A stretch of DNA of 64,000 nucleotides from Bacilli bacterium (GTDB lineage Bacteria > Bacillota_I > Bacilli_A > RF39 > UBA660). The translations under genes and the position numbers were made by a program. The notes below the pieces were generated by a model. That model was not told where the DNA came from and made no database searches. It saw only the letters and a list, made by a program, of their open reading frames with translations. The DNA lies in the NCBI GenBank assembly GCA_045541255.1, contig JAZQIU010000022.1:4264-68263 (forward strand). The letters run 5' to 3'. This document shows positions 1-64,000 of this stretch, piece by piece. How positions within the stretch are numbered: position 1 is the first letter of the stretch; every line of letters begins with the position of its first letter.

Positions 1-1261
1 CTTTAACTTCATCTACATTAGATACCTGCAATTCCTTTTGTGTATCTAAAAATATCTTTACTTCATTACTTAATTCAATATCAGTTTTGACTATTTCCTT
101 CTGCTCTAAATACCTTTCATAATAATCTAAATATTTTAAATATAATTCACATAATGGTACTCTAAGCTGAAGTGTTTCATTTTGCGATTGTAGATCTATA
201 AAACTTTTTTCTTTTAAATTAATTTCTTGTGATAATTCATTAATTTTGTTTTGTAGATCTTCATAACTAAAAATATTATTATCATTAAGAAAATTTATTG
301 TATCCACTATCCTGTTAAATCTTTTAACTTCTAAAAATCTTGAATTGTAATATTTAGGGTAAGAAACTTTAACATCTAAACCTTTCATGCTTAATAAGAT
401 AGATTGTTTTGATATATCCGCCAACATACTTTGAATATTTAATAATTCACTAGAATTATTTTTAATATTATAGTTTTGAAATGCAAATACCTTTTGATTA
501 CTTCTTTTATCATAAAAAAATTCTTTTAATGATTCTTCAGAATAATCTTCTCCCAATACTTTCATCGTTACATATTTTTCTTTTCCTAATGGTTTAACCT
601 TTATATACTTCCCATACTTAATCTGATAACCTTCCATTAATAGTCTTTCTAAAAGTTCATCTAAAGAAAAACATTCTTCTTTTAAAGTTTCTATCATTTC
701 AATAATTTGTTTTTTCCAAGATTTATTTGCTGTTGCATACAAATATTTATTCTTATGAAATCTACTTATTTTTGGTGCATCTTCTATTATCTTTAATCCA
801 TGTTCTAAAGCAATCTCATCACTTGCATCTCTTAATCCATATAATCCTTCTTTTGGATTAGCAAGTCTATCTTCTAATTTCTTACCATTCATATCAACTG
901 CATTAACAACAAAATGATTATGCAAGTGTCCTTGATCAATATGCGTTGTTACCAATACTTGATAATTAGGATATAGTCTTTTCATTAATTCTATTCCCAT
1001 CTGATGAACTTCTTCTGCTGTTAAATCTTTTTCTTTCGGATCAAAACTTTGATAACCATGATAACAAGTTCTACTTTCTTTTTCCTCGTTAATATGGAAT
1101 TTATCATTATTTAATTTCATTTCATAAGATGCAAATTCAGAGGAACAATTAATTCCTGTAATTAAAGTTCCTCCATCAGTTTTCTTTGCATCTTTTATAT
1201 AATTAATACAATCATTTCTTCCTTGTACTCCATGAACTGCCCATCGTGCTGTTGTAGGAAT
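1..1261 (-). CDS. MobA/VirD2-family conjugative relaxase (Relaxase/Mobilisation nuclease domain); C-terminus runs off the window; ATT initiation codon
   Basis: Own translation of the minus strand (absent from ORF track): (I->fM)PTTARWAVHGVQGRNDCINYIKDAKKTDGG...YHGYQSFDPKEKDLTAEEVHQMGIELMKRLYPNYQVLVTTHIDQGHLHNHFVVNAVDMNGKKLEDRLANPKEG. It carries the HxDxxHxHxH histidine motif of this relaxase family. The frame stays open to nt 1. There is no in-frame ATG/GTG/TTG near the N-terminus; ATT at 1261-1259 lies 6 nt after AAGGAGGG. Confidence 0.85.
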   Translation of the reverse strand, partial: MPTTARWAVHGVQGRNDCINYIKDAKKTDGGTLITGINCSSEFASYEMKLNNDKFHINEEKESRTCYHGYQSFDPKEKDLTAEEVHQMGIELMKRLYPNYQVLVTTHIDQGHLHNHFVVNAVDMNGKKLEDRLANPKEGLYGLRDASDEIALEHGLKIIEDAPKISRFHKNKYLYATANKSWKKQIIEMIETLKEECFSLDELLERLLMEGYQIKYGKYIKVKPLGKEKYVTMKVLGEDYSEESLKEFFYDKRSNQKVFAFQNYNIKNNSSELLNIQSMLADISKQSILLSMKGLDVKVSYPKYYNSRFLEVKRFNRIVDTINFLNDNNIFSYEDLQNKINELSQEINLKEKSFIDLQSQNETLQLRVPLCELYLKYLDYYERYLEQKEIVKTDIELSNEVKIFLDTQKELQVSNVDEVK

Positions 1262-1263
1262 GT

Positions 1264-2049
1264 TTATCCCTCCTTTACTTGTAGTTCATCTTTTGTATTA
1301 CAATTTAATAATTTTATATTTTTGTTCTGTTTTTCTTTTTCATTATATTTATTAATACTTTCTTCTTTATTATTAAAGTATTCTGCTAAATAAATATTTA
1401 ATTCATTATTATCAGAACTAAAAAACAAATAACATTTTTCTCTTAATGCTTTTTCCCTTTGAATATTTATTTTTGTAATTGCATTTGCTTCATCCAATGT
1501 TTTCACATCTATTTTTTCTGAATTATCTAAACTAACTAATAAAAAACCTTCTTTAGAATTTTTTGTTCCTAGAGTACTTGGTAAAACAATAACAAATTTT
1601 TTATTAGATACATATTGAATAAATTTTTCTGTTACTTTGTTTTTTTCAATCAATCTTAATCTTTTTTGAAATTTAGGAACTGAATTTGAAGATAGTTTTG
1701 TTATTAATTCTTTTGTCAGTTTTTCAATCGCATTAACTATTTTGATATTATCCTCTTTAATTATCTCGATGTTTTCTTTTGTTATAGTAATGTTTTTTGA
1801 TATATCAGCTTGTTTTTTCAAAATATCTTTTACAACTAAAATAAATTCACTTACAATTTTACAAACATCTTGTTTTCCTGAAACATCTTCTACATATAAT
1901 CTTTCATATATACAAGCATCTCTTACATATTCAGCAAGGCAATCCCCATAGCCATATTCTTTTGCTTTATTACTAATTATTTTTCTTTCTTCTGGAGTAA
2001 CTAAAATATTTATTTTGTCTCTACGTTTTTTATTAGTGGTGTTTGTCAT
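1264..2049 (-). CDS. MobC-like relaxosome accessory protein with long K/E/N-rich C-terminal extension
   Basis: The N-terminus RRDKINILVTPEERKIISNKAKEYGYGDCLAEYVRDACI resembles the conserved bacterial mobilisation (MobC) signature. The gene lies directly upstream of the relaxase; its stop TAA is at 1266-1264. Confidence 0.7.
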   Translation of the reverse strand: MTNTTNKKRRDKINILVTPEERKIISNKAKEYGYGDCLAEYVRDACIYERLYVEDVSGKQDVCKIVSEFILVVKDILKKQADISKNITITKENIEIIKEDNIKIVNAIEKLTKELITKLSSNSVPKFQKRLRLIEKNKVTEKFIQYVSNKKFVIVLPSTLGTKNSKEGFLLVSLDNSEKIDVKTLDEANAITKINIQREKALREKCYLFFSSDNNELNIYLAEYFNNKEESINKYNEKEKQNKNIKLLNCNTKDELQVKEG

Positions 2050-2575
2050 ATTCCACCTCTAACTTTCTTTTTAAATCTTCTAAATATTTTAAATATGATT
2101 TCCGATAATATTTTTCATTTATATATTTAACTCCTTCAGCTTTAATAAAAATAATTCCATCTTCTATATATTTCAAATCGTTTTTATATTGTTTACACAT
2201 TTTTGAAATTGCAACATCAATACTGTTTAAATCTTTATCAAAATACTCTGCCATTTCGTGTTTACTCATATCACTATATTTAATTTCATTATGAGAAATA
2301 TTTAAAGCATCTTCAAATCTTTTTATTAATTTCTCATAAAAGGTAATTTCTAAGTCTAAATAATATTTATCTTTTCTCAAATACACTTCTTTGATCCATT
2401 CTACAAATTCAAGACTACAATACTCTGTTCTTTGATTATTATTTGGTTCTCTTACATAAATCCAATTTTCAGCTGGATGTCTTTGTCGCATCTTTTGAAT
2501 AATCCTATCCAGTTGCTTTGATGTTAAATTTAGTTCTTTTTCTACATACCATCTATCTTGAAATTTTTTACCCAT
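2033..2575 (-). CDS. hypothetical protein, first gene of the mobilisation operon (possible DNA-binding accessory factor)
   Basis: 180-aa ORF that overlaps the MobC-like gene by 17 nt. It is the first ORF after the hairpin-rich non-coding gap. No family recognised. Confidence 0.55.
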   Translation of the reverse strand: MGKKFQDRWYVEKELNLTSKQLDRIIQKMRQRHPAENWIYVREPNNNQRTEYCSLEFVEWIKEVYLRKDKYYLDLEITFYEKLIKRFEDALNISHNEIKYSDMSKHEMAEYFDKDLNSIDVAISKMCKQYKNDLKYIEDGIIFIKAEGVKYINEKYYRKSYLKYLEDLKRKLEVEYDKHH

Positions 2576-2719
2576 TTTTCTCCTTTCTTAACTTAGAAAT
2601 TGTCCACGTTAATTAACGTAGTAATATAAAATATCAAGCATGGTGTATCTACACCCATTTTGCTTGTTAGGGAATACCCTAAAACCCTTCAAATTAGTCT
2701 CCGACGGTTTAATAAAAAT
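2576..2719 (-). promoter_or_regulatory. candidate origin of transfer (oriT) and mob-operon control region
   Basis: Largest non-coding gap in the 36-kb element and its locally most G+C-containing stretch. It holds three inverted repeats within 80 bp: perfect 14-bp palindrome ACGTTAATTAACGT (2606-2619), GGTGTA-TC-TACACC (2642-2655) and TTAGGG-AATA-CCCTAA (2667-2682), followed by the direct repeat ACCCT-AAA-ACCCT. It lies immediately upstream of the MobC/relaxase operon. Confidence 0.45.
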
Positions 2720-3067
2720 TTAAAAATTTTTATCTATTTCTATTTCACTTTTTTTATTACAATTAACAGAATAATAATTTAATTTATCAAAAAAAGGCAC
2801 ATCAAATATACTTTTGTTCTGTGCCTTTTCTATATCTTTTTTAGTTATTATTCCTTTATAATACATATCTGTTAAATTGTGAGAAAGTGTCAAAGGATTA
2901 ATATTTTCTTGCATATTATTATTACATATATTAAATAAAAGTGATGATTCCTCATCAGATATTTCAGGAATAATATCATAAATACCTTGTAATATTAAAT
3001 AACTTTCTAAATGATTTTTATGATATTCTGGCATTATTTTATAGCAAGTAATTAACTGTTCCATCAC
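2720..3067 (-). CDS. hypothetical protein
   Basis: 115-aa ORF. Its start ATG overlaps the upstream stop (GTGATGG) with an embedded GGAG. No family recognised. Confidence 0.55.
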   Translation of the reverse strand: MMEQLITCYKIMPEYHKNHLESYLILQGIYDIIPEISDEESSLLFNICNNNMQENINPLTLSHNLTDMYYKGIITKKDIEKAQNKSIFDVPFFDKLNYYSVNCNKKSEIEIDKNF

Positions 3068-3732
3068 ACCAACTCCATTTCTTTTTCATTTGTTTCATTT
3101 GATAATTTTTCTTTAATTTTATCCAAATCTTTCTCAACTTTTTTCCAATCTATGCAATCTTCTAACGATGATATATAGTCTAAAACTTTCTCTCTATTTT
3201 CCAAATCTAATTCTATAAAATTCTTCAAATAATCTTGATTATTTACTCTTCCTGAATAACAAATAATATAATTATCTAAATCTGTATCATATTTTTCACA
3301 ATACATTTTTATTGCTCTATACTTAATTTCTATACCGCCCAAATGTACATCAGTCATATCAGTATTTCGATAATCCCAATCTCCACACAGTCTATTAAAT
3401 TCTTTAAGTTTTTTATTAATTTCTTTGTAATTCAATCTTGTAGAATTTGAAATTATTAAATAATTTTTATGGTGCATCTTATTTTGGATTGTTTCAATAG
3501 TAGGCAGTTTCTTTTTTATATTATAATATCTTCTAACTACTCTATTTAGATCTTTAGATAACTGATATTCATAATCCATTTTTTTATTTAACCCCATCTT
3601 CTTTAGTTCTAACTCAAAATTATAAGAAGTAATATATTTATCACCATTATACACATCTAAACTTATTAAAACTCTTTGACCTCGTTTATCTTTTATATCA
3701 CTTACAATAGTATATAAATTTTTATATTTCAT
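3064..3732 (-). CDS. hypothetical protein
   Basis: ORF track gives 3064-3759. The preferred start is the third ATG (MKYKNLY...), 10 nt after GGAG and overlapping the ArdC-like stop. No family recognised. Confidence 0.55.
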   Translation of the reverse strand: MKYKNLYTIVSDIKDKRGQRVLISLDVYNGDKYITSYNFELELKKMGLNKKMDYEYQLSKDLNRVVRRYYNIKKKLPTIETIQNKMHHKNYLIISNSTRLNYKEINKKLKEFNRLCGDWDYRNTDMTDVHLGGIEIKYRAIKMYCEKYDTDLDNYIICYSGRVNNQDYLKNFIELDLENREKVLDYISSLEDCIDWKKVEKDLDKIKEKLSNETNEKEMELV

Positions 3733-4663
3733 GCTCATCAAGCTCCATTTCTTTTTCATTATCTAATGTTTTTATTAATGATTTTTCTTCCATATAATCA
3801 ACTATTTTATCTGCATCTGATATTGCTTTAAAAAGTTCATTAGGTTTGTCTTTTAAAATATCTATCCAATTTTGGATATATGCTTTATGATTATTTAAGT
3901 GGTTTTCATCATATTCCAAACCTAATTTTTGCATCAAGAAAGATGAACTTATTTCTGCTCTCAATTCTTCTTTTGCATATTCAGAACTTCCAAAACCACC
4001 ACTTAAATCTCTATTTAATCTATTCTTATGACCTGTAGAATGTGCTAGTTCATGCAATTGCGTAGAATAGTATCCATACTTATTTTTAAATGTATTAATT
4101 GGTGGTAATACTACCATATCATTTCTAATATCGTAATATGCACTATTACCAAATTCTTGATATTTAACTTCTATATTATCAATTATATTTTTAATATATT
4201 CTGAAGTATTTATTTGTTCTTTTTCTGTTTCTATTCGTTTAGGTATCCCTTCAATCAAATCACCATTAAACACCGTTGTACACTTAGTTATTATTCTAAA
4301 ATTTTCTTCTTGTTCTGGATCTTCACGAACTATTTTCTCATATTCCTTGAAAGAACAAATTTTCCTCTCTTTTATATTATATCTGCTCCAATACTCTACG
4401 CATACACCTTGTCCTACCGCAGACTCTTTAAACTTCCAATTCTTTTTCTTAATTTGATTATAAGTACACCATCTATTATCTTTATAACCTTTTTTTACTG
4501 ATATATATGACAATGCCAAATTATTAACACCCTTATACTTCTTCCCTGAAATAGCATTAACAGGTTGCTCAACAGTCCATAATTTTTCCCAAGGAACAAC
4601 ATCTTCTTCTAAACTTTTAATGTACATATCAATTAAATTCTGTCTTGCTTTTGTATATTTCAA
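3722..4663 (-). CDS. ArdC-like antirestriction protein (N-terminal ssDNA-binding ArdC-N domain plus zincin metallopeptidase domain)
   Basis: N-terminal ...WEKLW...GKKYKGVNNLAL... is typical of ArdC-N/DUF1738. The C-terminal domain carries HELAHSTGH (HExxH). TTG start at 4663 directly follows the upstream TAA. Confidence 0.8.
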   Translation of the reverse strand: MKYTKARQNLIDMYIKSLEEDVVPWEKLWTVEQPVNAISGKKYKGVNNLALSYISVKKGYKDNRWCTYNQIKKKNWKFKESAVGQGVCVEYWSRYNIKERKICSFKEYEKIVREDPEQEENFRIITKCTTVFNGDLIEGIPKRIETEKEQINTSEYIKNIIDNIEVKYQEFGNSAYYDIRNDMVVLPPINTFKNKYGYYSTQLHELAHSTGHKNRLNRDLSGGFGSSEYAKEELRAEISSSFLMQKLGLEYDENHLNNHKAYIQNWIDILKDKPNELFKAISDADKIVDYMEEKSLIKTLDNEKEMELDEHEI

Positions 4664-5599
4664 TTAATAATCACGCTCCAATTCAATATCCTTTGAATCA
4701 TGACCCATTGCAATATGTTTTATTTTGGGAATAAAGTCTTTCAAATATATATTTTCATTTGAACAATATATATCTACTTCTAAATCTTCTAAAATATTAT
4801 GAACTTCTATTACATTTAAAATATTTCTTGATATTCTATCAATACTCATCATATAAACATCCTTCATATTGTTTGATTTTAAATCTTCTAACATATAAGA
4901 AAATGCTGGATTATTTAAATCCAATCCACTAAAACCATTATCTACATATATATTTATATTTTCTTCTGCTATTTCAGGATATTTTAATTTCAATTTATTA
5001 AAATTATAACTTATCTGTTTTTTTATTGCATCCTCAGAATATAATGCAGATCTACAATAAACAGAATACTCTTTTCTTTCAATTCTATCATTTTCTCTTG
5101 CTTCTTTTATAACAGCATTTATAGCATCTGAAATATCCGCTTCTTCTAAATCAACATCATATTCTATTTCTCCATCAGAATTATAATAAGATAATTCTAA
5201 CCAATTATTATTATAAAATTCCAATTCATAATTTTCATCGTTACCTGTTAAGATCGAAACCAAATGTTCATCATCTTTAATAAATTGTTTCATTTCCTCA
5301 TAAAATAATCCAGATTCATTTTTATCTTTTACAGATGCGATTAAATCACCTTTATGATAAAAATTTTCTTTATAATTTTGTTCATAATCCTCCTCATATT
5401 CATCTAGATCTTCATCTTCCTCTAATTTTTCTTCTAAAACAAAATCTCTTTTTGCCAGAAGTTTGCAACTAACTATACCTCTTGCTATTATCTCGTATTT
5501 ACTTTTATCATCAAATTCTATTAATGCCACTGTCCCACCATGCCACAAAACATTCTCAAAACCTTTTTTATTATCATATCTATTAACAGTTAGCTTCAT
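4664..5599 (-). CDS. protein with C-terminal serine-recombinase (resolvase) catalytic-domain homology, no DNA-binding domain, and an unknown acidic N-terminal domain
   Basis: The C-terminal ~140 aa read YSVYCRSALYSEDAIKKQ...IYVDNGFSGLDLNNPAFSYMLEDLKSNNMKDVYMMSIDRISRNILNVIEVHNILEDLEVDIY. This aligns by eye with the Y-x-R-V-S...D.G.SG....RP....ML......D.V.V...DRLSRN core of large serine recombinases. The preferred start is MKLTVNRY (5599) behind GAGAGGGG. Confidence 0.6.
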   Translation of the reverse strand: MKLTVNRYDNKKGFENVLWHGGTVALIEFDDKSKYEIIARGIVSCKLLAKRDFVLEEKLEEDEDLDEYEEDYEQNYKENFYHKGDLIASVKDKNESGLFYEEMKQFIKDDEHLVSILTGNDENYELEFYNNNWLELSYYNSDGEIEYDVDLEEADISDAINAVIKEARENDRIERKEYSVYCRSALYSEDAIKKQISYNFNKLKLKYPEIAEENINIYVDNGFSGLDLNNPAFSYMLEDLKSNNMKDVYMMSIDRISRNILNVIEVHNILEDLEVDIYCSNENIYLKDFIPKIKHIAMGHDSKDIELERDY

Positions 5600-5612
5600 A
5601 TTTTCCCCTCTC

Positions 5613-7001
5613 TTAAAACATTTCATCAGTTATATCAAAATCTGCATCAATTTCTTCATTATTTTTTAAATAAATTTCATTATAAATTTCATTAACTTCA
5701 TTAAATAATTTAGTTTGAATAATTGATAATTCTTCTTTAGTTAGGGTATGATTATTATCAATTGTATAGCCTGATACAGATACACCACCCATCTTTTCAT
5801 CAAATTCTAATTCACAAACAACTTCTTTTCCATTAACATTAAAATTAAATTTTTTGTTCTCTTTTCCATCATTAGAAAATTCAAAACAACTAATTATTTC
5901 AGGTTTAATATCAATATATTCTAATGTCTTTGGATAAGTATCAATAATATTAAATTCTATATAGTCTTGAATTCCAATGTTGCTTAATTCTGATTCTATA
6001 TTATCTATTTTCTCAAATAATTGATTATAATTAATATTCCAACTATCTAATAAATCATCAGCATACAACCTTATAGATTCATTATTATCAAAAGATAAAA
6101 CTTTTTTTACTAAATCTTTTAACTCTGGAGAAATTTTAACAATATCTGTTTTGTTTCTAACATTAAATCCTATAACTTTTTCAATTAATAATTCATCGGT
6201 AATCATTTGATTTTCAAGATTAAAATAATCGTACCCTTCATATAACTTTCTTCCGTCTTTGAAACTAATTTTATAATGCAAACCAACCTTATCTTCATCC
6301 CTCCATGAATTTAAGATTTCTATATTATATAAGTTTTGTAATCGTTTTTTTTCTTCGTAATATTTATTTTTTGCATCTTTAACTTTTAATTCAGCATTTA
6401 AAAAATCAATATCTGAACTATTAACCATTTTTTTATAAAAGTTTATAGCATTTGTTAAATCTCTTGAACATTCTATAAAATGTTTATTAAATTCATCTTG
6501 TGATTTTTCAGGATATTCTAAAATAAACATTAAATCTTCATATAAACTAGCATTAGATTTTACATTTAATCCTTGCCATTGTTTGCTGTTATTATTAATA
6601 CCATTTAAAAACTTTATTGCAACACCACCAGCATCATTCCAATCAAATAAGTTTTTTGTATAATCATCTATTAAATAATCAAACTTTGATACACCATTAG
6701 GAACAGACAATGCTTTATTATCACCATATTTAATAAAAATTCTTTTGTTTTTTGATAGTTCTGGTAAATATCTATCTAACCAATTATTCTTTTCCTCTAA
6801 AGCATATTTACTATCATTTAAAAAGGAAGAAAGTATATAAATATCTTCTCCCTTTTTTACTAATCCTTTTATAACTTGTAATAAAAATTCATTAGGTTTT
6901 AATTTTTCATAATATCCTTTTTCATATAATATATCTGTTGATTCATTTTCTTTCCATTCAGCTAAAGTTCCATCCATATCAATAAATAATCTTCTATTCA
7001 T
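5613..7001 (-). CDS. HAD-superfamily 5'(3')-deoxyribonucleotidase-like domain fused to a ~300-aa unknown C-terminal region
   Basis: N-terminus MNRRLFIDMDGTLAEW (DxDGT motif I), ...IYILSS... and ...YLIDDY..., as in NT5C/phage-type nucleotidases. The rest is unrecognised. The protein ends in DITDEMF. Confidence 0.65.
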   Translation of the reverse strand: MNRRLFIDMDGTLAEWKENESTDILYEKGYYEKLKPNEFLLQVIKGLVKKGEDIYILSSFLNDSKYALEEKNNWLDRYLPELSKNKRIFIKYGDNKALSVPNGVSKFDYLIDDYTKNLFDWNDAGGVAIKFLNGINNNSKQWQGLNVKSNASLYEDLMFILEYPEKSQDEFNKHFIECSRDLTNAINFYKKMVNSSDIDFLNAELKVKDAKNKYYEEKKRLQNLYNIEILNSWRDEDKVGLHYKISFKDGRKLYEGYDYFNLENQMITDELLIEKVIGFNVRNKTDIVKISPELKDLVKKVLSFDNNESIRLYADDLLDSWNINYNQLFEKIDNIESELSNIGIQDYIEFNIIDTYPKTLEYIDIKPEIISCFEFSNDGKENKKFNFNVNGKEVVCELEFDEKMGGVSVSGYTIDNNHTLTKEELSIIQTKLFNEVNEIYNEIYLKNNEEIDADFDITDEMF

Positions 7002-7003
7002 AC

Positions 7004-7198
7004 TTATTTCTCCTGAATTTGATTATCCAACTCTTGTTGCATTTGGTAAATTTTTTCTTGTTTCTTTTTAAAATCATATAAAACTTTAAGTTGCTGATCT
7101 AAATCACTAATCTTGTCTTCCACTTTTTTTATATTTTCTAATTCCTTTGTTTTCATTAACTCTATTTTTTCTATCTTTTTTTCTAATGTCTTATTCAT
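7004..7198 (-). CDS. small coiled-coil protein (hypothetical)
   Basis: 64-aa K/E/Q-rich ORF packed between neighbours with 2-nt and 19-nt gaps. Confidence 0.4.
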   Translation of the reverse strand: MNKTLEKKIEKIELMKTKELENIKKVEDKISDLDQQLKVLYDFKKKQEKIYQMQQELDNQIQEK

Positions 7199-7217
7199 TT
7201 TTTTCTCCTTTTCTTTT

Positions 7218-7586
7218 TTACATTTCTATATCTTTATCAAAATCGTTTTGTTGTTTATTTATTTCTTTTTCTCTTACTGGAGATACTAAACTAAAATCGT
7301 CAGGAATTATTTTAATTGTTTTTCTCTTTTCACCATCCTTTTCATAACTGCTAATATCCACTTCACCTGTAACAGAAACTATATCCCCTATTTTGAAATA
7401 ATCAACTGTTTTTTCAGCTTTCTTACCCCAAAGTTCGCAATCAAAAAAATTTGTTTTATATATACCTTCTGATTTTTTTCTTTTACTCTGTACTGCAACT
7501 GAGATATTTGCAACATTGCCATTTTTAGTATTTTTTATTTCTAAACCATTTGCAATTCTACCAACTAGAACAATATTATTTACCAT
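7218..7586 (-). CDS. ssb: single-stranded DNA-binding protein (OB fold), element-encoded
   Basis: MVNNIVLVGRIANGLEIKNTKNGNVANISVAV...FFDCELWGKKAEKTVDYFKIGDIVSVTGEV is a classic SSB N-terminal OB-fold signature. The C-terminus is DFDKDIEM rather than the canonical D-D-(I/L)-P-F. Confidence 0.85.
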   Translation of the reverse strand: MVNNIVLVGRIANGLEIKNTKNGNVANISVAVQSKRKKSEGIYKTNFFDCELWGKKAEKTVDYFKIGDIVSVTGEVDISSYEKDGEKRKTIKIIPDDFSLVSPVREKEINKQQNDFDKDIEM

Positions 7587-7942
7587 TATATTTCCCTTTC
7601 CTTTTCTATATCTATTACTTTATTTTTTTCATTTACAAAATATTTAATATTTTTCATAAACTCATCTTGCATATTTTCTTGTTCCATTTCTTCAAAAATA
7701 TCAATAAAATTTTCTGCTTGTATTCCTTTTAACTTAATATATGGTTTTGTAAAATTCACTAAGTTAAAAACATCTATTAGTTCTTCAGATAAATCTTCTA
7801 ATTCTTTTTTCTTATCTATACTATCTAATTGACCACCATCCAGTAATGTTCCAGTACAATCATAAAAACTATAATCAATATGTTCTGTATCATTTGATAT
7901 ATGCAAAAAATTATATTCACTACTAATCACAATTAGATTCAT
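7586..7942 (-). CDS. hypothetical protein, paralogue of 9454-9813
   Basis: MNLIVISSEYNFLHISN...DGGQLDS aligns with MNIIVISEDNKILHITN...FGGVLES of the other copy. The start overlaps the upstream stop (TAATG). Confidence 0.6.
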   Translation of the reverse strand: MNLIVISSEYNFLHISNDTEHIDYSFYDCTGTLLDGGQLDSIDKKKELEDLSEELIDVFNLVNFTKPYIKLKGIQAENFIDIFEEMEQENMQDEFMKNIKYFVNEKNKVIDIEKEREI

Positions 7943-8409
7943 TATATTTCTATCTCCTCCTCTATGTCTTCTTGCTCTTGTTCTTTTTCTTCAAATACTT
8001 GTTTAGCTAACATCAAACCATTTCTAAGATTTTCACTATGTCTAAGATTATATTCAGAAATATTAAGTGCCTCTAATACTGGTTGAATATCACGAGTATA
8101 TCCATATTCGTGATTATACATCTCATCTAAAAACATATCTTTAATAAATTTGTCACCAATTGTATCAGATTTTATTTCAAATTCTAGTTCTTTCTTATGA
8201 CGAGCATGAACTTCTTCTACTTTTGGCAAATCAACTTTTTTTAAATATATACCAGCACCAAAATAAATAAGTTTGTTAGTTTCATTTTCATTTAAACCCA
8301 GCTTTTTTAAACCATTTTTAAATTGTTCATCATTGAAAGCAAACATATAAGGAAGTTCATTAACTTCTTTTTGATGCTTATCTTTTAACAATCTATACTT
8401 ATTAGCCAT
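7942..8409 (-). CDS. hypothetical protein
   Basis: 155-aa ORF with TAATG coupling at both ends. No family recognised with confidence. Confidence 0.55.
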   Translation of the reverse strand: MANKYRLLKDKHQKEVNELPYMFAFNDEQFKNGLKKLGLNENETNKLIYFGAGIYLKKVDLPKVEEVHARHKKELEFEIKSDTIGDKFIKDMFLDEMYNHEYGYTRDIQPVLEALNISEYNLRHSENLRNGLMLAKQVFEEKEQEQEDIEEEIEI

Positions 8410-9461
8410 TATATTTCTATCTCCTCCATTTCTATCTCTTCATTTGTTTTCTCATTAATAATTTCTACTTCATACAAAACATTTTTCCCATAAGTTATTG
8501 ATGAAATTTTTTCAAAATCAAAACTGTGATTTCGCCAATTACCACTTGATTCTTTATATTTTTCTAAAAAATCTTTAACAATATCATAAGACTTTGCATA
8601 CATATCAGAATTTTTTTCGCATCGTTCTAAATCATTTACCAATGTATTTTTAGGATATTTAAAAGTTAAAGTATTTCCATAATAATTAATAGTTATATTT
8701 AAATTAACCGCTTCTATATCTTTGATACTAGACAATATTTTTCTATTCAAATACAAACCATCATATTTATTATCTTTGTTTTCCAAGATTTCTTTTAAAT
8801 AGTCATTTTGATAATCATTTTTTAGAATTGCCATACCTATTTCTTTTCTTATTTTTTCATCATTCTGCATCCATTTTGTTATCTTTAAAATTACATCAAC
8901 AGAATCATTTAAATAGTCATTATATATTAATTTATCACGAGTTTTAAATTCATCTTCATATTTATTTCTTGCACTAAAAGATGGTAAATCAACATAATTT
9001 TCTATCTCACTTGCAACAAATCTTCTATTTACATTATCCTTGTAACCATCGAAATAATATTCACTTTGATTATCAAATTCATCCTTCGATTCTTTTCGTA
9101 AAACATCTTTATTTTCAATACAGTAATCATTCATAATTTTTTCAATATCATTTTCCATTTTGTTTGATAATTCTCCAAAAAAAGATATTTTTACGATTTT
9201 AGATTCTCTTAATATTCTATCTACATCATACTTACAATTATATAAAACTTTATCTATACAATCATAATATCCCTCAAAATTATATTCTCTATCATCCATT
9301 CTATTAGGATCATATCTTTTAGAATATAACAAATAAAATCTATCATTATATTGTTCTTTATAAAAGTATTTACTTTCATAACTATACTGCTCATTTATAT
9401 ATAAATAGTGATTTATATATTCATTAATTAGAAAATCATCTAATGCCATTTTATTAAACAT
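8409..9461 (-). CDS. hypothetical protein
   Basis: ORF track gives 8409-9494. The preferred start is MFNKMALDD (9461), 6 nt after AAAGGTGG, giving an 8-nt ATGTTTAA overlap with the upstream stop. Confidence 0.55.
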   Translation of the reverse strand: MFNKMALDDFLINEYINHYLYINEQYSYESKYFYKEQYNDRFYLLYSKRYDPNRMDDREYNFEGYYDCIDKVLYNCKYDVDRILRESKIVKISFFGELSNKMENDIEKIMNDYCIENKDVLRKESKDEFDNQSEYYFDGYKDNVNRRFVASEIENYVDLPSFSARNKYEDEFKTRDKLIYNDYLNDSVDVILKITKWMQNDEKIRKEIGMAILKNDYQNDYLKEILENKDNKYDGLYLNRKILSSIKDIEAVNLNITINYYGNTLTFKYPKNTLVNDLERCEKNSDMYAKSYDIVKDFLEKYKESSGNWRNHSFDFEKISSITYGKNVLYEVEIINEKTNEEIEMEEIEI

Positions 9462-9813
9462 ATTGCCACCTTTCTTTAAAATAAAAGTAGTCATCTTTTC
9501 CGCTTATTGAATCAATATATTCAATAATTTTTCTTGATGATTTTTTATTATTTTCATATTTTATAAGTTTCAGCAAAGGAATAGTATTAGAACCATATAA
9601 ATATATATAAGGTTGTTCAAATTCTATTTCTTCCTGAATTAAATTCATAATCTCTTGAGTTAATTTCTCGTCATTAAAATATTCATATACACTTTCCAAT
9701 ACTCCACCAAACAAATAATACCCTTTTGAATTATAAAGAGTATATTCTGCTTGATAACCAAAATTTGTGATATGCAAAATTTTATTATCTTCACTAATTA
9801 CTATAATATTCAT
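9454..9813 (-). CDS. hypothetical protein, paralogue of 7586-7942
   Basis: N-terminal similarity to 7586-7942. TAATG coupling to the DUF4314-like gene. Confidence 0.6.
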   Translation of the reverse strand: MNIIVISEDNKILHITNFGYQAEYTLYNSKGYYLFGGVLESVYEYFNDEKLTQEIMNLIQEEIEFEQPYIYLYGSNTIPLLKLIKYENNKKSSRKIIEYIDSISGKDDYFYFKERWQYV

Positions 9814-10073
9814 TATATTTCTACCTCATCATGTACTTTAATATCTTTATCAATATTTTCTACAATTTCAAATTCATCTATTTCAGGAACTAATGCTAAA
9901 GTTCGTCCATTTTCCCAAATCATGTGTAATTGCCCTTCACTATCTATATAATCTATCGTTCCAATTGTTCCTGCTAGAATAGGATATTTATCATCCATAT
10001 CTTTAAGCATTTTCACTTTTGTTCCTATTGGATATTTTTCCTTAATTTTATTTAACTTATCTTCTGAAAGCAT
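9813..10073 (-). CDS. DUF4314-like small protein (common in Firmicutes conjugative elements)
   Basis: ...GTKVKMLKDMDDKYPILAGTIGTIDYIDSEGQLHMIWENGRTLALV matches, from memory, the DUF4314 pattern (G-T-x-V-x-hydrophobic-x-M-x-D-x-x-x-P-hydrophobic...G-x-hydrophobic-x-V-x-W-D/E-N-G-x-x-L). Confidence 0.55.
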   Translation of the reverse strand: MLSEDKLNKIKEKYPIGTKVKMLKDMDDKYPILAGTIGTIDYIDSEGQLHMIWENGRTLALVPEIDEFEIVENIDKDIKVHDEVEI

Positions 10074-10446
10074 ACTTATTATCTCCTTTTCTTAATATAC
10101 ACACACCATAAGGAAAACAATAATATTTACAAGTTTGGCAATTATTTCTATCTCTTCTAATAATAGGATTTATTTTAAAATCTCCATCTAAATTATGATT
10201 AGGCTGAATTAGATAATTATTAGATAAATAACCTGTTACTTTCAATAGTTTAATAAAATCAATTTCCAAAACTTCACATAAATTTATTAAAGTAATTAAA
10301 TTGAAATTCTTTCTTTCACCATTTTCAATTCTTGATAATTCTGTATCACTAATACCAACAATTCTTGATAAACCTCTAATAGAATAGTTTCTTTCTATTC
10401 TTTTACTTCTAAGTAAATCACTTAATAATAAATAGTTATATCTCAT
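10057..10446 (-). CDS. XRE-family HTH regulator with C-terminal CX2CX3CX5C cysteine cluster
   Basis: ERNYSIRGLSRIVGISDTELSRIENGERKNFNLITLINLCEVLEID is a Cro/C1-type HTH. The C-terminus reads CQTCKYYCFPYGVC. The preferred start is MRYNYLL (10446), 7 nt after AAGGAG; the track start at 10470 is a TTG inside the terminator T-run. Confidence 0.75.
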   Translation of the reverse strand: MRYNYLLLSDLLRSKRIERNYSIRGLSRIVGISDTELSRIENGERKNFNLITLINLCEVLEIDFIKLLKVTGYLSNNYLIQPNHNLDGDFKINPIIRRDRNNCQTCKYYCFPYGVCILRKGDNKYAFRR

Positions 10447-10470
10447 TTTTATTCTCCTTTTCTTTTTCAA

Positions 10471-10497
10471 AATAAAAAAGAATCAATTAAGATTCTT
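10471..10497 (-). terminator. rho-independent terminator/attenuator inside the element's gene array
   Basis: The minus strand reads AAGAATC-TTAATT-GATTCTT followed by TTTTTTATTTT. It lies 15 nt after the stop of 10512-11363 and immediately before the XRE gene's RBS. Confidence 0.55.
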
Positions 10498-10511
10498 CAA
10501 CATCAAATAAT

Positions 10512-11363
10512 TTACATTTCTATTTCTAAATCTTTTTCTAAAGATTTAGATAATTCAATATCAACAACACTTTTCAGTTTATTTAAACTATCATATAAAA
10601 CAGTTCCATTATATTTTCCCCAACTTTTAGAAACCTTTTCACCAAAATCATAACCATACAATTTATTATTTATAAATCCCTGTGTAGCTAATGGGACATC
10701 AATATTATATTCTTTAAATAAATATAAAAAATTATTTTGAATAGTCTTTTTATAATAATCATCATCTTTATAGTATTCATAAGCTTCTGATAAAACAAGT
10801 TTTCCTTCATGTATTGCAGTTTTCATAGACCATATTTTATCAAAAAATTCTTTGTTTTTAGTTTTAACTGTATTTTTTCTAGTTTCTTCTCTTTCTTTTT
10901 GTTCACTTTCTTCTTTCTGTCTTTTTAACTCTAAAAATTTTTCTCTAGACTTAATTGCATTTAAATAAAATTCTGGATAATTTTTACTTAAATATTCTAA
11001 TTCAACAATATTAAAATATTTATTTTCTGATATTCTTCTTTTTATATTATCAATAAAATTATCATAATAATTTTTTATTTTCTCTAAAGTAAAATCACAA
11101 TATGCAATATCTCTATCCTTGTTAAAATCTTCGTGTTCATCATTAATAGTTCTCTCGTAAATTCTATAATTAATAAAGAAATTATAGAGTATCCAATATT
11201 CTCCATTTTGATCTTTTGTTAATATATATGGAGCATCACTTTTATCTTCATTTAAAACATAAAATTCATAATCTTTATACCTAAATGATAATACATCTTT
11301 TTTTCTAGCAACATGAGTTTGTTTAGAACTAATATAATGAACTGTTTCTCTTTTCACATCCAT
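10512..11363 (-). CDS. hypothetical protein
   Basis: 283-aa ORF with a strong RBS (AAAGGAGGAAG) upstream. It ends DLEIEM with no downstream gene coupled to it. Confidence 0.55.
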   Translation of the reverse strand: MDVKRETVHYISSKQTHVARKKDVLSFRYKDYEFYVLNEDKSDAPYILTKDQNGEYWILYNFFINYRIYERTINDEHEDFNKDRDIAYCDFTLEKIKNYYDNFIDNIKRRISENKYFNIVELEYLSKNYPEFYLNAIKSREKFLELKRQKEESEQKEREETRKNTVKTKNKEFFDKIWSMKTAIHEGKLVLSEAYEYYKDDDYYKKTIQNNFLYLFKEYNIDVPLATQGFINNKLYGYDFGEKVSKSWGKYNGTVLYDSLNKLKSVVDIELSKSLEKDLEIEM

Positions 11364-11385
11364 TATTTATTATCTTCCTCCTTTG

Positions 11386-11745
11386 TTATTTTTCTATTTC
11401 CAATTCCATAGTTTTATTATTTTCTATATAACCTGTATCAACCAATATATCTTCTAAAGAACAAATTTCAAAATAATTATTTTTTGAATATTCACTTATA
11501 CTAGAAAATGTAAATCCCTTACCTAACTGATATTCAAAACATACATCTTCTGGATTACAATATTTTAGTCCTGCATTGTAACAAAATCCTTTTTCAAACC
11601 CATATTTATCAAATAATTTTTCCATATAATCTACTTTAGATAATCCTAAATTTTTCATTAGTTGAATAAAATTCTTAAATTCATTTTCATTTTTTAAATT
11701 TATAACAACTGAATTTAATAAAAATAATTCATATTTGTTTTCCAT
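11386..11745 (-). CDS. hypothetical protein
   Basis: 119-aa ORF with TAATG coupling to the upstream gene. Ends ELEIEK. Confidence 0.5.
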   Translation of the reverse strand: MENKYELFLLNSVVINLKNENEFKNFIQLMKNLGLSKVDYMEKLFDKYGFEKGFCYNAGLKYCNPEDVCFEYQLGKGFTFSSISEYSKNNYFEICSLEDILVDTGYIENNKTMELEIEK

Positions 11746-12074
11746 TATCTTTCTATTTCCTCCAATTCAATTGTTTCTAACTCCTCTTCTGTATATTCTT
11801 TGATTTTGTTATAACAAATCAAATTATTAACACACTCTATTATTTTCAATTCTGCCTCGCCAGAAACAATATTAATCACTTCATCTAATGTCAAATCTTT
11901 TCTTAATTCATTCTTATTAAAAGTTACTTCACATTCTTTTATATTTTCTTGAGTGGTTATATCACTTATATAATCTAAAATAATTTCTTGAAAATAAGGT
12001 TTTACTATATTTTCTCTAAAATTCGTAACACTTATATCACTTCTTTGTTTTAACAATTCAGATAATTTAATCAT
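11745..12074 (-). CDS. hypothetical protein
   Basis: 109-aa ORF with RBS AGGAAATCAAAGTG...ATG upstream. Ends ELEEIER. Confidence 0.5.
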   Translation of the reverse strand: MIKLSELLKQRSDISVTNFRENIVKPYFQEIILDYISDITTQENIKECEVTFNKNELRKDLTLDEVINIVSGEAELKIIECVNNLICYNKIKEYTEEELETIELEEIER

Positions 12075-12093
12075 TTTTCACTTTGATTTCCTT

Positions 12094-12801
12094 TCATTCA
12101 TATAAAAGTTTCATACCTAAATAAATACCATTTTCATTGGTTATAGGTTCGCATCTTCCAGATCCACCATAAGATTTTAATTCTTTAGCACAAGCATCTA
12201 CTACATTATTAATCGTATATCCATCTTCAAAAAGAAAATATTTTGGTGATGGTTTTTGAGAAGGAATAGTTATATTTTGTTGTGGTTTAGTTTCCTCTTT
12301 TTCGATTTTTGAAGAAGTGTTATTTTCAATTTTTGGAGGTGTTTGTGTTTCTTCTTTTACTTCTGGCTCTACTTCTTTAAGAGGTTCTTCTATTATTACT
12401 TTTAGAAAAGCCTGACTGACATTATTAGAACTATCAAAAACATAATATAAAATTTTATATTCACCTACTTTTGAATTATCTATTCTTGAATATTGAACTT
12501 TATCCTTTAAATCTCCATCCTCTTTATCAATAACGCTTTTAATAAATGAATTATAATCAAGCTCGCTATTAACCTCAATTTTAATTTCAGTATCCGTTAA
12601 TTCTAAAATAGGTGCTTCATCGTCTTTTTGTTCTATTACTTCATTTTGAATAGGTTTATCTTTAGGATGTTTCTCTTGTGAAGACAAATAATACAAAATT
12701 CCAAAAATTAAAAAACAAACAAAAAGAAGAGATATAATTATTATTAAATTTCTCTTCTTTCTATATTTCTTATACTTTAATAATAACTCTTCATCAGTCA
12801 A
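12094..12801 (-). CDS. membrane-anchored protein with Ig-like (DUF5011-type) domain
   Basis: N-terminal TM segment (LIIIISLLFVCFLIFGILYYL). This is followed by APILELTDTEIKIEVNSELDYNSFIKSVIDKEDGDLKDKVQYSRIDNSKVGEYKILYYVFDSSNNVSQAFLKVII, which resembles the bacterial Ig-like DUF5011 repeat. Paralogous to 14307-14702. Confidence 0.55.
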   Translation of the reverse strand: MTDEELLLKYKKYRKKRNLIIIISLLFVCFLIFGILYYLSSQEKHPKDKPIQNEVIEQKDDEAPILELTDTEIKIEVNSELDYNSFIKSVIDKEDGDLKDKVQYSRIDNSKVGEYKILYYVFDSSNNVSQAFLKVIIEEPLKEVEPEVKEETQTPPKIENNTSSKIEKEETKPQQNITIPSQKPSPKYFLFEDGYTINNVVDACAKELKSYGGSGRCEPITNENGIYLGMKLLYE

Positions 12802-12818
12802 GATATATCTCTCCTTTC

Positions 12819-14303
12819 TTAAAACATATCTTCTGTTATATCTTTATCTAAAGATAAACTTTTTTGATTATATATTTCTTTTGTTTTTTCAATCCATTTC
12901 TTTATGAAATTCATATCTTTCGGATCTGTTATATCCCTGTTTGAAGAATAATATGCCTGTCTATAATCAGAAAAATCATTATTAAGTTCTATGGTTATAT
13001 AACTTCTTTCTGGATTATCGTTTTTTCTAATAAAGAAAATATTGCTAGTTCCTTTTGCAAATCTTTCAATATATCCTCCTACACAATTGTTATTATTACG
13101 CCCTTCTTGAAGCAAATCTTCCATATCTTTAGGAACAATAGCTTGTAAATATTCATCCTTATATTCATATTTTTCAAGTTCTTTACTTCTTTCTTTAAAT
13201 GGTTTCCCTAAACTAGCCTTATATTCTTCTTTTTTAGCTTGTAATAATATTTGATAATTTCTCATCGTTACATCGTGTTCTCTTTTTAATGAATTACTGT
13301 TAGTTACAGGTTCGATTCCACAATCTAACGCCATTCTTATATAATCTCTTAAAATAGTAATTGCATCATTAGAACGAATTGCTTGGTACATATCAACACG
13401 AGATAAATAATTAAGTAATGTATCCAATGTATAAAGTTTTTTTCCATTATATTCTGAATTTAAAATACTTCTTATAGATTTGATTACCTGCGTATCTCTT
13501 ATTTTCAAATTTATAATTGTTTCTAATTGTTCTTTAGATAAATTATCTTTTTGAACCCATACTCTAAATTCATTCCATTTAGTTATATCTCTTGACATAC
13601 CTTCATCTTTTAATAGTTGCCAAGCAAATTTAGGTAATTTAGTTATTTCATTAATATTATTACCATTTTTAAAACTTCTTGAATAAAGTTGAAGATTATT
13701 AGTATCATGTATCCATTTATATACAATATCATCTAATCCTGATTTTACTAATTTTTCTATTTGTGGATGTTTAAGATAAACAATTGCGTACACTAATTCT
13801 TCAATATCATTAGGATAAAAATTAAAACCACAATATCCATAAAAATTTCTAAATGCTTCATTATTCTGTCTAAATTTAATTTTATCTTTATATTCATCAA
13901 TAGAACAATAAGGATTCTTTTCTCTAAATAATTCTAATACTTCAGGAAAGACAATTGATTTATTCTCAAAACTTTCGTAATAATGATGTCTGCAATCTGC
14001 AATATCATCTATTGAATAAATATTATTTATACTATAATTCATAAGATTATCATTAACTGTTTCTCTAGGAAAACGATATTCAAGATCTTTTACTATATGA
14101 TCTGGTGTCATAAAGAAAAAACTATTTAATTCTGGTACATAAAAGTAAATATTCTTTGCTTCCCATTTATGTCTCCAACTATAATAAGTACAATAATAAT
14201 CATAAGTTTTATCTTTATAATTTACTAATAATTCATTTAATTTATTTTTTACAATTTCTTGTTCTATTAAAGTATATTCAGATAATGATTTAGGTTTTTC
14301 CAT
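12819..14303 (-). CDS. PcfJ-like protein
   Basis: The C-terminal block LQEGRNNNNCVGGYIERFAKGTSNIFFIRKNDNPERSYITIEL resembles the PcfJ-like domain of enterococcal pCF10-type elements. Ends DITEDMF. Confidence 0.55.
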   Translation of the reverse strand: MEKPKSLSEYTLIEQEIVKNKLNELLVNYKDKTYDYYCTYYSWRHKWEAKNIYFYVPELNSFFFMTPDHIVKDLEYRFPRETVNDNLMNYSINNIYSIDDIADCRHHYYESFENKSIVFPEVLELFREKNPYCSIDEYKDKIKFRQNNEAFRNFYGYCGFNFYPNDIEELVYAIVYLKHPQIEKLVKSGLDDIVYKWIHDTNNLQLYSRSFKNGNNINEITKLPKFAWQLLKDEGMSRDITKWNEFRVWVQKDNLSKEQLETIINLKIRDTQVIKSIRSILNSEYNGKKLYTLDTLLNYLSRVDMYQAIRSNDAITILRDYIRMALDCGIEPVTNSNSLKREHDVTMRNYQILLQAKKEEYKASLGKPFKERSKELEKYEYKDEYLQAIVPKDMEDLLQEGRNNNNCVGGYIERFAKGTSNIFFIRKNDNPERSYITIELNNDFSDYRQAYYSSNRDITDPKDMNFIKKWIEKTKEIYNQKSLSLDKDITEDMF

Positions 14304-14306
14304 CTA

Positions 14307-14702
14307 TTAATCCTCTGCTACATCTAATTTTTCTCTTACAATAATATTAATAATTTCAACTGTTTCATTACCTGCATTATCTTTAACTTTATACTCTAAC
14401 TTATATTCTCCAACTTCAGAAGTATCAATTATATTATGTTCTACCGATGAACTAATATCACCATCAACATCATCTTTTGCTGAAACAATAAATGCTTCAT
14501 AATTTAAAATATCGTCTTGATAAATAATTAACTTCGATTCTTTTAAAACTAATTCAGGAGGTATGGTATCAACTTTCTCATCATTAGGTTGATTGTTATT
14601 ACCCTTTTCTTCTTTAATTACTACATTTTGAATAAAACTTGTTAAAACAATTGAAAAAATCATAAAACTAAAAATTATAATTAATGCTGTTTTTTTCTTC
14701 AT
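14307..14702 (-). CDS. secreted/membrane-anchored Ig-like (DUF5011-type) protein
   Basis: Signal/TM segment TALIIIFSFMIFSIVLTSFI. This is followed by PPELVLKESKLIIYQDDILNYEAFIVSAKDDVDGDISSSVEHNIIDTSEVGEYKLEYKVKDNAGNETVEIINIIV. Confidence 0.55.
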   Translation of the reverse strand: MKKKTALIIIFSFMIFSIVLTSFIQNVVIKEEKGNNNQPNDEKVDTIPPELVLKESKLIIYQDDILNYEAFIVSAKDDVDGDISSSVEHNIIDTSEVGEYKLEYKVKDNAGNETVEIINIIVREKLDVAED

Positions 14703-14717
14703 ATTTTATCCTTTCTT

Positions 14718-16523
14718 TTATAAATATATAAAACCTACTAAATATAATCCGCTTGATTTACTTGCATCTTTATATGCTTGTAAACTAGAATAAGTTTTAG
14801 TTCTAACTAATTCGTTTGCGTGCTGATTTGCATATTCTACTTGACTACAATTTGCTTCTTTTTTACTACAAGCATTACCAACATTACCTTCACTAATTGT
14901 TATCTTTTCACCATCATAAGATTCAACATAAGCAACATGACCATAAGACCTTCCTGCTAATACTGCTATACTATTAGGCATAGGATAACTTCCTGTATCT
15001 AATCCCATAGCGACTGCACTAGATAACCAAGTATAAGCATTTCCTGCTGGTACTTTTTTATTTGTGCTTTCTAATGCTCTACCATATGAATACCAAGTGC
15101 ATTGTCCTTTAAATCCTGAAGTTGTTAGTATATTCTTTGAATTATAATTATCACTAGATAAATTTATTTCAACATCATTTTTTCCATACTTTGTAGGTAT
15201 ATCTAAAAACTTATTATCAAATTCTTCAAACACACTTTCGGAAGTATATAAATAATTAATTGTTTCTAACTGTAAAGTATCAAAATTATTATCAACATAA
15301 CCAATTATTTTTTTATCATTCATAAATTTTTTTATATAACTAAAATTGTTCTTACACCATACTAAATAATCTTCTAGTGTTGCATTAGTAATTATCATAA
15401 CTTTTTTTGTTGTTTCTGTTTGTAAATCACCTGTTCCGCTAGTTGTTGTTTGCTCTATAATTTCATGTTTTTCAAGCAAGCCTGCATCCTTAATTTTTTG
15501 GATTAATTCTTTTTCTGAATTATCAAATTTAATATCTGCTCCTAATCCCTGCATAATTGCAAATGGTACTCGCCAATTAATTTTTCCATATCCGCCTCTA
15601 ACTCCAACAACAATTCCAGTTGGATTATCTCTTAAAAATTGTTCTACTTCCTTGTCATAACTTTCTTGAATAGATTCCATATAAGTTTCATAGTTATTTC
15701 TTGTTTCTGTTCCCCAACTAAAAATAGAACAAACTGCTACTATTATTAAAATAACTAATGCAAGTGGTAATATAAATTCAGATATTGCTGACACACCTGC
15801 TATAAGCAATTTTAAGACCTTTTTTAAGAGGATTTTAAATGCTGATGCAATCTTCCTTTTAAGAGGTGCTGTTGCTTTATTAACAGCCTTTTTTATAGGT
15901 TTTTTGACAGGATTAACAATTTTTTTCTTTATTACTTTTTTAGTATTTCTAGTTGCCCTAGTTTTTAAAAAGTCTTTACCAGTTCCATCACTAGACATAG
16001 CTTTATCTAAATCTCTTGACGCCTTTGTTATAGAACTTCCAACTTTAGTTATTCCTTTTCCTGTTTTAGATACAACAGTTATTGATTTTGAAATTTTACC
16101 TTGATTATCATTAAATTTAAAAGTCTTATTTATAACTTTTGTAATACCTGTCTTTAATTTACTTTTTGAAACAACATTTTCAGTATTATCTTCACTTTTG
16201 CTATTTTCAGTTATATTTTGGTTATTAACTCCTGTCTTTAATTTAGTAGTAGGAACATCATTTGTATCTATTTTATCATCACTACTATTTTCAGAAGTTT
16301 TTAATCTAGTATTATATTCTTTACTTTCGTTTGATGATTCATTTTCATTGTTATCAATATTATTGTTTTTTTCTTCATTCTTATCTAATAAATCAGTTTT
16401 TAAATTAGATACCTTTTTAGCTGTTTTATCTAAATAATCAAATCCTTTTTCTATACTATAATTTTTTGCTAGCTTCGTTCTTTCTAGTGATTTTGTAATA
16501 TCATCCCTATTTTTGTTATCCAT
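14718..16523 (-). CDS. membrane-anchored peptidoglycan hydrolase with C-terminal CHAP domain (T4SS cell-wall hydrolase)
   Basis: CHAP Cys/His are seen by eye in GQCTWYSYGRALE and GHVAYVESYDGEKITISEGN. There is a central TM (LIAGVSAISEFILPLALVILIIVAVCSIF) and a long K/N/S-rich N-terminal region. It sits next to virB4, as in Tn916/ICEBs1-type systems. Confidence 0.75.
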   Translation of the reverse strand: MDNKNRDDITKSLERTKLAKNYSIEKGFDYLDKTAKKVSNLKTDLLDKNEEKNNNIDNNENESSNESKEYNTRLKTSENSSDDKIDTNDVPTTKLKTGVNNQNITENSKSEDNTENVVSKSKLKTGITKVINKTFKFNDNQGKISKSITVVSKTGKGITKVGSSITKASRDLDKAMSSDGTGKDFLKTRATRNTKKVIKKKIVNPVKKPIKKAVNKATAPLKRKIASAFKILLKKVLKLLIAGVSAISEFILPLALVILIIVAVCSIFSWGTETRNNYETYMESIQESYDKEVEQFLRDNPTGIVVGVRGGYGKINWRVPFAIMQGLGADIKFDNSEKELIQKIKDAGLLEKHEIIEQTTTSGTGDLQTETTKKVMIITNATLEDYLVWCKNNFSYIKKFMNDKKIIGYVDNNFDTLQLETINYLYTSESVFEEFDNKFLDIPTKYGKNDVEINLSSDNYNSKNILTTSGFKGQCTWYSYGRALESTNKKVPAGNAYTWLSSAVAMGLDTGSYPMPNSIAVLAGRSYGHVAYVESYDGEKITISEGNVGNACSKKEANCSQVEYANQHANELVRTKTYSSLQAYKDASKSSGLYLVGFIYL

Positions 16524-18943
16524 TATCTAGCCTGCACTTTATTATCGGTATTGTTAATCTCATACATAACATAATTTGTAGGTATTGTGTTTGAAAATGG
16601 TATTACATCAGAACCAAATACTAGCAATCCTTCACCAGCCTTTGCATCGCCTTCAATATATCTCGATTCTTCCTCGCTAATATTGAAAATACCGCATATA
16701 TGCGGTAAATCTAATGCTTTTTGTTTTAATATAACAGCAAACTCTGAATTAGATAATATCTTCCTACCTTGTTCATTTTCCAACATATCCGCAATATTTT
16801 GAGTTATTATCGTATTCATACCTAAAAATTTTCTTCCAACCTTATAGAATTTTGCAACATATTCTGCTGAATATGGATTTGCAAGTAAGATATGAACTTC
16901 ATCAATAAATATCCAAGTATATCTACCAATTTGTTTGTTTAATGTTAATCTATTCTGAATGTGATCTAAAACAACTAAATAACCAGTTTTTTGTAATGTT
17001 TGAGATAATTCACTTATATCAAAACTAACCAATCTATTTTTAATATCTATATTAGTATTTTTTGAAAAAATATCCAAAGAACCAGTTACATATCTTTCTA
17101 ATACCAATGCTAAATCCTGTGCTTCTTGTTCTGGTTGTTCTTTTAACTTTTTATAAAAATCAGGTAATTTAGGAAGTAATGTTTTGTCTTGATAATGACT
17201 ATTTTCATAATCTTCAAAGATTAACTTAGTGCACCTATCAATTATTGTTTTTTGTCCTCCACTTAATCCATTTGCACCTATAATACTTTCTAAAAAAGCA
17301 ATTATATACTCTGATTTAGACTTAATTGGATTATTATTACCACCATCAGTTAAACCATAATTCAAATCTAAATCAAATGGATTAATGTGTGTTTTAGATG
17401 TTGTAGATATTTTTATTGTTTGACCTTTAAAAACTTTTAACAACTCATCATACTCATTTTGAGGATCTATAATACAAACTTCATCCTCTGGGTAACGAAG
17501 TAAAATTTGTTCAATAAGCATTTTAACATTGAAAGATTTTCCTGCTCCTGATGTTGCCAAAACGCATCCATTACCATTAAGTAATTTCTTTCTATCACAG
17601 AATATTGCATTTTTACTAACTAAATTTCTACCATAAAAAATTGAATGTTCATGTAAAAAATCTTTACTATTAAAAGGAACATTAACTGCTGTTGCTTCGC
17701 TAGTTAATGTTCTTTGAAATTGTATAGAATTATGTCCAAGTGGGAGTGTATGTTGTAATCCTTCTAATTGTTGCCAAAGTAAAGCTCTCATTTCTACTAA
17801 CATCTCAGAAGCAATTTCATGAACTCTTACTGTTTGTTCTTCTAACTCTTCAAATGAATTTGCTATAATACATACCATAAAATTGTTTTGAAAAATCTTT
17901 TGATTATTTTTTTGTAAGTCATATTGCAATTGTTCTGCATTAGAAATTCTTGTTTCTAACTTTTTATCTTTAACATAGTTATAATCCAAATTATTTTTAC
18001 CTGCTCTTTTTATTTTTTCTAATCTTTCTGTTTCCATAGCTGATAAACTTCTATCCACTTGTTTAATCATTTTAGCAGAATTTGTTGGAGTAATATTTAA
18101 TGTTGTCATTAAATTTATATTATCTAATGTTGTTAAACGATTATAAAATCTAGGTGTTAAAGATTTAGGAAGTTTATTAACAAATAAAATTCTCATAAAT
18201 TTCTTTTCTTCTATCTCTATAAAATCAGATTCACGCATTGAAGCAACTTTAGGAGCAAGTGCATCATATAATGATAAATTATTATCTTTAGCATAATCTA
18301 TAATATTATTTATTTTGCGGTCTTCTAGTGTTTGAATATTAATAATATTATGAATAAATTCCAATCTTTCTTTTACTGAAACAATTCTTACTTTAGATTT
18401 TAATTCCTTAAACTTCTTTTCTGTTTTTAAATATATATTTAGGAATAAAGCATTTGCTTCTTCAAAATCCTTTGCTTTTAAAGATATAACGATATATCTT
18501 TTATTTTGAAGTGTATCTTCTTTAGAACCTAATGTTTTTTCTATTTCCATATTAAGTTCTTCTGCTATTTGTTTTTGTTTTGGATCATCAACAATACTAG
18601 AATCAAAAATAAATCTTTCTTTATATCTTTCAGTTTTTATTGGTGTTCCTGCATTTACTACTTCAATATGCGTATCCTCTCTAAAGGAATGTAGATATTC
18701 AAGCCATTTAAAAAAGATGTTTTCAGCATCTTCATCATTAGCTTTTGCAAATGATACATCAGAATATTCCATACATATTGAATATTCATCTTCTGTTATT
18801 CTAAATATACCTGTTTTTTCATCTACTTCTTTAAATAAATATGCAATCATATCTTGCGTAGTTTCCGGTATATAAACCTTATGAAATAGAGTTCTTTTTT
18901 TCTTTTTCTTCTTGTGTACCACTTTCTTTACTTTTTTCTTCAA
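16523..18943 (-). CDS. VirB4-family type IV secretion ATPase
   Basis: Walker A LATSGAGKSFNVK and Walker B WIFIDEVHILL. The 806-aa size is typical of Gram-positive VirB4 (Orf16/ConE/TcpF class). Confidence 0.9.
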   Translation of the reverse strand: MKKKVKKVVHKKKKKKRTLFHKVYIPETTQDMIAYLFKEVDEKTGIFRITEDEYSICMEYSDVSFAKANDEDAENIFFKWLEYLHSFREDTHIEVVNAGTPIKTERYKERFIFDSSIVDDPKQKQIAEELNMEIEKTLGSKEDTLQNKRYIVISLKAKDFEEANALFLNIYLKTEKKFKELKSKVRIVSVKERLEFIHNIINIQTLEDRKINNIIDYAKDNNLSLYDALAPKVASMRESDFIEIEEKKFMRILFVNKLPKSLTPRFYNRLTTLDNINLMTTLNITPTNSAKMIKQVDRSLSAMETERLEKIKRAGKNNLDYNYVKDKKLETRISNAEQLQYDLQKNNQKIFQNNFMVCIIANSFEELEEQTVRVHEIASEMLVEMRALLWQQLEGLQHTLPLGHNSIQFQRTLTSEATAVNVPFNSKDFLHEHSIFYGRNLVSKNAIFCDRKKLLNGNGCVLATSGAGKSFNVKMLIEQILLRYPEDEVCIIDPQNEYDELLKVFKGQTIKISTTSKTHINPFDLDLNYGLTDGGNNNPIKSKSEYIIAFLESIIGANGLSGGQKTIIDRCTKLIFEDYENSHYQDKTLLPKLPDFYKKLKEQPEQEAQDLALVLERYVTGSLDIFSKNTNIDIKNRLVSFDISELSQTLQKTGYLVVLDHIQNRLTLNKQIGRYTWIFIDEVHILLANPYSAEYVAKFYKVGRKFLGMNTIITQNIADMLENEQGRKILSNSEFAVILKQKALDLPHICGIFNISEEESRYIEGDAKAGEGLLVFGSDVIPFSNTIPTNYVMYEINNTDNKVQAR

Positions 18944-19514
18944 CTGGATTATTCTCCTTTCTCATAGCTTGCTCTACGAATTTTAATAACGCTTTTGTTT
19001 CTTCACTACTCAAAGAATAAGCATCCTCTTTTTTAGGTAATTCTGTTCCAAACTTCTTTCTTGCTCTTGCTAAATCTCTTTGTCTTTGTCGTTCTATTTT
19101 TAATTGTTTTTGTTTTTCTTTTTGTTCTTTTAACTTTTTCTTTGCTTCTATTTTTTGGTGTTTAGATATTTTAGGTTTCTTTCTTTTTTGTTCTTTTTCT
19201 AATCTCTTGTCTTCTTCTGTTTTATAATAAAGAGGTTTTGCAAAATTAATATAATTTCTCTTCCAAAAGAAAATGATTTTTTCAGCATTTAATCCTTGAA
19301 TAGGAATAAATCCAAAAAAGCCTAAAGGCAATGCAATAAAAATTACTATCCATCCTGTTAGATCTGAACCCAAAATAGGATTTAAAAATATATAGATAGG
19401 AACAACAGTAATAACTATTAAAATTGCAAATAACCATTGTCTTATTGTAAAACTATAAAACTTTTCTTTATAATCTTTTATTTCATCATGAATACGAGGT
19501 TCTATTCTATCCAT
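18879..19514 (-). CDS. PrgI-family-like conjugal transfer membrane protein with K/E-rich tail
   Basis: The N-terminus ...KEKFYSFTIRQWLFAILIVITVVPIYIFL plus a second TM resembles the PrgI family (F-G-L-T-x-R-Q motif region). It lies directly upstream of virB4 and overlaps it by 65 nt. Confidence 0.6.
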   Translation of the reverse strand: MDRIEPRIHDEIKDYKEKFYSFTIRQWLFAILIVITVVPIYIFLNPILGSDLTGWIVIFIALPLGFFGFIPIQGLNAEKIIFFWKRNYINFAKPLYYKTEEDKRLEKEQKRKKPKISKHQKIEAKKKLKEQKEKQKQLKIERQRQRDLARARKKFGTELPKKEDAYSLSSEETKALLKFVEQAMRKENNPVEEKSKESGTQEEKEKKNSIS

Positions 19515-19517
19515 ATT

Positions 19518-20336
19518 CTATCCTCCAGTCCATTTTTCTGCTAAGTTACTTGTAATTGAAATTAAAGCCATTAAAAAGCCATTTAAGAACATAATTGCTA
19601 TTAATGTACTGATTGAACCAGCATTAGTTAAAGAACCTAAAGCCATTGAATAAATTGCTGTTGCAACAACAATCATTGATGCTTCAATTCCTAATGCTAT
19701 TGTTGACATAAAAAATCTTTTACATACAGAAGTTCCATCTTCCCAAGCTCCAAGAGCAATAGGAATGGGTGAAAATGCAAAACTTAATATTAATTTACCA
19801 ATGCGGACAAAAACTTGTACTAATATCCCAACAAGTGTTCCCATAAAAGGAATATATAAAATTAATATAATAATAGCCATTAAACCCCTGTCTATCATTC
19901 CACCTGCATTTGATACTAAATCACCCATTTGCTCTGCTAAATCAGGAATTGAAGTTACACTTCCTAATGACGAAGTAACCTTAGTCAATAAATCATTTGA
20001 AATACTCATAATAGAAGATAATAAATGAAATGAATTTTCTAATAACATTTTAAATATAAAAAAACGGATACACATAAAAACTACCCGTTCCCAAGTTAAT
20101 CTTTCAAAATCCATTACTTTCTTTAGAAAATCCATTAAAAAGAATAAAGTTAATAAGCTAAGTCCAATAGGAACAACAACATTATGAAGATTTGAAGCAA
20201 GTCTCCAAATTGATGTTCCTGTTATAATATTCCAATTACATAAACTTCTTATAGTTCCAACAAAATTTCCAAAGTCGATATTAAAACCAAGAACAGAGAA
20301 AGTTATTTTAAATATATTCTCTATTAGTTTATCCAT
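19518..20336 (-). CDS. polytopic membrane protein, VirB6/TrbL-like channel component by position
   Basis: 272 aa with about 6 hydrophobic segments. It sits between the Maff2-like and PrgI-like genes, the usual VirB6-analogue slot. Confidence 0.5.
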   Translation of the reverse strand: MDKLIENIFKITFSVLGFNIDFGNFVGTIRSLCNWNIITGTSIWRLASNLHNVVVPIGLSLLTLFFLMDFLKKVMDFERLTWERVVFMCIRFFIFKMLLENSFHLLSSIMSISNDLLTKVTSSLGSVTSIPDLAEQMGDLVSNAGGMIDRGLMAIIILILYIPFMGTLVGILVQVFVRIGKLILSFAFSPIPIALGAWEDGTSVCKRFFMSTIALGIEASMIVVATAIYSMALGSLTNAGSISTLIAIMFLNGFLMALISITSNLAEKWTGG

Positions 20337-20361
20337 ATATCATCTCCTTGTGATAATTCTT

Positions 20362-20682
20362 TTATAAACCAAATAAGTTCTTAGATAATGCAATTCCAAC
20401 AACCATTCCGCCAGCCATGATTGTCATTAATGCTCTTGATTTTCCTTCAGCATCTTCTCTTTGAAAAGATAAAGCAAACATAACTCCACCTACTAACATT
20501 ACTACTCCACCAATTTTAATCAACCAATCACATACAAAATCGATAAATGTATCAATGCTACTTGTATTACTATTTAAAGCATATACTCTTGTTGCACTTA
20601 ATATAAAACTACATAAAACAATATATAAGACATTTACAACTTTTTTAAAACTACATTTCACACCTGAAATAAGTTTCTTCAT
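20362..20682 (-). CDS. Maff2-family-like small membrane protein
   Basis: 106 aa with a signal/TM, then ...IGGVVMLVGGVMFALSFQREDAEGKSRALMTIMAGGMVVGIA, resembling Maff2 family proteins found next to VirD4 in Firmicutes elements. Confidence 0.55.
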   Translation of the reverse strand: MKKLISGVKCSFKKVVNVLYIVLCSFILSATRVYALNSNTSSIDTFIDFVCDWLIKIGGVVMLVGGVMFALSFQREDAEGKSRALMTIMAGGMVVGIALSKNLFGL

Positions 20683-20706
20683 CTTATTCTCCTTTTCTAT
20701 TAAATT

Positions 20707-22677
20707 TTATAAACTGTCTAATAATTCATCAGTTATAGTTTTATTTGATAATAAAATATCACTATCCATTTTATTTAATTCAAATTCTGTTATAGGACGC
20801 ATTTCTAATTTTTGTACTTTAGCAAAAGGAAGTCCTAATTCATTTAACATCGTTTGATATTTATTCATTTCCTTTGTCATTTCTCTTTGTCGTTTATGAT
20901 CATAATAATTATGTGCTGTTCTTTCTTTATCCCAAGGTTCAAATAATTCATTATATCTAGGATGTTGTTTTAAATTATAAACTTTTGATGTAAAAGGACG
21001 AAGACCAGAAACTAGCAAAATACAATATCCTTCTTTCATTCTTGCAATTTCATCTACCGTTGATAATTCCCTACCTACTATATCCCAATTTGTAGAAGAT
21101 GAGCCTTGTTTAGAAAAAGTTCTTCCTGAACTCTTTTTATACCAAGTTTTCTTTCCCATAAGTAAAGAAATGTATTCTAAAGTCTCTTTACTTCGTGATC
21201 CAAGAAATAAAGTGTAATCGCAACAATCTAACCCTGTTTCCCAATTATCTTTATATACTTTTTTATATTGAGATAAACTCTGTAATCCTATTGTTACACC
21301 ACAATTTAATCCTCTAATATAAGCAAGCATTTCTAAAAAGCGTGGTATTGTTCCTAGCTGACTCCATTCATCCATATAAATTTGACAACCTGATGGTAAT
21401 GAACCATTATGCTGACTTGCATTATAATCTATTATTGTAAATATTTGAGAATATAAGATATTTGCAAGAAAGTTAAAAGTAGAATTGTTTGGACTTGTTA
21501 TTATAAAACAAGCAATTTTTCCTTTATCTCCTGCCTCTCCAATTCTACTTAATTCTAATGTATCAGTAGTAGTCATATTTTCAAGTTCTGCTATATTAAA
21601 TGGTGCAAGTCTAGCTGAAGCAGTCATAATAATTGTTGACATCATTTTTGGAGACGATGCAGACACTTTAAAATGATTCCATTGTTTTATACCGACATTA
21701 TCTGGATCTTTTCTTTCCCAAGCATCAAATAATCTTCCAAGTTGTGAATTACCTTCTTTATCAGGTTCTGCAAGTCTAATTAATTCAAGAATAGTTTTAA
21801 AGTTCTTATCCTTGTCTTCATAATTGAAAATAACATAATACATAATAGCTTGTAGAAAGACCATCTCCGCTTTTTCCCAGAATGGGTCACCTGTATTACT
21901 TTCAATAGTATCAGATTTAGTATTTTGCATTAATACATTAATAAGTGTCATTACATCATCTTCTTGTATTCTTTCTTTTTGAATTTCTTCAGATATTGAA
22001 AGACCATTATTCATGTCAATTTCTCTATATTCTTTTGGTATTCTTCTAATATACATTAATGGATTGAAATTATCAGATTGACTTTTATCTACTAAATTTA
22101 AAACCTTTATATCATAACCATTATTTACTAAAGACATTCCGCAATCTCTCAATAGTTCACCTTTAGGGTCTGTAATGATTAGTGATTCTCCATTTGCACT
22201 TAATATATTAGGTTTAAAATAACTTCTACTTTTCCCAGTCCCAGGTCTTCCAATCAAGGTTACATTTCTATTTCTTTTTGATATTCTCATATTTTTAGAA
22301 AATAATTCTGTTGATGTGAAAATTTGATTATTTTCAAAAACTGGATCTCTAAACTTTTTTATAGTATCAGGAGTTTCCCAATCAGAAGAACCATAAGTAT
22401 TTTCTTGAATATTCTTTTTTATAGATAATTGATAATTAAATATAATTACAAAAGTCATAAAGCCAACAAAAATAGAAATACCAATAGTTTGAGTATTTAT
22501 TATTAATGGTGTATTAAATTTATAGATTGTATTTAACGCCTCATTCAAATAATCTACTTTAAAATCGCCACCATTTTGTTCTACTAAAGTACATACTCTT
22601 AATGTGAAATAAGAGGCGATTAAAACTATTAAAAAAATAAGAACATAATTTGTTTTATGTTCTCGTTTAACGATCAA
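20707..22677 (-). CDS. VirD4/TraG-type type IV coupling protein
   Basis: Two N-terminal TMs and Walker A LIGRPGTGKSRS. Also YMDEWSQLGTIPRFLEMLAYIRGLNCGVTIGLQSLSQ, typical of the TraG/TraD family. Confidence 0.9.
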   Translation of the reverse strand: MIVKREHKTNYVLIFLIVLIASYFTLRVCTLVEQNGGDFKVDYLNEALNTIYKFNTPLIINTQTIGISIFVGFMTFVIIFNYQLSIKKNIQENTYGSSDWETPDTIKKFRDPVFENNQIFTSTELFSKNMRISKRNRNVTLIGRPGTGKSRSYFKPNILSANGESLIITDPKGELLRDCGMSLVNNGYDIKVLNLVDKSQSDNFNPLMYIRRIPKEYREIDMNNGLSISEEIQKERIQEDDVMTLINVLMQNTKSDTIESNTGDPFWEKAEMVFLQAIMYYVIFNYEDKDKNFKTILELIRLAEPDKEGNSQLGRLFDAWERKDPDNVGIKQWNHFKVSASSPKMMSTIIMTASARLAPFNIAELENMTTTDTLELSRIGEAGDKGKIACFIITSPNNSTFNFLANILYSQIFTIIDYNASQHNGSLPSGCQIYMDEWSQLGTIPRFLEMLAYIRGLNCGVTIGLQSLSQYKKVYKDNWETGLDCCDYTLFLGSRSKETLEYISLLMGKKTWYKKSSGRTFSKQGSSSTNWDIVGRELSTVDEIARMKEGYCILLVSGLRPFTSKVYNLKQHPRYNELFEPWDKERTAHNYYDHKRQREMTKEMNKYQTMLNELGLPFAKVQKLEMRPITEFELNKMDSDILLSNKTITDELLDSL

Positions 22678-23875
22678 TTAGTTGTTCCTCTTCTAATTCT
22701 ATTGAAGGAGCAATATCTAAAGTATTCTCCTTTTCTTCAGCAAATTCATTAGCCTCTCTTAACAAATCTGCTGTTGAAGACTTTTTTTTAACTTCTTCCG
22801 CCATTTCTTTAGTATCTTTTTCTCTTACATAAGCATTTATAGTTCCATCAGAATTATGAATAGCAACAAAATCTTTACCTTTATATGTGTTTTTAAATGC
22901 ACTAAAATCATTATCGTTATTTAACTTAACACTAATTATATTATTGCTATTACTTTCTGCTTCTATTTCTTTAGCTCCACTTGCACCATATTCTTTTATA
23001 GGTTTGTCAAGAGGAGCAAATTTTTTATATTCTTCTAAATCGTCTGAATTAATCGCTACAATTACCTCACCATTAGGCATTACTTTAGCACCATGTGATT
23101 TTAATTCAAATAATTGTTCTCTTATTTCACAATACTCTGATTTAGATATTTTTTGATGACAGAAGTTTTTAGTATAATCTCTAACAAAACAAGAACCATA
23201 GTCAGTTCCTATTTCTAATTGTTCTGGATATATATTTATATCTCTTGAAACAATCTTACTATCTTTATCTATTAAGCCATTATCATTTATTTCATCAAGA
23301 TCTTCAGATATAGTTCTTTGTGTTCTCTTCTTTTCTAATATTTCTAACTGTTCATTAAAGAAAGCAAGATGACTTTTATTACACAAAATAATATATCTTT
23401 CATCAGGATACTTTAAATTATCTTCTTTAGAACGCTCTCTAAATTTATCTGTTTTTCTTTGACTAAGCCATCCTAAAAAAGGAACATTTTTAAAAACTTT
23501 TCTTCTTTCATTCCATTTTTCAAATTTTATTTCATTCTTTGCAAGTTTTTCTTGTTTATGCAACGATTGATTTTTTCCTTCATCCCCATCTGGTTGCATC
23601 TTTTTTACACCAACTAATATTCCATTTTCCCTCGCATTTGTAATTAACTCTTTTGCTTCCGCTCTAGTTAAAGGAGATGATACAGCAAGTTCTTTTGTTG
23701 CACCATCTTTCTTTAAGGCTCTTAATGATGAAGAAAAATGTTTTTGATAATACTTTCTAGCTTTAGATGTTGCTTTTGCCATTAGTCTTGCTAATATTCC
23801 TGTGCTTTTAGTTGATGCTCGTACTGCTCTTTCTGATGCGTGTTCTAAATCACTTTTTGCATTTCCATCAGTCAT
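22667..23875 (-). CDS. PcfB-like (DUF3801-type N-terminal domain) protein
   Basis: N-terminal ...SLRALKKDGATKELAVSSPLTRAEAKELITNARENGILVGVKK resembles the PcfB/DUF3801 family that habitually precedes VirD4. It overlaps the coupling-protein gene by 11 nt. Confidence 0.5.
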   Translation of the reverse strand: MTDGNAKSDLEHASERAVRASTKSTGILARLMAKATSKARKYYQKHFSSSLRALKKDGATKELAVSSPLTRAEAKELITNARENGILVGVKKMQPDGDEGKNQSLHKQEKLAKNEIKFEKWNERRKVFKNVPFLGWLSQRKTDKFRERSKEDNLKYPDERYIILCNKSHLAFFNEQLEILEKKRTQRTISEDLDEINDNGLIDKDSKIVSRDINIYPEQLEIGTDYGSCFVRDYTKNFCHQKISKSEYCEIREQLFELKSHGAKVMPNGEVIVAINSDDLEEYKKFAPLDKPIKEYGASGAKEIEAESNSNNIISVKLNNDNDFSAFKNTYKGKDFVAIHNSDGTINAYVREKDTKEMAEEVKKKSSTADLLREANEFAEEKENTLDIAPSIELEEEQLIDR

Positions 23876-23879
23876 TAAA

Positions 23880-26800
23880 TTATGCTACCTCCTTCTCTAA
23901 ATACTTATCTTTTACTTCTGTTAATTCTTTGTCTTGAAAAAAAGTAGTTAAAAAAGCAACAACTTCATCAGAAGTTTTAAACATTCCATTTTGAACAAGT
24001 TCATTTCTATATGGAGCAATATTTCTTCCTTCTGGTTTATACAAATATACATCATTTAATTTAACATGCACTACCGTTTCAAAACATTCGTAATCAGGTT
24101 CAATCGTTGCTGTTTTAAATTCTAATCTATCTAATCCTGATTTGTAAGTTACATCTTTAAATGACTTGATTAACTTATTAAAATCAACTTTGTCGTTTTT
24201 ACTAAACTGAATAACTTTACTTTCTTTTTTAGATAATCCTTTTCTTATTTCTTCAATACCATAATTACCAATATAACTTCCTTCTTTGGTATAAAAACTT
24301 AATTGTTCATTTTTAGATAATTCTAAAATAATATTTTCTTTATCATCTTTACACTTGATTAAATTAATTGAAATATAACCTATAATATTATCTATATTTA
24401 TTGGTATTTTAATAAAGTTACTACAATATTCACAATTTGTTTTAGGTACTTTTATAGTTTCTTTATCACCCTTTTTATATGAAGCAGGATAAAATACACT
24501 TAAATATTCTGTTATTTCATTAAATGCTAATCTTTTTTCATAAGTCTTTTCTTCACCATCAAACTTATATTTTGATATTCCTGTTCCTGTTAAAAAGTTC
24601 TTTTTAGGATGAACAATTAGATAACTATTATCTTGATTCCATTTACATATTTTTTTCATAATAAAAAGTAAAATATTCTTATCATTTGTTTTTACATAAT
24701 AACCGTTATCAGTTTCTTTAAATATTCTACTTTTAAAAACCTTACATACGGGTTCTTTTTGTGGGATAAAAGGTTGAACTTCTTTTATTGTTTCATCTGC
24801 TGGTATTTCTTCTTTCTTTTCTTCCTTTGAATTTTCACTTTCAAAAACATTATTTTTTTTACTTGTTTTATCCTCCCAATAATATTTTAATTCTTCAGCA
24901 CTTTTCTCATATTTAAAATTACCATGCTTATTATATACCTTATATTTATTTCCACTTTTTAATTTAGTAAAGATTATTTCACCAGACCAATTACATTCAT
25001 TTTTAGGTATATAAAAATAATCTTTTGCACCTGTATTAGGTATTCTCACAAAATAATGCGTATTAGTTTCAAAAGATGGATTTAAAAGTGTTTGATTTAT
25101 AGAAAATACATAATCTTTATTTACATCTTGTTCTTTATGAATTTCTTTTTTCAAATTATTCTGTTCCAATCCATTTTCTTTTATTAATTGTTCTTTTTCT
25201 AATTTCATTTTGCCATCTAAATTATTAAAGAAAAGTATTGTTTTGTAATTACCAGTTTTACCTTTAAATTCATTACTAATAAATTCTTTATTAATATTTA
25301 AAAATAAACATCCATATTTAAAAAAATCCATATTATCTGGATTTAAGAATAATCTATCTTGAATGTTTTCTTTAAATAACTTCATAATATCATTATCATA
25401 AACAAGAATACCATCTAAATCTTTGGTATCATTAATAATATATAATTCCTCAACTTCTTCTAAAGCAAGTTTATCTTTATCACTAAGTCCTTTTTCATAT
25501 TGTTTTATAACCTGCTGTTTTTGTTCAAAAGTAAGATTTACTCTTGCACTACCATTTATATTTTTTATATAAGTTTTATCAAATAAATCTTCATATTTAA
25601 ACCGATGTAAGGTTTCATAATTTGAATATTCATTGTCATTATTTAACACATCGTATATTAATAAAGCAGTATTTAATTTCATAGCGTTTTTAGATAAATA
25701 TTTAGTAGATTCTAAATGAAATAATCTTAACGCTTCATTATTGATTTGTTCTTTTTTTAATTCATAATATCCTGATAATACTTTATCATTCCTTTTATCT
25801 AAAAATTCCGCTAATTCATTTTTAATACGATCATCCATAACAATTGATTGAAAATTACTAATTGGATTAACCTTTGTAGAAATATTTTTAGGATAGATTA
25901 TTTCATCTAATTCTTCTTTAGTAAAATCAGTCTTTTTTAATAAATATTCTTTATATAAAGATTCATCTAATGTTGATGTTATAAACTCATCTTTCTTTGC
26001 CTTCTCAAAAACATCATGAATATTTAAAACAGATAATTCTTTATCCATAAAGTAATAATAATCCATCATAAATTCAAAAGCAGATATTCTAGCTTTTACA
26101 ATTTCTTGTTTAGGAATATTATCATTACCTATATCACCAAAATCTTTATAGTTACCTAATTTTGAAATATCAAGAACATCAACTTTAAATCCTTGCTTCA
26201 ATAGATTGGGAATTTGTTCAATCATCTTTTTTCTGCCTATATTTTCTTTATCATTTTTAAAATCATTATCTAATGCTAATACTAATGTTGAATTATCTTT
26301 CTTTAATAATTTTATATGTTCCTCTGTTATTGCTGTTCCCATTAAAGCAACAACATTATTAAATCCTAATTGTTTAGCTGAAATGACATCCATATAACCT
26401 TCAACAATATATAATTCATCATTATAAGAATATTTTTTAGCATCATGATAATTATATAGTAGTTCTTTTTTATGAAATATAGGTGTTTCTTTTGTATGAA
26501 GATATTTTGGTTCTTCATCTTTTATTGTTCTTCCTGCAAAAGTAATAACATTACCTTTTTCATCACAAATCGGAAACATTATCCTATCAACAAAAGTTTC
26601 ATAATATCCATTATCACCTAATTGAATTAATCCCAAATCAGTTAATTGATGTGGTTTTATTTTTGCATTTGGATCATTATTTTCTGACATTCTTATTATT
26701 TGACCTTTGGGAGCAAATCCTATATTCATTTCTTTTATTAATTCATCCGTTAATCCTCTATCTTTTAAATACTTTAAAGGTGCATCTCTAACAGCAGTTA

Positions 26801-27230
26801 AATTATAATTAAATAGTTTTGCCATATAATTATTTACTTCTATTAAAGATTGCTCTTCTTTATTATATTTTCTCGCAGTTGTAGTATATTGATAATTCAT
26901 TTGATTCTTTTTCAATTTTGATAAATCAATTTTCAAATTACATATTTCAGCAATTTTAATTAAAGCGTCATTTGATGAAATAGGATTATGATTAATTTCA
27001 GTTTCATACTTTTTTACAAAAGTTAAGACATTACCTCCAGCACCACAAGGAAAACAATGAAACAAATTCTTTTTATCATCCACTTTCATACTAGGAGAAT
27101 GATCTGCATGAAAAGGACAAATCGCATTTCCTTTACTTACATTTATTCCATAGTAATTCATTACATCTACAATATTGACATTATTTAGAACCTCTTTATA
27201 TATATCTGATATAATTATCCCTCCAATCAT
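23880..27230 (-). CDS. DNA primase (CHC2 zinc finger plus Toprim) with ~700-aa unknown C-terminal extension
   Basis: CPFHADHSPSMKVDDKKNLFHCFPCGAGGNVLTFV is a CHC2 Zn finger. ELYIVEGYMDVISAKQLGF...LALDNDFKNDKENIGRKK is a Toprim E...DxD signature. Confidence 0.85.
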   Translation of the reverse strand: MIGGIIISDIYKEVLNNVNIVDVMNYYGINVSKGNAICPFHADHSPSMKVDDKKNLFHCFPCGAGGNVLTFVKKYETEINHNPISSNDALIKIAEICNLKIDLSKLKKNQMNYQYTTTARKYNKEEQSLIEVNNYMAKLFNYNLTAVRDAPLKYLKDRGLTDELIKEMNIGFAPKGQIIRMSENNDPNAKIKPHQLTDLGLIQLGDNGYYETFVDRIMFPICDEKGNVITFAGRTIKDEEPKYLHTKETPIFHKKELLYNYHDAKKYSYNDELYIVEGYMDVISAKQLGFNNVVALMGTAITEEHIKLLKKDNSTLVLALDNDFKNDKENIGRKKMIEQIPNLLKQGFKVDVLDISKLGNYKDFGDIGNDNIPKQEIVKARISAFEFMMDYYYFMDKELSVLNIHDVFEKAKKDEFITSTLDESLYKEYLLKKTDFTKEELDEIIYPKNISTKVNPISNFQSIVMDDRIKNELAEFLDKRNDKVLSGYYELKKEQINNEALRLFHLESTKYLSKNAMKLNTALLIYDVLNNDNEYSNYETLHRFKYEDLFDKTYIKNINGSARVNLTFEQKQQVIKQYEKGLSDKDKLALEEVEELYIINDTKDLDGILVYDNDIMKLFKENIQDRLFLNPDNMDFFKYGCLFLNINKEFISNEFKGKTGNYKTILFFNNLDGKMKLEKEQLIKENGLEQNNLKKEIHKEQDVNKDYVFSINQTLLNPSFETNTHYFVRIPNTGAKDYFYIPKNECNWSGEIIFTKLKSGNKYKVYNKHGNFKYEKSAEELKYYWEDKTSKKNNVFESENSKEEKKEEIPADETIKEVQPFIPQKEPVCKVFKSRIFKETDNGYYVKTNDKNILLFIMKKICKWNQDNSYLIVHPKKNFLTGTGISKYKFDGEEKTYEKRLAFNEITEYLSVFYPASYKKGDKETIKVPKTNCEYCSNFIKIPINIDNIIGYISINLIKCKDDKENIILELSKNEQLSFYTKEGSYIGNYGIEEIRKGLSKKESKVIQFSKNDKVDFNKLIKSFKDVTYKSGLDRLEFKTATIEPDYECFETVVHVKLNDVYLYKPEGRNIAPYRNELVQNGMFKTSDEVVAFLTTFFQDKELTEVKDKYLEKEVA

Positions 27231-27258
27231 CTGTCAAGTTCTAAATCTAAATTTTATA

Positions 27259-27627
27259 TTATTCGTTTATTTTATCAATTTCTTTAGCAGTTTCTTTTGG
27301 AAGATAAAGTGCTAACTTATACAATTTCCAACTAATTATTTCTGATTTTTCTAGTATAGATTTGTAAGTAGGATATTTTTTATTTCCTTTTTCTTTTATT
27401 AATTCTTCAATATATAGTTCTATATCATAATCTTTACAATATTTTATTAATGCTATCAATGTATTTAAAACCACATCTGCCAATTCTAATTCAAAGCAAA
27501 ATTTACTTTTATATCCTATATCTATACTTAACAACCATAATTTTTCTTCTAATTCTTCAACTTGCCATCCACAATTTAAAATAATTGTCTTTAAATTTTC
27601 ATTTGTTAAATTTTGATGCGTTTTCAC
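27259..27627 (-). CDS. hypothetical protein; weak MazG-like all-alpha NTP pyrophosphohydrolase resemblance
   Basis: GTG start 6 nt after AAGGGAGGAAG. The pair VEELEEKL ... ELELADVVLNTLIAL is reminiscent of the EExxE...ExxD metal-binding pair of MazG-type enzymes (by eye only). Confidence 0.5.
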   Translation of the reverse strand: MKTHQNLTNENLKTIILNCGWQVEELEEKLWLLSIDIGYKSKFCFELELADVVLNTLIALIKYCKDYDIELYIEELIKEKGNKKYPTYKSILEKSEIISWKLYKLALYLPKETAKEIDKINE

Positions 27628-27739
27628 GATATTCTTCCTCCCTTGAACATCTTCCTGAAACTACACAACATGAATAAAAAAACACCAACAACAAAATAAG
27701 GAAGATAATCCCTATAATTAATAAAATTGTCTTAAACAT
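27599..27739 (-). CDS. small (46 aa) single-pass membrane protein, not in ORF track
   Basis: Own translation: MFKTILLIIGIIFLILLLVFFYSCCVVSGRCSREEEYRENASKFNK. The ATG lies 5 nt after AAGAGGAGAAA. The 3' end overlaps the next gene's GTG start and contains its RBS. Confidence 0.5.
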   Translation of the reverse strand: MFKTILLIIGIIFLILLLVFFYSCCVVSGRCSREEEYRENASKFNK

Positions 27740-27751
27740 ATTTTTCTCCTC

Positions 27752-28033
27752 TTAAAACATATCATCTACTATATCTTTTTCAATATTAGTAAGCGTCTTT
27801 TTCTTATCTGCTTCTCTATACCACAGTTTCATTTTTTCACCATTATCTTTGTTATATGCTAACCAATAAATATCTGCTTCAATATTAGGAGTTACCTTAC
27901 CTTGAATTATTAAATTGAAATTACGATTTTTCATATAATTTATTACTTCTTGTTGAAAGTTTTTTCTTTTATTTGTATCTATTACAGTAAAAGTTTCATT
28001 TGTATCATAGTTATATATTTCAATCTTTTTCAT
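27752..28033 (-). CDS. hypothetical protein
   Basis: 93-aa ORF tightly packed with its neighbours. Ends DIVDDMF. Confidence 0.5.
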   Translation of the reverse strand: MKKIEIYNYDTNETFTVIDTNKRKNFQQEVINYMKNRNFNLIIQGKVTPNIEADIYWLAYNKDNGEKMKLWYREADKKKTLTNIEKDIVDDMF

Positions 28034-28037
28034 TTTA

Positions 28038-28424
28038 TTATCTATCCAATTCCAAATCTAAATCTTGTTCTTTTTCTAAACAAGGTTTTAAGATTTCTTC
28101 TAATTTTTTACAAAGTTCAGATTGATTTTTAAATCTAAATCGTTCATAACTTTTGCTATATTCATTACTTTTGCAATCTAAATCTAATTGAGCTGTTGCT
28201 ATTTCTAAATCCTTAAACGACTCTGTTATCCACATTCTTTTGTTAAGGATTTTACTTTCAACAATTATCCATAATGGTTGATTTTTCTCTACATAATCCT
28301 GATTAGTACGCATCCAATTAGAACGATCATTAATACGCTCTAAATCAGCATTAAATAATAATTTATATATTTCTCTATATTTTTTATGATAAATAGGATT
28401 TAATAGACTTTCTGTTCTTCTCAT
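28038..28424 (-). CDS. hypothetical protein
   Basis: 128-aa ORF with its RBS embedded in the upstream gene's end (GGAGATAGATAAATATG). Confidence 0.5.
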   Translation of the reverse strand: MRRTESLLNPIYHKKYREIYKLLFNADLERINDRSNWMRTNQDYVEKNQPLWIIVESKILNKRMWITESFKDLEIATAQLDLDCKSNEYSKSYERFRFKNQSELCKKLEEILKPCLEKEQDLDLELDR

Positions 28425-28426
28425 AT

Positions 28427-29194
28427 TTATCTATCTCCAAGTTCGATTTCATCATTACTCTTATCTTCTCTATTAAATTGTAGAAAATAATCTTTTTCAT
28501 AATAACAACCTGATTTATTACTACATATAACTTCGATATTTGAAAGTTTATCTTTCGTTCCTAAATCCAAATCGGAAAAATTTTCTTTTTTTATTGTTCT
28601 ATCATTTAAAATTAATGTATCCCATTTGAAAACATCTTTTAATTTTTGAAAATTATATAAATCTTCTTTTTTTATAGGCGTACCTATATCAAAGTCTTTA
28701 TAACTACGAAATATTTTTACTTCAATATCATCTGAACCATGTTCTTTTATAAACTCATCAATTTCTTTCTTTATTGATAATTTTATAAGTTCATCATCGA
28801 CATTACGATTAGTTGGTGGTAATTTTATTGTTTTTCTAAAATATGGATTTAAGATAACAGCCATAGTATTATCATTATAATAAAAATTTTTTCTATATTC
28901 TTTTTCCATTTCTTGTAGTTCTAACAAATCACTCATTAACAAATCTATATCGTAATTAATACTTATACGATTAGAAGTTAAAACTTTATCTTTATATAGT
29001 TGTTTTACTACTTTATAAAGTTTTATATCTGAATATTTTCCTTCTAATTCATATCTGTCTTCGCCACCATTTCCGTCTTGCGACCAAAAACCTATTTTTT
29101 CATCACCTAAATATAAATCACCTTGTGTCGCATAACCTTCACGACCTAACCAAGTTGTAGTATTTTTTATATTTAATCCGTTTATACTAGCCAA
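28427..29194 (-). CDS. hypothetical protein
   Basis: 255-aa ORF with a TTG start 8 nt after AAAGGAGAG. It is the first gene after the terminator-like hairpin. Confidence 0.5.
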   Translation of the reverse strand: MASINGLNIKNTTTWLGREGYATQGDLYLGDEKIGFWSQDGNGGEDRYELEGKYSDIKLYKVVKQLYKDKVLTSNRISINYDIDLLMSDLLELQEMEKEYRKNFYYNDNTMAVILNPYFRKTIKLPPTNRNVDDELIKLSIKKEIDEFIKEHGSDDIEVKIFRSYKDFDIGTPIKKEDLYNFQKLKDVFKWDTLILNDRTIKKENFSDLDLGTKDKLSNIEVICSNKSGCYYEKDYFLQFNREDKSNDEIELGDR

Positions 29195-29214
29195 TTAATC
29201 ACTCTCCTTTAATA

Positions 29215-29243
29215 ACAATAAAAGAGGAACAAAAATGTTCCCC
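29215..29243 (-). terminator. terminator-like hairpin after the surface-protein genes
   Basis: The minus strand reads GGGGAACA-TTTT-TGTTCCTC followed by TTTTATTGTT. The stem overlaps the TAG stop of the 1182-aa gene. Confidence 0.45.
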
Positions 29244-32200
29244 TAATATTGACTTGTGAATTTTTTAGTTCCTAAACTACGAGTCCAAGTATCACCTATT
29301 CCATTTGTACATGATACAGATACCCAATATAAATATGGGAAATTATAATTAGTATAATTAGTATGATTTGCAATATATTCTCTTTGAATATCTGCTTGAG
29401 CTCTAGTTAATGTATAATCAGTTACTACCCAATAAAATCCAGGGGCAGATGGTGCTTCTTCTATTCTTCCAGTCCATCCTGCTGATTTGAACACATTTAA
29501 TAATCCTTCCGCATTTCCATAAGGACCATGCCCTGTCATAAGCATACAATAAGATTCAGTAATATTAGCATACAAATTAACTGTATTTGTAGGCATTTTA
29601 TCTACCCATCCATCCCAAGAATTAAACTTGTGATAAATGTCTAAAGCACTTTGAGCATCTAAATTTTCTGGTGTTGTATTATAAGCAACTTGTCTAGTAG
29701 CCCATAATGAACCTTCTACATAATAATTAACTGTGTAATAGTTTACATTCCAATTAGCTTTATAGTTTCTATTTCCGATTGAACCTTTATTAACAGACAC
29801 ATTTTTAGATGCAGAACTTACATCAGTTCCAGTCCATCCTGCGAAAGTATATCCTGTCTTAGTTGGTGTTGGTAATGTAAATGTATTTGTTTCAACATTA
29901 TATTTTTGTACTAAAGATGAAACACTTCCACCATCTAAATCATAAGTAATTGTGTAATCAATAACTTTCCAATTTGCTGTGTAATTACGATCACCAATAT
30001 TACCTTTATTAACTGATACAGATTTTGTTAAACCATTTAATCCAGTTCCACTCCAGCCTTCAAATGTATATCCTGTTCTTGTAGGAGTTGGTAATGTAAA
30101 TGTATTTGATTCAATATTGTAAGATACAATTAATGAACTAGCAGTTCCTCCGTTTAAATTATAAGTAATTTTATATTCTTGTACTTTCCAATTCGCTGTA
30201 TAGTTTCTCTCACCAATACTTCCTTTTTCTATTGTTAAATTAATTTGAGGCACACTTCCATTAGAACCAGTCCATCCTGTAAAAATATAACCTGTTTTGA
30301 TTGGAGTTTCTAAAGTAAATGTTTCAGTTTCAACATTATATTTAGAAGGTAAATTTGCTGTTCCGCCATTTAAGTTATATTCTAATTTATAATCAATCAC
30401 TTTCCATTTAGCAATTAACTCATGATTAGAATTAATTTTTAACGAAGTGTCTTCATTAATTAAAGTATCATTATAATACCAACCTTCAAATGTATATCCT
30501 GTTCTTGTTGGTGTCGGTAATATTCCATATTCACTATCAAATGGTACATATACATTACTTATTAATACATTTCCGCCATTAGGATTTAAAGTAATATTAT
30601 AACTATTTGCTTGCCAATTAGCTTTATATGTTCTATTACCTGTACTACCTTTTTGAATTGTAACATCTAAAGTCTTTCTTATACCATTAGAACCAGTCCA
30701 TCCAATAAAAGTATATCCTTCTCTTGTAGGATGCTCTAATACAAAAGTTTCTGTATCTACATAATATTCAATTACTTTTGTATCATTTTCCTTACCTCTA
30801 TTAAAATCAAATGTAATAGTATATTTATCTTTGGTAAAATTTGCAACATAATTAACATTATCCTTTATTGTTGTAATTTCTGGAGTCCATCCTGTAAAAG
30901 TATGACCTTCCCATAATGAAGTTTTTGGTATTGTAGGTTTCTTTCCATATTCTACTGTTTGTTCTGATAATAGAATATCAAACATATCATAAAATTTAAC
31001 AGTAAATTTCTTTGTTTCCCATTGAGCATATAAAATTACTTCATCATTCAATACATTAGATAAATTCTTTATTTGCCCTCCATCTTTATATAAGACATCA
31101 CCATCTTTTGTTAAAGACCAACCAATAAAGTTTTTACCTTCATAAGTAAACATATTTTTAGTTAAAGTTCCTTCTTTATCATAAATATATTTACTATCTT
31201 CCATAGTTCCAATTCCACCGTTTGCATCATATTTAACATTATATGAATTTGGACTATAATTAGCTACTAAATTAATATCTCCAATCGTACCTTTTTCAAT
31301 AGTATATTCTTTTATTAGACCGCCCGAGTTATTTATTTTCCATCCAATAAAAGTATATCCTTCTTTTTTAGGTGTTCCAATTGTAAATGTTTTAGATTCA
31401 ATATTATAACTTTCAATTAAATTATTTAATTTACCACCATTTAATTCATAAGTGATTTTATAATCATTAATCTTCCAATTTGCATAAATATTAACATCTG
31501 ATGCTTTATCTAATATGTTATTTTCATTTACAACATTACCATCTTTATCTTTCCATTCTACAAAAGTATATCCTTTTTTTTCAGGAATAACTAATTCTCC
31601 ATAATTAGATAAAAATTCAACTTCTTTTGAATTATAATTGTTTTCTGAATCAGCATTATATTTTATAAAATAATTATTAGGTTTATAATGTGCTGTCAAT
31701 TTTATATCTCCAGTTGTACCTTGTTCTATTTTATATTTTTTTACCAATTCTTCGTCATTTGAATTTGACCAGCCTTCAAATGTATATCCTTCTTTAGTGG
31801 GTTCATCTATTTCAAAAGTTTCACTTTCAACATTATATGTTTCAAATTTGTTTTCTAACAATCCACCATTCAATTCAAATGATATATTATAATTACTTAT
31901 TTTGTAAGTCGCTTTATAAGTTATATCTTCACTAACTTTTTCTAATTCATTATCCCATTTATCAAAAACATAACCTGTTCTTGTAGGTTCAGGAATATTC
32001 TCTATAACACTATCATAAGTTAATGTTTGCTCTGATAAAACTGTTTCATCATAATCAACAAATGAAACCTTATATTCATTTACTTTCCATTTAGCATACA
32101 AAGTAATCTCATTATTTGAAAGATTTGTTTCATCAAAAACACTTTTACTATCATAAAATAAATCACCATCTTTTGTTAAAGACCATCCTTCAAAAGTATG

Positions 32201-32791
32201 ACCATCTTTAGAAAATGTTTTTTCTGTTACTAAACATTCTTTTCCTTTAATACAAGTAATCGCATCTACTTTACCATATCCACCATTAGCATCATATTTA
32301 ACTAAATATTTTTCTACTTTCGGTTTTTGAGTATTTGGTTTGGATGGTTTGGTATTAACCTCTTGCTTTGGTTCTTCCTTTTCCTCTATCGGTGGTTCAG
32401 GAATTTGTTCCTCACCAATTGGTGTATTATCAATCACTGGTATTTTGTCTTCTTTAGGATTTATAAAAAAGAACATTAATAATAGCAAAAGAAGTAAAAA
32501 CAAGAAAAGAAGCAAAAAAGGAATACGACTTTTCAAAATAATAAAATCATTATTATCAACTGAAATGTATCCCTTTTTCCATCCAAAATATTTTTCTTTA
32601 TATCTATATTGTTCTTCATTATAACTTAAAATACCATACTTATCTGAATTAGTATTTTCATCATATTCTTTTAGAACTGTTGCTCCGACTAAATTACTAT
32701 TTTCAATTTTCTTAAATTCTCTTTTAGTAATATAAGGAACATCTTTTTTATATTTAGAATTCTCTTGTTCAATTACTAAATATTTTTTCAT
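29243..32791 (-). CDS. type II-anchored surface protein with ~12-13 Listeria-Bacteroides (Flg_new/InlB-B-type) repeats and a possible SPOR-like C-terminal domain
   Basis: There is no signal peptide. A single poly-Leu TM (PFLLLFLFLLLLLLLMFFFI) lies at aa ~91-109. The repeated signature (K/R)-x-G-Y-T-F-x-G-W...Y-x-A-x-W occurs about every 70-75 aa. The last 105 aa (GHGPYGNAEGLLNVFKSAGWTGRIEEAPSAPGFYWVVTDYTLTRAQAD) look SPOR-like by eye. Confidence 0.8.
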   Translation of the reverse strand: MKKYLVIEQENSKYKKDVPYITKREFKKIENSNLVGATVLKEYDENTNSDKYGILSYNEEQYRYKEKYFGWKKGYISVDNNDFIILKSRIPFLLLFLFLLLLLLLMFFFINPKEDKIPVIDNTPIGEEQIPEPPIEEKEEPKQEVNTKPSKPNTQKPKVEKYLVKYDANGGYGKVDAITCIKGKECLVTEKTFSKDGHTFEGWSLTKDGDLFYDSKSVFDETNLSNNEITLYAKWKVNEYKVSFVDYDETVLSEQTLTYDSVIENIPEPTRTGYVFDKWDNELEKVSEDITYKATYKISNYNISFELNGGLLENKFETYNVESETFEIDEPTKEGYTFEGWSNSNDEELVKKYKIEQGTTGDIKLTAHYKPNNYFIKYNADSENNYNSKEVEFLSNYGELVIPEKKGYTFVEWKDKDGNVVNENNILDKASDVNIYANWKINDYKITYELNGGKLNNLIESYNIESKTFTIGTPKKEGYTFIGWKINNSGGLIKEYTIEKGTIGDINLVANYSPNSYNVKYDANGGIGTMEDSKYIYDKEGTLTKNMFTYEGKNFIGWSLTKDGDVLYKDGGQIKNLSNVLNDEVILYAQWETKKFTVKFYDMFDILLSEQTVEYGKKPTIPKTSLWEGHTFTGWTPEITTIKDNVNYVANFTKDKYTITFDFNRGKENDTKVIEYYVDTETFVLEHPTREGYTFIGWTGSNGIRKTLDVTIQKGSTGNRTYKANWQANSYNITLNPNGGNVLISNVYVPFDSEYGILPTPTRTGYTFEGWYYNDTLINEDTSLKINSNHELIAKWKVIDYKLEYNLNGGTANLPSKYNVETETFTLETPIKTGYIFTGWTGSNGSVPQINLTIEKGSIGERNYTANWKVQEYKITYNLNGGTASSLIVSYNIESNTFTLPTPTRTGYTFEGWSGTGLNGLTKSVSVNKGNIGDRNYTANWKVIDYTITYDLDGGSVSSLVQKYNVETNTFTLPTPTKTGYTFAGWTGTDVSSASKNVSVNKGSIGNRNYKANWNVNYYTVNYYVEGSLWATRQVAYNTTPENLDAQSALDIYHKFNSWDGWVDKMPTNTVNLYANITESYCMLMTGHGPYGNAEGLLNVFKSAGWTGRIEEAPSAPGFYWVVTDYTLTRAQADIQREYIANHTNYTNYNFPYLYWVSVSCTNGIGDTWTRSLGTKKFTSQY
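29561..32311 (-). repeat. tandem coding repeats (~210-225 nt units) of the Listeria-Bacteroides repeat protein
   Basis: Recurrent nucleotide blocks such as ccagtccatcctg...gtatatcctgt(t/c)ct(t/a)gt(t/a)gg(a/t)gttggtaatgtaaatgtattt recur at ~220-nt spacing (e.g. around 29830, 30050, 30265). Confidence 0.7.
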
Positions 32792-32800
32792 TTGTTCCTC

Positions 32801-35800
32801 CTATCTTTTATTCTTTTTCTTTTTACAAAGCAATATAGTTCCAACTAATAATCCAACAATAGATAAAGATCCGACTATAATATATACATTAGCATCTACA
32901 TCATAAGCAGTTTGAATAACTGGTAATAGATAGTTTTGATATACAATGCTGTAAGTAAGTTCTTCATCAGTTTCTACTAATTCATCATTAACATATAAAC
33001 CTTCACTATTTAAAACTACTTTTACAACTTCATCAGAAAGTGAATAGCCTAATGGTGCGGATGCCTCTTTTACAAACCAAGTGCCAAATTTAATATCAAT
33101 TAAAGCAGTTCCTGTTTCTTGATCTGCATAGAAAGTATCTACAACATTTTCACATTCAGCGTCAGTACATAAATTAAATGAGAAATCCTTACTAATAATG
33201 TTTTCCATTGATAAACTATCTACTTTATTAACTAAAATATAATTTTTAATTGCTTCATTATAAATTGTATTAGATGTTTCTACTTTTTCTTTGTTTTGTC
33301 CTTGATATTTTGTATTTATAGAAATAATATCTTCACTACCATAATATCCTTCTAAACTTTCTATTTCTTTTACTTCAAAATAAGTTTCATCATCAAATGA
33401 TAGAGGTAAATCAGCATTGAATATTACTTTACCATCTTTATCACTTATAGCTGTTTCAATTAAAGTACCAGCCTCGATTAATACATTTCTATTAACAGAT
33501 CTAGGCATTGGTTCTCTATACTGTCTTAATATATCTTTTGTGGCATATAAACCAAAAACAACACCTTCTAATGGTGTTTCATCGTCTTTATCTAATTTAG
33601 TAATATCCAATTCAACTTTTTGTCTTTCGTTTGTAATTGATAATGTTTCAATAATAACTTCTGTTTCATTATCTTTAAATGTTAAATCAATATCATATTT
33701 ATTTTTATCTAAAATCATTCCATTAGGAGCTGAGGTTTCGTACACGGTGTAAGAGCCTAGTGGCAATTCAGAAGAGAAATTTTCACAACTATAATCTTGA
33801 GTTGTAATTGTATCAACGACAGTTCCTTTTGCAAATAAAATTGAACCATCAGCAGGATCAATTATATCTTCTCTAGCTTCTATTTCAACTGTCATACCTC
33901 CAAGACATACTTTGTTATAATCAAAAGTATAACTTCCATCTTCATTTTGAGTTACACCAGTTAATACTTCACCTTGTTTCTCAACATTGATAATTCCTTT
34001 TACTGGTTCATCATACATTACAACAGTAGTAATAGCATCTCCGTCAGGATCAGTTTCTATGATGTTAGAATTAGTTACTTTAAATTCTACACCTTCATTA
34101 TTCATTAAATATAAATTTGGCGATTTGATTTCAATTAACTTATATGAACCTGCTTTTACTTCTAAAGGAAGAACAAATTCTCCAGATTCATTAGTAGTCC
34201 ATTCCTCTAATGTTTTATCACCAACTTTTTGTTTTAATGTTTCATTTGTACTTAAATCTAAAATTTTAAATGTTGTATTTGACAATGTTATTGTATTATC
34301 AGTTTCAGCATCTTTCTTCACTAATCTAACATAAGACATAAATATCTTATTATTAACAATATATTTTATTGTATCTTGATTTTCTCTTGAAACAGTAAAT
34401 GTCCATTCATCCTTTACCATTTCTAAATCCATTTGTCCTTTGACTTGTTTAATAACAAAATTTCCGTAAGCAAGGTCTTTAGATTTTGCATATCCATTTT
34501 TATTAGTAGTTAAATAATCATACTCTTTATTTGTAAATTCAGTTCTGTGTTCCCATGCTTTTTCGATAGTACCATATTTATCTACATATTTTTTTGCTAC
34601 TACCATAAATTCAGCACCTTGTTCTTTTTCAACTACACCACTGTCTTCATCTCCACTTGTAATTACTTTTTCAATTTCAAAATTACCAGTAATTACTTTT
34701 TCTGATACAGTTGTTTTTGCGGTTACTGTTTTTACTGATTGTCCTTCATATTCTAAATTTATTGGATAGGTATTTGTATCTAGTTTGTATCCTTCTCCTG
34801 CTGTTATTTCTTTCCAAATGTAAGAACCTAGATATAAATCTTCAACTAATCCTTCACCATTTTCAATTCTAACTCTTGCAACTTCTTCTCCTGCTTTATA
34901 AATAATTGAAGCATCCGCTGGATCTAAAATTGTTTCATTAGCATACAATCCATAAATTGCTCCATCCAAACTTGCTTCATTTTGAGCAACAGTTGAATCA
35001 TAATCAATCTTTTGAATTTTAGCACTACCAGTTACTCTTTCATTTTTTAAATTTAAGGTAATACTTCCACTACCAGTTAATGAATCACTAACAGTCTTGT
35101 TATTATCATCTAACCAATATTTTGTTTTTGTTTGAGTTTCTACTACACTATATCTATGAGTTTGTGATGCTAGTGCATTTGCATTTCGTTGTGCTTCTGC
35201 ATCAGCTGAAGCCTGTGCATCTAACTTATATTTATATGCACCTTTATCTATTACTTCTTGTTTTCCTTCGTCATCAAGTTCATCATAATTTGTACAATAT
35301 TCTTTTTCTTCTGATGTTGAAGTAAATGTTGTTGTTGATGTTGCTTTTGCATAACCATCTTCTCCTGTTGTTCCTGTCGCAAATTTTACACCATCTCTAT
35401 AAAAATCAACTGTTACTCCTGATAAAGGTTTACCAGTTTCATTATCTATTTTATGAAAAGCAACTTCTACTTTTTCATCAGCAGATTTTTCTGATGATAA
35501 CTTATCATATTCAGGTTCAACTTGTGTCAATCTAAATACTGAAATATAATCATTACCATTTACCCATGATGGAGCTGCCAAAAGCATAATACCACTATTA
35601 TTATTTGTATTACTCATAGCAGTAGCGTTTGTATTAAAATTTACATCTGTTGCATATACAGAATCATAAATTCCCCTTGTTCCTGCACCATAACTAGCAA
35701 TAGTATTTCCGTAAATGTGCATAAAGGATACATGACCATTACCATCTGGATTTGCCTTATCTTGAATTCTTTCTATAATAAGATCTCCATTTTTAAATAG

Positions 35801-36202
35801 ATGTGCATTTGCTTCTATATCTTTCTTATATCCTTGCCAAACTAATACAGCATCTTCAGGATGGTTCATTGCATTTCGATACATTGCATCTGGAGCATAT
35901 CTTGCACCAGTTCCTTCTGGTTGTACTTTATCAATATCATAAGGATGAATTCCAACGATAGATTCACCTATTCCTAACTTATTTAATGTTCTAGTAACAA
36001 ATCCAGTACAAGTACCAATTTCCCAATAACCCCAATCTGAATAAGTTTGAGCTGTTTCAATAATTTTATCACCATCAACTGTTGCTAACGCATGAGCTTC
36101 AGGTAATTTAAAAGGTATTCCTGTAAACGACGATAAAAATACTCCTATAACCATAAAAATACTACAAGTCTTTTGAAAAATCCTTTTTAAATTTTTCTTC
36201 AC
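32801..36202 (-). CDS. large surface adhesin: signal peptide, N-terminal Cys/His papain-like (CHAP/NlpC-P60-like) domain, multiple SpaA/Cna-B-type fold repeats, C-terminal TM plus basic tail
   Basis: GTG start after GAAAGGAG. Signal peptide: IFMVIGVFLSSFTGIPFKLPEAHA. Candidate Cys/His: CTGFVTRTL ... NGHVSFMH. Repeated blocks of the type G-x-hydrophobic-x-hydrophobic-x-K-x-D...L-x-G-A-x-Y-G-L-Y / GVVFGLYA...GSYxxxExxAPxGY are typical of Cna-B/SpaA domains. The protein ends LLPVIQTAYDVDANVYIIVGSLSIVGLLVGTILLCKKKKNKR. Confidence 0.8.
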   Translation of the reverse strand: MKKNLKRIFQKTCSIFMVIGVFLSSFTGIPFKLPEAHALATVDGDKIIETAQTYSDWGYWEIGTCTGFVTRTLNKLGIGESIVGIHPYDIDKVQPEGTGARYAPDAMYRNAMNHPEDAVLVWQGYKKDIEANAHLFKNGDLIIERIQDKANPDGNGHVSFMHIYGNTIASYGAGTRGIYDSVYATDVNFNTNATAMSNTNNNSGIMLLAAPSWVNGNDYISVFRLTQVEPEYDKLSSEKSADEKVEVAFHKIDNETGKPLSGVTVDFYRDGVKFATGTTGEDGYAKATSTTTFTSTSEEKEYCTNYDELDDEGKQEVIDKGAYKYKLDAQASADAEAQRNANALASQTHRYSVVETQTKTKYWLDDNNKTVSDSLTGSGSITLNLKNERVTGSAKIQKIDYDSTVAQNEASLDGAIYGLYANETILDPADASIIYKAGEEVARVRIENGEGLVEDLYLGSYIWKEITAGEGYKLDTNTYPINLEYEGQSVKTVTAKTTVSEKVITGNFEIEKVITSGDEDSGVVEKEQGAEFMVVAKKYVDKYGTIEKAWEHRTEFTNKEYDYLTTNKNGYAKSKDLAYGNFVIKQVKGQMDLEMVKDEWTFTVSRENQDTIKYIVNNKIFMSYVRLVKKDAETDNTITLSNTTFKILDLSTNETLKQKVGDKTLEEWTTNESGEFVLPLEVKAGSYKLIEIKSPNLYLMNNEGVEFKVTNSNIIETDPDGDAITTVVMYDEPVKGIINVEKQGEVLTGVTQNEDGSYTFDYNKVCLGGMTVEIEAREDIIDPADGSILFAKGTVVDTITTQDYSCENFSSELPLGSYTVYETSAPNGMILDKNKYDIDLTFKDNETEVIIETLSITNERQKVELDITKLDKDDETPLEGVVFGLYATKDILRQYREPMPRSVNRNVLIEAGTLIETAISDKDGKVIFNADLPLSFDDETYFEVKEIESLEGYYGSEDIISINTKYQGQNKEKVETSNTIYNEAIKNYILVNKVDSLSMENIISKDFSFNLCTDAECENVVDTFYADQETGTALIDIKFGTWFVKEASAPLGYSLSDEVVKVVLNSEGLYVNDELVETDEELTYSIVYQNYLLPVIQTAYDVDANVYIIVGSLSIVGLLVGTILLCKKKKNKR

Positions 36203-36330
36203 TCTTAATCTCCTTTCAACTATATACGACTCGTAAAACTAAAAATACTTTTAAGACTATTCTTTATATTTTATTCGATCGTTCCTCCTTCCTTTTTAAT
36301 CCATAATATATAGATAAATTTTTAAACATC

Positions 36331-36357
36331 AAAAAAGAGAAATAAAGTTATTTCTCT
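36331..36357 (-). terminator. rho-independent terminator downstream of the XRE-membrane regulator gene
   Basis: The minus strand reads AGAGAAATAA-CT-TTATTTCTCT followed by TTTTTTGA. Confidence 0.6.
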
Positions 36358-36530
36358 TGCCTTTTCATTATAATTTATCTATATTACCATAATAGCACAT
36401 TTTAAGCGGAAGGTAAACGGAAATTCAAAAAAATTTAACATCAATTTTTCCCTTATTTTATAAGGGTTTGCGAGTTTCTTAAAAAAATATTTTTTTTCAA
36501 TTTTTTAAAAAGTCGAAAAATTTATATTTT

Positions 36531-37439
36531 CTAGTTATTTTCTTCATTGTACATTCTTGCTTTAGAATCTTTTTGCATCTCGTATCCATACTCAAATATG
36601 TAAGACATACTAAATATAATTAAAATTTCTAATATACTCATCAATTCAAATGGACTATTTCCATCAGATAGTCCTAGTAATGAATTAAATATTACTCCTG
36701 ATATTGGTGTTATTATAATTAATGCAATCATTAAATATGAAATCTTTTTTATAAAAGTTACATTATCCAAAGTAAATGGTGTATTATTATTTTTTATATT
36801 ATTGAATAACTTCTCAACATAACTTAATATAACTATCATGATAAAAATATCTACTAATAAAAATACAAGTCCTGCTTCAATATATCCAATTATTTTTACA
36901 TTAGAATTAGTATTAAACATTTCAATAACATCATAATCTTCATCTTCAATATCAAATTCACCAACAATAATATCATAAATTTCAATTTTATTTTCATCTA
37001 TTATTTTGATATTTTCCGTTTTAAATCCTATTTCATTATTCTTGATTTCAACATTATTAATTACATAAGGAACTAATATCATTGCTAATATAATAAATGG
37101 TATTGCAACCTTTAAAACAATTGCACCAATTTTTCCTATCATACTAATTACATTACTTAATGTTTTAACTTCTTTTTGTTTCTTTTCATTAAACTTAACA
37201 ACATTCATAATAATCTCTTCATCTAATGAAGAAATATCTGTCATATCAGTATGAACAAGATCATTCAATTTACAATTAAATATTTTACATAATTCTAAAA
37301 TATTATTCATTTCTGGATATGATTCGCCATTCTCCCATTTTGATACTGATTGTCTTGTTACATTTACTTTTTCTGCTAATTGTTCTTGCGACATTTTTTT
37401 ATTTTTTCTTATTTGTCTTAAATTATCTCCAAACTTCAT
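36531..37439 (-). CDS. XRE-family HTH regulator fused to a multi-pass membrane domain (DUF2975-like)
   Basis: MKFGDNLRQIRKNKKMSQEQLAEKVNVTRQSVSKWENGESYPEMNNILELCKIFNCKLNDLV is followed by about 4 TM segments. The preferred start (37439) lies 8 nt after AAAGGAG. Confidence 0.8.
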   Translation of the reverse strand: MKFGDNLRQIRKNKKMSQEQLAEKVNVTRQSVSKWENGESYPEMNNILELCKIFNCKLNDLVHTDMTDISSLDEEIIMNVVKFNEKKQKEVKTLSNVISMIGKIGAIVLKVAIPFIILAMILVPYVINNVEIKNNEIGFKTENIKIIDENKIEIYDIIVGEFDIEDEDYDVIEMFNTNSNVKIIGYIEAGLVFLLVDIFIMIVILSYVEKLFNNIKNNNTPFTLDNVTFIKKISYLMIALIIITPISGVIFNSLLGLSDGNSPFELMSILEILIIFSMSYIFEYGYEMQKDSKARMYNEENN

Positions 37440-37551
37440 TAGATTAACTCCTTTCGTATATAAGTTTAATATTTTATATGTTTTTTTTACATCAATTTTC
37501 AGTTGCATTTCATTTTTGCAACTCTAAATTTACATTAATATTATAACATAA

Positions 37552-37584
37552 GAAAAGCAAATCTTTTTATAAGATCTGCTTTTA
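37552..37584 (-). terminator. rho-independent terminator (structurally bidirectional)
   Basis: The minus-strand RNA reads AGCAGAUCUU-AUAAA-AAGAUUUGCU (10 bp including one G.U) followed by UUUUC. It has A/T runs on both sides. Confidence 0.6.
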
Positions 37585-37632
37585 TATTTTTTATATTTAA
37601 AAATCATAAAAATATGATTTATTATACTACTA

Positions 37633-37875
37633 TTAACTTGCTTTAACTTCAATTAATTTGCCAATTTCTCTTTCTGATAAAACTTTACCTTGGCAAATTA
37701 CATTACCATCTATTACTAATCCAGGAACATTCTTTATATTATATTTTTTTATAGTATTAGGAGTGTCATTTTTTTCAACTGTTGCATCTGGATTATACTT
37801 CTCAATAGCTCTACTAGCCATTTTATATAACTGCATTCCGTTCTTACATTTACTTCCAACTATTTCTATTTTTAT
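37633..37875 (-). CDS. thioredoxin-fold protein of the 'redox-active disulfide protein 2/Thioredoxin_3' type with monothiol C-x-x-G site; probable ATA start
   Basis: The track ORF (37633-37836) begins mid-domain. Upstream in frame the sequence reads S-Y-I-K-I-E-I-V-G-S-K-C-K-N-G, preceded by TGA. Paralogue 50102-50347 starts MIVEIVGSDCEKG, so the domain must begin at the ATA (37875-37873), 4 nt after GGAAGGTGAAG. Confidence 0.6.
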   Translation of the reverse strand: MKIEIVGSKCKNGMQLYKMASRAIEKYNPDATVEKNDTPNTIKKYNIKNVPGLVIDGNVICQGKVLSEREIGKLIEVKAS

Positions 37876-37994
37876 ATAACTTCACCTTCCTTTCCTTAAT
37901 TTATTAATTCAAATATTAATCTAATTTTAAATAACATCACCTCATCTTTCTATAATTCATTCTATCATCCAATAATTAATTATTTATTATAAAA

Positions 37995-38015
37995 TAATTA
38001 AGAATTATTAATAAA
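37995..38015 (+). repeat. intergenic AT motif copy (degenerate G-variant): TAATTAAGAATTATTAATAAA
   Basis: Member of the TTATTAA[A/G]AATTATTAAA family. It abuts the csp terminator. Confidence 0.6.
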
Positions 38016-38018
38016 AAA

Positions 38019-38048
38019 AATAGTATGAATTTAGGCAGTCATACTATT
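38019..38048 (-). terminator. rho-independent terminator of the cold-shock gene
   Basis: Perfect 10-bp stem AATAGTATGA/TCATACTATT with a 10-nt loop containing the csp stop codon. On the minus strand it is followed by T8. Confidence 0.7.
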
Positions 38049-38279
38049 TTGATTGTATCTTGCATAGCTTGCTTTTTTTATAACATTCACATCTAATGCT
38101 TTATTCTTTTCTTCATCATACAAAAACTCAACTATATCGTTCTCGTATAAGTTTTTATATCCATCAGATTTAATATCAGTATAATGAACATAAATGTCTT
38201 TATCCATTTTTTCATTATTTATAAAACCATATCCGAGTTTACTATTAAACCAACGAACTTTTCCTTTTAAAGATTTCAT
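38031..38279 (-). CDS. cold-shock domain protein (divergent CspA family) with C-terminal extension
   Basis: MKSLKGKVRWFNSKLGYGFINNEKMDKDIYVHYTDIKSDGYKNLYENDIVEF has RNP1-like LGYGFI and RNP2-like IYVHY. The preferred start is the 4th Met, 9 nt after GGAGG. Confidence 0.8.
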   Translation of the reverse strand: MKSLKGKVRWFNSKLGYGFINNEKMDKDIYVHYTDIKSDGYKNLYENDIVEFLYDEEKNKALDVNVIKKASYARYNQNSMTA

Positions 38280-38341
38280 ATACATCATCCTCCTAGTAAT
38301 TATATATTACAATCTTTTTATTAAGTTTTTTTAATAATTTA

Positions 38342-38357
38342 ATTAAAAATTATTAAA
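38342..38357 (+). repeat. intergenic AT motif copy: ATTAAAAATTATTAAA
   Basis: A 16-nt exact match to the A-variant 17-mer found at 48082, 52087 and 52267. Confidence 0.55.
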
Positions 38358-38399
38358 TTAATTATATTAGAAGTTAGATTATTTTTAACCTATAAAATA

Positions 38400-38408
38400 T
38401 GGTATAAT
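38400..38408 (+). promoter_or_regulatory. extended -10 promoter element TGgTATAAT for the plus-strand acyltransferase gene
   Basis: TGGTATAAT lies 10 nt upstream of the annotated TTG start. This implies a very short leader, or use of the second TTG (38428). Confidence 0.4.
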
Positions 38409-38418
38409 GTAATAGAGG

Positions 38419-39195
38419 TTGATAGCTTTGAAAAAATTTAAACAAAAAACAAACTATTATCAAAGTTATTCTGATGAATTTGTTAAATCTAAGAATCAAA
38501 ATATTAAATTAAAAGAAAATTTTAAGTGGAAACATACTAATTTTTTCTACATTGTATTTTCAAATATTATATATTTTATATTCATGATCTTTGGATTAAT
38601 TTATTGCAAATTGATATTAAGAGTAAAGTTTGTTAATAAAGATATAATTAAATCGGATAAAGGATTTTATATATTTGCTAACCATACACAAATGATTGGT
38701 GATGCTTTTATTCCAGCTTTAACAATTTATCCTAAGAAAACAAAAGTGATTGTTAATCCTGCTAATTTAGGAATACCAATTTTAGGTAATTTCCTTCCTA
38801 TGTTAGGTGCCTTACCTATTCCAGATGATATTCACAAAAAAATGGAATTATTTGATGCAATGAAATATTATATTTCTAAAAAGCAATGTGTTGTAGTATA
38901 TCCTGAAGGACATTTGTGGCCTTGGTGTACAGAAATAAGACCATTTGAAAAAACTGCATTTAGATTTCCAGCAGCATCAAATGTTCCTTCGTTTTGTCTA
39001 ACTACTACATATCAAAAAAGTAAATATTTTAAAAAACCGAAAATTACTGTTTATTGTGACGGACCATTTTACTGCGATAATACTTTAACCGAAAAAGAAA
39101 ATGCTAAAAAATTACAGGAACAGATTTATAACAAAATGTTAGAAAGAAGTAAAAATAACAATTTTAAATATATCAAATATCAAAAAAAAGATTAA
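38419..39195 (+). CDS. PlsC-family (lysophospholipid/glycerol-phosphate) acyltransferase-like membrane protein
   Basis: N-terminal TM, FANHTQMIGDAF (H-x-n-D box, spacing atypical) and VVYPEGHLWP (FPEG-like box). TTG start; the alternative TTG at 38428 has better spacing from AGAGG. Confidence 0.6.
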   Translation: MIALKKFKQKTNYYQSYSDEFVKSKNQNIKLKENFKWKHTNFFYIVFSNIIYFIFMIFGLIYCKLILRVKFVNKDIIKSDKGFYIFANHTQMIGDAFIPALTIYPKKTKVIVNPANLGIPILGNFLPMLGALPIPDDIHKKMELFDAMKYYISKKQCVVVYPEGHLWPWCTEIRPFEKTAFRFPAASNVPSFCLTTTYQKSKYFKKPKITVYCDGPFYCDNTLTEKENAKKLQEQIYNKMLERSKNNNFKYIKYQKKD

Positions 39196-39227
39196 AAAAA
39201 TAATCTTTTTTCTTTAGTTAAAATTAG

Positions 39228-40094
39228 CTATATTTCTTTTTTTAAACCAGCAATATCACTTAATTCAAATGTATAATCAAGTTTCTTTTTATAAACTTTC
39301 TCATACATTTCTTTTTTTTGAGTATAATCTATATTAGACATTTCAATACTGTTTGTTTTTATAGTTTTATTTTTATCAGGTAATATAGGCTTTAAAATAT
39401 GAATTTTATATAAAACTTCAAAAAATTCATCATTGTCATCAATATTTGTATCAATCATTTCAACAAAACAAGATATAATTGGAACATTAAATTCATAAGC
39501 AAATTGATATGCTCCTCTCTTTAATGGTCTAGGTTTTCTATAATTAAACCACATTTCTTCTTCTGGATATATTAATACGATATTACCTTTATCTAAAGCT
39601 TTCTTTAATTCTTGACTAAATGTTTTAATTAAATACTCTGGACTTTTACTTATTGGGATAACATCCATATAATTCATTAAAAATCCTAAATTACCTGACA
39701 TCGCTAAATTGGTGTCTTGAATTACTGTGTACATTTTTCTTTTTAATAATTTTTCAACTACTTTTCTTTCACATAAACTATCTAATGGATTAAAGTGATT
39801 AGCAGTAATAATTGCACCATGACTTAAATCTAGTTCTTTTAAATTCTCTTCTCCACATATTGCTATTTGTTTATACATTTTTTTAGCCATTTGACTTACG
39901 ATTAAATTAGCTTCTTTATTTTTTATGTTATATGTAGATTTTAATTTATTTTGATAAAATTTATCTAAATATTTTTTTATTTCATCACTGTTGATATTTG
40001 GATCATCAACTTCTACTTTTTTATTCAATTCATTATTTAAAATATTTGTTTTGATATTTTCAATAACTTTAGATTTACTACCACCTATTATCAT
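39228..40094 (-). CDS. PlsC-family acyltransferase (HX4D)
   Basis: ITANHFNPLDSL (HX4D) and LIYPEEEMW (PEG-like box). It is the last gene of the GT8/ACP operon. Confidence 0.65.
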   Translation of the reverse strand: MIIGGSKSKVIENIKTNILNNELNKKVEVDDPNINSDEIKKYLDKFYQNKLKSTYNIKNKEANLIVSQMAKKMYKQIAICGEENLKELDLSHGAIITANHFNPLDSLCERKVVEKLLKRKMYTVIQDTNLAMSGNLGFLMNYMDVIPISKSPEYLIKTFSQELKKALDKGNIVLIYPEEEMWFNYRKPRPLKRGAYQFAYEFNVPIISCFVEMIDTNIDDNDEFFEVLYKIHILKPILPDKNKTIKTNSIEMSNIDYTQKKEMYEKVYKKKLDYTFELSDIAGLKKEI

Positions 40095-40096
40095 AT

Positions 40097-41053
40097 TTAC
40101 AATCTACTTTCTTTTCCACTTTCAAAAAGATTTAAAAAAGTATTTTTACTATTAGCAATATCTAAACCATTTTTAATCATGAGTTCCATATGTTTACTAT
40201 CTTCTTCTCTATCTTTATCAGAATAATTTTCTTTAATACTTTTTATCTCTTCATAATATTCAACTATCTTTGCATATTTCCAAAAATATTCTTCATAATC
40301 TACATTATCATAATGCCATGGCTTATAAAATAAGTTGTAATGAATTAATGACGGATTATCAACTGGTTTTACCCCAGGAACTGGCATTGTGTCCCAAGTA
40401 TTATCTAAATAATGTATTTTACCCTTACACATTGCATTTAAATAATCTTGATCTGGTGCTATACAATTAATATGATATTTATTAAATAAATATAAGAATC
40501 TTTCATCTAATTTAACTTCCCTTAGTTTTTTTGAATTTAGTAGAAGGACACCAGAATTAATATAATAATGTTTATCCACTCCAACAGCATTTTCTATATA
40601 ATAAGCAAGTGGTTCAACATCAACTACAGAAGTATCTCTTACTGCACCTATTAAATTATCTTTCAAATCAATATTATATAATTTACTAATATCACCAGGT
40701 ACTACTATATCACTATCTAAGTAAATACATTTATCATATTCATTAAACATTTCTGGTATAAATAATCTAAAGAAAATAGTTAGAGTAAAGAAATCTGCTC
40801 TTAATCTTGTTCCCATCTTATCTGTTATACATTCTAATCTTTTATCCATTTCGTAAAATTCTATTCTTACATAATCAGTTTCTAATCTTTTTAATTTATT
40901 TTTGTTTTCTTCTGTTAAATTTTCATGTATAACATGAATCTTATAATCATAATCCTTACTTGCATTTTCAATTAATGATTTAACTGCAACTGCTAAAAAT
41001 TTAGCGTAGCCATCATCTATTGTAAAAAATATTGGTATTAATTGTTTTTTCAT
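40097..41053 (-). CDS. glycosyltransferase family 8
   Basis: IYLDSDIVVPGDISKLYNIDLKDNLIGAVRD, YINSGVLLLNSKKL, PDQDYLN and IHYNLFYKPWH form the GT8 (RfaJ/GspA-type) motif set. Confidence 0.85.
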   Translation of the reverse strand: MKKQLIPIFFTIDDGYAKFLAVAVKSLIENASKDYDYKIHVIHENLTEENKNKLKRLETDYVRIEFYEMDKRLECITDKMGTRLRADFFTLTIFFRLFIPEMFNEYDKCIYLDSDIVVPGDISKLYNIDLKDNLIGAVRDTSVVDVEPLAYYIENAVGVDKHYYINSGVLLLNSKKLREVKLDERFLYLFNKYHINCIAPDQDYLNAMCKGKIHYLDNTWDTMPVPGVKPVDNPSLIHYNLFYKPWHYDNVDYEEYFWKYAKIVEYYEEIKSIKENYSDKDREEDSKHMELMIKNGLDIANSKNTFLNLFESGKESRL

Positions 41054-41859
41054 ACTACTTTTCCTTTCAATTCTAGATATTTATCTAATATATCATCTAA
41101 TTCATATGTATTTAATACTTCGTGTAATTTATCTATATGCCACGGTTTTATAGATTGTGTTTTAAATGGAAATAATTTAAATGTTGTTGAAAAATGTCTA
41201 AACACAGTATCAGATTTTATACATTTTTGTTCATTATATTTGCTTTTTAAAATTAATTTGTTTTTTGCGAATTTATTTAAAGCATGTTGATCTGGCAATA
41301 ATAATTCTTTTTCTTTACACATCTTTCTACATTTTTCAAATAACCTTGTTTCTTTTATCAATTGTAAATTTATAAGTAATACTCCTGAATTTATATAATC
41401 TCTTTTAAATATGTTTTTTCGATAAAACCAGCTACCATAACGATCGAATACTCCTGCATATTCTATATTAGTTAAATCTATGTTATAAAATTCATCAAAG
41501 GATTTTAAGCAAACCACATCATTATCTAAATATAAGATTTTATCTGGTAATTCACTGATTTTATCTGCATATAATCTTAGCATACAATATGGGGTAAATC
41601 TTGTTTGCAAATTTGCAGTTGGAGGATCATTAAAGAAATATTCGTCAGTATTTATTTTGTTTATCGAACTATTTTTATTTACTTTCTTAATTTCTTTTTC
41701 CAACAATTTTATTATATTATCACTAACTGGTTGTTTATCTCCATATTTCATCGTCATTACATAAAAATTAATTTGAGAATTTGTGTTTTTTAGAATAGAT
41801 AATATAGAAATAATTAATCCATCTTCTATATTTTTATCTCCACAATAAAGTATATTCAT
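41050..41859 (-). CDS. glycosyltransferase family 8
   Basis: LYLDNDVVCLKSFDEFYNIDL, YINSGVLLINLQLI, PDQHALN and IKPWH. It has a 4-nt ATGA overlap with the next gene. Confidence 0.8.
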   Translation of the reverse strand: MNILYCGDKNIEDGLIISILSILKNTNSQINFYVMTMKYGDKQPVSDNIIKLLEKEIKKVNKNSSINKINTDEYFFNDPPTANLQTRFTPYCMLRLYADKISELPDKILYLDNDVVCLKSFDEFYNIDLTNIEYAGVFDRYGSWFYRKNIFKRDYINSGVLLINLQLIKETRLFEKCRKMCKEKELLLPDQHALNKFAKNKLILKSKYNEQKCIKSDTVFRHFSTTFKLFPFKTQSIKPWHIDKLHEVLNTYELDDILDKYLELKGKVV

Positions 41860-41862
41860 ACA

Positions 41863-42324
41863 CTACTCCTTATCACTTAAACAGATTGAGTAAATATAAT
41901 CTTTATATTTTCCTTCAATATATTTATTTTTTAATTTAACAGTATCAACTTTTTTTAATCCATAACTAATTCCATATCCTAACATTTTTAGATAACTTTC
42001 TTTTTTTGTCCAAATTCTAGTAAAATCTAATTCTTTATTTTTAGATTTATCTATAATTGCTAATTCATTGTTTGTAAAATGTTTTAAAACATTCGGATAG
42101 TATTTTAAACTTTGTATATCTACTCCAACATCTTTATTCGATATTACACATATACAAATATTTTTGGTATGACTAATACTAAAATGAATATTAGAATATT
42201 CTTTTAAAAATGGTTTACCATAGTCGTTATAATTTATACTATAGTCATATATTAAATGTTCTGATAATGCCTTTTTTAATAACTCCCCGCTATGAATATT
42301 TTCTTCTATATAAATCTTATACAT
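41863..42324 (-). CDS. 4'-phosphopantetheinyl transferase (short Sfp-like)
   Basis: FSISHTKNICICVISNKDVGVDIQ and WTKKESYLKMLG, the PPTase superfamily motifs. It overlaps the carrier-protein gene by 8 nt. Confidence 0.75.
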   Translation of the reverse strand: MYKIYIEENIHSGELLKKALSEHLIYDYSINYNDYGKPFLKEYSNIHFSISHTKNICICVISNKDVGVDIQSLKYYPNVLKHFTNNELAIIDKSKNKELDFTRIWTKKESYLKMLGYGISYGLKKVDTVKLKNKYIEGKYKDYIYSICLSDKE

Positions 42325-42562
42325 TTTTTTCTATATAACTTATAATATCTTCAACTGTTTGAAAACATTTAATTTCTTCATCTTTAATACTTATTTTATA
42401 TTTCTTTTCAAATTCAGCTATTAAATTAACTATATCAAGCGATTCTAATTCTAAATCATTTAGTAAATTTGATTCTAATCTTATATTTTCCTTTGGAAAT
42501 TCTGTTATCTCTGATATTATTTCAATTACTTCATTTTTTAAATTTCTATTATTTTCTTTCAT
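42317..42562 (-). CDS. acyl carrier protein (dedicated)
   Basis: LLNDLELESLDIVNLIAEFE carries the phosphopantetheine-attachment (D/E)SL motif. The preferred start MKENNRN lies 7 nt after GAGGAG. Confidence 0.8.
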   Translation of the reverse strand: MKENNRNLKNEVIEIISEITEFPKENIRLESNLLNDLELESLDIVNLIAEFEKKYKISIKDEEIKCFQTVEDIISYIEKNV

Positions 42563-44132
42563 TATTGTACTCCTCACCAATTTTATTTCTAAGAATTTTT
42601 TTATTGTTATTCTTTATAAACTCACTTGTTCTCAATTTTACATAACTTATTTGACGATTTTTTGGAACAGATAAATTATATTTTTTTATAATGTTATCAA
42701 AATATGCTTGATTACCAAAATAATCATCCTCTGGATATATTTCAGCTATTATTCGGTTATCTTGTTCATATACCACTATTTCACAAATCCCTTTATTTTG
42801 TGAGATTTTCTTTTCTATTTCTTCAGGTGAAATATTTTCACCATTAGATAAAATTATTAAATTCTTTTTTCTACCTGTTATATATAAAAATCCATTTTCA
42901 TCTATATAACCTAAATCTCCCGTATGAAAACTTTTTTTGTTTAGCACCATATTAGTTGATTTTTTATCTTTATAATAACCTAGCATTACATTATCTCCAG
43001 TAACAACTATTTCTGAATCAACTATCTTCACATTACACCCTTTTATAAGTTTACCTACACTACCATCTCGATAATCCTTATTTCTATTTACTGCAACTAC
43101 AGGAGAACATTCTGTAATACCATATCCATTTAAAATTTCTATTCCAATACTTCTAAACCATTTAACATACTTCTGATTTAAAAAAGCACCACCACAAATT
43201 ATTTTATTTAAATTTCCTCCAAAGTTATCATGAATAGATTTAAATAAAGTCTTTCTTACATCTATACCGACTTTTAAAAGTCCGTTACTAATTTTTATAC
43301 TATTTTTCAATACTTTATCTTTTTTAGTTCTTCTAGCAGTTACCCATATTTGTTTATAAAAATTTTCTATAAATGCTGGAACTACAACCAAAGTATCAGG
43401 TTTAGCTATTTGCATCTCTTGTTGTATTCTTCTTAAACTACTATTAATAAATACTGTATAACCATAATAATAAGCCATTATTACACTTGTTATAAGTCCA
43501 AAAGTATGATGAAATGGTAACAAACATAATGTTGATCCTTCTAGTAAGAAATTACTACAAGAAGCATAAACATCATAAGCAATATTCTTTTGACTTAACA
43601 TAACACCCTTATTTGCTCCTGTTGTTCCAGATGTAAAAAATATAGCTGCACATTCATCATCATTTATTTTATGTTTATTATCGTATTGTTTTCCTTCGTT
43701 AATTAACATATCCATTTCTAAAAAGTGATGTTTTTGAATTTTTATATTCAAATCGTCCGTATATTTATTTGAATAAAACATAACATCGCTATCACTATTT
43801 TTTAATAGTTGTTTTAAGGTTTCATTATCTAAATCTTTATCAATTATAACTGCAACATTACCACTTATTATAATAGCGAAAAATAACACAATATATTGAT
43901 AACTATTTTCACCTACTATCGCAATATGTTTCTTTCTATAATTATAATTTAAATAATTACTTAAAAATATTACTTCATCATAAAATTCTTGATATGTTTT
44001 ATTTATTACTTTTTCACTTTCAAAAAATGAAAATGCAATATTACTATTATTTCTTTTTATTGTTAAATCCATTATTTCTTTTAAGTTATTCACTTTATGA
44101 TGTTTGTAATAATCATATGACCTATTCTTCAT
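42549..44132 (-). CDS. AMP-forming acyl ligase (fatty-acyl-AMP/CoA ligase family)
   Basis: IFFTSGTTGANKGV (AMP-binding motif), GYGITE and TGDLGYIDENGFLYITGRKKNLIILSNGENISPEEIE. The preferred start MKNRSYDYY lies 5 nt after AGGAGTG. Confidence 0.85.
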   Translation of the reverse strand: MKNRSYDYYKHHKVNNLKEIMDLTIKRNNSNIAFSFFESEKVINKTYQEFYDEVIFLSNYLNYNYRKKHIAIVGENSYQYIVLFFAIIISGNVAVIIDKDLDNETLKQLLKNSDSDVMFYSNKYTDDLNIKIQKHHFLEMDMLINEGKQYDNKHKINDDECAAIFFTSGTTGANKGVMLSQKNIAYDVYASCSNFLLEGSTLCLLPFHHTFGLITSVIMAYYYGYTVFINSSLRRIQQEMQIAKPDTLVVVPAFIENFYKQIWVTARRTKKDKVLKNSIKISNGLLKVGIDVRKTLFKSIHDNFGGNLNKIICGGAFLNQKYVKWFRSIGIEILNGYGITECSPVVAVNRNKDYRDGSVGKLIKGCNVKIVDSEIVVTGDNVMLGYYKDKKSTNMVLNKKSFHTGDLGYIDENGFLYITGRKKNLIILSNGENISPEEIEKKISQNKGICEIVVYEQDNRIIAEIYPEDDYFGNQAYFDNIIKKYNLSVPKNRQISYVKLRTSEFIKNNNKKILRNKIGEEYNNERK

Positions 44133-44146
44133 TTGAACACTCCTAA

Positions 44147-44944
44147 TCAATTAAATATTTCACATGAATATTTATTATAAAACTTATTTAAGACACCTTT
44201 ATATTTATCATTCCATGGTTTATTCTTACCACAATAATGAATTATTTTACTATTTTTATCTATCCACTCATATGTGTAAGCATTTACCATCTTTTCTGAT
44301 ACATTATATATTTTTGTATCTATCAACTTAATTCTGCCTGCGTACACTTTTGACAACACATCTTGATCTGGTAAACAAAATTTGTGTTTATTCAATCTAA
44401 TATATTCATAAATGTCTTTTTCTTTAATTTTAACTTTTCTAATTTCATTTAAATTTATCATTAACACACCAGAATTGATATATGGATCTTTTTTAGATAA
44501 TCCTAATCTTATATCATTAAATAATTTAACTATCCCTTTAACATGTGTTGCTCCTGCATAACAGAAACGATTTATATTTAAATTATATAATTCCATTATA
44601 TCTTTATCCACTATTATATCAGGATCTAAATATAATACCTTATTCACATTCTTTGGTAAATAAAGATGTGCAAATAATCTATAATACATGGTTACAGGGA
44701 ATTGCTTAGAAACAGGAGCATTAGCAAGTTTACTATCATCAATTTTTATATCAATTATTGTAATTAAATCTGAATTTACTTTTTCTCTAATATAATCAAT
44801 ATCCTTTTTTTCTAAATCTTTGTTCATAATATATACATTAGTTTTATAACTATTATTCTTTATTAAAGAATATAACATTACGATTAATGGATTAATATAT
44901 TTTTTATTTATTGTAACTAATATATTAATTGGTGATTTTTTCAT
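44147..44944 (-). CDS. glycosyltransferase family 8
   Basis: LYLDPDIIVDKDIMELYNLNI, YINSGVLMINLNEI, PDQDVLS and IHYCGKNKPW. It is the first gene of the operon, with RBS GGGAGG. Confidence 0.8.
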   Translation of the reverse strand: MKKSPINILVTINKKYINPLIVMLYSLIKNNSYKTNVYIMNKDLEKKDIDYIREKVNSDLITIIDIKIDDSKLANAPVSKQFPVTMYYRLFAHLYLPKNVNKVLYLDPDIIVDKDIMELYNLNINRFCYAGATHVKGIVKLFNDIRLGLSKKDPYINSGVLMINLNEIRKVKIKEKDIYEYIRLNKHKFCLPDQDVLSKVYAGRIKLIDTKIYNVSEKMVNAYTYEWIDKNSKIIHYCGKNKPWNDKYKGVLNKFYNKYSCEIFN

Positions 44945-45048
44945 TACTACCTCCCGTCTGAAAAAACTAGTTGTTTATTTGACAATTTGATATTTGTAAT
45001 TCTTTATCTAGAGCAATATATTTTAAATTTTCTACTTCATAAACTTTT

Positions 45049-45252
45049 TTATTTTTTTTCTAACTCTTTGATTTTTTCTGGATTTTTTACATAAAGCTCA
45101 GCATAACCACATTTGGGACATACAGCACAGTTTATTTTTTCTTTACCAGTTTTAAACATTCCTTTTTCTCTAACATCAATTCCATATCCGTTTGATACCA
45201 TTAAAGTTAGTTCTTCAACCATTTCAGTTTCGCATCTTAAACATTTTCTCAT
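45049..45252 (-). CDS. small zinc-ribbon protein
   Basis: CLRC...(37 aa)...CPKC gives two CxxC pairs in 67 aa. Confidence 0.6.
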   Translation of the reverse strand: MRKCLRCETEMVEELTLMVSNGYGIDVREKGMFKTGKEKINCAVCPKCGYAELYVKNPEKIKELEKK

Positions 45253-45292
45253 TTATACATCTCCTTAATACGCTAAATAAACATAATATTTT

Positions 45293-46489
45293 TTATTTTA
45301 ATTTAATTTCTATATCTTTTTCTTTATATTCTTTACCAGCTACATATGCGATAGTTAATTTTATTGAATCTCCTTTTTTCTTTTTTAGTAATTCGTCTTG
45401 AATATCTCCAATATCATCTACTTTTTTCCCTTCTACTTTTGTAATGATGTTTCCAATCTCTAGTTCAGAATCTTCTGCATTACTTTTTGATGCAATTTTA
45501 GATATATAAAATCCTACTGGCATATTATAATTTTTACTTTGTTCTTTGGTTACTACATACCCTTCAACACCTAATGTCATACCAGATGATATTTCTTCAC
45601 CATTCATAAGAGATGTAATTAATTCTTTTACATCAGTTATAGGAATTGCAAATCCCATTCCTTCAATACTTGCTTCACTTGAAAAACCGTTAGATGAATA
45701 TTTTGCTGAATTAATACCAATAACTTCCCCTTTGCTATTTAATAATGCACCTCCACTATTTCCACCATTAATAGCAGCATCTATTTGTATCATTTCATTT
45801 TTATATGTATCTATTTCAACTTCTCTATTCAATGCACTTACAACTCCAGTTGTAACTGATTGTCCATAACCTAAAGCATTACCAATTGCTATTACACCAT
45901 TTCCTACTTTTAAATCATTAGAATCTCCTAATGTAGCAATTTTTATTTTTTCTAATGTTTCATTATCTATTTTATTTAACTTAACTGAAATAACTGCAAT
46001 ATCTTTTCTCTCATTTGTACCCTTTATTTCTGCATCATAATCTTTTTCATTTATAAATTGAACTGATAATTCTTCAGCTCCTGCTACAACATGATTATTA
46101 GTTAAGATCAATAATTCATCATCATTCTTACTGACTATAATTCCAGAACCTGCACCTTCACTATATCTTTCAGTCCCCCAGAAATATGGTCCGTATTTAC
46201 CTGAGGATATAAGTGTTTTACTTGTAATTGAAACAATTGAAGGCATTACTTCTTCTACTACTTCAGAAACATCAGTAATATATATACCTTCTTTTATTTT
46301 TGTATTAACATTTGTATAATTTAATTCTGCTTTCTTACCAATAGAAAAATTGAAATCAAAATCAACAAATTTAAATATTAAAATTAATGCTAAAATTACT
46401 GATAAAATTATAATTACTATCGTTTTAGAATCTGTTTTTTTGCTATTATTTTCTATTTTTGCATCTATTATTTTTTCTTCCTTTTTCAT
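45293..46489 (-). CDS. htrA: HtrA/DegP-family serine protease with PDZ domain, membrane anchored
   Basis: N-terminal TM. Catalytic triad context: TNNHVV (His), ERKDIAVI (Asp), GNSGGALLN (Ser). The C-terminal PDZ-like region includes IGNIITKVEGKKV. Confidence 0.9.
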   Translation of the reverse strand: MKKEEKIIDAKIENNSKKTDSKTIVIIILSVILALILIFKFVDFDFNFSIGKKAELNYTNVNTKIKEGIYITDVSEVVEEVMPSIVSITSKTLISSGKYGPYFWGTERYSEGAGSGIIVSKNDDELLILTNNHVVAGAEELSVQFINEKDYDAEIKGTNERKDIAVISVKLNKIDNETLEKIKIATLGDSNDLKVGNGVIAIGNALGYGQSVTTGVVSALNREVEIDTYKNEMIQIDAAINGGNSGGALLNSKGEVIGINSAKYSSNGFSSEASIEGMGFAIPITDVKELITSLMNGEEISSGMTLGVEGYVVTKEQSKNYNMPVGFYISKIASKSNAEDSELEIGNIITKVEGKKVDDIGDIQDELLKKKKGDSIKLTIAYVAGKEYKEKDIEIKLK

Positions 46490-46492
46490 ATA

Positions 46493-47173
46493 TTAATCAT
46501 CCCTTCTCCCAAACATTAATATCAATCTAAGTATTTGAATTATAGTAGTTGCTATACTCGCAACATAAGTTAATGCTGCTGCTGTCAACATTGTTTTTCC
46601 TTGCTTTAATTCTTTACTATTAAATATATGAGAATAATCTAACTCCGTAAGAGCTCTTTTGCTAGCATTTATTTCTACTGGTAAAGTAACTACTTGAAAT
46701 AATAAAATAATTACTTCTGTCAAAATACCTAACCAAATAAGATTTTGAGAACTAAATAATAACCCTAACATAATAGCAAAGTATCCTGCATAAGATGAAA
46801 AATTAACTATTGGAACTAGCGAACTTCTAATTCTCATAAATTTATAGTTTTCTTTATCTTGAATTGCATGTCCACACTCATGACATGCAACTGCTACTGC
46901 ACCTATACTAGCATCTCTATAAACATTACTTGATAATTTTATAACTTTTTTAGTAGGGTCATAATGATCTGTCAAGTATCCTCCTGTTTCTACAACATAA
47001 ACATTATTAAGACCATTCTTATCTAATATATATCTTGCTGCTTCTGCACCTGTTATATTTCTATCATTTTTTATTTTTGAATATTTACTATATGATGAAC
47101 TAACAAATGCTTGAGCAATCATTGTTATTATTAATGATATAAAAGTTAATCCATACACTACCATCCAATCCAT
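46493..47173 (-). CDS. YugP-type putative neutral zinc metallopeptidase (Zn_peptidase_2)
   Basis: The TM-flanked domain carries AVACHECGHAIQD (HExxH). Confidence 0.8.
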   Translation of the reverse strand: MDWMVVYGLTFISLIITMIAQAFVSSSYSKYSKIKNDRNITGAEAARYILDKNGLNNVYVVETGGYLTDHYDPTKKVIKLSSNVYRDASIGAVAVACHECGHAIQDKENYKFMRIRSSLVPIVNFSSYAGYFAIMLGLLFSSQNLIWLGILTEVIILLFQVVTLPVEINASKRALTELDYSHIFNSKELKQGKTMLTAAALTYVASIATTIIQILRLILMFGRRDD

Positions 47174-47181
47174 AATATCAC

Positions 47182-48033
47182 CTATTTAAACCTTTCCCTT
47201 AATTTTTCTTGTTCTTTATCTAATTTTTCTTTTTCTTTTTCTTCTTTTTCTTCTATAATTTCTGCTTCAATTACTTTTGAATGTGAGTAATTTGCATTCA
47301 AATCTATTACTTTTGTTCCTGCAATCATATCATGTAACCCTCTTTTATCTTTTCTGTATAAAACCATAAATAAAATTGTCATTTCAATTATTCCAGAAAC
47401 CATTGTTATATACTCATGAGCCAATAAATAAGCACCTTTGTTTATTACAAATAAAAGTATTAAGTTTAAAGAATTTGTTATTATCCCCGTTAATACAGTT
47501 GTTCTTAATAGCAACTTTAATATATTTGCCTTTTTATTATCTTTTGATACAACTTGAATTTGCAACATTTTTTTACCTAAAGTTTGACCGTTACAGAAAT
47601 ATCCAAATACCGCAAAATATAAAAGTGTACATATTATTGTAATAATTGATGGAATGTAATTAATTTTCATTAATTCATAATTACTATCTTGATATACCTC
47701 ATTATATTTACTATAAACAATATCATATATTTCATCATATTCTTTTTTTGTTATTTCTTCATCTTCGTAATATTTTGCCAAATCAATTATTTCAATGTAT
47801 TCTTCTTGAAACTTTTCATATTCCTTCTTATCAATTTTTTTATCTTCATATTCTTCTTTAAAATCTTCAATAAAATCAATATAAGGTTCTATTTTATCTT
47901 CATATTTTTCCACCTTATTCTCATATTCGTTATAATTCATATTAATCATTGGTAAAGTCGATAAACAACTCGATAAAATTGTAACTAACATCATATCAAT
48001 TAAGTATGCTAAAATTCGTTTCACTATATTCAC
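47182..48033 (-). CDS. RDD-family membrane protein with acidic/lysine-rich insert
   Basis: KRILAYLIDM... at the start and ...RGLHDMIAGTKVI near the last TM, as in the RDD family. GTG start; an alternative GTG at 48024 has better SD spacing. Confidence 0.65.
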   Translation of the reverse strand: MNIVKRILAYLIDMMLVTILSSCLSTLPMINMNYNEYENKVEKYEDKIEPYIDFIEDFKEEYEDKKIDKKEYEKFQEEYIEIIDLAKYYEDEEITKKEYDEIYDIVYSKYNEVYQDSNYELMKINYIPSIITIICTLLYFAVFGYFCNGQTLGKKMLQIQVVSKDNKKANILKLLLRTTVLTGIITNSLNLILLFVINKGAYLLAHEYITMVSGIIEMTILFMVLYRKDKRGLHDMIAGTKVIDLNANYSHSKVIEAEIIEEKEEKEKEKLDKEQEKLRERFK

Positions 48034-48081
48034 CTTCCAGATAAATAATAAATTATAAAAATTATAAAATTATTATTAAAT

Positions 48082-48098
48082 TATTAAAAATTATTAAA
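48082..48098 (+). repeat. intergenic AT motif copy: TATTAAAAATTATTAAA (exact 17-mer)
   Basis: Identical 17-mers occur at 52087-52103 and 52267-52283. This copy abuts the histidine-kinase terminator. Confidence 0.7.
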
Positions 48099-48117
48099 AA
48101 AGAATCATTACGATTCT
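48096..48117 (-). terminator. rho-independent terminator of the two-component operon
   Basis: The minus strand reads AGAATC-GTAAT-GATTCT followed by TTTTTT. The 5' arm lies within the last codons and stop of the kinase gene. Confidence 0.6.
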
Positions 48118-49379
48118 TTTTTCTTCTTTGGTATGCTAAACTCAATCGTTAAGCCACCATTATTATTGTTATATGCTTTGATTTTTCCCTTATGAAGAAG
48201 TATATTTTCTTTTACTATTGATAAACCCAATCCTGAATTTTTTCTTGAACTGTCAGTTGTGAATAAAGGATTAAAAATCTTATCAATTATTTCTTCTTTA
48301 ACACCACAACCATTATCTGCTATTATGAAATTAACATTATTTTTATCATTTTTTACTTTTATTGTAATTTTTCCGTTTTCTGAAAGAAATTTTACACTAT
48401 TAGATATAATATTGGAAAACACTCTTTTTATCTTAGTCATATTTATTTCAAGTACTTCTTTTTTACAATTCTCATCAACAACAATTTCAAATTTAATATC
48501 ATTTAATTCTAATTCATTCTTGTAATCTAATTCTATTTGTTTTATTAAATCATTTATACTTATATCTACAAACTTAATATCATTGTCTGAATGATTTATT
48601 AAATAATCATCAAAATTACTTGCTATTTCTTTTATATGATTAGATTTAATGTTTATAATATCATTATATTTTTTTATAGTTCTTAAATCTTTTTCATTTT
48701 TTATCAAATCTGAATATCCAATAATAGATGTTAAAGGGGTTTTTATATCATGAGATATACTTGCAATTATTCTATTTTTTTCTTCATTATTTTTATCTAA
48801 TGATTCTGTTAAAGTGACAAATTCATTTTGAATTACATCGATATCACTATTTAATTTATTTCTTGTTGGTTTTCTACCATATTTATAATTTTTCATATCC
48901 TCTATTAATTTAGATATTGGATTCACAATAGCTTTATTAGAAAAGAAATATACTACAACTAATATAATTATAAGTAAAAATAATTGAATTTTGAAAAAAT
49001 CAAAAAAAGTTCCCCAACCAGTAGAATTTTGGTTAAAATAACCCTTTACTAGATAATGTTCGTTTCCTACCTTAATTAAATCTGATATAAATAAAAGATC
49101 TGTATGTTCATTTTCTGACTCTTTTACAAGTTCATTATTGAAAGCAGTTATGGAATAATTTATTTTCTTTTCATCCAATACATTTATCAATTCTTCAATA
49201 GAATTATAATCTTGTGAAACAATTTCATTTTTTAATTTTAATGAATCGTCATAAACCTTCTGAATTGATGGTTTTAAATAACCCATTCCCCAAACAATTA
49301 AGCAAAGTAAGTTAAAAATAAGTGTAACAAATAGTCCTAATATTATTTTTCTATGAATTGATTTACTATTTTTAAACAT
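48108..49379 (-). CDS. sensor histidine kinase
   Basis: Two TMs, H-box SHDIKTPLTSI, IADNGCGV (G1) and SGLGLSIV (G2). The preferred start MFKNSKS forms an ATGTTTAA overlap with the regulator's stop. Confidence 0.9.
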   Translation of the reverse strand: MFKNSKSIHRKIILGLFVTLIFNLLCLIVWGMGYLKPSIQKVYDDSLKLKNEIVSQDYNSIEELINVLDEKKINYSITAFNNELVKESENEHTDLLFISDLIKVGNEHYLVKGYFNQNSTGWGTFFDFFKIQLFLLIIILVVVYFFSNKAIVNPISKLIEDMKNYKYGRKPTRNKLNSDIDVIQNEFVTLTESLDKNNEEKNRIIASISHDIKTPLTSIIGYSDLIKNEKDLRTIKKYNDIINIKSNHIKEIASNFDDYLINHSDNDIKFVDISINDLIKQIELDYKNELELNDIKFEIVVDENCKKEVLEINMTKIKRVFSNIISNSVKFLSENGKITIKVKNDKNNVNFIIADNGCGVKEEIIDKIFNPLFTTDSSRKNSGLGLSIVKENILLHKGKIKAYNNNNGGLTIEFSIPKKKKES

Positions 49380-50067
49380 TAGTTTCTCCATTTACAAATT
49401 TATATCCATAACCCCATATAGTTATAATATACTTTGCATCTTTATCAAGTTTATCTCTTAAATTTTTAATATTTACAGCTATTGTTCCAATATCTCCGTA
49501 ATCACTACCCCATACAGATTCAAATATTTGTTCTTTTGATAAAGCAATATCTTTATTTTTAACTAAATAACTTAATAATTCAAATTCTTTTGTTGTAAGT
49601 TCAACTACTTTATCATCTTTTTTTGCAATAAATTTGTTTGGATTTATTGATATTTTACCAACAACAATTTCATCAGCATCATTTGTTATTATTTGCTCTC
49701 TTATTCTGTCATTCATTCTTAAATGTGCTTTAACTTTAGCAACCAATTCTTTATTATTAAATGGTTTAGTAATATAATCATCTGCTCCGATCTCATATCC
49801 AACTATTTTATCCACAACATCATTTTTTGCTGATACAAAGACAATTGGACAAGAAACGGAAGATCTTATTTTTGCACAAAGTTCTGTTCCACTTATTTCA
49901 GGCATCATTATATCTAAAAGAATCAAATTGTATTTTTTTAAATTAGGATCATCTATTACTAATTTAGGATTATTGATTATAGATACTTCAATTTTTTCTT
50001 TTTCCAAAACTAATTTCATTAATTCAGAAATATCTTTATCATCATCTACTATAAGTATTTTTGCCAT
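49372..50067 (-). CDS. OmpR-family response regulator
   Basis: MAKILIVDDD...LILLDIMMPEISG (receiver Asp) and C-terminal winged helix ...TIWGYGYKF. Confidence 0.9.
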   Translation of the reverse strand: MAKILIVDDDKDISELMKLVLEKEKIEVSIINNPKLVIDDPNLKKYNLILLDIMMPEISGTELCAKIRSSVSCPIVFVSAKNDVVDKIVGYEIGADDYITKPFNNKELVAKVKAHLRMNDRIREQIITNDADEIVVGKISINPNKFIAKKDDKVVELTTKEFELLSYLVKNKDIALSKEQIFESVWGSDYGDIGTIAVNIKNLRDKLDKDAKYIITIWGYGYKFVNGETNV

Positions 50068-50101
50068 TTAATCACTTCCTAACTATATTATACTACAAAT
50101 T

Positions 50102-50347
50102 TTACTTGATTTTTATTTTAGATAAAATTTCTTTTATTTCTTCATCATTTAAAATCATTCCTTCGGATACTAATTTCTTATTAATCACCAATCCTGGTTT
50201 TTCTTTTACTTTGTATTTATTTATAGAATATTCTGCATTTGCCTTAATAACTTGAATATATGGACTAATTTCTTCGGCAACCTTATTCACTTTATTATAC
50301 AAAACTAAACCCTTTTCACAATCACTACCTACTATTTCAACAATCAT
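50102..50347 (-). CDS. thioredoxin-fold protein (Thioredoxin_3 type), monothiol C-x-x-G variant
   Basis: MIVEIVGSDCEKGLVLYNK...KPGLVINKKLVSEG. The topology matches redox-active disulfide protein 2, but the second Cys of CxxC is replaced by Gly. Paralogue of 37633-37875. Confidence 0.65.
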   Translation of the reverse strand: MIVEIVGSDCEKGLVLYNKVNKVAEEISPYIQVIKANAEYSINKYKVKEKPGLVINKKLVSEGMILNDEEIKEILSKIKIK

Positions 50348-50357
50348 GTTAAACCTC

Positions 50358-50801
50358 CTATCTGATTATTTCAATTTTTAATTTTTTTAAAGCTATCACT
50401 TTTACTTTTTGCCCACAATTTGGACACTTCGCTTTTTTTATTCCTCTATTCATTGGTAAAGGAAGTTTTAATGTAGTATGACATTTATGACATTTTTTAT
50501 ATATATGATCTTTATCCTTCAAATTTCGTTTTATATTATTAAATGGTTTTAATATATTTTTCTTTAATTTTAGAAATGCAACATTTTCGTCACTTCTTTT
50601 ATATATTTTCTTTGAGAAACATCGATAAAACATAATAAAAACTATGATAATTTCTAATGTTGAAATTATTGTTGATTTTAAAAATAAATTTACAATTAAT
50701 AATATAAAATACAACTTAAATAAAAACTTATATAAATCATCTGTTCCATATCTACCATACATAAATTTTTGAAATTTTCGATTAAAATTCACTATATTCA
50801 C
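50358..50801 (-). CDS. membrane protein with C-terminal zinc ribbon
   Basis: Two TMs followed by CHKCHTTLKLPLPMNRGIKKAKCPNCG (CxxC...CxxC). Confidence 0.6.
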   Translation of the reverse strand: MNIVNFNRKFQKFMYGRYGTDDLYKFLFKLYFILLIVNLFLKSTIISTLEIIIVFIMFYRCFSKKIYKRSDENVAFLKLKKNILKPFNNIKRNLKDKDHIYKKCHKCHTTLKLPLPMNRGIKKAKCPNCGQKVKVIALKKLKIEIIR

Positions 50802-50884
50802 CTCTCTAGAATATTCATAAGTTTTCTTAAATAGTCATCTATCATGTTATATATTTTAAAAACTATTAATTATATTTTTAATAT

Positions 50885-51064
50885 CTACTCTTCTTCTATA
50901 TTTTTCTTGTTTTTAATATTTTTTGTCTTGTCTATTAACTTATCAGTTTTATTCTTTATATCTTTTCTAATTTCAGAACCTTTTTTTGAAGCAAGTAATA
51001 TACCAGCTCCAACTCCAACTGCTGTTCCTACAGCTAATGCCCCTAATACTTTTTTCTTACTCAT
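50885..51064 (-). CDS. YtxH-domain small protein (59 aa), not in ORF track
   Basis: Own translation: MSKKKVLGALAVGTAVGVGAGILLASKKGSEIRKDIKNKTDKLIDKTKNIKNKKNIEEE. The ATG lies 7 nt after AAAGGAGAG. The G/A-rich TM plus 'APKSGxExR'-like segment is characteristic of YtxH. Confidence 0.7.
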   Translation of the reverse strand: MSKKKVLGALAVGTAVGVGAGILLASKKGSEIRKDIKNKTDKLIDKTKNIKNKKNIEEE

Positions 51065-51085
51065 TTTTAATCTCTCCTTTTATTT

Positions 51086-52015
51086 TTATACATTAACACT
51101 AAACAATTTTTTCTTATAATGTTTTGGTATTAAAAATTTCATCTTACTAGATACTTTTATATTATATTCATTACCAAAATATTCAAATTTTTCACCATCT
51201 ATACACCAATTCTTATCAAGTTTATCGATAAATTTTATAGAAACATCATGTGCTTTCAATGAAATAATATCATCAGGATTTTTGCCGAATATATATTTTA
51301 AAAAGTTTTTAATAAAATCTTTTTTTGAACTGGATTTACATAATAATACTTCTATCCTTTCATCATTTAAACAAACATCTTTGTGAAAGTTACTAATACC
51401 TGCAATATGATCTGCATTGGAAACCATTATTAAAGAATATAACCCATTTATTTTTATTCCGTCAACTTCAACCTCTGCATTATATCTTTTCATTTTATTA
51501 AAAATCTCTGTTATTCCTTCTTTAATATAAGCCCTATAACCAGACTTCTTTTTATCTTCACTCTTTGTTTCATACGGGATATTCATAAGTTTACCCATAC
51601 CAACTACATAAACAAATGGATTATCATTTATTGTACCAATATCATAATCCTTTTCCACACCATCTAATGCCAAATTTATATTGTCAACAGGATTTTTTCC
51701 ATATCCAAGCATTGTTGCGACATCATTGCATGTCCCACTCGGTAAAGGGCATATTGTTAATTTATTCTTTCTATAATAATTTCCTCTTATAACCTCATTT
51801 AATGTTCCATCTCCACCTATTGAGAAAACAATATTATAATTTTTGGCATTTGTTATTATTTCAGTTGCATGATTTTTATATTTTGTAGCTAAAACATCAA
51901 CTTTGTATCCATTATCCTTTAAAATATCTTGATAGATTGCTAAAACATCTTCACTAATAGCTTTACCACTATTTGGATTATAGATAATTAGACACTTTTT
52001 TATATCATCTTTCAT
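51086..52015 (-). CDS. diacylglycerol-kinase-family lipid kinase (DagK/YegS type)
   Basis: LIIYNPNSGK and SIGGDGTLNEV (GGDGT motif). The preferred start MKDDIKK lies 6 nt after AAGGTG. Confidence 0.85.
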   Translation of the reverse strand: MKDDIKKCLIIYNPNSGKAISEDVLAIYQDILKDNGYKVDVLATKYKNHATEIITNAKNYNIVFSIGGDGTLNEVIRGNYYRKNKLTICPLPSGTCNDVATMLGYGKNPVDNINLALDGVEKDYDIGTINDNPFVYVVGMGKLMNIPYETKSEDKKKSGYRAYIKEGITEIFNKMKRYNAEVEVDGIKINGLYSLIMVSNADHIAGISNFHKDVCLNDERIEVLLCKSSSKKDFIKNFLKYIFGKNPDDIISLKAHDVSIKFIDKLDKNWCIDGEKFEYFGNEYNIKVSSKMKFLIPKHYKKKLFSVNV

Positions 52016-52086
52016 ATCTCGCACCTTCTTCATCTAATAAACCAAGTTAATTATAAAAAAATATTATTAAAAATCAGTTATTAAAT

Positions 52087-52103
52087 TATTAAAAATTATT
52101 AAA
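52087..52103 (+). repeat. intergenic AT motif copy: TATTAAAAATTATTAAA (exact 17-mer)
   Basis: Identical to 48082-48098 and 52267-52283. It abuts the large hairpin. Confidence 0.7.
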
Positions 52104-52195
52104 AAAAGAAAATCTATACATATCATTTAATTAAATGATAATCATATAGAAAGAAAGGAGTATTTATCTTCTATATGTAAGTAGATTTTCTTTTT
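52101..52195 (-). terminator. large imperfect hairpin flanked by A7 and T5 runs (bidirectional terminator-like element)
   Basis: GAAAATCTATACATAT (52108-52123) pairs with ATATGTA-AG-TAGATTTTC (52173-52190): 16 bp with a 2-nt bulge. The 49-nt loop contains the perfect palindrome CATTTAATTAAATG (52124-52137) and ATGAT-A-ATCAT. Confidence 0.5.
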
Positions 52196-52266
52196 ATTGT
52201 ATCTTATTAATTAAATAAAATACAATTTTAGCATACTTTTAAAAAATTATATAATCATTATTATTT

Positions 52267-52283
52267 TATTAAAAATTATTAAA
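52267..52283 (+). repeat. intergenic AT motif copy: TATTAAAAATTATTAAA (exact 17-mer)
   Basis: Identical to 48082-48098 and 52087-52103. On the minus strand it is preceded by a consensus TTGACA (plus strand tgtcaa, ~52299-52304). Confidence 0.7.
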
Positions 52284-52323
52284 TATTAAAAACATTTTGT
52301 CAATCTAATTTTTACTTGTAAAA

Positions 52324-53358
52324 TCAGATTTCCTTTTTATCAATTTCGTATTCATCATAAATATTCCCCATAATTTCTTCTACTGCATCTTCAACTGTTA
52401 CTATTCCTACAAATTTATTATCTTTATAAACAGCGCCAATGCTTTCATTCTTTTCCTGCATATATCTAAACACATCATCTATTTTTTCCTTAAAATTAAA
52501 TTGATGAATAGGTCTAATTATGTCTTTTATTTGAAGATTTTTATCCTCTCTATGATGAATGATAAAGTCTTTTACATTGAGAACTCCTATTATATTATTT
52601 TTATTATTATCATATACTGGAAATCTAGAAAATTTAGTTTCCTTGATTTTTAAAATATTATCTTTTAAAGTATTATTAATATCCAACATAACTACATCGT
52701 TTTTAGGAGTCATTACTTTATCAACTTCTATGTCATTGAATTTAAAAATATTTAAAATATATTCCTTTTCTTTTTCTTCAATTATTCCTTCTTCTTTTCC
52801 AGTTATTATAATCTTTTTAATATCCTCTTCTGTTAAATCATTACTTTTTTCTTTTATATTAAAGATTTTACATATCAATTCAGTTGAAAAAGTCAAAAAC
52901 TTAATTAAAGGATTAAATATAATATTAACTAATTTTATTAAATTAACAAAAGTAATAGCAACTTTATATGGATCGTTAATTGCTATTTTTTTGGGAACTA
53001 ATTCACCAAAAACTAATGTAAAATACGATAGTACTATTGTAATTATAATTACTAATATACTTCTTAATACTGATTGAGAAAGAAAAGAAATATTAATTAT
53101 TCCTAAAAAATAATCCGCAAAATAATCTGCTGCAAAGGCACTTGCAAGAAAACCAGCTAATGTTATTCCAATTTGAATTGTTGACAAAAAAGAAGAAGAA
53201 TTATCCAATATTTTAATTATACTTTTTGCTTTTTTGTTTCCTTTTTTACTTTCCTCTTTTAACTCATATTTATCTAAAGACAAGAAAGCTAATTCACTTG
53301 CTGAAAAAACACCATTTATACTTATCAAAATAATTAATAATACAATACTAAAAAACAT
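52324..53358 (-). CDS. CNNM/DUF21 plus CBS-pair membrane protein (hemolysin/CorC-family, lacks the CorC_HlyC C-terminal domain)
   Basis: The N-terminal 4-TM DUF21 pattern includes NGVFSASELAFLS. Two CBS-like segments follow. The protein ends shortly after them. Confidence 0.8.
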   Translation of the reverse strand: MFFSIVLLIILISINGVFSASELAFLSLDKYELKEESKKGNKKAKSIIKILDNSSSFLSTIQIGITLAGFLASAFAADYFADYFLGIINISFLSQSVLRSILVIIITIVLSYFTLVFGELVPKKIAINDPYKVAITFVNLIKLVNIIFNPLIKFLTFSTELICKIFNIKEKSNDLTEEDIKKIIITGKEEGIIEEKEKEYILNIFKFNDIEVDKVMTPKNDVVMLDINNTLKDNILKIKETKFSRFPVYDNNKNNIIGVLNVKDFIIHHREDKNLQIKDIIRPIHQFNFKEKIDDVFRYMQEKNESIGAVYKDNKFVGIVTVEDAVEEIMGNIYDEYEIDKKEI

Positions 53359-53375
53359 TTTATCACCTTATCTTT

Positions 53376-56015
53376 TTATCTATGTAATATATTATCTTTT
53401 TTTATTGAATTGTTTATTTTTTTATAAATTTCCATAACTACTAAAACTATTAACGCTATTAGAAACAAATAAATTAAATGTATAAAAGGAACTGATGTTG
53501 TTTGCAAGAATTTGGATAAGAATGGAACTTCCATAACTATAATTTGCAATATGATGGAAACTACCACTCCACCAACTATTAACCAGTTATTTTTAATAGG
53601 TACACTAAATGCTGATTTATGCTCGCTTCGACAATTAAATACATGAATATTTTGAATAAATACCATTAAAGCCATAATATATCCACGAGCCATAGATACT
53701 TCCATGTTTAATTTATTCAATAAGATATACCAAACTGCAAAAACAACTCCACCAATAACTAATCCTGATACCAAAATTTCTTTTAATAATTTTTTATTAA
53801 ATATTGATTCCTTCGGATCACGAGGTTTTTCTTTTAGTATGCCTTGTTCTGCTCTCTCAAATGATAAAGCAAAATCTTGAATACCATCCGTTACTACATT
53901 AATCCATAATAACTGAATTGCTACAAGTGGCATTGGCAAATCTAATATTATTGATAAACAGAAAAATGTTACTTCCGCTAAACCACATGATATTAAAAAT
54001 AAAATTATTTTGCGAATATTAGCATACGCCACACGACCTTCTTTAATACCTGCAACAATTGATTTAAAATTATCATCAACAATAATCATATCAGCGGTTT
54101 CTCTTGCTATATCTGTACCGCTTCCCATGGCAATTCCAATATTAGCTGCTTTTAAAGCTGGAGCATCATTAACTCCATCACCGGTTACCGCAACAAATTC
54201 ACCTTGTCTTTTTAAAGATTCAACTATTTTTAATTTTTGTAATGGCGTAACTCTTGCAAATACTAATTTACGACGAATGAAATTATCAAAACTCTTTTCC
54301 CCCTTTTCAAACTCTTCATCTACTTCTATACCTGTTGTTACTTCATTAAAATTAGTAGTAAGTTTTAAGTCTTTTGCTATAGAAAATGCTGTTAACGGAT
54401 GATCTCCAGTAATCATTAATACTTTAATTCCTGCTGTACGACATTCATCAATTGATGCTACTGCTTCTTTTCTAATTGGATCAATAAATCCTACCATTCC
54501 CATAAAAGTTAAACCTTTTATGTCATCTATACAATATTTATCTTGCTTATTTATTTTACCATTAGCTAGAGCAATTACACGATAACCATCTTTTGCTAAT
54601 CCTTCGTTTTGTTCTTCTAAAATTACTGAATTAATTTTATCATTTACTAAATTAATATCGCTACAAAATGATTTAACAACTTCTAACGACCCTTTTACGG
54701 TGCAATATGTTTCTCCGTCTTTTTCATAGAATACTGCTGAATATTTATTTTCTGATTCATATGGAATAACTTCTAAATTTTTAATTCTATGTGTTTCAAC
54801 ATTAAGTTTTTTACCTAACACCTTAAATGCTATATCAATAGAATCACCAATTGTTTGATATTCATCTACATCAGCTTCGTTATTAATAACACCTAATGTT
54901 GCAATTTCTTTAGCCAATTTTATATCATTTCCAGTGACTTCACCTTCAAAACTGAATCCAGTTCCAGATATATTATATACATCGTTATTAGGTAAAAGAA
55001 TTTTCTTTGCGGTTTGTTCATTTACAGTTAAAGTTCCTGTTTTATCAGAAGCTATTACAGTACAACTTCCTAATGATTCAGCTGATTTTAATTTTCTTAC
55101 AATTACATTCTTCTTTGCCATTTTATTTGATGCTATTGTAAGTGCCATAGTAAGTGCCAATGGCAATCCTTCCGGCATAGCTGATACTGCAAGTGCTATT
55201 ACTGATAAGAATATTTCATGATATGGAACTTCTTTCATAATTAATAATACTGCAATTATGATTGCAACTATTAAAACTAACATACTAATTTGTTTAGATA
55301 ATTTTTCCACTCTTATAGTAAGAGGAGATTTTTCCTCTTCGGCATTATTTATACTATCTGCTATTTTACCAATTTCAGTTTTTAGCCCTATACTAACTAC
55401 AATTGCTTTTGCTCTTCCAGTTACAACTGTTGTTCCTGAGAAAACCATATTACTTTGTTCTGCAATTATAACATTCTCTTTGCTAATAACTTCACTATTT
55501 TTATTTACTTGTACACTTTCACCAGTTAATATTGACTCATCAACCATAAAATTATGTGCTTCTACTATTCTCATATCAGCACTTATTTTATCTCCAGATT
55601 CTAATAGCACATAATCACCTATCGTCAAATCTTCTGCATCAATAGAAACTATATCATCATTCCTAACAACCTTTACTTTAGTTGTGACAAGTTTAGATAG
55701 AGCTTCAGCTGTATGATTTGCTTTATTTTCTTGATAGGCGCCCATAATTGTATCTATAAGAACAATAAATAATATTGCAATTGCATCTACTACTTCACCA
55801 GCAATTAATGATGCAAGTATTGCAAACAATAATAAGATAAGCATTGGATCTTTAAATTCATTAAAAAATATTTTAATTACACTATCAGATTCTTTTTTTG
55901 GTAATATATTCTTACCATATTTTTGTTGTCTTATATTTACCTCATCATAACTTAAACCTTTATTACTTGTCTGTAGTTCATTTTCTAGCTCGCCTATATT
56001 TTTATTGTAATACAT
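53376..56015 (-). CDS. P-type (type II, Ca2+/cation-transporting) ATPase
   Basis: IASDKTGTLT (phosphorylation site), TGES, PEGLP, MITGD and TGDGVNDAPALK. The preferred start MYYNKNIG lies 6 nt after GGAGG. Confidence 0.9.
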   Translation of the reverse strand: MYYNKNIGELENELQTSNKGLSYDEVNIRQQKYGKNILPKKESDSVIKIFFNEFKDPMLILLLFAILASLIAGEVVDAIAILFIVLIDTIMGAYQENKANHTAEALSKLVTTKVKVVRNDDIVSIDAEDLTIGDYVLLESGDKISADMRIVEAHNFMVDESILTGESVQVNKNSEVISKENVIIAEQSNMVFSGTTVVTGRAKAIVVSIGLKTEIGKIADSINNAEEEKSPLTIRVEKLSKQISMLVLIVAIIIAVLLIMKEVPYHEIFLSVIALAVSAMPEGLPLALTMALTIASNKMAKKNVIVRKLKSAESLGSCTVIASDKTGTLTVNEQTAKKILLPNNDVYNISGTGFSFEGEVTGNDIKLAKEIATLGVINNEADVDEYQTIGDSIDIAFKVLGKKLNVETHRIKNLEVIPYESENKYSAVFYEKDGETYCTVKGSLEVVKSFCSDINLVNDKINSVILEEQNEGLAKDGYRVIALANGKINKQDKYCIDDIKGLTFMGMVGFIDPIRKEAVASIDECRTAGIKVLMITGDHPLTAFSIAKDLKLTTNFNEVTTGIEVDEEFEKGEKSFDNFIRRKLVFARVTPLQKLKIVESLKRQGEFVAVTGDGVNDAPALKAANIGIAMGSGTDIARETADMIIVDDNFKSIVAGIKEGRVAYANIRKIILFLISCGLAEVTFFCLSIILDLPMPLVAIQLLWINVVTDGIQDFALSFERAEQGILKEKPRDPKESIFNKKLLKEILVSGLVIGGVVFAVWYILLNKLNMEVSMARGYIMALMVFIQNIHVFNCRSEHKSAFSVPIKNNWLIVGGVVVSIILQIIVMEVPFLSKFLQTTSVPFIHLIYLFLIALIVLVVMEIYKKINNSIKKDNILHR

Positions 56016-56035
56016 GTTATACCTCCTCATAATAT

Positions 56036-56836
56036 TTAATCAAATGCCTCTCTTCTTTTAGTCATCAAATTACCAGCTAATTTATATTTTTTTTCATTTG
56101 TGGTATATAAATATCCAAAGATACTAAAGATTAAAGCTCCAATAAAATTAACAATTAAATCTAACATTGTATCATGAAGACCTATGTCTAAATAGCCATC
56201 AAATTTTACCAATTCATTTCCTTTTTCATCATAAGCAATTGTATATTCTATTCCATCAACTGTAATAACATTGTTATCAAATTCAGGATCCAAATCTACC
56301 GTTCTTATTACTTCGATATATTCATCTTTTTGCATATCGGTTTTAAAAACAACATCCATTCCGTACTCAAACATTTCCCATACAATCCCAACTGTCATTG
56401 AAAAACAAAATGATACTAATGCAACAAATATAGGAGATAACTTGATAAACGACGATTTTTCATTTAATAGATGGATTAAAGAAAATCCAATACTCCCTAA
56501 TAAAAATCCACTTGTTGTATGTAATGCTATATCCCAATAAGGAACATTACCATAAAAATTATTAATTTCACCTAATATCTCTGCAGCAAAAATAAAGATA
56601 TAAATAATTCTCTCTAAAACACTAGGAAAATCAATTTTAAATTTTTTTTCAATAATATATGGCAATAAAAATAAAATTAAAGACAAAACACAAAACATAG
56701 CATTAATATAATCACCATTAATTAATTCTCTTACCATACAAATTATAATTAAAGCCCTTAATAAAACATATACAAATATCGTTTTTTTATCATTTTCATG
56801 ATATATCTTTTTCAAACCATTAATAACCTTTTTCAT
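56036..56836 (-). CDS. polytopic membrane protein (family not recognised with confidence)
   Basis: 266 aa with about 6-7 hydrophobic segments. It lies 20 nt upstream of the ATPase gene, so is probably co-transcribed. Confidence 0.55.
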   Translation of the reverse strand: MKKVINGLKKIYHENDKKTIFVYVLLRALIIICMVRELINGDYINAMFCVLSLILFLLPYIIEKKFKIDFPSVLERIIYIFIFAAEILGEINNFYGNVPYWDIALHTTSGFLLGSIGFSLIHLLNEKSSFIKLSPIFVALVSFCFSMTVGIVWEMFEYGMDVVFKTDMQKDEYIEVIRTVDLDPEFDNNVITVDGIEYTIAYDEKGNELVKFDGYLDIGLHDTMLDLIVNFIGALIFSIFGYLYTTNEKKYKLAGNLMTKRREAFD

Positions 56837-56910
56837 AACTACCTCTTTACACCTATCAAAATATCATTCAGTTACATACTACTATTAATTTATTAAATAA
56901 TTATAGATAA

Positions 56911-56929
56911 ATTATTAAGAATTATTAAA
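56911..56929 (+). repeat. intergenic AT motif copy (G-variant): ATTATTAAGAATTATTAAA (exact 19-mer)
   Basis: Identical 19-mer at 60880-60898. It lies about 20 nt 3' (minus sense) of the ABC-operon terminator. Confidence 0.7.
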
Positions 56930-56952
56930 AATACAATGTTAAACCATAATAA

Positions 56953-56985
56953 AAGCAGATTTTTTTTCGTAATTCGAATCTGCTT
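56953..56985 (-). terminator. rho-independent terminator of the ABC transporter operon
   Basis: Perfect 9-bp stem AAGCAGATT/AATCTGCTT with a 15-nt loop. On the minus strand it is followed by TTTTATTAT. Confidence 0.6.
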
Positions 56986-57003
56986 CTAAAATTTTTATAT
57001 AAA

Positions 57004-59043
57004 TTATTTTGTTGTTTCAAACTGACTATTATATAAATCTGCATAAAATCCATTTTTTTCTATTAGACTTTTATGATTTCCTTGTTCAATAATATTTCCG
57101 TCTTTCATCACTAATATTAAATCTGCATTTTTAATTGTAGATAATCTATGAGCTATAATAAATGATGTTTTTCCTTCTGTTAATTTATCCATTGCTTTTT
57201 GTACTAATTCTTCAGTTCTTGTATCTACATTAGAAGTTGCTTCATCTAATATTAGAAATGGTGTATTTTGTAACATTGCTCTAGCTATTGTTAATAATTG
57301 TCTTTGCCCTGCTGAGACACTATCATTATCTGAAATTTCTGTATCATATCCTTTAGAAAGAGTTCTTATAAAATGATCTACACCAACTATCTTGCATACT
57401 TCTTTTACTTCCTCATCAGTTACATTTTCAGCATTATATATAATATTTTCTTTTACAGTTCCGTTAAATAACCATGTATCCTGTAATACCATTGTAAATA
57501 ATTCATGAATATTTTCCCTAGTTAATTCTTTCGTTGATATATCATCAATTTTTATATCTCCAGAATTTATATCATAAAATTTCATAAGTAAATTAACCAT
57601 TGTAGTCTTTCCGGCTCCTGTCGGTCCAACTATAGCGATTTTTTGCCCTGGTTTAGCAACTGTACTAAATCCGTTTATTGTAGGTTTATCATTACCATCA
57701 TATTGGAAAACTACATTTTTAAATTCTATTTTACCTTTTACTTTTTCTTTTTTTAATTTTTTCTTGATATTACTTTGATCCGCCATTTCCTCTTCATCTA
57801 TAAATTCAAATACTCTTTCACTAGCTGCCGCTGTTGATTGTAATGAAGTCATAGCCTGTGCCATTTGTGTTAGTGGATTTGTGAATAATCTTACATAGGT
57901 CATAAATGCAACAATAACTCCAAATGATATAACATCATTCATTGTAAGTATTGCTCCACAAATACAAACTGCTACATATCCAAAATTACCAACAAACATC
58001 ATTATTGGTTGCATCAAGCCTGATAAAAATTGACTTTTTCTATTTGCATTATAAACTGCAACATTATAATCATCAAATTTTCTATTAGCTTCTTTTTGCC
58101 CATTATATACTTTAACAACATTTAAACTAGAATATATTTCTTCTATATGCCCATTTAATTTTCCTAATTCTTTTTGTCTGGCAGTAAAATATTTTTGTGA
58201 TTTACCTAATATCAAGAACATTAATGAAAAACCAACTAAACTAGATATAATTGCAGTTAAAGCCATTATCCAATTTGTATAAAACATCATTATAATTGTT
58301 CCAAAGAACATTGTTACACTACTAACAAGTGTTGCTAATGATTGATTCATATTTTGTGCTATCGTATCTACATCATTTGTTACTCTTGACAATATATCAC
58401 CAGTTGTATTTTTATCAAAATATTTAAGAGGTAATTTATTAATTTTATCTGAAATTCTGCTTCTTAATTTTTTAGCAAATTTATTTGATACATTTGTCAT
58501 ACATAATGCTTGAATATAAGTAAATAAACTACTACAAATATATAATGTTGCTAAAATAAGTACTATATTTTTAATTGCATCAATATCCATAAATGGTTCA
58601 ACTACTGTTTGTATTGATTCTGGCATTTCTTCTATCTTTTTATATAATTCTTCTGGAGTTGGTTCTCCTTCTATAGAACTCATTATTGTAATAAATTTTG
58701 TTTGGTCTTCTACTGATATCGTAGTTCCATCTATTTTAATTTCTTCTTGTATTCCTTGAGCATAATTAGATTGAATATTTTCGGTCAAAGTTTCTAAATT
58801 ATCGCTATTTACAACTAACCCTTCTGATATTTCATCAGTTAAACTAGATAATTTATCTGGAGCGATAATTGATAATATTGATCCTAATAATGCAAGTGTT
58901 AATGCTATTATTATTAATACTTTAAATCCTTTTAATTCACTGAATAGTCTTGTGATTGCCCCTTTAAAATTTTTAGCTTTTTCTTTTGAAGGTCCTTTCA
59001 TCATTGAACCTTTTCTAGGAGTTCTATCTTCTTCATTACACAT
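57004..59043 (-). CDS. ABC transporter ATP-binding/permease protein (exporter half-transporter)
   Basis: Six-TM domain plus GPTGAGKTT (Walker A), VSAGQRQLL (signature) and LILDEATS (Walker B). The preferred start MCNEEDR forms an ATGTGTAA overlap with the partner's stop, behind AAGGAGG. Confidence 0.9.
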   Translation of the reverse strand: MCNEEDRTPRKGSMMKGPSKEKAKNFKGAITRLFSELKGFKVLIIIALTLALLGSILSIIAPDKLSSLTDEISEGLVVNSDNLETLTENIQSNYAQGIQEEIKIDGTTISVEDQTKFITIMSSIEGEPTPEELYKKIEEMPESIQTVVEPFMDIDAIKNIVLILATLYICSSLFTYIQALCMTNVSNKFAKKLRSRISDKINKLPLKYFDKNTTGDILSRVTNDVDTIAQNMNQSLATLVSSVTMFFGTIIMMFYTNWIMALTAIISSLVGFSLMFLILGKSQKYFTARQKELGKLNGHIEEIYSSLNVVKVYNGQKEANRKFDDYNVAVYNANRKSQFLSGLMQPIMMFVGNFGYVAVCICGAILTMNDVISFGVIVAFMTYVRLFTNPLTQMAQAMTSLQSTAAASERVFEFIDEEEMADQSNIKKKLKKEKVKGKIEFKNVVFQYDGNDKPTINGFSTVAKPGQKIAIVGPTGAGKTTMVNLLMKFYDINSGDIKIDDISTKELTRENIHELFTMVLQDTWLFNGTVKENIIYNAENVTDEEVKEVCKIVGVDHFIRTLSKGYDTEISDNDSVSAGQRQLLTIARAMLQNTPFLILDEATSNVDTRTEELVQKAMDKLTEGKTSFIIAHRLSTIKNADLILVMKDGNIIEQGNHKSLIEKNGFYADLYNSQFETTK

Positions 59044-60799
59044 TTTCCAATTCCTCCTTTGATAATTGTGATAAAGCAATTTCTTTATACACAGAACATT
59101 TTTTTAACAGTTCTTTGTGTGTTCCTTGCCCTATTACTTTACCATTATCCAAAACTATAATTTTATCAGCATTCATAATTGTACCTATTCTTTGTGCTAC
59201 GATTAATACTGTTGCATCTTTAGTATGTTTTCTTAACTCTTTCCTTAATTTACTATCAGTTTTATAATCTAAAGCAGAAAAACTGTCATCAAATATATAT
59301 ATTTCTGGATCTCTTGCAATTGCTCTAGCAATAGATAATCTTTGTTTTTGTCCACCAGATATATTTGTCCCACCTTGTGATATTCTTGTGTTATATTGAT
59401 TATCCATTTTCTCAACAAAATCTTTTCCCTGTGCTACCTGAATTGCTTTTTTTACTAATTCTTTTGATGGCTTTGATTTTCCATTTTCACCATAAGATAC
59501 ATTATTTATTATTGTATCATTAAATAATACGGCTTTTTGAGAAACATAACCTAATTTATTGTGTAAAAATTCTTGTGTATATTCTTTAACATTTATACCA
59601 TCAACTAAAACTTCACCTTCTGTCGCATCATAAAATCTTGGTACTAAATTAATTAATGTAGATTTACCTGAACCAGTTGAACCAATAAATGCAATTGTTT
59701 CTCCTTTATTTGCCTTAAATGATACATTTTGAATTACATATTCTTCACCATCTGGATATTTAAATGAAACATTTTTAAATTCTACTGTACCTTTTTCATT
59801 TGTTGTATTTTCATTTATTGTTCCATCTTTAATTGTAATATCTGTATCTAATACTTCATTAATACGATTAGCTGATACTTGTGCTCTTGGTAGCATCATA
59901 AAAATCATCGCTAACATCAAGAATGAAGAAATTACTTGCATTGCATAAGAGCTAAATACAACCATATCTCCAAATAATGTTAATTTATCTGATATTAACG
60001 CTTCTTTAATTAAATAAGCTCCTACAAAATAAATTGTTAATGTTAAAAATTGCATTACAATGTTCATAACAGGTGATAAAATTGCAAAAGTTTTTTGATT
60101 AAACAATTGCATTCCTGTTAATTCTTCGTTAACATCTTCGAATTTATTTTTTTGATAATTCTCTGCATTAAATGCTCTTACTACCCTTATTCCAGTTAAA
60201 TTTTCACGAGTTACATTATTTATCTTATCTATCAATTTTTGTACTTTTTTAAATCTTGGTAATACAATTAACATTATTATTAATATAGTTGCTAATAATA
60301 TTACTACACCTAGAGCAGTAACTGTACTCCATTGCCAACTCTTATTTAAAATTTTAGTTATTGCCCATACTGCAGTAATTGGGGCTTTTATCAAAAGTTG
60401 TAATCCCATAGCAATTAACATTTGTACTTGTGTTATATCATTTGTGGTTCTTGTTATTAAACTACTTGTTGAAAATCCTTTTACTTCACTTATTGCTAAA
60501 TCTCCAACTTTATTAAATAATTTCTTTCTAACTATCATTGAAAAACTAGCTGAAATATTAGATGCTAAATATCCTACAAATATTGCTAAAGCTAAACTTC
60601 CAAAGGCACACGCTAACATATATGCACCATTTTTTATAATTTCACTAAGTTCGCTTCCTTCACTTTGTACTAATATTGTTATCTTTGACATATAATCTGG
60701 CATTTTTAAATCTAACCAAACTTGTAAAATTATTAACCCAAAAGATAAAACTATTAATAACCATTCTTTTTTCTTTAAATTTTTTAATAATTTAATCAT
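59036..60799 (-). CDS. ABC transporter ATP-binding/permease protein (exporter half-transporter, partner subunit)
   Basis: GSTGSGKST (Walker A), ISGGQKQRL (signature) and YIFDDSFS (Walker B variant). RBS AAAGGAGGAG. Confidence 0.9.
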   Translation of the reverse strand: MIKLLKNLKKKEWLLIVLSFGLIILQVWLDLKMPDYMSKITILVQSEGSELSEIIKNGAYMLACAFGSLALAIFVGYLASNISASFSMIVRKKLFNKVGDLAISEVKGFSTSSLITRTTNDITQVQMLIAMGLQLLIKAPITAVWAITKILNKSWQWSTVTALGVVILLATILIIMLIVLPRFKKVQKLIDKINNVTRENLTGIRVVRAFNAENYQKNKFEDVNEELTGMQLFNQKTFAILSPVMNIVMQFLTLTIYFVGAYLIKEALISDKLTLFGDMVVFSSYAMQVISSFLMLAMIFMMLPRAQVSANRINEVLDTDITIKDGTINENTTNEKGTVEFKNVSFKYPDGEEYVIQNVSFKANKGETIAFIGSTGSGKSTLINLVPRFYDATEGEVLVDGINVKEYTQEFLHNKLGYVSQKAVLFNDTIINNVSYGENGKSKPSKELVKKAIQVAQGKDFVEKMDNQYNTRISQGGTNISGGQKQRLSIARAIARDPEIYIFDDSFSALDYKTDSKLRKELRKHTKDATVLIVAQRIGTIMNADKIIVLDNGKVIGQGTHKELLKKCSVYKEIALSQLSKEELENV

Positions 60800-60879
60800 T
60801 TTTCTCCTCCTTTAAAATTATACACAATTTGATACAGCTTTTTAATAGTAACAATAAATTATTATTTTTTTTTTAAAAG

Positions 60880-60898
60880 ATTATTAAGAATTATTAAA
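60880..60898 (+). repeat. intergenic AT motif copy (G-variant): ATTATTAAGAATTATTAAA (exact 19-mer)
   Basis: Identical to 56911-56929. It lies about 13 nt 3' (minus sense) of the terminator at 60912-60940. Confidence 0.7.
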
Positions 60899-60911
60899 TT
60901 AAAACTAAAAT

Positions 60912-60940
60912 AAAAAAGCAAACCATACTATTGATCTGCT
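60912..60940 (-). terminator. rho-independent terminator (folds only as minus-strand RNA)
   Basis: The minus-strand RNA reads AGCAGAUC-AAUAGUAU-GGUUUGCU (8 bp including two G.U pairs) followed by UUUUUUAUUUU. The plus-strand equivalent has A.C mismatches. Confidence 0.55.
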
Positions 60941-60955
60941 AATATATTTCTAATA

Positions 60956-61201
60956 TTATAATAAAATTACTCTATCTATATTTTCGATAATACTTTCATT
61001 ATAGACAGTAAAGTAATTTAATGCTTCATCTAAAGAAGAATATGTATTTTTCCTATTTGGATACAATAATGGATATACTTCAACATTATTATTAACTTTT
61101 TGAATAATATATTCCAAACTAAATAACTTAAATTTTACCTCGTTATTCTTTTCGTATCTTTCTTTCATTTCATTAAGAACCATACTACCACCACAATTCA
61201 C
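60956..61201 (-). CDS. hypothetical protein
   Basis: 81-aa ORF (GTG start, or the internal ATG giving MVLNEMK). No family recognised. Confidence 0.4.
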   Translation of the reverse strand: MNCGGSMVLNEMKERYEKNNEVKFKLFSLEYIIQKVNNNVEVYPLLYPNRKNTYSSLDEALNYFTVYNESIIENIDRVILL

Positions 61202-61354
61202 TTATATTATATCATAAAAAAAGCAAATCTAATACAAATTTGCTATTTTATTGCTGTAATGTATGAAATTTTAAAACTTGACATAACTATTTAATAAATA
61301 TTATTATATATACATAGATGATATGTAAAATTTTAATCACTTAACGGCTCAATT

Positions 61355-61648
61355 TTAAGGATTATTTTGCAGATTCATCTTTTTTTCTGGTGGTATATAT
61401 TCAACTATTTCCTTTGGATCTATTCCACACGCAACTAAAACATATGTTATTCTTGCAAGTACATCTTTATCCATTCTTATGATTCTGTCTTCATAATATT
61501 TTTTAACTATCTCATGATTTAATCCAGTTAATCTTTTCATCTTTGAAATAGATATTCCAGCTTTATCCATAGCTTTACCAACATTACATTTATAGCATCC
61601 ATAATTACCTAGCATTTCTAAAATATCTAATTTACTTTGCTTTTCCAT
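61355..61648 (-). CDS. HTH transcriptional regulator (Cro/C1-like, HTH_26-type)
   Basis: ...ISISKMKRLTGLNHEIVKKYYEDRIIRMDKDVLARITYVLVACGIDPKEIVEY resembles short XRE/HTH_26 regulators. The preferred start MEKQSKL lies 8 nt after GGAAGGAG. Confidence 0.6.
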   Translation of the reverse strand: MEKQSKLDILEMLGNYGCYKCNVGKAMDKAGISISKMKRLTGLNHEIVKKYYEDRIIRMDKDVLARITYVLVACGIDPKEIVEYIPPEKKMNLQNNP

Positions 61649-61683
61649 TATTCTCACTCCTTCCTCTACAACAGCAATCTTAC

Positions 61684-61714
61684 ATTATAATACTATCACA
61701 AATATGGTTTTCAA
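61684..61714 (-). promoter_or_regulatory. candidate sigma-A promoter for the 61355-61648 regulator
   Basis: The minus strand reads TTGAAA, a 19-nt spacer, then TATAAT. The spacer is long. It overlaps the palindrome CACA-AA-TATG (61697-61706). Confidence 0.35.
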
Positions 61715-61723
61715 ATCAGGCTC

Positions 61724-61752
61724 TTGTTTGTGGGTCACATTTGTGGTATAAT
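61724..61752 (+). promoter_or_regulatory. candidate sigma-A promoter firing toward (antisense to) the XRE gene 61865-62116
   Basis: TTGTTT, a 17-nt spacer, then TATAAT. The spacer contains the palindrome CACA-TT-TGTG (61736-61745). Confidence 0.35.
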
Positions 61753-61819
61753 GTTTTTTGTAGTAAAACGGGACAAATAAGATACACGAAGTATTCGAGA
61801 AAATTTAACCGTAAACTAC

Positions 61820-61850
61820 AAAAAAAAGATTGAAACTCGTAATTTCAATC
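61820..61850 (-). terminator. rho-independent terminator of the XRE gene 61865-62116
   Basis: The minus strand reads GATTGAAA-TTACGAG-TTTCAATC followed by T8. Confidence 0.65.
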
Positions 61851-61864
61851 TCAAGTAAGGATTA

Positions 61865-62116
61865 TCATTCCTTTAGAAAGTCATCTAATGATTTTCCATA
61901 TAAAATACTAAATTTAATTAGTAATTTTAAAGAACAAGTTTTTATTAGATCATTGTCTGATTCGATTCTTCGCAAATAATCATAAGACATATCTAATATT
62001 TCAGCGACATCAGCAAGTGCTATTCCACTCTCTTGTCGAAATTTCTTAATGTTCTTATATATGATAGGCATGTAATCCTTATCTAATAATAGTTGAAGTT
62101 GTTCTTCGCTTTTCAC
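61865..62116 (-). CDS. XRE-family HTH regulator (repressor-like), divergent from the plus-strand operon
   Basis: IKKFRQESGIALADVAEILDMSYDYLRRIESDN is a Cro/C1 HTH. GTG start 5 nt after GAGGTGG. Confidence 0.75.
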   Translation of the reverse strand: MKSEEQLQLLLDKDYMPIIYKNIKKFRQESGIALADVAEILDMSYDYLRRIESDNDLIKTCSLKLLIKFSILYGKSLDDFLKE

Positions 62117-62184
62117 TTAAACCACCTCACAATATATTTTCCCATAAATATCAAAATTTTAATGTATCTTAATCGTCCCATTGA

Positions 62185-62193
62185 TGTTATAAT
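62185..62193 (+). promoter_or_regulatory. extended -10 element TGtTATAAT, candidate promoter of the 62380-> operon
   Basis: TGTTATAAT lies about 190 nt upstream of the first plus-strand gene. The GTAGTAA-type repeats lie between it and the gene. Confidence 0.35.
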
Positions 62194-62379
62194 AGAAATG
62201 GTTGGTGATATTCTCTTATTATATGATGCAGTACATTTTAGTAGTAATTTTTTTAGCAGTAGTAAATATGTAGTTTGTAGTAAAACAATTTTAATTATCG
62301 AATATTACAAAACTATTATGAACTACTGCTTTATTATTTTAATCAAAAAAAATATTAATATACGGAAGGAATAAGATTT

Positions 62380-62739
62380 ATGAATAATAAAATAATAAAG
62401 AAAAATTTAAGTAGTAGCTGTAGTTTAAAAGAAGTAAAAGATAAAATGTTAAAAATGTTAATTTTCAATGAACAATGTATATCGTTCAACAAAAATATGA
62501 ATATTCCTATATGGAATTATATGTTAAGCGAAGATAAAACTAATTTATTTGTATTCGATGAAGAAGACAAAACAATATATGATGATTTAGTTATACAAGC
62601 ACCAGATTTCATATTTGAATATGGAGATTATTTTGCAGTAGTAGATTTTAAAGGAATAGATATAGAAGAAAATATTGTTAATAGAAATAACTTTTATATT
62701 TTAGAGAATATCAATTCTTATTTAAAGGAGAAGATTTAA
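62380..62739 (+). CDS. hypothetical protein with possible PD-(D/E)xK nuclease-like motif
   Basis: RBS GGAAGGAA 8 nt upstream. ...VIQAPDFIFEYGDYFAVVDFKG... gives P-D...(14 aa)...D-F-K. Recognised by eye only. Confidence 0.5.
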   Translation: MNNKIIKKNLSSSCSLKEVKDKMLKMLIFNEQCISFNKNMNIPIWNYMLSEDKTNLFVFDEEDKTIYDDLVIQAPDFIFEYGDYFAVVDFKGIDIEENIVNRNNFYILENINSYLKEKI

Positions 62740-62740
62740 T

Positions 62741-63169
62741 ATGTGGGCAACAGTAGAATTAACAGATGATATATTGCAATTTATTAACGATACTAAAGAT
62801 TATAATGAAACATACGATGAAATAAAAAAATTAGTATTTACTCAAAAAAGATTGGATAAGGAATGTAGTATGACTGAAATGTTCAACCTTACTTTACAAT
62901 TTAAAGAAATAAAGAATTCAGCAATAAAGAAAGTATTAAATAAACAAAAATTAAATTTTCCTGAAGGATTCTTAATTGAGCGTTTACTTTCAAAGTATTC
63001 AAATGAAAAATTATTAACTGTCGAAGAACATTTTAAACAAATAAATTTAAATTGTAGCACCGACAGAAAAACTAGAAGAGAAAATGAAAGAAAAACAACT
63101 AAATTATATAACCAACTAATTAACAAATTGTTTAAAAAAGGAGATGAAAAATTTGAAAGGAGCAAATAA
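62741..63169 (+). CDS. hypothetical protein
   Basis: 142-aa ORF with its ATG 7 nt after AAAGGAGAAG. It starts 1 nt after the upstream stop. Confidence 0.5.
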   Translation: MWATVELTDDILQFINDTKDYNETYDEIKKLVFTQKRLDKECSMTEMFNLTLQFKEIKNSAIKKVLNKQKLNFPEGFLIERLLSKYSNEKLLTVEEHFKQINLNCSTDRKTRRENERKTTKLYNQLINKLFKKGDEKFERSK

Positions 63170-63873
63170 TGAAAAGTAAAAAAATTGGCAAACTTATTGA
63201 ACAATTAAGAAACAAAAATAACCTATCACAAGAAGATTTAGCTAATAAAATAAATATTAGTTTAGAACACCTAAAAAAGATTGAAAAAGGACAAGGAGAA
63301 ATAACAACGCAAATAATATGGGATTTAAGAAATATTTTTAATGTTTCAGTAGATGAATTATTAAATGCTTATGTTGAAAAAAAAGAAATTAATATATATG
63401 ACAAAGCAAAACTCTTATCAAATAATACTAAAAGAAAAAAAAGAAGGAAAATTATAACTTCTCTACTAATCGCATTTCTTATATTCAATATTTGTTTAAT
63501 AGGAATTAAACTACATCAAAATAGAGATTGGGGATACCTATTAAAAGGTGAAACAGAAAACTTTACATACGATAATGCAATGTTCTTACACGATAACGGA
63601 GTATATTACTTAACATTTGGAGAATTTAATTTTAAAAACAAAAATATTTCAAAAGAAGATATTAAAGACATTCGATTAAAATGTAATGATAGATTAATAA
63701 TTGCTTCTGATACATTTTTAACAGGAACTACAAGAGAACAAAAAGGCTATGATGAATTATTTCCTAAAATTGTTGCGAAAAATGTTGATGATTGGTATTA
63801 CGAAATCACATACTATATTAACGACGAAATAATAGTAGAAAGAATGGATTTAATTAATGAACCAATCAAATAA
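63169..63873 (+). CDS. XRE-family HTH regulator fused to a single TM and an extracytoplasmic domain
   Basis: IGKLIEQLRNKNNLSQEDLANKINISLEHLKKIEKGQGE is the HTH. This is followed by KRKKRRK, a TM (IITSLLIAFLIFNICLIGI) and ~130 aa outside. TAATG coupling to the upstream gene. Confidence 0.75.
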   Translation: MKSKKIGKLIEQLRNKNNLSQEDLANKINISLEHLKKIEKGQGEITTQIIWDLRNIFNVSVDELLNAYVEKKEINIYDKAKLLSNNTKRKKRRKIITSLLIAFLIFNICLIGIKLHQNRDWGYLLKGETENFTYDNAMFLHDNGVYYLTFGEFNFKNKNISKEDIKDIRLKCNDRLIIASDTFLTGTTREQKGYDELFPKIVAKNVDDWYYEITYYINDEIIVERMDLINEPIK

Positions 63874-64000
63874 TACAAATCTAATAAAACAAAAGCAGCA
63901 ATTAAAAAAAATAGCATTAAACAATTATTCGAATGGTGCTGAAATGTATCGATTAATTAATGAAGGATATTTAGATCATATAATCGCTAACATTACTGAA
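63857..64000 (+). CDS. hypothetical protein, 5' fragment (runs off the window)
   Basis: Own translation: MNQSNNTNLIKQKQQLKKIALNNYSNGAEMYRLINEGYLDHIIANITE. It overlaps the upstream gene's end by 17 nt. No function recognisable. Confidence 0.35.
   Translation, partial: MNQSNNTNLIKQKQQLKKIALNNYSNGAEMYRLINEGYLDHIIANITE

Follow-up and report, generated by a model that had tools for sequence, protein, structure and literature searches.

The 64,000-nt window analysed here is best explained as containing the greater part of an integrative conjugative element (ICE) from a low-GC Bacilli bacterium of the gut, and comparison with mapped nick sites indicates that its block of 16 small minus-strand genes at 2720-12074 is most likely the last part to reach a new cell, and not the first. 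The block itself is best read as the accessory part of the transfer operon, located at its promoter-distal end. All ICE genes in the window lie on one strand, starting from a promoter and leader at ~36.3 kb and continuing through adhesins, a DnaG-type primase and the coupling protein, then PrgI, VirB4, a CHAP hydrolase and PcfJ, then the 16-gene block, and finally the origin of transfer (oriT), a 180-aa protein, a NikA-like protein and the relaxase, after which relatives carry a sortase and a large serine integrase. The 5' part of the relaxase gene (1-1261, minus strand; Pfam PF03432, E 4.7e-30), which runs beyond the window edge and probably starts with ATT at 1261-1259, encodes a MobA/VirD2-type protein with the motif HIDQGHLHNH, sharing 28.6% identity with Tn1549 Orf28 (329 aa, E 1e-34) and 30.8% identity, over 143 aa, with PcfG. 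It adjoins, in all relatives as well, the gene of a NikA-like ribbon-helix-helix (RHH) relaxosome accessory protein (1264-2049, minus strand; PF21983, E 1.2e-6). The first gene after oriT (2033-2575, minus strand) encodes the 180-aa protein, which has no family match, is found at the same position in all relatives with 40-85% identity, and is presumed to be a relaxosome component.

We identify the gap at 2576-2719 as the oriT, because its core occurs only once in the window, is conserved beyond the flanking proteins, lies upstream of the RHH accessory and PF03432 relaxase genes, and is homologous to the oriT of Tn1549. The same evidence places the nick site in this gap and not near 36.2 kb. 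Described initially as hairpin-rich, the gap does contain two adjacent hairpins, with a single-stranded DNA fold of -11.6 kcal/mol (z = -3.7): a small one, TTAGGG-TATT-CCCTAA (2667-2682), and a large one, CAAGCA..GGTGT-AGAT-ACACC..TGCTTG (2635-2666), both within a 63-nt core (2625-2687, minus strand). In eight relatives, 51-62 of 63-64 columns of this core are identical (81-98% identity), with the differences confined to loops and the bulge, whereas the proteins flanking oriT in those relatives are only 38-48% identical; the orientation of oriT is the same in the window and in all nine family loci. A BLAST search with the gap found a match between mobC and orf30 of Tn1549 on pMG2200; the aligned stretch begins at the small hairpin, takes in CAAGCAAAA and ends at ATGCTTG. 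Between the predicted nick and the first relaxosome gene lies a perfect 14-bp palindrome, ACGTTAATTAACGT (2606-2619), read directly from the sequence, which is likely an operator or an accessory-protein site; at its position the relative L001 carries a different perfect palindrome, ATACCAATTGGTAT.

By homology to mapped nick sites, that of Tn1549 being taken from a secondary table, we infer that the relaxase cuts ATGCTTG/A (the slash marking the nick) on the coding strand, between 2635 and 2634. The table, quoting oriTDB, lists RYGCTTG/C for Tn1549, TGCTTG/CCA for pRJ6 and CTTG/CA for pRS01 (PMC7755788), and a pRS01 oligonucleotide carrying the inverted repeat and TATGCTTG/CAAAAGG gave a 61-nt product, equivalent to a cut after GCTTG (PMC4256276). 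At the minus-strand site, the family shows no variation at positions -1 to -12 (ACACCATGCTTG), and the inverted repeat is separated from GCTTG by 1-3 nt, as in pRS01, Tn1549 and pCF10. Upstream of the mob genes, the sense strand carries the nick motif in pCF10, the window and all nine relatives, whereas in Tn1549 the motif is antisense to the genes of MobC and the relaxase. The identity of the relaxase to those of characterised systems is only 28-31%. With a coding-strand nick, the relaxase genes and the integrase would be at the front of the transferred strand, and the block would therefore form the trailing end. The initial annotation, having assumed that the relaxase operon is transferred last, had the block enter the recipient first with the transferred strand as the template of its genes; the oriT homology points instead to the relaxase genes leading, and the predicted transferred strand is the sense strand of the block and therefore cannot be that template.

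All 16 minus-strand open reading frames of the block were recovered at the coordinates first assigned, with junction distances of -4, -38, 0, -14, +2, +19, -1, -1, -1, -41, -1, -17, +41, +22 and -1 nt, a spacing of +19 nt from the upstream neighbour of the block, and a coding density of 99.1%. Exactly five of the junctions are 1-nt TAATG stop/start overlaps (at 7586, 7942, 8409, 9813 and 11745), as reported earlier, and two of the long overlaps shorten with a better choice of start, namely ATG at 3732 after GGAG and ATG at 9461 after GGAGG, database homologues of the latter protein being 350 aa long. Such tight packing is not peculiar to these genes and extends over the entire transfer operon, up to 36.2 kb.

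Profile searches, which the initial annotation had proposed, named several families and upheld through Pfam its calls of ArdC-like, SSB, DUF4314-like and XRE proteins, together with a nucleotidase fusion (an N-terminal NT5C domain) and a recombinase-domain-only protein (a partial resolvase domain). Ten genes had been listed as lacking a family; seven of these remain orphans, whereas 7942-8409 encodes a DUF7659 protein (Pfam, E 5.6e-42) and two others are LPD16-like paralogues. The seven orphans had no match in Pfam, PHROGs or PADLOC, nor did the six scanned in NCBIfam (all but 7004-7198).

From the oriT side, the block (all minus strand) begins with a 115-aa orphan (2720-3067), the last gene before oriT, which keeps this position in all relatives with 41-92% identity. 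The next orphan (3064-3759, 222-231 aa) occupies a variable slot: in a set of 5.8 billion proteins it is represented by only 10 clusters, and relatives carry genes of 122+113 aa or 419+205 aa in its place. ArdC (3722-4663) combines an ssDNA-binding ArdC-N domain with an MPTase zincin metallopeptidase domain (Pfam, E 5.5e-19 and 8.7e-39, respectively), shows the zinc motif HELAH, and shares 56-94% identity with its counterparts in relatives except L009, from which it is absent. The protein of 4664-5626 has an undescribed N-terminal domain and a serine-recombinase catalytic-like domain (partial resolvase matches in Pfam and NCBIfam) with neither the nucleophile serine nor any DNA-binding domain; aligned to 3g13, it has Ala at the catalytic Ser position, where relatives have Ala or Asp. 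It is followed by an NT5C-type 5'-deoxynucleotidase (5613-7001; Pfam), whose N-terminal ~170 aa carry an undescribed extension of ~290 aa and which is a 185-aa short form in relatives, and by a 64-aa orphan (7004-7198; 67-79% identity in relatives) that looks, by composition, like a coiled coil. The SSB (7218-7586; OB fold, Pfam, 2.6e-19) is replaced in L001 by an unrelated 267-aa gene. The two LPD16-like copies (7586-7942, with a weak Pfam match, E 2e-4; and 9454-9813, assigned by paralogy) share 33% identity (E 3e-13), and homologues of the second have weak LPD16 hits on record. The DUF7659 gene is present in L009, and none was found in the examined part of L001 or L003-L008.

Two orphans represent undescribed families, between which comparison revealed no relationship. 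The 350-aa protein (8409-9461, first called as 8409-9494) belongs to a family for which a word-indexed search gave 27 clusters and a profile search 273 representatives; its AlphaFold2 model (pLDDT 88) had no Foldseek match in PDB or BFVD. The 283-aa protein (10512-11363; 20 clusters) was modelled with a pLDDT of 93 and had no fold match in PDB. Between them lie a DUF4314 protein (9813-10073; Pfam, 5e-21), fused to DUF3846 in L001, and an XRE-type HTH regulator (10057-10470; Pfam) of conserved position. The block ends with a 119-aa orphan without a family match (11386-11745), weakly conserved in relatives (26-31% identity), and a 109-aa orphan (11745-12074) in its variable part; in L001, the place of both, just upstream of the 283-aa homologue, holds a DNA methylase gene. 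The pool of block genes in relatives also includes orphan DNA methylases and DpnD/PcfM.

Across the family, the block is syntenic but mosaic. The expected turnover of gene content was borne out, several slots being swapped even between elements that are 91% identical nearby. About 10 of the 16 genes keep their order across relatives with relaxases only 63% identical, and a large part of the block belongs to the syntenic backbone conserved in the element family, not to free cargo. In the distant relative L013, genes of this kind (YodL, DUF4314, LPD1 and a 350-aa homologue) are found upstream of those for the primase and coupling protein; the conserved trait is membership of the channel operon, not adjacency to oriT. 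Because of this placement, the coding density of 99%, the lack of any gap >41 nt or terminator-like site found within the block, and promoter-like sites fewer than the shuffled expectation, the block is probably transcribed within the channel operon.

We consider it reasonably probable that the nick is on the coding strand, that the block enters last, and that its proteins are made in the donor and act on or with the transferred strand. The relaxase would nick the coding strand, and the transferred strand would leave 5' to 3' into the relaxase operon and integrase, while ArdC, SSB, the nucleotidase, the LPD16, DUF4314 and DUF7659 proteins, the serine-less resolvase-like protein and the orphans would be produced together with the mating channel. 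These proteins may coat or protect the strand during unwinding, some may travel with it into the recipient, and a second round of expression could occur after the complete element has become double-stranded in its new host; the order of gene entry would then be immaterial. ArdC, the TraC1 primase and the F SSB are precedents for such export; the F T4SS translocates its SSB (PMC11137577). Weighing against the model, PrgE, the SSB-like protein of pCF10, is dispensable for transfer under laboratory conditions.

The alternative proposed initially, that the plus (template) strand is nicked, for example at TTTTGCTTG/TTAGGG, so that the relaxase is transferred last and the block is an early-transcribed anti-defence leading region, appears unlikely. 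The relaxase is usually encoded in the lagging region (PMC11541004), and Firmicutes elements of similar layout are able to nick the template strand: pLS20 is nicked on the template strand of its transfer operon, which runs in one direction (PMC5313138), and the Tn1549 motif, antisense to the mob genes, would place the relaxase last there too. The outer inverted repeat does put a second GCTTG on the plus strand, CATTTTGCTTG/TTAGGG, 3' of the inner inverted repeat, but its positions -6 to -9 vary in the family while the minus-strand motif and its 12 upstream bases do not, its spacing from the repeat is 6 nt and not 1-3 nt, and its Tn1549 counterpart, TTGCTTG/T, does not fit the listed RYGCTTG/C. 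ArdC, SSB, the methylases of relatives and the one-way orientation fit a leading region, but the block has no non-coding hairpin region able to act as a single-strand promoter.

Similarly doubtful is that the block serves only the donor, without a role against recipient defences, with SSB, the nucleotidase and others (with the upstream primase) supporting rolling-circle replication of the excised element, and the serine-less resolvase-like protein and XRE regulator controlling excision, integration or operon expression. The conserved gene order suggests backbone rather than cargo, and the XRE regulator is embedded in the block; a serine-less resolvase homologue reduced to its catalytic domain, in an element that integrates by a large serine recombinase, with such a serine-less domain fused to the 350-aa family in one database protein, is also in keeping with this. 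The content of the block and its relatives, however, is of the establishment type foreseen in the initial annotation, with ArdC, SSB, orphan DNA methylases and DpnD/PcfM, of which all but SSB are classic establishment or anti-restriction functions; in addition, the slot swapping is typical of conflict genes, and LPD16, DUF4314 and DUF3846 are linked to polyvalent invasion proteins.

Among known systems, pCF10 of Enterococcus faecalis resembles the element in its one-directional transfer operon, in an ArdC-like PcfD gene immediately 5' of oriT on the same strand (pcfD-pcfE / oriT / pcfF-pcfG), in an oriT with a small G-rich hairpin (TTGGGGG-AA-CCCCAA), an inverted repeat and GCTTG/ on the coding strand, in the succession of RHH accessory and PF03432 relaxase genes after oriT, and in possessing PcfJ and DpnD/PcfM-type genes; the window oriT has the inverted repeat and GCTTG nick core of both pCF10 and pRS01 (GCTTG/CA in these). 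However, pCF10 is a plasmid and not an ICE with a serine integrase, its PcfD is a multidomain protein of 720 aa whereas the window has a solo 313-aa ArdC with 13 further small genes following and two preceding, and its PcfJ, AcrIIA9-family and PcfM genes are on the opposite strand, downstream from the relaxase, PcfJ here being upstream in the operon; the relaxases share only 31% identity over 143 aa. Tn1549, whose Orf28 is the closest characterised relative of the relaxase, has an oriT homologous over ~65 nt, including the inner inverted repeat with compensatory changes, but with a ~45-nt insertion inside the large hairpin, and its accessory protein (Orf29) is MobC-type and not NikA-like. Relative to its mob genes, the oriT of Tn1549 is inverted; Tn1549 should therefore transfer its relaxase last, and the window element should transfer its own first. 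Plasmid leading-region islands (Samuel et al. 2024, PMC11541004) are similar in having small co-oriented genes by oriT, anti-restriction and SSB functions (and methylases, as in the relatives), and gene turnover between related elements, whereas the block falls on the side of the nick predicted to trail, has the transferred strand as its sense strand, lacks Frpo-like non-coding hairpins and is embedded in the channel operon. The polyvalent proteins (Iyer et al. 2017, PMC5512222), proposed to be delivered alongside DNA as protein-level help in early invasion, share with the window ArdC-N and MPTase, LPD16 and a DnaG primase in a T4SS neighbourhood; here, the domains are separate small genes and not one giant polypeptide, and half of the block genes fall outside described domain families. 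The establishment genes of p576/pLS20 (PMC6294495) likewise comprise ardC and uncharacterised genes, thought to aid establishment, of a Firmicutes conjugative element, but these are expressed from dedicated promoters under repressor control and point away from the conjugation operon, whereas the genes in the window are translationally coupled within it.

The gap at 2576-2719, in which the initial annotation had placed the oriT, was found to contain two adjacent hairpins, one small and one large, which form a 63-nt core (2625-2687) present as a single copy in the window. This core was 81-98% identical in the related loci, with all differences falling in a loop or bulge, while the flanking proteins shared only 38-48% identity. 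A BLAST search of the gap against plasmids returned the intergenic region between mobC and orf30 in Tn1549 copies carried by enterococcal plasmids, which we take to be the region where the experimental Tn1549 oriT was mapped. The alignment with Tn1549 spans the small hairpin, CAAGCAAAA, the inner inverted repeat and ATGCTTG, and the inner inverted repeat shows compensatory changes (GGTGT/ACACC in the window versus GGGAGTG/CACTCCC in Tn1549). As in oriTs of the MOBP7-type group (Tn1549, pCF10, pRS01 and pC221), the inverted repeat GGTGT-AGAT-ACACC is followed by ATGCTTG|A (2655-2634), with the RYGCTTG| core within 1-3 nt, and the neighbours of that type, an adjacent RHH accessory gene and a PF03432 relaxase gene, are present. 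Core conservation and homology to Tn1549 thus bear out the earlier placement and, at the level of sequence comparison, identify the gap as the oriT. Two other candidates were rejected: the alternative named earlier, the 36.2-36.5 kb gap, which has no copy of the oriT core and reads as a promoter and leader hairpin, and the RP4-type ATCCTG and RSF1010-type GCGCCCT nick cores in the small hairpin, where the loop bases vary in the family, the GCTTG core being preferred. A perfect palindrome, ACGTTAATTAACGT, lies at 2606-2619, past the predicted nick and before the first relaxosome gene, and a different perfect palindrome, ATACCAATTGGTAT, occupies the same place in the related locus L001 (~8630-8645); their sequences suggest an operator that may co-vary with its binding protein.

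The oriTDB nick sites quoted in PMC7755788 are RYGCTTG|C for Tn1549, TGCTTG|CCA for pRJ6 and CTTG|CA for pRS01, and a pRS01 oligonucleotide that contains the inverted repeat and then TATGCTTGCAAAAGG yields a 61-nt product, corresponding to a cut exactly after GCTTG (PMC4256276). In pCF10, the inverted repeat and CGCTTG|CA are on the sense strand, just upstream of pcfF/pcfG, and the homologous ATGCTTG|A is likewise a sense-strand motif both in the window and in each of the nine family loci, with the 12 bases preceding the predicted cut being invariant in the family. Homology to the nick sites of Tn1549, pRS01 and pCF10 predicts nicking at ATGCTTG|A on the minus strand (2635|2634), which would leave the block of 16 minus-strand genes at 2720-12074 on the 5' side. 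Given that the relaxase remains on the 5' end and that the strand is transferred 5'->3', the genes of a 180-aa protein, the NikA-like protein and the relaxase are predicted to enter first, followed by the sortase and integrase genes and then the element junction; next would come the regulator and promoter, the adhesin, primase and channel genes, PcfJ and, last, the 16-gene block. This predicted order contradicts the central proposal of the initial annotation, that the block enters the recipient first and has the transferred strand as its template. The predicted transferred minus strand would be the coding strand of all 16 genes, and as it is the coding strand of every gene, none could be read before the complement is made.

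The polarity assumed earlier would instead need nicking of the plus-strand GCTTG, after TTTTGCTTG. Such a mirror motif is indeed present, with variable upstream bases and a longer spacing to the inverted repeat, and we consider its use unlikely. Polarity opposite to that predicted here also occurs in Firmicutes, in pLS20 (PMC5313138). In Tn1549, the sole RYGCTTG|C match, ATGCTTG|C, directly follows the inner inverted repeat and is antisense to both mobC and the relaxase gene, so that the relaxase gene enters last there. With both polarities represented, the direction of transfer must be read from the oriT itself.

GC content was 22-30% across the window and the plus-strand GC skew was strongly negative, with the minus strand carrying almost all genes as far as 61 kb; at ~62 kb the skew changes sign and the genes switch to the plus strand. 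The 16 minus-strand ORFs at 2720-12074 were reproduced at the coordinates first assigned to them, with a coding fraction of 99.1% and a longest intergenic stretch of 41 nt, and the five 1-nt TAATG overlaps claimed previously were located at 7586, 7942, 8409, 9813 and 11745. Better starts at ATG 3732 and ATG 9461 removed two apparent long overlaps; the latter start agrees with the 350-aa length of database homologues. In the block, no terminator-like hairpin was found and promoter-like sites were fewer than the shuffled expectation. Single-strand promoter hairpins of the Frpo/ssi kind were not found either, the gaps being no longer than 41 nt and free of terminator-like hairpins. Since the block contains no promoter, terminator or long non-coding stretch and directly follows the channel genes, joint transcription with these genes in the donor is expected. 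Several block proteins have acidic C-termini (…EEEIEI, …EEIEI and …LEIEM), which were considered as a common export signal. This idea was dropped, as the tails are the in-frame translation of the next gene's ribosome-binding site and spacer, GGAGGAGATAGAAATATAATG; such an origin requires no further explanation, although it does not exclude an additional role. A near-identical junction of 17-20 nt, GAG[AG]TAGAAATATAATG, is present at three gene boundaries (7925-7945, 8392-8412 and 9796-9816), and both LPD16-like paralogues begin immediately behind one of them, with MN[LI]IVIS. Either duplication of a segment or strong selection for coupling signals may account for the repeated junction.

Pfam searches confirmed the ArdC, SSB, DUF4314 and XRE HTH proteins named in the initial annotation. 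[quoted passage not shown] In addition, an NT5C nucleotidase domain forms the N-terminal part of a 462-aa protein, a partial resolvase domain is present in a 320-aa protein (4664-5626), and the product of 7586-7942, a paralogue of that of 9454-9813, gave a weak match to LPD16. Ten genes had been listed as unrecognisable, among them one that encodes a DUF7659 protein (E 5.6e-42), and seven orphans remain. These seven had no match in Pfam, PHROGs or PADLOC, nor in NCBIfam for the six of them that were scanned. PDB sequence searches with the 350-aa protein (8409-9461) and the nucleotidase fusion gave no match.

Searches with three of the orphans against 5.8 billion proteins revealed narrow families of 27, 20 and 10 clusters, none annotated. 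AlphaFold2 models were confident for the 350-aa protein (pLDDT 88) and the 283-aa protein (10512-11363; pLDDT 93), and Foldseek found no structural neighbour for the former in PDB and BFVD (best E 0.27 and 0.12) or for the latter in PDB (best E 0.88), with query-normalised TM-scores no higher than 0.18 across these searches. The two families were unrelated in a profile-profile comparison. A profile of the 350-aa family identified 273 representatives in 1.84 billion proteins, nearly all stand-alone and 300-360 aa long, and tblastn of the 350-aa protein against plasmids gave no match. The result is a limited group of orphan families confined to gut Bacillota ICEs, of which the two that have confident models and lack a known fold would make reasonable candidates in establishment or counter-defence screens.

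The resolvase-like domain of the 4664-5626 product aligns to the catalytic domains of conjugative-transposon serine recombinases, with Ala at the position of the nucleophile serine in the window protein and Ala or Asp in four relatives; in place of the catalytic motif YxRVSTxxQ, the window protein has YCRSAL and the relatives YCR[CVT][AD]. The Pfam match covers only positions 26-106 of the catalytic-domain profile, the protein ends about 25 residues further on, and no DNA-binding domain, either HTH or recombinase plus zinc-ribbon, is present. Judged by its lack of a nucleophile serine and of a DNA-binding domain, the protein is not a recombinase. The serine-less catalytic-like domain is conserved across the ICE family, and no other gene has diverged nearly as far between the window and L001 (30% protein identity, with 94% and 76% for the neighbours). 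One database member of the 350-aa family is fused to a serine-less resolvase-like domain, which links two families of the block.

Comparison with the relatives, including six human-gut metagenome contigs (63-64%) and three loci found via the 350-aa protein, showed that the block is both cargo and backbone. Even where the relaxases are only 63% identical, the order XRE, LPD16-like, 350-aa family (sometimes duplicated), 119-aa family (11386-11745 in the window), SSB, short NT5C, 64-aa protein (7004-7198), resolvase-like, ArdC, variable slot, 115-aa protein (2720-3067) and oriT is kept. The turnover of gene content expected among homologous elements was also observed, the block being mosaic relative to L001: DNA identity is 91% from relaxase to ArdC and ~80% farther out, other sequence takes the place of the SSB and DUF7659 genes and of most of the 350-aa gene, DUF4314 and DUF3846 form a fusion, and the 283-aa homologue has a DNA methylase gene immediately upstream, at the position of the two distal orphans of the window. 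The related locus L009 is without ArdC and has a methylase and DpnD/PcfM, and N6/N4 methylases, DpnD/PcfM and DUF1281_C are carried among the relatives. The proposed leading-region type of gene content therefore holds, with ArdC and SSB in the block and methylases in the relatives. In L013, a distant relative, the 350-aa homologue is found among YodL, DUF5688, DUF4314 and LPD1 genes (600-11074), in a cluster between adhesin and primase and upstream of the coupling protein, that is, at the start of the transfer operon; what is conserved is membership of the channel operon, not adjacency to the oriT.

Upstream of the block in the direction of transcription are genes for LPXTG-type adhesins, a DnaG-type primase, coupling protein, PrgI, VirB4, a CHAP hydrolase and PcfJ, and downstream of the gap are those for the 180-aa protein, the NikA-like RHH protein and the PF03432 relaxase, which runs off the window. 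Downstream of the relaxase, the relatives carry small genes, a sortase and, at a distance of 2-5 kb, a large serine recombinase (outside the window here), so that the element is an ICE, and the window itself has the VirB4, coupling protein, PrgI, cell-wall hydrolase and relaxase of a Firmicutes-type ICE. Megablast of window 1-12500 against PLSDB plasmids gave no match, as did Rfam for the whole window, and a tRNA scan found none. In the primase (23880-27230, 1116 aa), the primase-domain match is confined to the first ~365 residues, the remaining 750 having no Pfam match. Within 1256-1290, no ATG, GTG or TTG separates the in-frame stop at 1288-1286 from the conserved N-terminus of the relaxase, and the start of its gene is likely ATT 1261-1259, 6 nt after GGAGGG, with ATA 1267-1265 as an alternative. 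The product of the gene before the first adhesin (36531-37508) joins an XRE HTH to a DUF2975 membrane domain and is likely the element regulator. The gap at 36203-36530 contains a promoter-like sequence as well as a hairpin with a T-run after it, AGAGAAATAACTTTATTTCTCTTTTTTG, and resembles a leader or attenuator serving the long transfer operon. Between the regulator and acyltransferase and glycosyltransferase genes, which look like host cell-envelope genes (within 38419-64000), are 910 nt without ORFs of at least 90 aa (37509-38418); one end of the ICE may lie there.

We favour the explanation that the block would be an accessory module expressed in the donor, with products that would coat, protect or accompany the transferred strand; its genes would be expressed a second time after the element has become double-stranded. 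Precedents for DNA being accompanied by proteins made in the donor are ArdC and the TraC1 primase (PMC5512222) and the F-plasmid SSB, which is translocated by its T4SS (cited in PMC11137577). Polyvalent proteins of conjugative elements are the only known source of LPD16, and solo LPDs near T4SS genes have been proposed to help in early invasion (PMC5512222). A purely donor-side housekeeping role would agree with the regulator inside the block, with the conserved backbone and with a resolvase-like protein that lacks the serine, but it accounts poorly for ArdC, the methylases, DpnD/PcfM and the turnover of slots, and we regard it as improbable. Beyond the favoured donor-expressed module, a more far-reaching joint reading, which we hold to be very doubtful, would be that counter-defence in pCF10-type elements and the window family is carried by proteins rather than by early gene entry; that ArdC, SSB and several orphan families, including the two confidently folded proteins without structural neighbours, are made in the donor and pumped by the T4SS with or ahead of the strand, which would explain their last-transferred location; and that the serine integrase of the element has a new regulator in the serine-less resolvase-like protein.

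Accessory or establishment clusters beside the oriT in Firmicutes, and solo versions of polyvalent-protein domains, are known already; the window adds a further example, from a family of gut ICEs not described before and with several families of orphan proteins. What is most useful in these results is the inversion of oriT between related elements and its consequences for the assignment of leading regions. Within the Tn1549/pCF10 relaxase group, the oriT can be in either orientation relative to the relaxase gene, so the relaxase-distal side is not always the leading side, and large-scale mining of leading regions should read polarity from the nick motif. Enrichment in leading regions is reported to be lacking for some MOB types (PMC11541004), to which oriT inversion may contribute. 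pCF10 (NC_006827.2) has the same geometry as the window, with the ArdC-like PcfD just behind the oriT. Since pCF10 has its nick on the coding strand, its true leading region would, on this evidence, be downstream of the relaxase, where PcfJ, an AcrIIA9-family gene and DpnD/PcfM are on the opposite strand (5874-9515) and the transferred strand would be their template, a classic leading-region geometry but on the relaxase side of the oriT. This raises the question of why ArdC-type genes stand just behind the oriT both in pCF10 and in the window family, to which delivery of donor proteins would be one answer.

Follow-up and report, generated by a model that had tools for sequence, protein, structure and literature searches.

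Substrates of the Agrobacterium VirB/D4 system carry an Arg-rich C-terminal signal. Docking peptides include the SSB tip D-D-D-[I/L]-P-F, whose recognition requires the last aromatic residue, and the C-terminal tails of phage T7 gp2.5 and gp4, which are acidic. Among type IVA conjugative systems the known C-terminal signals have a basic or hydrophobic rather than an acidic character (PMC11288057, PMC5536186). This applies to the Helicobacter pylori conjugative element tfs3, where CtkA, PZ39 and Fic have a basic C-terminal tail (KRRR) in common (PMC5536186). In the Dot/Icm (type IVB) system of Legionella and Coxiella, the C-terminal signals are rich in Glu and have a hydrophobic residue close to the end; DotM, part of the coupling complex, binds this E-block (PMC3096851, PMC5802825).

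We analyzed a 64,000-nt stretch of a Bacilli genome (the window) containing a Gram-positive conjugative element whose proteins share acidic C-terminal tails; no paper describing a shared acidic tail of this kind was found. Among the closest known systems, the E-block resembles the tail in having an acidic block in the last ~25 residues, hydrophobic residues near the very end, presence on many unrelated proteins, and conservation of composition rather than sequence. However, the E-block machine is a Gram-negative type IVB system with DotL, DotM and IcmSW, whereas that of the element is a Gram-positive VirB4/VirD4/PrgI-type conjugation system, and no Dot/Icm family matches were found in the element. 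Furthermore, the E-block usually starts 11-18 residues before the C-terminus and keeps no fixed register, whereas the element motif is locked to the final four positions, and translocation is here putative. As in tfs3, unrelated proteins of one element carry a short appended tail that is lacking in homologues elsewhere, a pattern read there as a type IV secretion (T4SS) signal, but the charge is opposite, about 20 proteins per element are tailed instead of three, and the tfs3 host is Gram-negative. The SSB tip and the T7 tails likewise combine an acidic run with a terminal hydrophobic residue at a free C-terminus, are common to more than one protein, and have a counterpart in the tailed SSB of the element; the element tails differ in lacking P-F and in often ending in K, R or E.

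Form and distribution of the C-terminal tails

All 15 C-termini listed in a preliminary description of this locus were reproduced exactly (Table 1). Its statement that most small element proteins share the tail holds for the relaxed pattern [DE]-hydrophobic-[DE], present in 13 of the 16 proteins within 2720-12074, but not for the strict pattern E-[ILM]-E-[ILMK], present in 7 of the 16 and in about one quarter of all element proteins; its label "PcfB-like" for 22667-23875 was not confirmed, a Pfam search giving no match. The tail pattern is anchored to the C-terminus, an acidic run leading into [D/E]-hydrophobic-[D/E]-[hydrophobic or K/R]-COOH: positions -4 and -2 are D/E at a frequency of 0.67 each, -3 is hydrophobic (0.52), and -1 is hydrophobic (0.57) or K/R (0.33), whereas the host profile is flat. 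In about 40% of the tails the last residue is K, R or E, not hydrophobic. Net charge is -2.3 over the last 8 residues, and basic residues are depleted though equally purine-rich. Three proteins carry a second tail type with the consensus D-I-x-[DE]-[DE]-M-[FY].

Table 1 C-terminal tails of the element and its coupling protein (window coordinates)
Feature	C-terminus	Position	Strand	Remarks
115-aa protein	EIEIDKNF + stop	2720..2746	-	last gene before 144-nt gap; no coupled downstream gene
231-aa protein	NEKEMELV	3064..3090	-	GGAG embedded; GTGA overlap onto next start
Solo ArdC (ArdC-N + MPTase)	MELDEHEI	3722..3748	-	Pfam domains extend to residue 282 (protein length 313)
Resolvase-like 320-aa protein	DIELERDY	4664..4690	-	
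NT5C-fusion protein	FDITDEMF	5613..5639	-	second tail type
Element SSB	DFDKDIEM	7218..7244	-	takes the place of the canonical DDDLPF tip; separate SD after stop
LPD16-like 118-aa protein	DIEKEREI	7586..7612	-	TAATG overlap
DUF7659 protein	DIEEEIEI	7942..7968	-	holds exact 21-nt junction repeat
361-aa protein	IEMEEIEI	8409..8435	-	holds second copy of 21-nt junction
DUF4314 protein	KVHDEVEI	9813..9839	-	
283-aa protein	EKDLEIEM	10512..10538	-	uncoupled; followed by 41-nt gap with weak hairpin and U-run
119-aa protein	TMELEIEK	11386..11412	-	separate AGGAGG after stop
109-aa protein	IELEEIER	11745..11771	-	TAATG overlap
PcfJ-like protein	KDITEDMF	12819..12845	-	second tail type
VirD4-type coupling protein		20707..22677	-	T4SS-DNA_transf and TraG-D_C matches; putative tail receptor
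402-aa protein	EEEQLIDR	22667..22693	-	directly upstream of coupling protein
93-aa protein	KDIVDDMF	27752..27778	-	second tail type
128-aa protein	DLDLELDR	28038..28064	-	
255-aa protein	DEIELGDR	28427..28453	-	

The preliminary description had suggested a comparison with host proteins. Counted anywhere in the last 10 residues, E[ILM]E[ILMK] occurs in 8 of 34 element proteins vs. 12 of 1450 in the remaining genome (Fisher test, p 3e-9), and [DE][ILMV][DE][ILMV] in 12/34 vs. 19/1450 (p 3e-13), p-values that are overstated since related elements are non-independent samples. Most of the remaining-genome matches belong to a paralogous element on contigs C11/C7; with both elements removed, about 1,410 host proteins hold 2 strict and 10 [DE][ILMV][DE][ILMV] matches, and enrichment over the host genome is about 40-fold. 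Taken from the interior of these element proteins, 10-aa windows contain the strict motif at 0.25-0.46%.

Tails are unevenly distributed among protein classes. Within the element, 17 of 21 accessory proteins are tailed vs. 5 of 14 T4SS and surface proteins, and across the family the figures are 79/122 (65%) for soluble and 5/37 (14%) for membrane proteins. The accessory proteins are somewhat acidic overall. The tailed genes sit in a leading-region-like block.

The same kind of tail is found in the syntenic relatives L028, L031 and G432, the last of which encodes a coupling protein (T4CP) 68% identical to that of the window, and two distant elements (L033 and L035) have it in a poly-Glu form. 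No tails were found in 11 elements with T4CPs 30-39% identical, in a 25%-GC C. botulinum PcfJ/PrgI plasmid used as AT-rich control, in an E. faecalis control plasmid, or on phage copies of DUF7659. The tail is specific to this element lineage, and it is judged to be appended because most homologues of DUF7659 and ArdC from outside that lineage have no such tail.

Evolution of the tails

Orthologues keep their tails beside different downstream genes, next to large gaps, and across domain insertions and deletions, which answers a check proposed in the preliminary description. The orthologues of the 115-aa protein end in DIEIEKNF, KELEKNF and NEIEHS, and LPD16-like orthologues beside four different downstream genes retain a tail. 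The DUF4314 protein of L028 has kept its tail despite a DUF3846 domain inserted ahead of it, and a C11 orthologue of the NT5C-fusion protein, 179 aa long and without the 280-aa C-terminal domain, still has the tail as DICDEMY.

Among single-nucleotide non-synonymous differences in the tails, 71% keep the residue class, where 34% are expected and 29% do so in the preceding 8 residues. The pN/pS ratio of the tails is 0.59 vs. 0.28 in the gene body, and in more distant comparisons it is about 1. The exact tail sequence evolves fast and only composition and pattern are kept, as a purely physico-chemical role would also explain. In our reading, the tails form a short linear motif that is maintained by selection on the protein, not the DNA. 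Cassette shuffling at conserved junctions, raised earlier as a source of the tails, is disfavored as a full explanation because tails persist with different downstream genes, because substitutions preserve residue class and not nucleotides, and because distant elements have a different (poly-Glu) flavor; exact repeats do indicate some junction copying.

Possible readers of the tail

Our preferred reading, with somewhat less than an even chance of being right, is that the tail serves as a tag common to these proteins and acting at the protein level, most plausibly as a T4SS address label. The element family attaches it to almost all soluble accessory proteins (ArdC, SSB, DUF7659, DUF4314, LPD16-like and unknown proteins), where it most likely acts as one tag that a single partner recognizes. 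That partner would most plausibly be on the substrate-receptor side of the T4SS, be it the VirD4-type coupling protein itself or something bound to that protein. Anti-restriction proteins and proteins that protect ssDNA would then enter the recipient alongside the DNA. We infer both that a single common reader exists and that the T4SS is most likely that reader. In favor of this reading, SSB, PsiB and Par proteins encoded by the F plasmid are substrates of a T4SS (PMC8406263). Also in favor, polyvalent proteins, some of which have the same tail end, are proposed to travel with DNA, and for pSa ArdC and RP4 TraC1, two proteins related to this class, transfer is known (PMC5512222). Of 124 large ArdC-containing polyvalent proteins, 10 (about 8%) have [DE]-hydrophobic-[DE]-hydrophobic as their exact C-terminus, vs. 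3 of 1409 host proteins.

Several observations argue against a simple coupling-protein label. The relaxase (511/561 aa; ending in YYKSK/YYKTK) and the DnaG-type primase (23880-27230; ending in KEVA), the most expected transferees, have no tail, and neither does VirB4. The basic or hydrophobic character of known type IVA signals weighs against the reading as well, and the coupling protein, judged by its crude net charge, does not look as if it had an acid-binding surface. Moreover, the tailed leading-region-like genes could simply be expressed in the recipient, making transport unnecessary.

The preliminary description also considered a docking tail. Of its readings a peptide-level signal, whether this or the T4SS label, fits best, and the data do not separate the two. 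We regard it as unlikely that the tail, much as the SSB tip or the T7 tails do, recruits all accessory proteins to one non-secretion hub, such as a partner on the incoming single strand or at the replisome of the host, in recipient or donor. Element SSBs have exchanged DDDLPF, which host SSBs in the same genome keep, for an element-type tail styled like those of their neighbors (DKDIEM beside DLEIEM in the window, EEEMDR beside LEMDR on C11); the second tail type resembles the SSB tip, and the C-terminal register suggests that a free carboxylate is read. Nevertheless, the frequent terminal K, R or E is unlike SSB-tip recognition, no candidate hub was identified, and it is not obvious why enzymes that differ as much as a nucleotidase, a methylase and a peptidase should use one docking site.

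A physico-chemical tail, acidic and flexible and without a specific reader, might improve the solubility of burst-expressed proteins, reduce non-specific DNA binding, or protect against C-terminal degrons in unfamiliar hosts. Conservation of charge and pattern class without sequence, the plain poly-Glu of distant elements, the bias toward soluble proteins and the overall acidity of the accessory proteins would all fit. We nonetheless consider it quite improbable, as the strict last-four register and alternating hydrophobics are unexpected for a mere charge bristle, host soluble proteins, other AT-rich plasmids and phages manage without a tail, and many tails expose a terminal I, M or F that would give no protection from proteases.

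It is very unlikely that the tail is a module-boundary mark inherited from or common to polyvalent proteins, where multi-domain cargo is recognized or cut by the ArdC-type zincin peptidase (MPTase), with split genes ending where processed modules end. Most close ArdC homologues are polyvalent proteins of 400-1400 aa, ArdC-MPTase is present in every tail-bearing element family seen, and one proposal is that MPTase processes polyvalent proteins (PMC5512222). In 28 of 96 polyvalent proteins [DE]-hydrophobic-[DE]-[K/R/hydrophobic] (GEFEK, GEIEK, GEMEK) lies ≤15 residues past the ArdC-MPTase module, vs. 3.2% per window elsewhere, but GEF itself is conserved in the domain family, and the match may be incidental for that reason. 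Cleavage is putative and does not explain why polyvalent proteins are also tailed at the extreme C-terminus.

Overlapping junctions and Shine-Dalgarno sequences

Tails could also be a translation-level by-product, an in-frame Shine-Dalgarno sequence (SD) plus A-rich spacer at coupled junctions, spread by junction copying and left as relics after uncoupling. About half of the window tails (9-10) have GGAG or GAGG embedded before an overlapping start, and exact 21-nt and 18-nt repeats occur at neighboring junctions, the 21-nt sequence GGAGGAGATAGAAATATAATG being found unchanged at the end of both 7942-8409 and 8409-9494. GAG (36% vs. 13%), ATA and TTG are over-represented in coupled tails, and synonymous divergence is slightly lower in tails than in gene bodies (0.31 vs. 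0.40). Overlapping junctions, tailed in 15 of 16 cases, are where tails are commonest, more so than at uncoupled gene ends, which also counts against a tag.

Host genes with an overlapping downstream start, in contrast, have the motif in 0 of 209 cases; their TAATG or ATGA junctions follow varied C-termini (LEEK, RRIY, KEVK etc.), and host SDs are read in all frames. The tightly coupled T4SS genes of the element itself lack tails. In four related loci, 29 of 45 genes with a gap of at least 10 nt or no downstream gene are acidic-tailed, compared with about 10% in the host, and the codon usage of uncoupled tails matches the gene body, SD-like bias being confined to overlapping junctions. Embedded ribosome-binding sites explain only some of the tails, as first proposed, and with the nucleotide pattern almost exclusively in frame 0 at gene ends, residue class conserved well above expectation and basic residues depleted despite equal purine richness, a by-product of coupling is highly improbable.

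Separate SDs past the stop codons of the SSB gene (7218-7586) and of 11386-11745 were found as described earlier. The terminator reported after 10512-11363 corresponds to an 8-bp AU-rich hairpin and U-run (-8.1 kcal/mol, z -1.5), which is weak and was not called by a consensus scan. The SD written over the tail codons where genes overlap is secondary; at the GGAGGAGATAGAAATATAATG junctions the GGAG-to-ATG spacing is 11 nt, while the SD at host TAATG junctions lies 7-8 nt upstream.

The element and its C-terminal tails

The window corresponds to positions 4264-68263 of contig C22 in a 1.37-Mb genome (25.5% GC, 57 contigs), and a Gram-positive conjugative element occupies about 1264-36202 of it. 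Like the polyvalent protein systems of Iyer, Burroughs and Aravind 2017, it encodes their domains alone or fused, with ArdcN, MPTase-PolyVal (a zincin peptidase domain) and a weak LPD16 match in the element itself, and DUF3846, LPD28 and DpnD-PcfM in its relatives (Pfam).

Features of the element (window positions unless a contig is named) and of related loci
Feature	Location	Strand	Basis
NikA-like relaxosome protein	element	minus	Pfam
Solo ArdC (ArdC-N + zincin MPTase)	3722-4663	minus	Pfam
Resolvase-like protein	element	minus	Pfam
NT5C fusion	element	minus	Pfam
SSB	7218-7586	minus	Pfam
LPD16-like protein	element	minus	Pfam (LPD16 match weak)
DUF7659 protein	element	minus	Pfam
DUF4314 protein	element	minus	Pfam
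HTH regulator	element	minus	Pfam
PcfJ-like protein	element	minus	Pfam
CHAP hydrolase	element	minus	Pfam
VirB4	element	minus	Pfam (VirB4/TraG P-loop)
PrgI	element	minus	Pfam
VirD4-type coupling protein	20707-22677	minus	Pfam
DnaG-type primase, 1116 aa	element	minus	Pfam
Two large surface proteins	element	minus	Pfam
Second-type tails	5613-5639, 12819-12845, 27752-27778; C11:41105-41131
Paralogous element, same genome	C11:26000-47177 + C7:1-2700		BLAST
SSB of paralogous element	C11:42073-42450
Host SSBs	C29:3250-3672, C53:31603-32067
Another SSB of this genome	C17:45064-45399
Mosaic element in genome G432 (L040)	G432:C2:2124-24063

All genes of the element lie on the minus strand, and the fifteen C-termini listed in the preliminary description are all correct. 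Its statement that most small proteins share one tail holds for a relaxed acid-hydrophobic-acid pattern (13/16 between 2720 and 12074), whereas the strict motif E[ILM]E[ILMK] is carried by only about a quarter of the element proteins. The comparison with the host proteome that it called for gave a strong C-terminal enrichment. Genes were called genome-wide by greedy longest-ORF selection, in which start-call errors are irrelevant because C-termini depend on the stop codon alone. Within their last 10 residues, 8/34 element proteins contain the strict motif vs 12/1450 elsewhere in the genome (Fisher p 3e-9), and 12/34 vs 19/1450 contain the relaxed form [DE][ILMV][DE][ILMV] (p 3e-13). Nearly all matches elsewhere fall at 26-47 kb on contig C11 and at the beginning of C7, where a paralogous element has the same gene order at 31-66% identity; leaving this element aside, only 2 strict and 10 relaxed matches occur among about 1,410 genes. 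In interior windows of element proteins the strict motif occurs at 0.25-0.46%, and the signal is therefore specific to the C-terminus. A genome-wide scan for acidic-end runs gave a few further ones (e.g. RNA polymerase genes, C57), at chance level and without the registered motif.

The motif is highly non-random and has a clear register: D/E at -4 (0.67), a hydrophobic residue at -3 (0.52), D/E at -2 (0.67) and, at -1, a hydrophobic residue (0.57) or K/R (0.33), with K/R depleted at -2 to -8 and a flat profile in host proteins. An acidic tail, defined over the last 8 residues by three or more D/E and a net charge no higher than -2, is present on 17/21 accessory vs 5/14 core (T4SS and surface) proteins of the element. 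Pfam domains stop well short of it (residue 282/313 in ArdC, 137/155 in DUF7659). In the AlphaFold2 model of DUF7659 a long helix closes the chain and has the tail at its tip, with falling confidence (pLDDT 77-85); the model was set aside as a guide, the tail being neither clearly disordered nor telling on function.

Some endings lie outside this pattern. The paralogous 118/119-aa genes 7586-7942 and 9454-9813 (33% identity) have a tail on one copy only, the other ending in ERWQYV, as it does in all three relatives. The Ig-like surface protein (14307-14702) and the coupling protein, which are non-cargo proteins, have the loosely acidic/hydrophobic ends LDVAED and DELLDSL. The latter may merit a separate look, because TraD of the F plasmid binds TraM through an acidic C-terminal tail.

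Conservation in related elements

Two syntenic loci (L028, L031) and an element of another genome, G432, with a coupling protein 68% identical, are all tail-bearing, and the distant elements L033 and L035, both from Clostridia MAGs, have poly-Glu tails at the ends of about 17-22 out of 22-26 genes. The G432 element is a mosaic, with a T4SS like that of the window (coupling protein 68%) and accessory and mobilization genes like those on C11. Among DUF7659 homologues, those at 68-92% identity retain EEIE-EE[IL]E[IK], and those at 39-49% have a different acidic tail or none; across 400 genomes of the class the domain was found at two other loci, with tails just weakly similar. Using the resolvase-like protein, a back-translated pattern scan of the species genomes found nothing, and a search of 60 relatives returned generic serine recombinases only.

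Whether tails persist in orthologues when the downstream gene differs had been posed as a test, and family-by-family comparison bears this out. In the LPD16-like family the next gene is SSB or encodes a 267-aa, 64-aa, 347-aa or 176-aa protein, and the endings are IEKEREI, DYEMEKC, DYEIEKC, YIEIER or YIELDK. Gaps of 40-60 nt likewise leave the tails in place, as does the gain or loss of entire domains (DUF3846 in DUF4314 proteins, a 280-aa domain in NT5C proteins). The relatives' version of the 119-aa protein (11386-11745) is 398 aa long and is followed by an N6/N4 DNA methyltransferase gene (L028:3979-6698, L031:4353-7039) that is absent from the window; the tail ELEIEK is identical on the short and long forms.

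Between orthologues, pN/pS is 0.59 in tails vs 0.28 in bodies, approaching about 1 at larger distance, and synonymous divergence is slightly slower in tails (0.31 vs 0.40). Residue class (acid, hydrophobic, basic) is nevertheless kept in 73/103 single-nucleotide non-synonymous tail differences, where 34% is expected, as compared with 29% vs 28% expected in the eight residues before the tail; the p-value is inflated because the orthologue pairs are phylogenetically dependent, while the effect is large. Fast sequence change with class retention is, as read from these comparisons, the behaviour that a short linear or compositional peptide signal would show.

The single-stranded DNA-binding proteins of the elements follow the style of their surroundings. 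The host SSBs on C29 and C53 end in DDDLPF, the SSB of the window element in DKDIEM and that of the C11 element in EEEMDR, each element SSB matching the tails of its own neighbours and departing from the tip consensus D-D-D-[I/L]-P-F; the SSB on C17 is tailless, and no P-F ending occurs among the tails. A second tail, D-I-x-[D/E]-[D/E]-M-[F/Y], is shared by three proteins, namely a 93-aa protein, the PcfJ-like protein and the NT5C fusion. Conserved in L028, L031 and C11 and essentially unique to the elements within this genome, it resembles the host SSB tip.

Possible readers of the tail

On soluble accessory proteins, a protein-level motif is established that is anchored C-terminally and is particular to this lineage of elements: 79/122 soluble proteins carry it vs 5/37 with a transmembrane-like segment (both elements of this genome, G432, L028 and L031). 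Among the soluble proteins it is missing from the primase, the relaxase, VirB4, the HTH regulator, one of the two paralogous 119-aa proteins and a 64-aa protein. That it acts as a shared tag at the protein level is well supported; its reader and purpose we infer.

Gram-negative conjugation machines move proteins besides DNA, and the signals are poorly defined. We rank first, tentatively, a shared recognition tag whose most plausible reader would be the T4SS substrate receptor. Support comes from the T4SS substrates of the F plasmid, which include SSB, PsiB and Par proteins (PMC8406263), from the transfer of ArdC and TraC1, with polyvalent proteins proposed to travel with the DNA (PMC5512222), from the Glu-rich C-terminal signals of Dot/Icm (PMC3096851, PMC5802825), and from the H. 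pylori tfs3 element, in which an appended tail common to three proteins is taken as a T4SS signal (PMC5536186). The tails resemble the Dot/Icm E-block, which is Glu/Asp-rich over 6-10 residues within about 25 of the C-terminus and has a hydrophobic residue around -3/-4, in being acidic over the last 8 residues (17/21 accessory proteins) and often hydrophobic at -3 (0.52) and -1 (0.57). The E-block belongs to a type IVB machine with a DotL/DotM/IcmSW coupling complex, and Pfam scans of all element proteins detected no Dot/Icm family; the machine families present are VirD4-type T4CP, VirB4/TraG P-loop, PrgI, CHAP and PcfJ. VirB/D4-type (type IVA) signals are positively charged overall or contain Arg clusters within ~20 residues of the C-terminus, whereas the last 8 residues of the tails have an average net charge of -2.29. 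The T4SS reading is weakened by the tailless relaxase and primase, by the basic or hydrophobic nature of the type IVA signals known (PMC11288057), and by the position of the tailed genes in a leading-region-like block, which could simply be expressed in the recipient. The literature searched contained no paper on such a tail in Gram-positive conjugative elements and no general sequence signal for Gram-positive systems.

With somewhat less confidence, [D/E]-hydrophobic-[D/E]-hydrophobic/K/R-COOH and its poly-Glu variant might be a general cargo address label of a large clade of Gram-positive conjugative T4SS, in which case the sequence itself could show which proteins (anti-restriction, ssDNA-coating, methylases, polyvalent) are sent into recipients. 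A tail on about 20 unrelated proteins per element, recurring on large polyvalent ArdC proteins, would be a handle to mutate and transplant, with which one could ask what proteins accompany the DNA, how they are selected by the coupling protein or some other hub, and by what means an incoming element disarms the defences of its recipient within the first minutes.

Net and sliding charge of four coupling proteins in this genome revealed no distinguishing basic surface. A docking tip for another hub is considered unlikely. The restriction to soluble proteins and a compositional signal would also suit a solubility or stability tail without any reader; beside the register of the residues we consider this less probable again, and even so it would be a lineage-specific design rule for 'early' conjugative proteins. 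That the tail represents a polyvalent-module boundary or an MPTase site appears more improbable still.

In an exhaustive search the closest relatives of the solo ArdC were mostly polyvalent proteins of 400-1400 aa with ArdC-MPTase at the N-terminus, and 10/124 of these end exactly in [DE]-hydrophobic-[DE]-hydrophobic (YELEM, IELEM, MEIEL, YELEL, others) vs 3/1409 host proteins. Only 4/16 solo ArdCs have an acidic tail, which is therefore patchily appended. In 28/96 polyvalent proteins the end of the ArdC-MPTase module is followed by a tail-like GE[FIML]E[KR] (3.2% per window elsewhere), which is treated only as a lead because part of the motif is a conserved domain feature.

Ribosome-binding sites and composition

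The least probable reading is a by-product of translation or gene junctions. At two consecutive junctions the same 21-nt GGAGGAGATAGAAATATAATG does occur, with the long GGAG-to-ATG spacing (11 nt) described earlier, but the claim that embedded ribosome-binding sites explain only some tails stands, and the Shine-Dalgarno (SD) explanation is partial at best: a GGAG-like core 5-13 nt 5' of an overlapping or abutting start is found on about 9-10 window tails, and is lacking for SSB, 10512-11363, 11386-11745, 2720-3067 and many C11 tails. A separate SD does follow the stop codon of SSB and of 11386-11745; the terminator proposed after 10512-11363 is present as a hairpin plus U-run, but is weak (-8.1 kcal/mol, z -1.5) and was not called by the consensus scan.

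Host junctions did not give the like outcome expected of a coupling artefact. The 209 host genes with a stop codon overlapping or abutting the following start include one with the relaxed motif and none with the strict one; at 60 host TAATG junctions the SD lies 7-8 nt upstream and is read in all frames (ends e.g. LEEK, RRIY, KEVK, GGNN). Uncoupled tails occur on 21/40 genes with a gap >0 in the two elements of this genome, and in four related loci 29/45 genes that are followed by a gap of at least 10 nt, or by no gene at all, have acidic tails (host about 10%). Coupled tails use GAG for 36% of Glu codons vs 13% in the body and ATA for 77% of Ile codons vs 49%, whereas uncoupled tails have the codon usage of the body (GAG 14% vs 12%, ATA not significantly different). 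The SD signal is superimposed on some tails and is not what gave rise to them.

Other AT-rich mobile DNA likewise gave no such tails. They are absent from two plasmids, one of E. faecalis and one of C. botulinum (25% GC, with a PcfJ/PrgI-type T4SS), from two phage loci that carry DUF7659, and from eleven elements with coupling proteins 30-39% identical (0-4 of about 20 genes each). Together with the host and with the equally compact T4SS genes of the same element (5/14), these controls reject a pure composition or codon-bias artefact.

As a DNA- or RNA-binding site GAAATAGAAATA was also rejected: the pattern occurs almost exclusively in frame 0 at the ends of genes, and the elements have 2 copies of it between genes. 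Separately, the accessory block (window 2001-12000) has a GC skew of about -0.35 to -0.45 vs about -0.2 to -0.28 in the T4SS block, a stronger strand bias that corresponds to a heavier purine load on its coding strand.

Follow-up and report, generated by a model that had tools for sequence, protein, structure and literature searches.

The 64,000-nt stretch of DNA that we analyzed (the window) comes from a Bacilli bacterium (assembly GCA_045541255.1, contig JAZQIU010000022.1). Positions 38419-44944 hold eight genes (Table 1). Domains were assigned with Pfam, using the gathering score as threshold, and NCBIfam models were run against their own cut-offs. All eight open reading frames are present, each with a Pfam domain call above the gathering score, which bears out the eight-gene acyl-carrier/GT8 cluster described in the initial annotation. 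That annotation placed AT2 divergently. Instead, AT2 and AT1 are convergent, with their 3' ends (39195 and 39228) facing each other across 32 nt. Starts and stops of cluster genes overlap or abut, and packing is dense both here and in relatives.

Table 1. Genes of the cluster, listed from the first gene of the operon, with positions in the window.
Gene	Assignment	Position	Strand	Pfam support
GT8a	Retaining family-8 glycosyltransferase	44147..44944	-	PF01501, 128.6 bits
LIG	Acyl-AMP-forming (ANL) ligase	42549..44150	-	AMP-binding, 191.8 bits, plus C-terminal domain
ACP	Dedicated acyl carrier protein	42317..42580	-	PP-binding, 43.4 bits
PPT	Sfp-type 4'-phosphopantetheinyl transferase	41863..42324	-	ACPS, 43.8 bits
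GT8b	Retaining GT8 glycosyltransferase	41050..41859	-	PF01501, 83.8 bits
GT8c	Retaining GT8 glycosyltransferase	40097..41053	-	PF01501, 167.2 bits
AT1	LPLAT/PlsC-superfamily acyltransferase	39228..40094	-	PF01553, 53.8 bits
AT2	LPLAT-type acyltransferase	38419..39195	+	PF01553, 27.1 bits (cut-off 23)

Two modules make up the cluster: a core of four genes (AT2, GT8b, GT8c, and AT1) and a feeder trio (ligase, ACP, and PPTase). GT8a is a lineage-specific addition outside both. Complete or nearly so, the set LIG-ACP-PPT-GT8b-GT8c-AT1 with convergent AT2 recurs in about 18 loci of other species at 38-63% protein identity. It is present in the isolate Erysipelotrichaceae bacterium OPF54 (48% GC), where AT2 lies on the same strand as the rest, and in a prevalent gut species. 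It also occurs in loci labeled uncultured gut Bacilli, Tenericutes, and Clostridium sp. CAG:609 (23-26% GC) and in MAGs labeled Saccharibacteria (41-49% GC). This recurrence argues that the arrangement is not due to chance. Only GT8a, with a counterpart in a single other locus (L009, 39% identity), is poorly conserved; the other seven genes are co-conserved across remote lineages, and the link between carrier and GT8 genes, which the initial annotation had made dependent on such co-conservation, stands.

Modularity was missing from that earlier reading. The core also stands alone, lacking the trio, on a Roseburia plasmid (GT8b 54% identical over its full length, AT2 45%) and around horA on a Pediococcus plasmid, with full-length identities of 39-54% across the two. 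The core is in fact already on record in the literature, as an uncharacterized gene set that flanks horA on plasmids of beer-spoilage Lactobacillaceae. The homologs are found specifically on plasmids of beer-spoiling L. brevis (PMC6533708) and are highly transcribed in beer, where they were named membrane modification genes (PMC3765258). Plasmid pPECL-8 of Pediococcus claussenii (NC_017019.1) encodes full-length orthologs of AT2 (39% identity), GT8b (44%), GT8c (42%), and AT1 (42%), and the closing three genes stand in identical order, AT2-GT8c-AT1. However, the genes annotated within ~7 kb of the match include none for a ligase, ACP, or PPTase, and the horA ABC-transporter gene separates the GT8b-like gene from the rest. 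The horA-flanking set is a relative of the core, not an explanation of its role.

The trio comprises the only ANL ligase, the only PP-binding match, and the only PPTase of the host genome, and thus is more than an accessory system of the DltA/DltC kind. Among NCBIfam models, those for MenE and long-chain fatty-acid ligases match the ligase best, each scoring under its cut-off. In sequence comparisons it is about equally far from MenE, FadD13, luciferase, and AasS, and known acyl-ACP synthetases are no nearer to it than CoA ligases are. An ACP gene lies directly downstream of the ligase in 40 of 73 ligase-family loci, and an adjacent ACP is missing in about half of the more distant family members. 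Fatty-acid loading of the adjoining ACP is the predicted role of the ligase. The ACP scores 55-63 bits with NCBIfam ACP models, slightly under their cut-offs, and has its attachment serine within LELESLD. Its true start is probably the internal ATG at 42562, residue 7 of the TTG-start frame, because relatives measure 74-80 aa; even from this ATG the gene overlaps the ligase stop. The PPTase is short (153 aa), shows the motifs GVDI and WTKKESYLK, and has AusB, HetI, and AcpT (Sfp-type) as its best NCBIfam matches, all under cut-off. The DltA/DltC-like logic noted in the initial annotation is recognizable in the neighboring genes for a ligase and a small carrier protein. However, the models that the ligase matches are of the fatty-acid and MenE type rather than DltA, and the DltC model, with a cut-off of 68 bits, reaches 23.9. 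DltB and DltD are indeed missing from the cluster, where the downstream enzymes are PlsC-type.

Every PF01553 (PlsC-type) enzyme and every GT8 of the host genome sits in the cluster. GT8a, the first gene of the operon, has its DXD motif in YLDPDIIV and is paralogous to GT8c (phmmer 1e-17) and GT8b (phmmer 1e-13), which carry the motifs YLDSDIVV and YLDNDVV, respectively. The nearest solved relative of GT8c is LgtC (E 4.7e-22). GT8c and AT1 form an invariant pair within the core and are fused as a single ORF in two loci (590 aa in L093, 607 aa in L095). AT1 carries an HX4D motif (NHFNPLD) and the signature IYPEEEMWFNYRKPRP, both kept when the window's AT1 is aligned with 18 orthologs (19 sequences). 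With no hydrophobic segment seen in its sequence, AT1 is predicted to be soluble or peripheral. AT2 shows an N-terminal hydrophobic segment, a predicted membrane anchor, and its catalytic block is a variant, NHTQxxGD, kept in 13 other loci. Standard PlsCs of relatives retain arginines in blocks II and III that neither acyltransferase of the cluster has. In G3P and LPA acyltransferases these arginines bind the substrate phosphate, so their absence argues that the acceptor lacks a phosphomonoester.

The fold of AT1 is compatible with more than one acceptor. Its AF2 model (pLDDT 85.8) has PatA and PlsC as top fold matches, and the search does not separate PatA-like, sugar-acylating enzymes from PlsC-like, LPA-acylating ones. 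The target of mycobacterial PatA is a glycolipid sugar, the mannose of phosphatidylinositol mannosides, which it acylates at the 6-OH next to glycosyltransferase steps. PatA gives the best Foldseek E-values (1.5e-6) and shares the superfold, but TM-scores are 0.41-0.48 at ~10% identity, and PlsC (5kym) has the better TM-scores (0.47/0.54). PatA uses acyl-CoA, unlike AT1, a PF01553 enzyme with acyl-ACP as its predicted donor.

No characterized pathway matching the cluster was found, in line with the initial annotation, and several known systems resemble parts of it. In E. coli Aas (2-acylglycerophosphoethanolamine acyltransferase / acyl-ACP synthetase), an ANL enzyme charges ACP with a free fatty acid before a PlsC-type domain passes the acyl group to a membrane lipid, as is predicted here. 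However, the cluster splits the parts into separate genes, brings its own ACP and PPTase, and includes two GT8s, its acceptor is probably not a lysophospholipid, and the Aas family model of NCBIfam gives 124 bits for the ligase, 34 for AT1, and 23 for AT2, all far below the 1221-bit cut-off. Vibrio harveyi AasS (PDB 8hsy) catalyzes the reaction predicted for the ligase, from fatty acid, ATP, and holo-ACP to acyl-ACP, but uses housekeeping AcpP rather than a private carrier. The two share a generic ANL relation (E 5.9e-26 over ~80 residues), weaker than the MenE, FadD13, and luciferase matches. Finally, LafA/LafB, BgsA/BgsB, and YpfP of Firmicutes likewise comprise two consecutive cytoplasmic glycosyltransferases, and the cluster too may yield an alpha-linked diglycosyl lipid, an anchor of the kind that the host's LtaS-like genes would need. 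Those enzymes are GT4 or GT28, not GT8 (reviewed in PMC3089915), and are uncoupled from acyltransferases or ACP.

How might the host obtain acyl-ACP? In the 1.37-Mb assembly (92.7% complete) of this small-genome gut bacterium we found no FASII KAS, PlsX, PlsY, FakB, or DegV. Of 121 genomes in the window's own order, the same nine carry AT1, the ligase, and a clear ACP, and the remaining 112 have neither trio nor core. Outside the order, we examined 26 core carriers for PlsX, ACP, and an ortholog of the cluster ligase. PlsX is present in 25 and ACP in all 26; among the 25 without the ligase ortholog, the counts are 24 and 25. The remaining carrier (G280) has the ligase ortholog on a contig other than that of its core, and it has PlsX. 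Among 24 other trio carriers, by contrast, PlsX occurs in one, and with the host, which lacks it, 24 of 25 are without PlsX, although these counts come from few independent lineages and are inflated by relatedness. G129 and G280, which have both trio and PlsX, are exceptions to this complementarity. Together with the co-occurrence in nine of 121 genomes, the complementarity indicates that, in carriers without the PlsX route, acyl-ACP most likely comes from the trio.

We therefore favor, with moderate confidence, a pathway in which the trio loads a scavenged fatty acid onto a private ACP and the core builds an acylated membrane glycolipid. The ligase would adenylate a free, scavenged fatty acid and transfer it to the 4'-phosphopantetheine arm of the ACP, which the in-cluster PPTase would have turned into its holo form. 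The trio could thereby yield acyl-ACP in an organism without fatty-acid synthesis and without the Fak/PlsX route. Membrane-anchored AT2, GT8b, GT8c, and soluble AT1 would then act at the cytoplasmic face of the membrane, using acyl-ACP and nucleotide sugars to make an acylated, alpha-glycosylated lipid. Two acyl and two sugar transfers would make a diglycosyl-diacyl lipid or a sugar-acylated glycolipid the likeliest product, to which GT8a may add a third sugar in the host lineage. The initial proposal that the trio feeds PlsC-type acyltransferases and GT8s gains support from the seven-gene co-conservation, the co-occurrence within the order, and the PlsX complementarity. Its fatty-acylated glycolipid, for example a lipoteichoic-acid anchor or envelope lipid, fits at the gene level, and from these genes we infer the ligase's fatty-acid substrate and ACP acceptor, the acyltransferases' donor and acceptor, the sugars, and the product.

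Could the cluster serve bulk glycerolipid synthesis instead? AT2 and AT1 would then be the G3P and LPA acyltransferases that make phosphatidic acid for every membrane lipid from the trio's acyl-ACP, and the GT8s would make the glycosyl-diacylglycerol anchor of lipoteichoic acid. The host's two CdsA copies, PgsA, three LtaS-like genes, and DgkB-like kinase need phosphatidic acid or diacylglycerol. It has neither PlsX/PlsY, nor PF01553 enzymes outside the cluster, nor a detected counterpart of its relatives' PlsC-FadD-PlsC operon, and a diglycosyl-diacylglycerol requires two acyl and two sugar transfers. Nevertheless, we consider this unlikely. The phosphate-binding arginines are absent, PF01553 matches number 3-5 in each of the order's eight other trio carriers, more than the cluster's two, and the extra ones in G021 form a separate PlsC-FadD-PlsC operon, which may simply be unassembled in the host given its 92.7% completeness. 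With PlsX in core-only carriers and two PlsY in OPF54, the core comes on top of canonical lipid synthesis in those organisms. Moreover, in a count that covered PF01553 alone and not CdsA or PgsA, 42 of the 121 order genomes have no such enzyme at all.

Less probable still seems a role in modifying a wall polymer or a protein, in which the GT8s and acyltransferases would act not on a free membrane glycolipid but on a surface protein or on a lipid-linked intermediate of teichoic acid or polysaccharide. GT8 enzymes glycosylate proteins and polysaccharides too: among GT8 relatives with a solved structure are WbbM, which acts on a polysaccharide, and GlyE, which serves the glycosylation of serine-rich proteins. 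The genome encodes large surface proteins besides the LtaS-like genes, and the horA-flanking homologs have been loosely termed 'phospholipid or cell wall biosynthesis' genes (PMC3765258). Yet the flanks of the core vary in every lineage, with no flippase, polymerase, priming transferase, or target protein conserved beside it, and the GT8c-AT1 fusion and predicted AT2 anchor suit a membrane-lipid substrate. To our knowledge, every characterized acyl-ACP-using PlsC-superfamily enzyme is a lipid enzyme. Least probable, and in our view very improbable, is that the trio serves whole-cell fatty-acid salvage and its nearness to the GT8 and acyltransferase genes is functionally meaningless. The ligase-ACP pair, with or without PPTase, does lack such neighbors in many Clostridia loci, and OPF54, with PlsY and no PlsX, may need acyl-ACP for ordinary PlsC. 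However, within the order the two modules are never found one without the other, gene order is constant from 23% to 49% GC, and the host has no acyltransferase besides AT1 and AT2 to consume acyl-ACP.

The route to acyl-ACP is the main new result of this work: in carriers of this core that lack PlsX, a private ligase, ACP, and PPTase would most likely take its place.

We favor, with moderate confidence, a model in which a feeder trio (an acyl-AMP ligase, an ACP, and an Sfp-type PPTase) makes acyl-ACP, and a four-gene core (the PlsC-type acyltransferases AT1 and AT2 and the family 8 glycosyltransferases GT8b and GT8c), joined here by GT8a, builds an acylated glycolipid on the inner side of the membrane. 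The ligase would convert a scavenged fatty acid first to acyl-AMP and then to acyl-ACP on a private ACP activated by the PPTase. AT1 and AT2, the latter predicted to be membrane-anchored, would transfer the acyl groups, and GT8b and GT8c, here also GT8a, would transfer alpha-linked sugars to give the acylated glycolipid.

All eight open reading frames of the initial annotation are present at the coordinates called, and each domain assignment scores above its Pfam gathering threshold. AT2, which had been described as divergent, is actually convergent with AT1; the two genes lie tail to tail with 32 nt between them.

Coordinates of the cluster genes, neighboring genes, and features of comparison loci
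Feature	Sequence	Coordinates	Strand	Domains and motifs
GT8a	window	44147-44944	minus	PF01501, 128.6 bits vs cut-off 24.3; LDPD motif
AMP-binding (ANL) ligase	window	42549-44150	minus	AMP-binding + C-terminal domain (Pfam)
PP-binding carrier protein (ACP)	window	42317-42580	minus	Pfam; serine in LELESLD
ACPS-superfamily PPTase, 153 aa	window	41863-42324	minus	PF01648, 43.8 bits vs cut-off 25
GT8b	window	41050-41859	minus	PF01501, 83.8 bits vs cut-off 24.3; LDND motif
GT8c	window	40097-41053	minus	PF01501, 167.2 bits vs cut-off 24.3; LDSD motif
AT1	window	39228-40094	minus	PF01553; NHFNPLD
AT2	window	38419-39195	plus	PF01553, weaker than AT1; NHTQxxGD
XRE-type HTH protein	window	36531-37508	minus	C-terminal DUF2975 membrane domain
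Zinc-ribbon-like ORF, 67 aa	window	45049-45252	minus	two CxxC pairs; no Pfam match
Histidine kinase + OmpR-type response regulator	window	48108-50067	minus	
DgkB-like soluble diacylglycerol kinase	window	51086-52033	minus	DAGK_cat, 93 bits
Three GT4 genes	G000 (window's genome), contig C18	~16475-23378		Glycos_transf_1
PlsC-FadD-PlsC operon	L087 (G021:C1:248000-262000)	5323-5895, 5892-7625, 7534-8208		
CrtO-family gene	L095 (G397:C2)	4059-4667	minus	PF18927
Two ANL ligases adjoining the core	L098 (G233:C31)	4907-9813		

The ligase has readable motifs (TSGTTGANKG and the C-terminal lysine block NKKILRNK), and its stop codon is overlapped by the ACP gene. With an ANL fold, intact core motifs, and a carrier protein alongside, it qualifies by sequence as a putative acyl-ACP synthetase. 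Searches of PDB sequences, tried as a test of CoA ligase versus ACP synthetase, did not separate the two. The PPTase (motifs GVDI and WTKKESYLK) falls in the Sfp-type class, with AusB (75 bits), HetI, and AcpT ranking over the AcpS models of NCBIfam, all at scores below the equivalog cut-offs. All three glycosyltransferases belong to GT8, each scoring above the gathering threshold and carrying a readable DXD metal/nucleotide-sugar motif; of the proteins with solved structures, LgtC is closest to GT8c. GC content is 22-30% across the window and ~24% near the cluster, which matches the rest of the window, and coding is nearly all on the minus strand. Because the DNA is so AT-rich, consensus scans of the window at 24% GC were uninformative, both for promoters (65 promoter-like sites vs 73 expected) and for terminators (none found). 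An Rfam search of the window gave no match.

Do the ligase, ACP, and PPTase genes belong with the GT8 and acyltransferase genes? The initial annotation treated them as one system, and gene order across genomes bears this out. A ligase profile scan of one genome per species yielded 80 loci, which were then searched with the window's proteins. About 18 loci, at 38-63% protein identity, have all or almost all of the order ligase, ACP, PPTase, GT8b, GT8c, AT1, with a convergent AT2. Carriers include MAGs labelled uncultured gut Bacilli, Bacillales, or Tenericutes, and 'Clostridium sp. CAG:609' (23-26% GC where computed), as well as MAGs labelled Candidatus Saccharibacteria (41-49% GC). The isolate Erysipelotrichaceae bacterium OPF54 (48% GC) has the set on one strand among unrelated flanking genes, and in a prevalent gut species these seven genes overlap by 4-8 nt and the upstream flank varies between strains. 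A counterpart of GT8a was seen in only one of the loci, L009. Across the ligase family, 73 loci have room for an ACP directly downstream; 40 have one there, and a PPTase follows in 19; in more distant Clostridia loci, the ligase alone persists. Given the recurring gene order, we regard it as highly improbable that the neighboring genes are functionally unrelated.

The core also occurs outside the window's order. The AT1 family is present in 29 of 399 sampled genomes of the class (~7%), across seven families, and 26 of the 29 lie outside the order. Loci of this sample have the full four-gene core (L093, L097, L098, and L099) or the two-gene minimum of GT8c and AT1 (L094-L096). GT8c and AT1 form a single protein, with PF01501 and PF01553 domains, in L093 (590 aa) and L095 (607 aa), and this fusion is good evidence that both act on the same molecule. 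Directly downstream of the L095 fusion is a gene of the CrtO family (glycosyl-4,4'-diaponeurosporenoate acyltransferase). CrtO acylates the sugar of a glycolipid, and with the L095 protein that operon would have two acyltransferases working on such a sugar. The core of L098 is adjoined by two different ANL ligases, 24-29% identical to the window's ligase, one carrying a fused PP-binding domain (662-aa ORF), the other with a separate ACP after it; this seems to be an independent way of supplying the core.

A tblastn search with AT1 matched 22 plasmid records, almost all from brewery Lactobacillaceae and one from Roseburia. The annotated order on pPECL-8, a Pediococcus claussenii plasmid, is glycosyltransferase, ABC transporter on the opposite strand, acyltransferase, GT8, and LPLAT; we take the transporter, recorded only as an ABC transporter ATP-binding protein, to be horA. 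The plasmid of Roseburia sp. 831b has the order LPLAT, GT, GT8, and LPLAT and carries neither a ligase nor an ACP. Alignments of the four core proteins are full length (at least 97% of each on pPECL-8), at 39-44% identity with pPECL-8 and 45-54% with the Roseburia plasmid. Thus, as full-length orthologues of two LPLATs and two GT8s lying together, the core belongs to the horA-flanking set; no ABC transporter was found in or adjoining the window's cluster, so linkage to horA itself is not seen here. Pittet et al. described the genes around horA as conserved in order and expressed in beer at more than three times the horA transcript level, and termed them membrane modification genes (PMC3765258). 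Feyereisen et al. reported that plasmid genes specific to L. brevis beer spoilers include two glycosyltransferases and two acyltransferases (PMC6533708). Neither paper names the product of the horA-flanking genes (PMC3765258, PMC6533708).

How is the core supplied with acyl groups? We had predicted that the trio joins the core only where FASII is absent, and this prediction failed: the FASII condensing enzyme KAS is missing in 22 of the 24 other genomes with trio and core, but also in 21 of the 26 core carriers outside the order. The variable that separates core carriers with the trio from those without is PlsX, present in 25 of the 26 out-of-order carriers and in one of the 24 other trio carriers (G129), counts that overstate their statistical weight because the carriers fall into few independent lineages. 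A ligase orthologue was detected in one of the 26 (G280), making G129 and G280 the exceptions with both PlsX and the ligase route. All 26 out-of-order carriers have an ACP elsewhere in the genome, and the window's genome has neither PlsX nor KAS. An ACP is found in all sampled core carriers, almost all of which have a single recognizable FASII-free route for charging it, either PlsX or the trio. This pattern is expected if acyl-ACP is the donor for the core acyltransferases and providing it is the role of the trio. It also lends indirect support to the predicted transfer of the acyl group by the ligase to holo-ACP instead of CoA.

The assembly of the window's genome (1.37 Mb, 57 contigs) is 92.7% complete. 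Its only PP-binding protein, PPTase, and ANL ligase, both of its PF01553 acyltransferases, and all three of its GT8s are those of the cluster. As with KAS and PlsX, no PlsY or FakB (DegV) was found in this genome, the only one searched for FakB. It also encodes two CdsA proteins, PgsA, a second CDP-alcohol transferase, and three LtaS-like proteins (~700 aa). Its only three GT4 genes lie together and encode large proteins (411, 641, and 427 aa) that resemble wall-polymer enzymes more than the small GT4 glycolipid synthases known from other Firmicutes.

Fatty acid synthesis is known to be lacking in uncultured gut Bacilli with small genomes, RF39 among them; Nayfach et al., who noted this for RF39, suggested that RF39 uses the Fak route (PMC6784871). 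Among the 121 genomes sampled from the window's order, PlsY of the Fak route was found in none, and the trio is present in a minority, always with the core. A ligase orthologue occurs in 9 genomes, AT1 in exactly those 9, and a clear ACP essentially only in those 9 (~100 of the 121 have no ACP match at all and ~10 more have weak matches only). PlsX is absent from all nine of these genomes, the window's own and the eight other trio carriers. PF01553 matches occur in 79 of the 121 genomes, leaving 42 without any; many are ~200-aa PlsCs paired ~2.3 kb apart. Each of the other eight trio carriers has between three and five matches. In the relative G021, the one such locus examined (L087), a FadD-type long-chain acyl-CoA ligase lies between the paired PlsCs in an overlapping operon, and a 3-hydroxyacyl-CoA dehydrogenase gene comes next. 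Such a CoA-based operon may be how the order usually makes phospholipids from scavenged fatty acids; searches of the window's genome did not reveal it, and it is either absent there or in the unassembled 7%. A same-genus genome without the cluster (G090), tried for an empty-site comparison, was too diverged and not syntenic (69% DNA and 52% protein identity in the one shared gene).

What does the core acylate? The catalytic histidine and aspartate are retained in both AT1 and AT2; the AT1 block (HX4D) is conserved across 19 sequences, and the AT2 block has one extra residue. The arginines of block II and block III (EGTR) bind phosphate in G3P and LPA acyltransferases. These residues are missing from AT1 (IPISK, YPEEEMW) and AT2 (LPIPD, YPEGHLW), whereas the standard PlsCs of G021 have VDR and FPEGTR or FPEGTT. 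Against the PlsC model TIGR00530 (cut-off 103 bits), AT1 scores 40 bits and AT2 22 bits, so neither qualifies as PlsC by equivalog score or by arginines. The missing arginines argue for an acceptor lacking a phosphomonoester. In a fold search with the AlphaFold model of AT1 (pLDDT 85.8), the best match by E-value was PatA, which in mycobacteria acylates a mannose residue of a glycolipid, and the best by TM-score was PlsC; because the two are nearly equal in rank, the search leaves the AT1 acceptor undecided. A plain phosphatidic-acid and anchor-glycolipid pathway, which the missing arginines speak against, is in our view unlikely. Our first working idea, that the cluster is the organism's only phosphatidic-acid route, was downgraded for these same arginines, because other trio carriers of the order have more than two PF01553 enzymes and G021 has its separate PlsC-FadD-PlsC operon, and because OPF54 has PlsY. 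A bolder proposal, which we consider distinctly unlikely, is that the cluster is the only lipid-assembly machinery in gut bacteria without fatty acid synthesis, Fak, PlsX, or PlsY, and here also without PlsC-FadD-PlsC. AT1, AT2, and the GT8s would then build the main membrane lipid while bypassing phosphatidic acid, for example by acylating glycosylated glycerol, and the same chemistry, spread by gene transfer, would harden the membranes of beer-spoilage lactobacilli against hop acids.

Could the cluster modify a wall polymer or a protein instead? We judge this quite improbable. The cluster also does not fit the Dlt D-alanylation system: the DltC model scores 23.9 bits on the cluster ACP against a cut-off of 68, the top models for the ligase are fatty-acid or MenE ligases, and Pfam finds no MBOAT or DltD gene in the cluster, in agreement with the earlier call that DltB and DltD are lacking. 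Aas (NF006386) has acyltransferase and acyl-ACP synthetase domains in one polypeptide, whereas here they are separate genes, and none comes near the model's cut-off of 1221 bits (ligase 124, AT1 34, AT2 23). Returning to the acylated-glycolipid model, we class the cluster as a system for acyl-ACP-dependent lipid acylation, akin to Aas, combined with glycosyltransferases for glycolipids. The enzyme families are all known, and the core has been noticed in brewing microbiology without explanation. A search of the literature for GT8 in combination with glycolipid or LTA turned up no paper tying a GT8 enzyme to glycolipid synthesis, and we found none describing the coupling of the core to a private acyl-ACP-generating trio. 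Likewise, the initial view that the cluster has no characterized equivalent holds for the pathways we compared.

The cluster's neighbors in the window are HtrA, a Zn-peptidase, an RDD protein, a cold-shock protein, and an XRE regulator. The 67-aa zinc-ribbon-like ORF precedes GT8a, the first gene of the operon, by ~100 nt, with HtrA on its other side. The histidine kinase and response regulator are upstream on the same strand, separated from the cluster by the RDD, Zn-peptidase, HtrA, and small zinc-ribbon genes. Homologues of the two genes are found no more than ~100 nt from the ligase gene, on its upstream or its downstream side, in four loci from other genomes (L011, L013, L042, and L043) and ~6-9 kb from it in four more (L009, L024, L029, and L041). 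The XRE-type protein is encoded 1 kb from AT2, and HTH genes like its N-terminal part adjoin the core in four unrelated class-level carriers (L096-L099), an adjacency that may be chance because XRE domains are very common. The DgkB-like kinase, encoded 6 kb from the cluster, would recycle diacylglycerol from the three LtaS-like enzymes or phosphorylate scavenged diacylglycerol.

The complementarity of PlsX and the trio yields a concrete, testable prediction, namely that the core enzymes use acyl-ACP. The core is widespread, plasmid-borne in places, and among the most consistent genetic markers of beer spoilage, and the cultured OPF54 and the brewery lactobacilli are tractable systems for finding the lipid.
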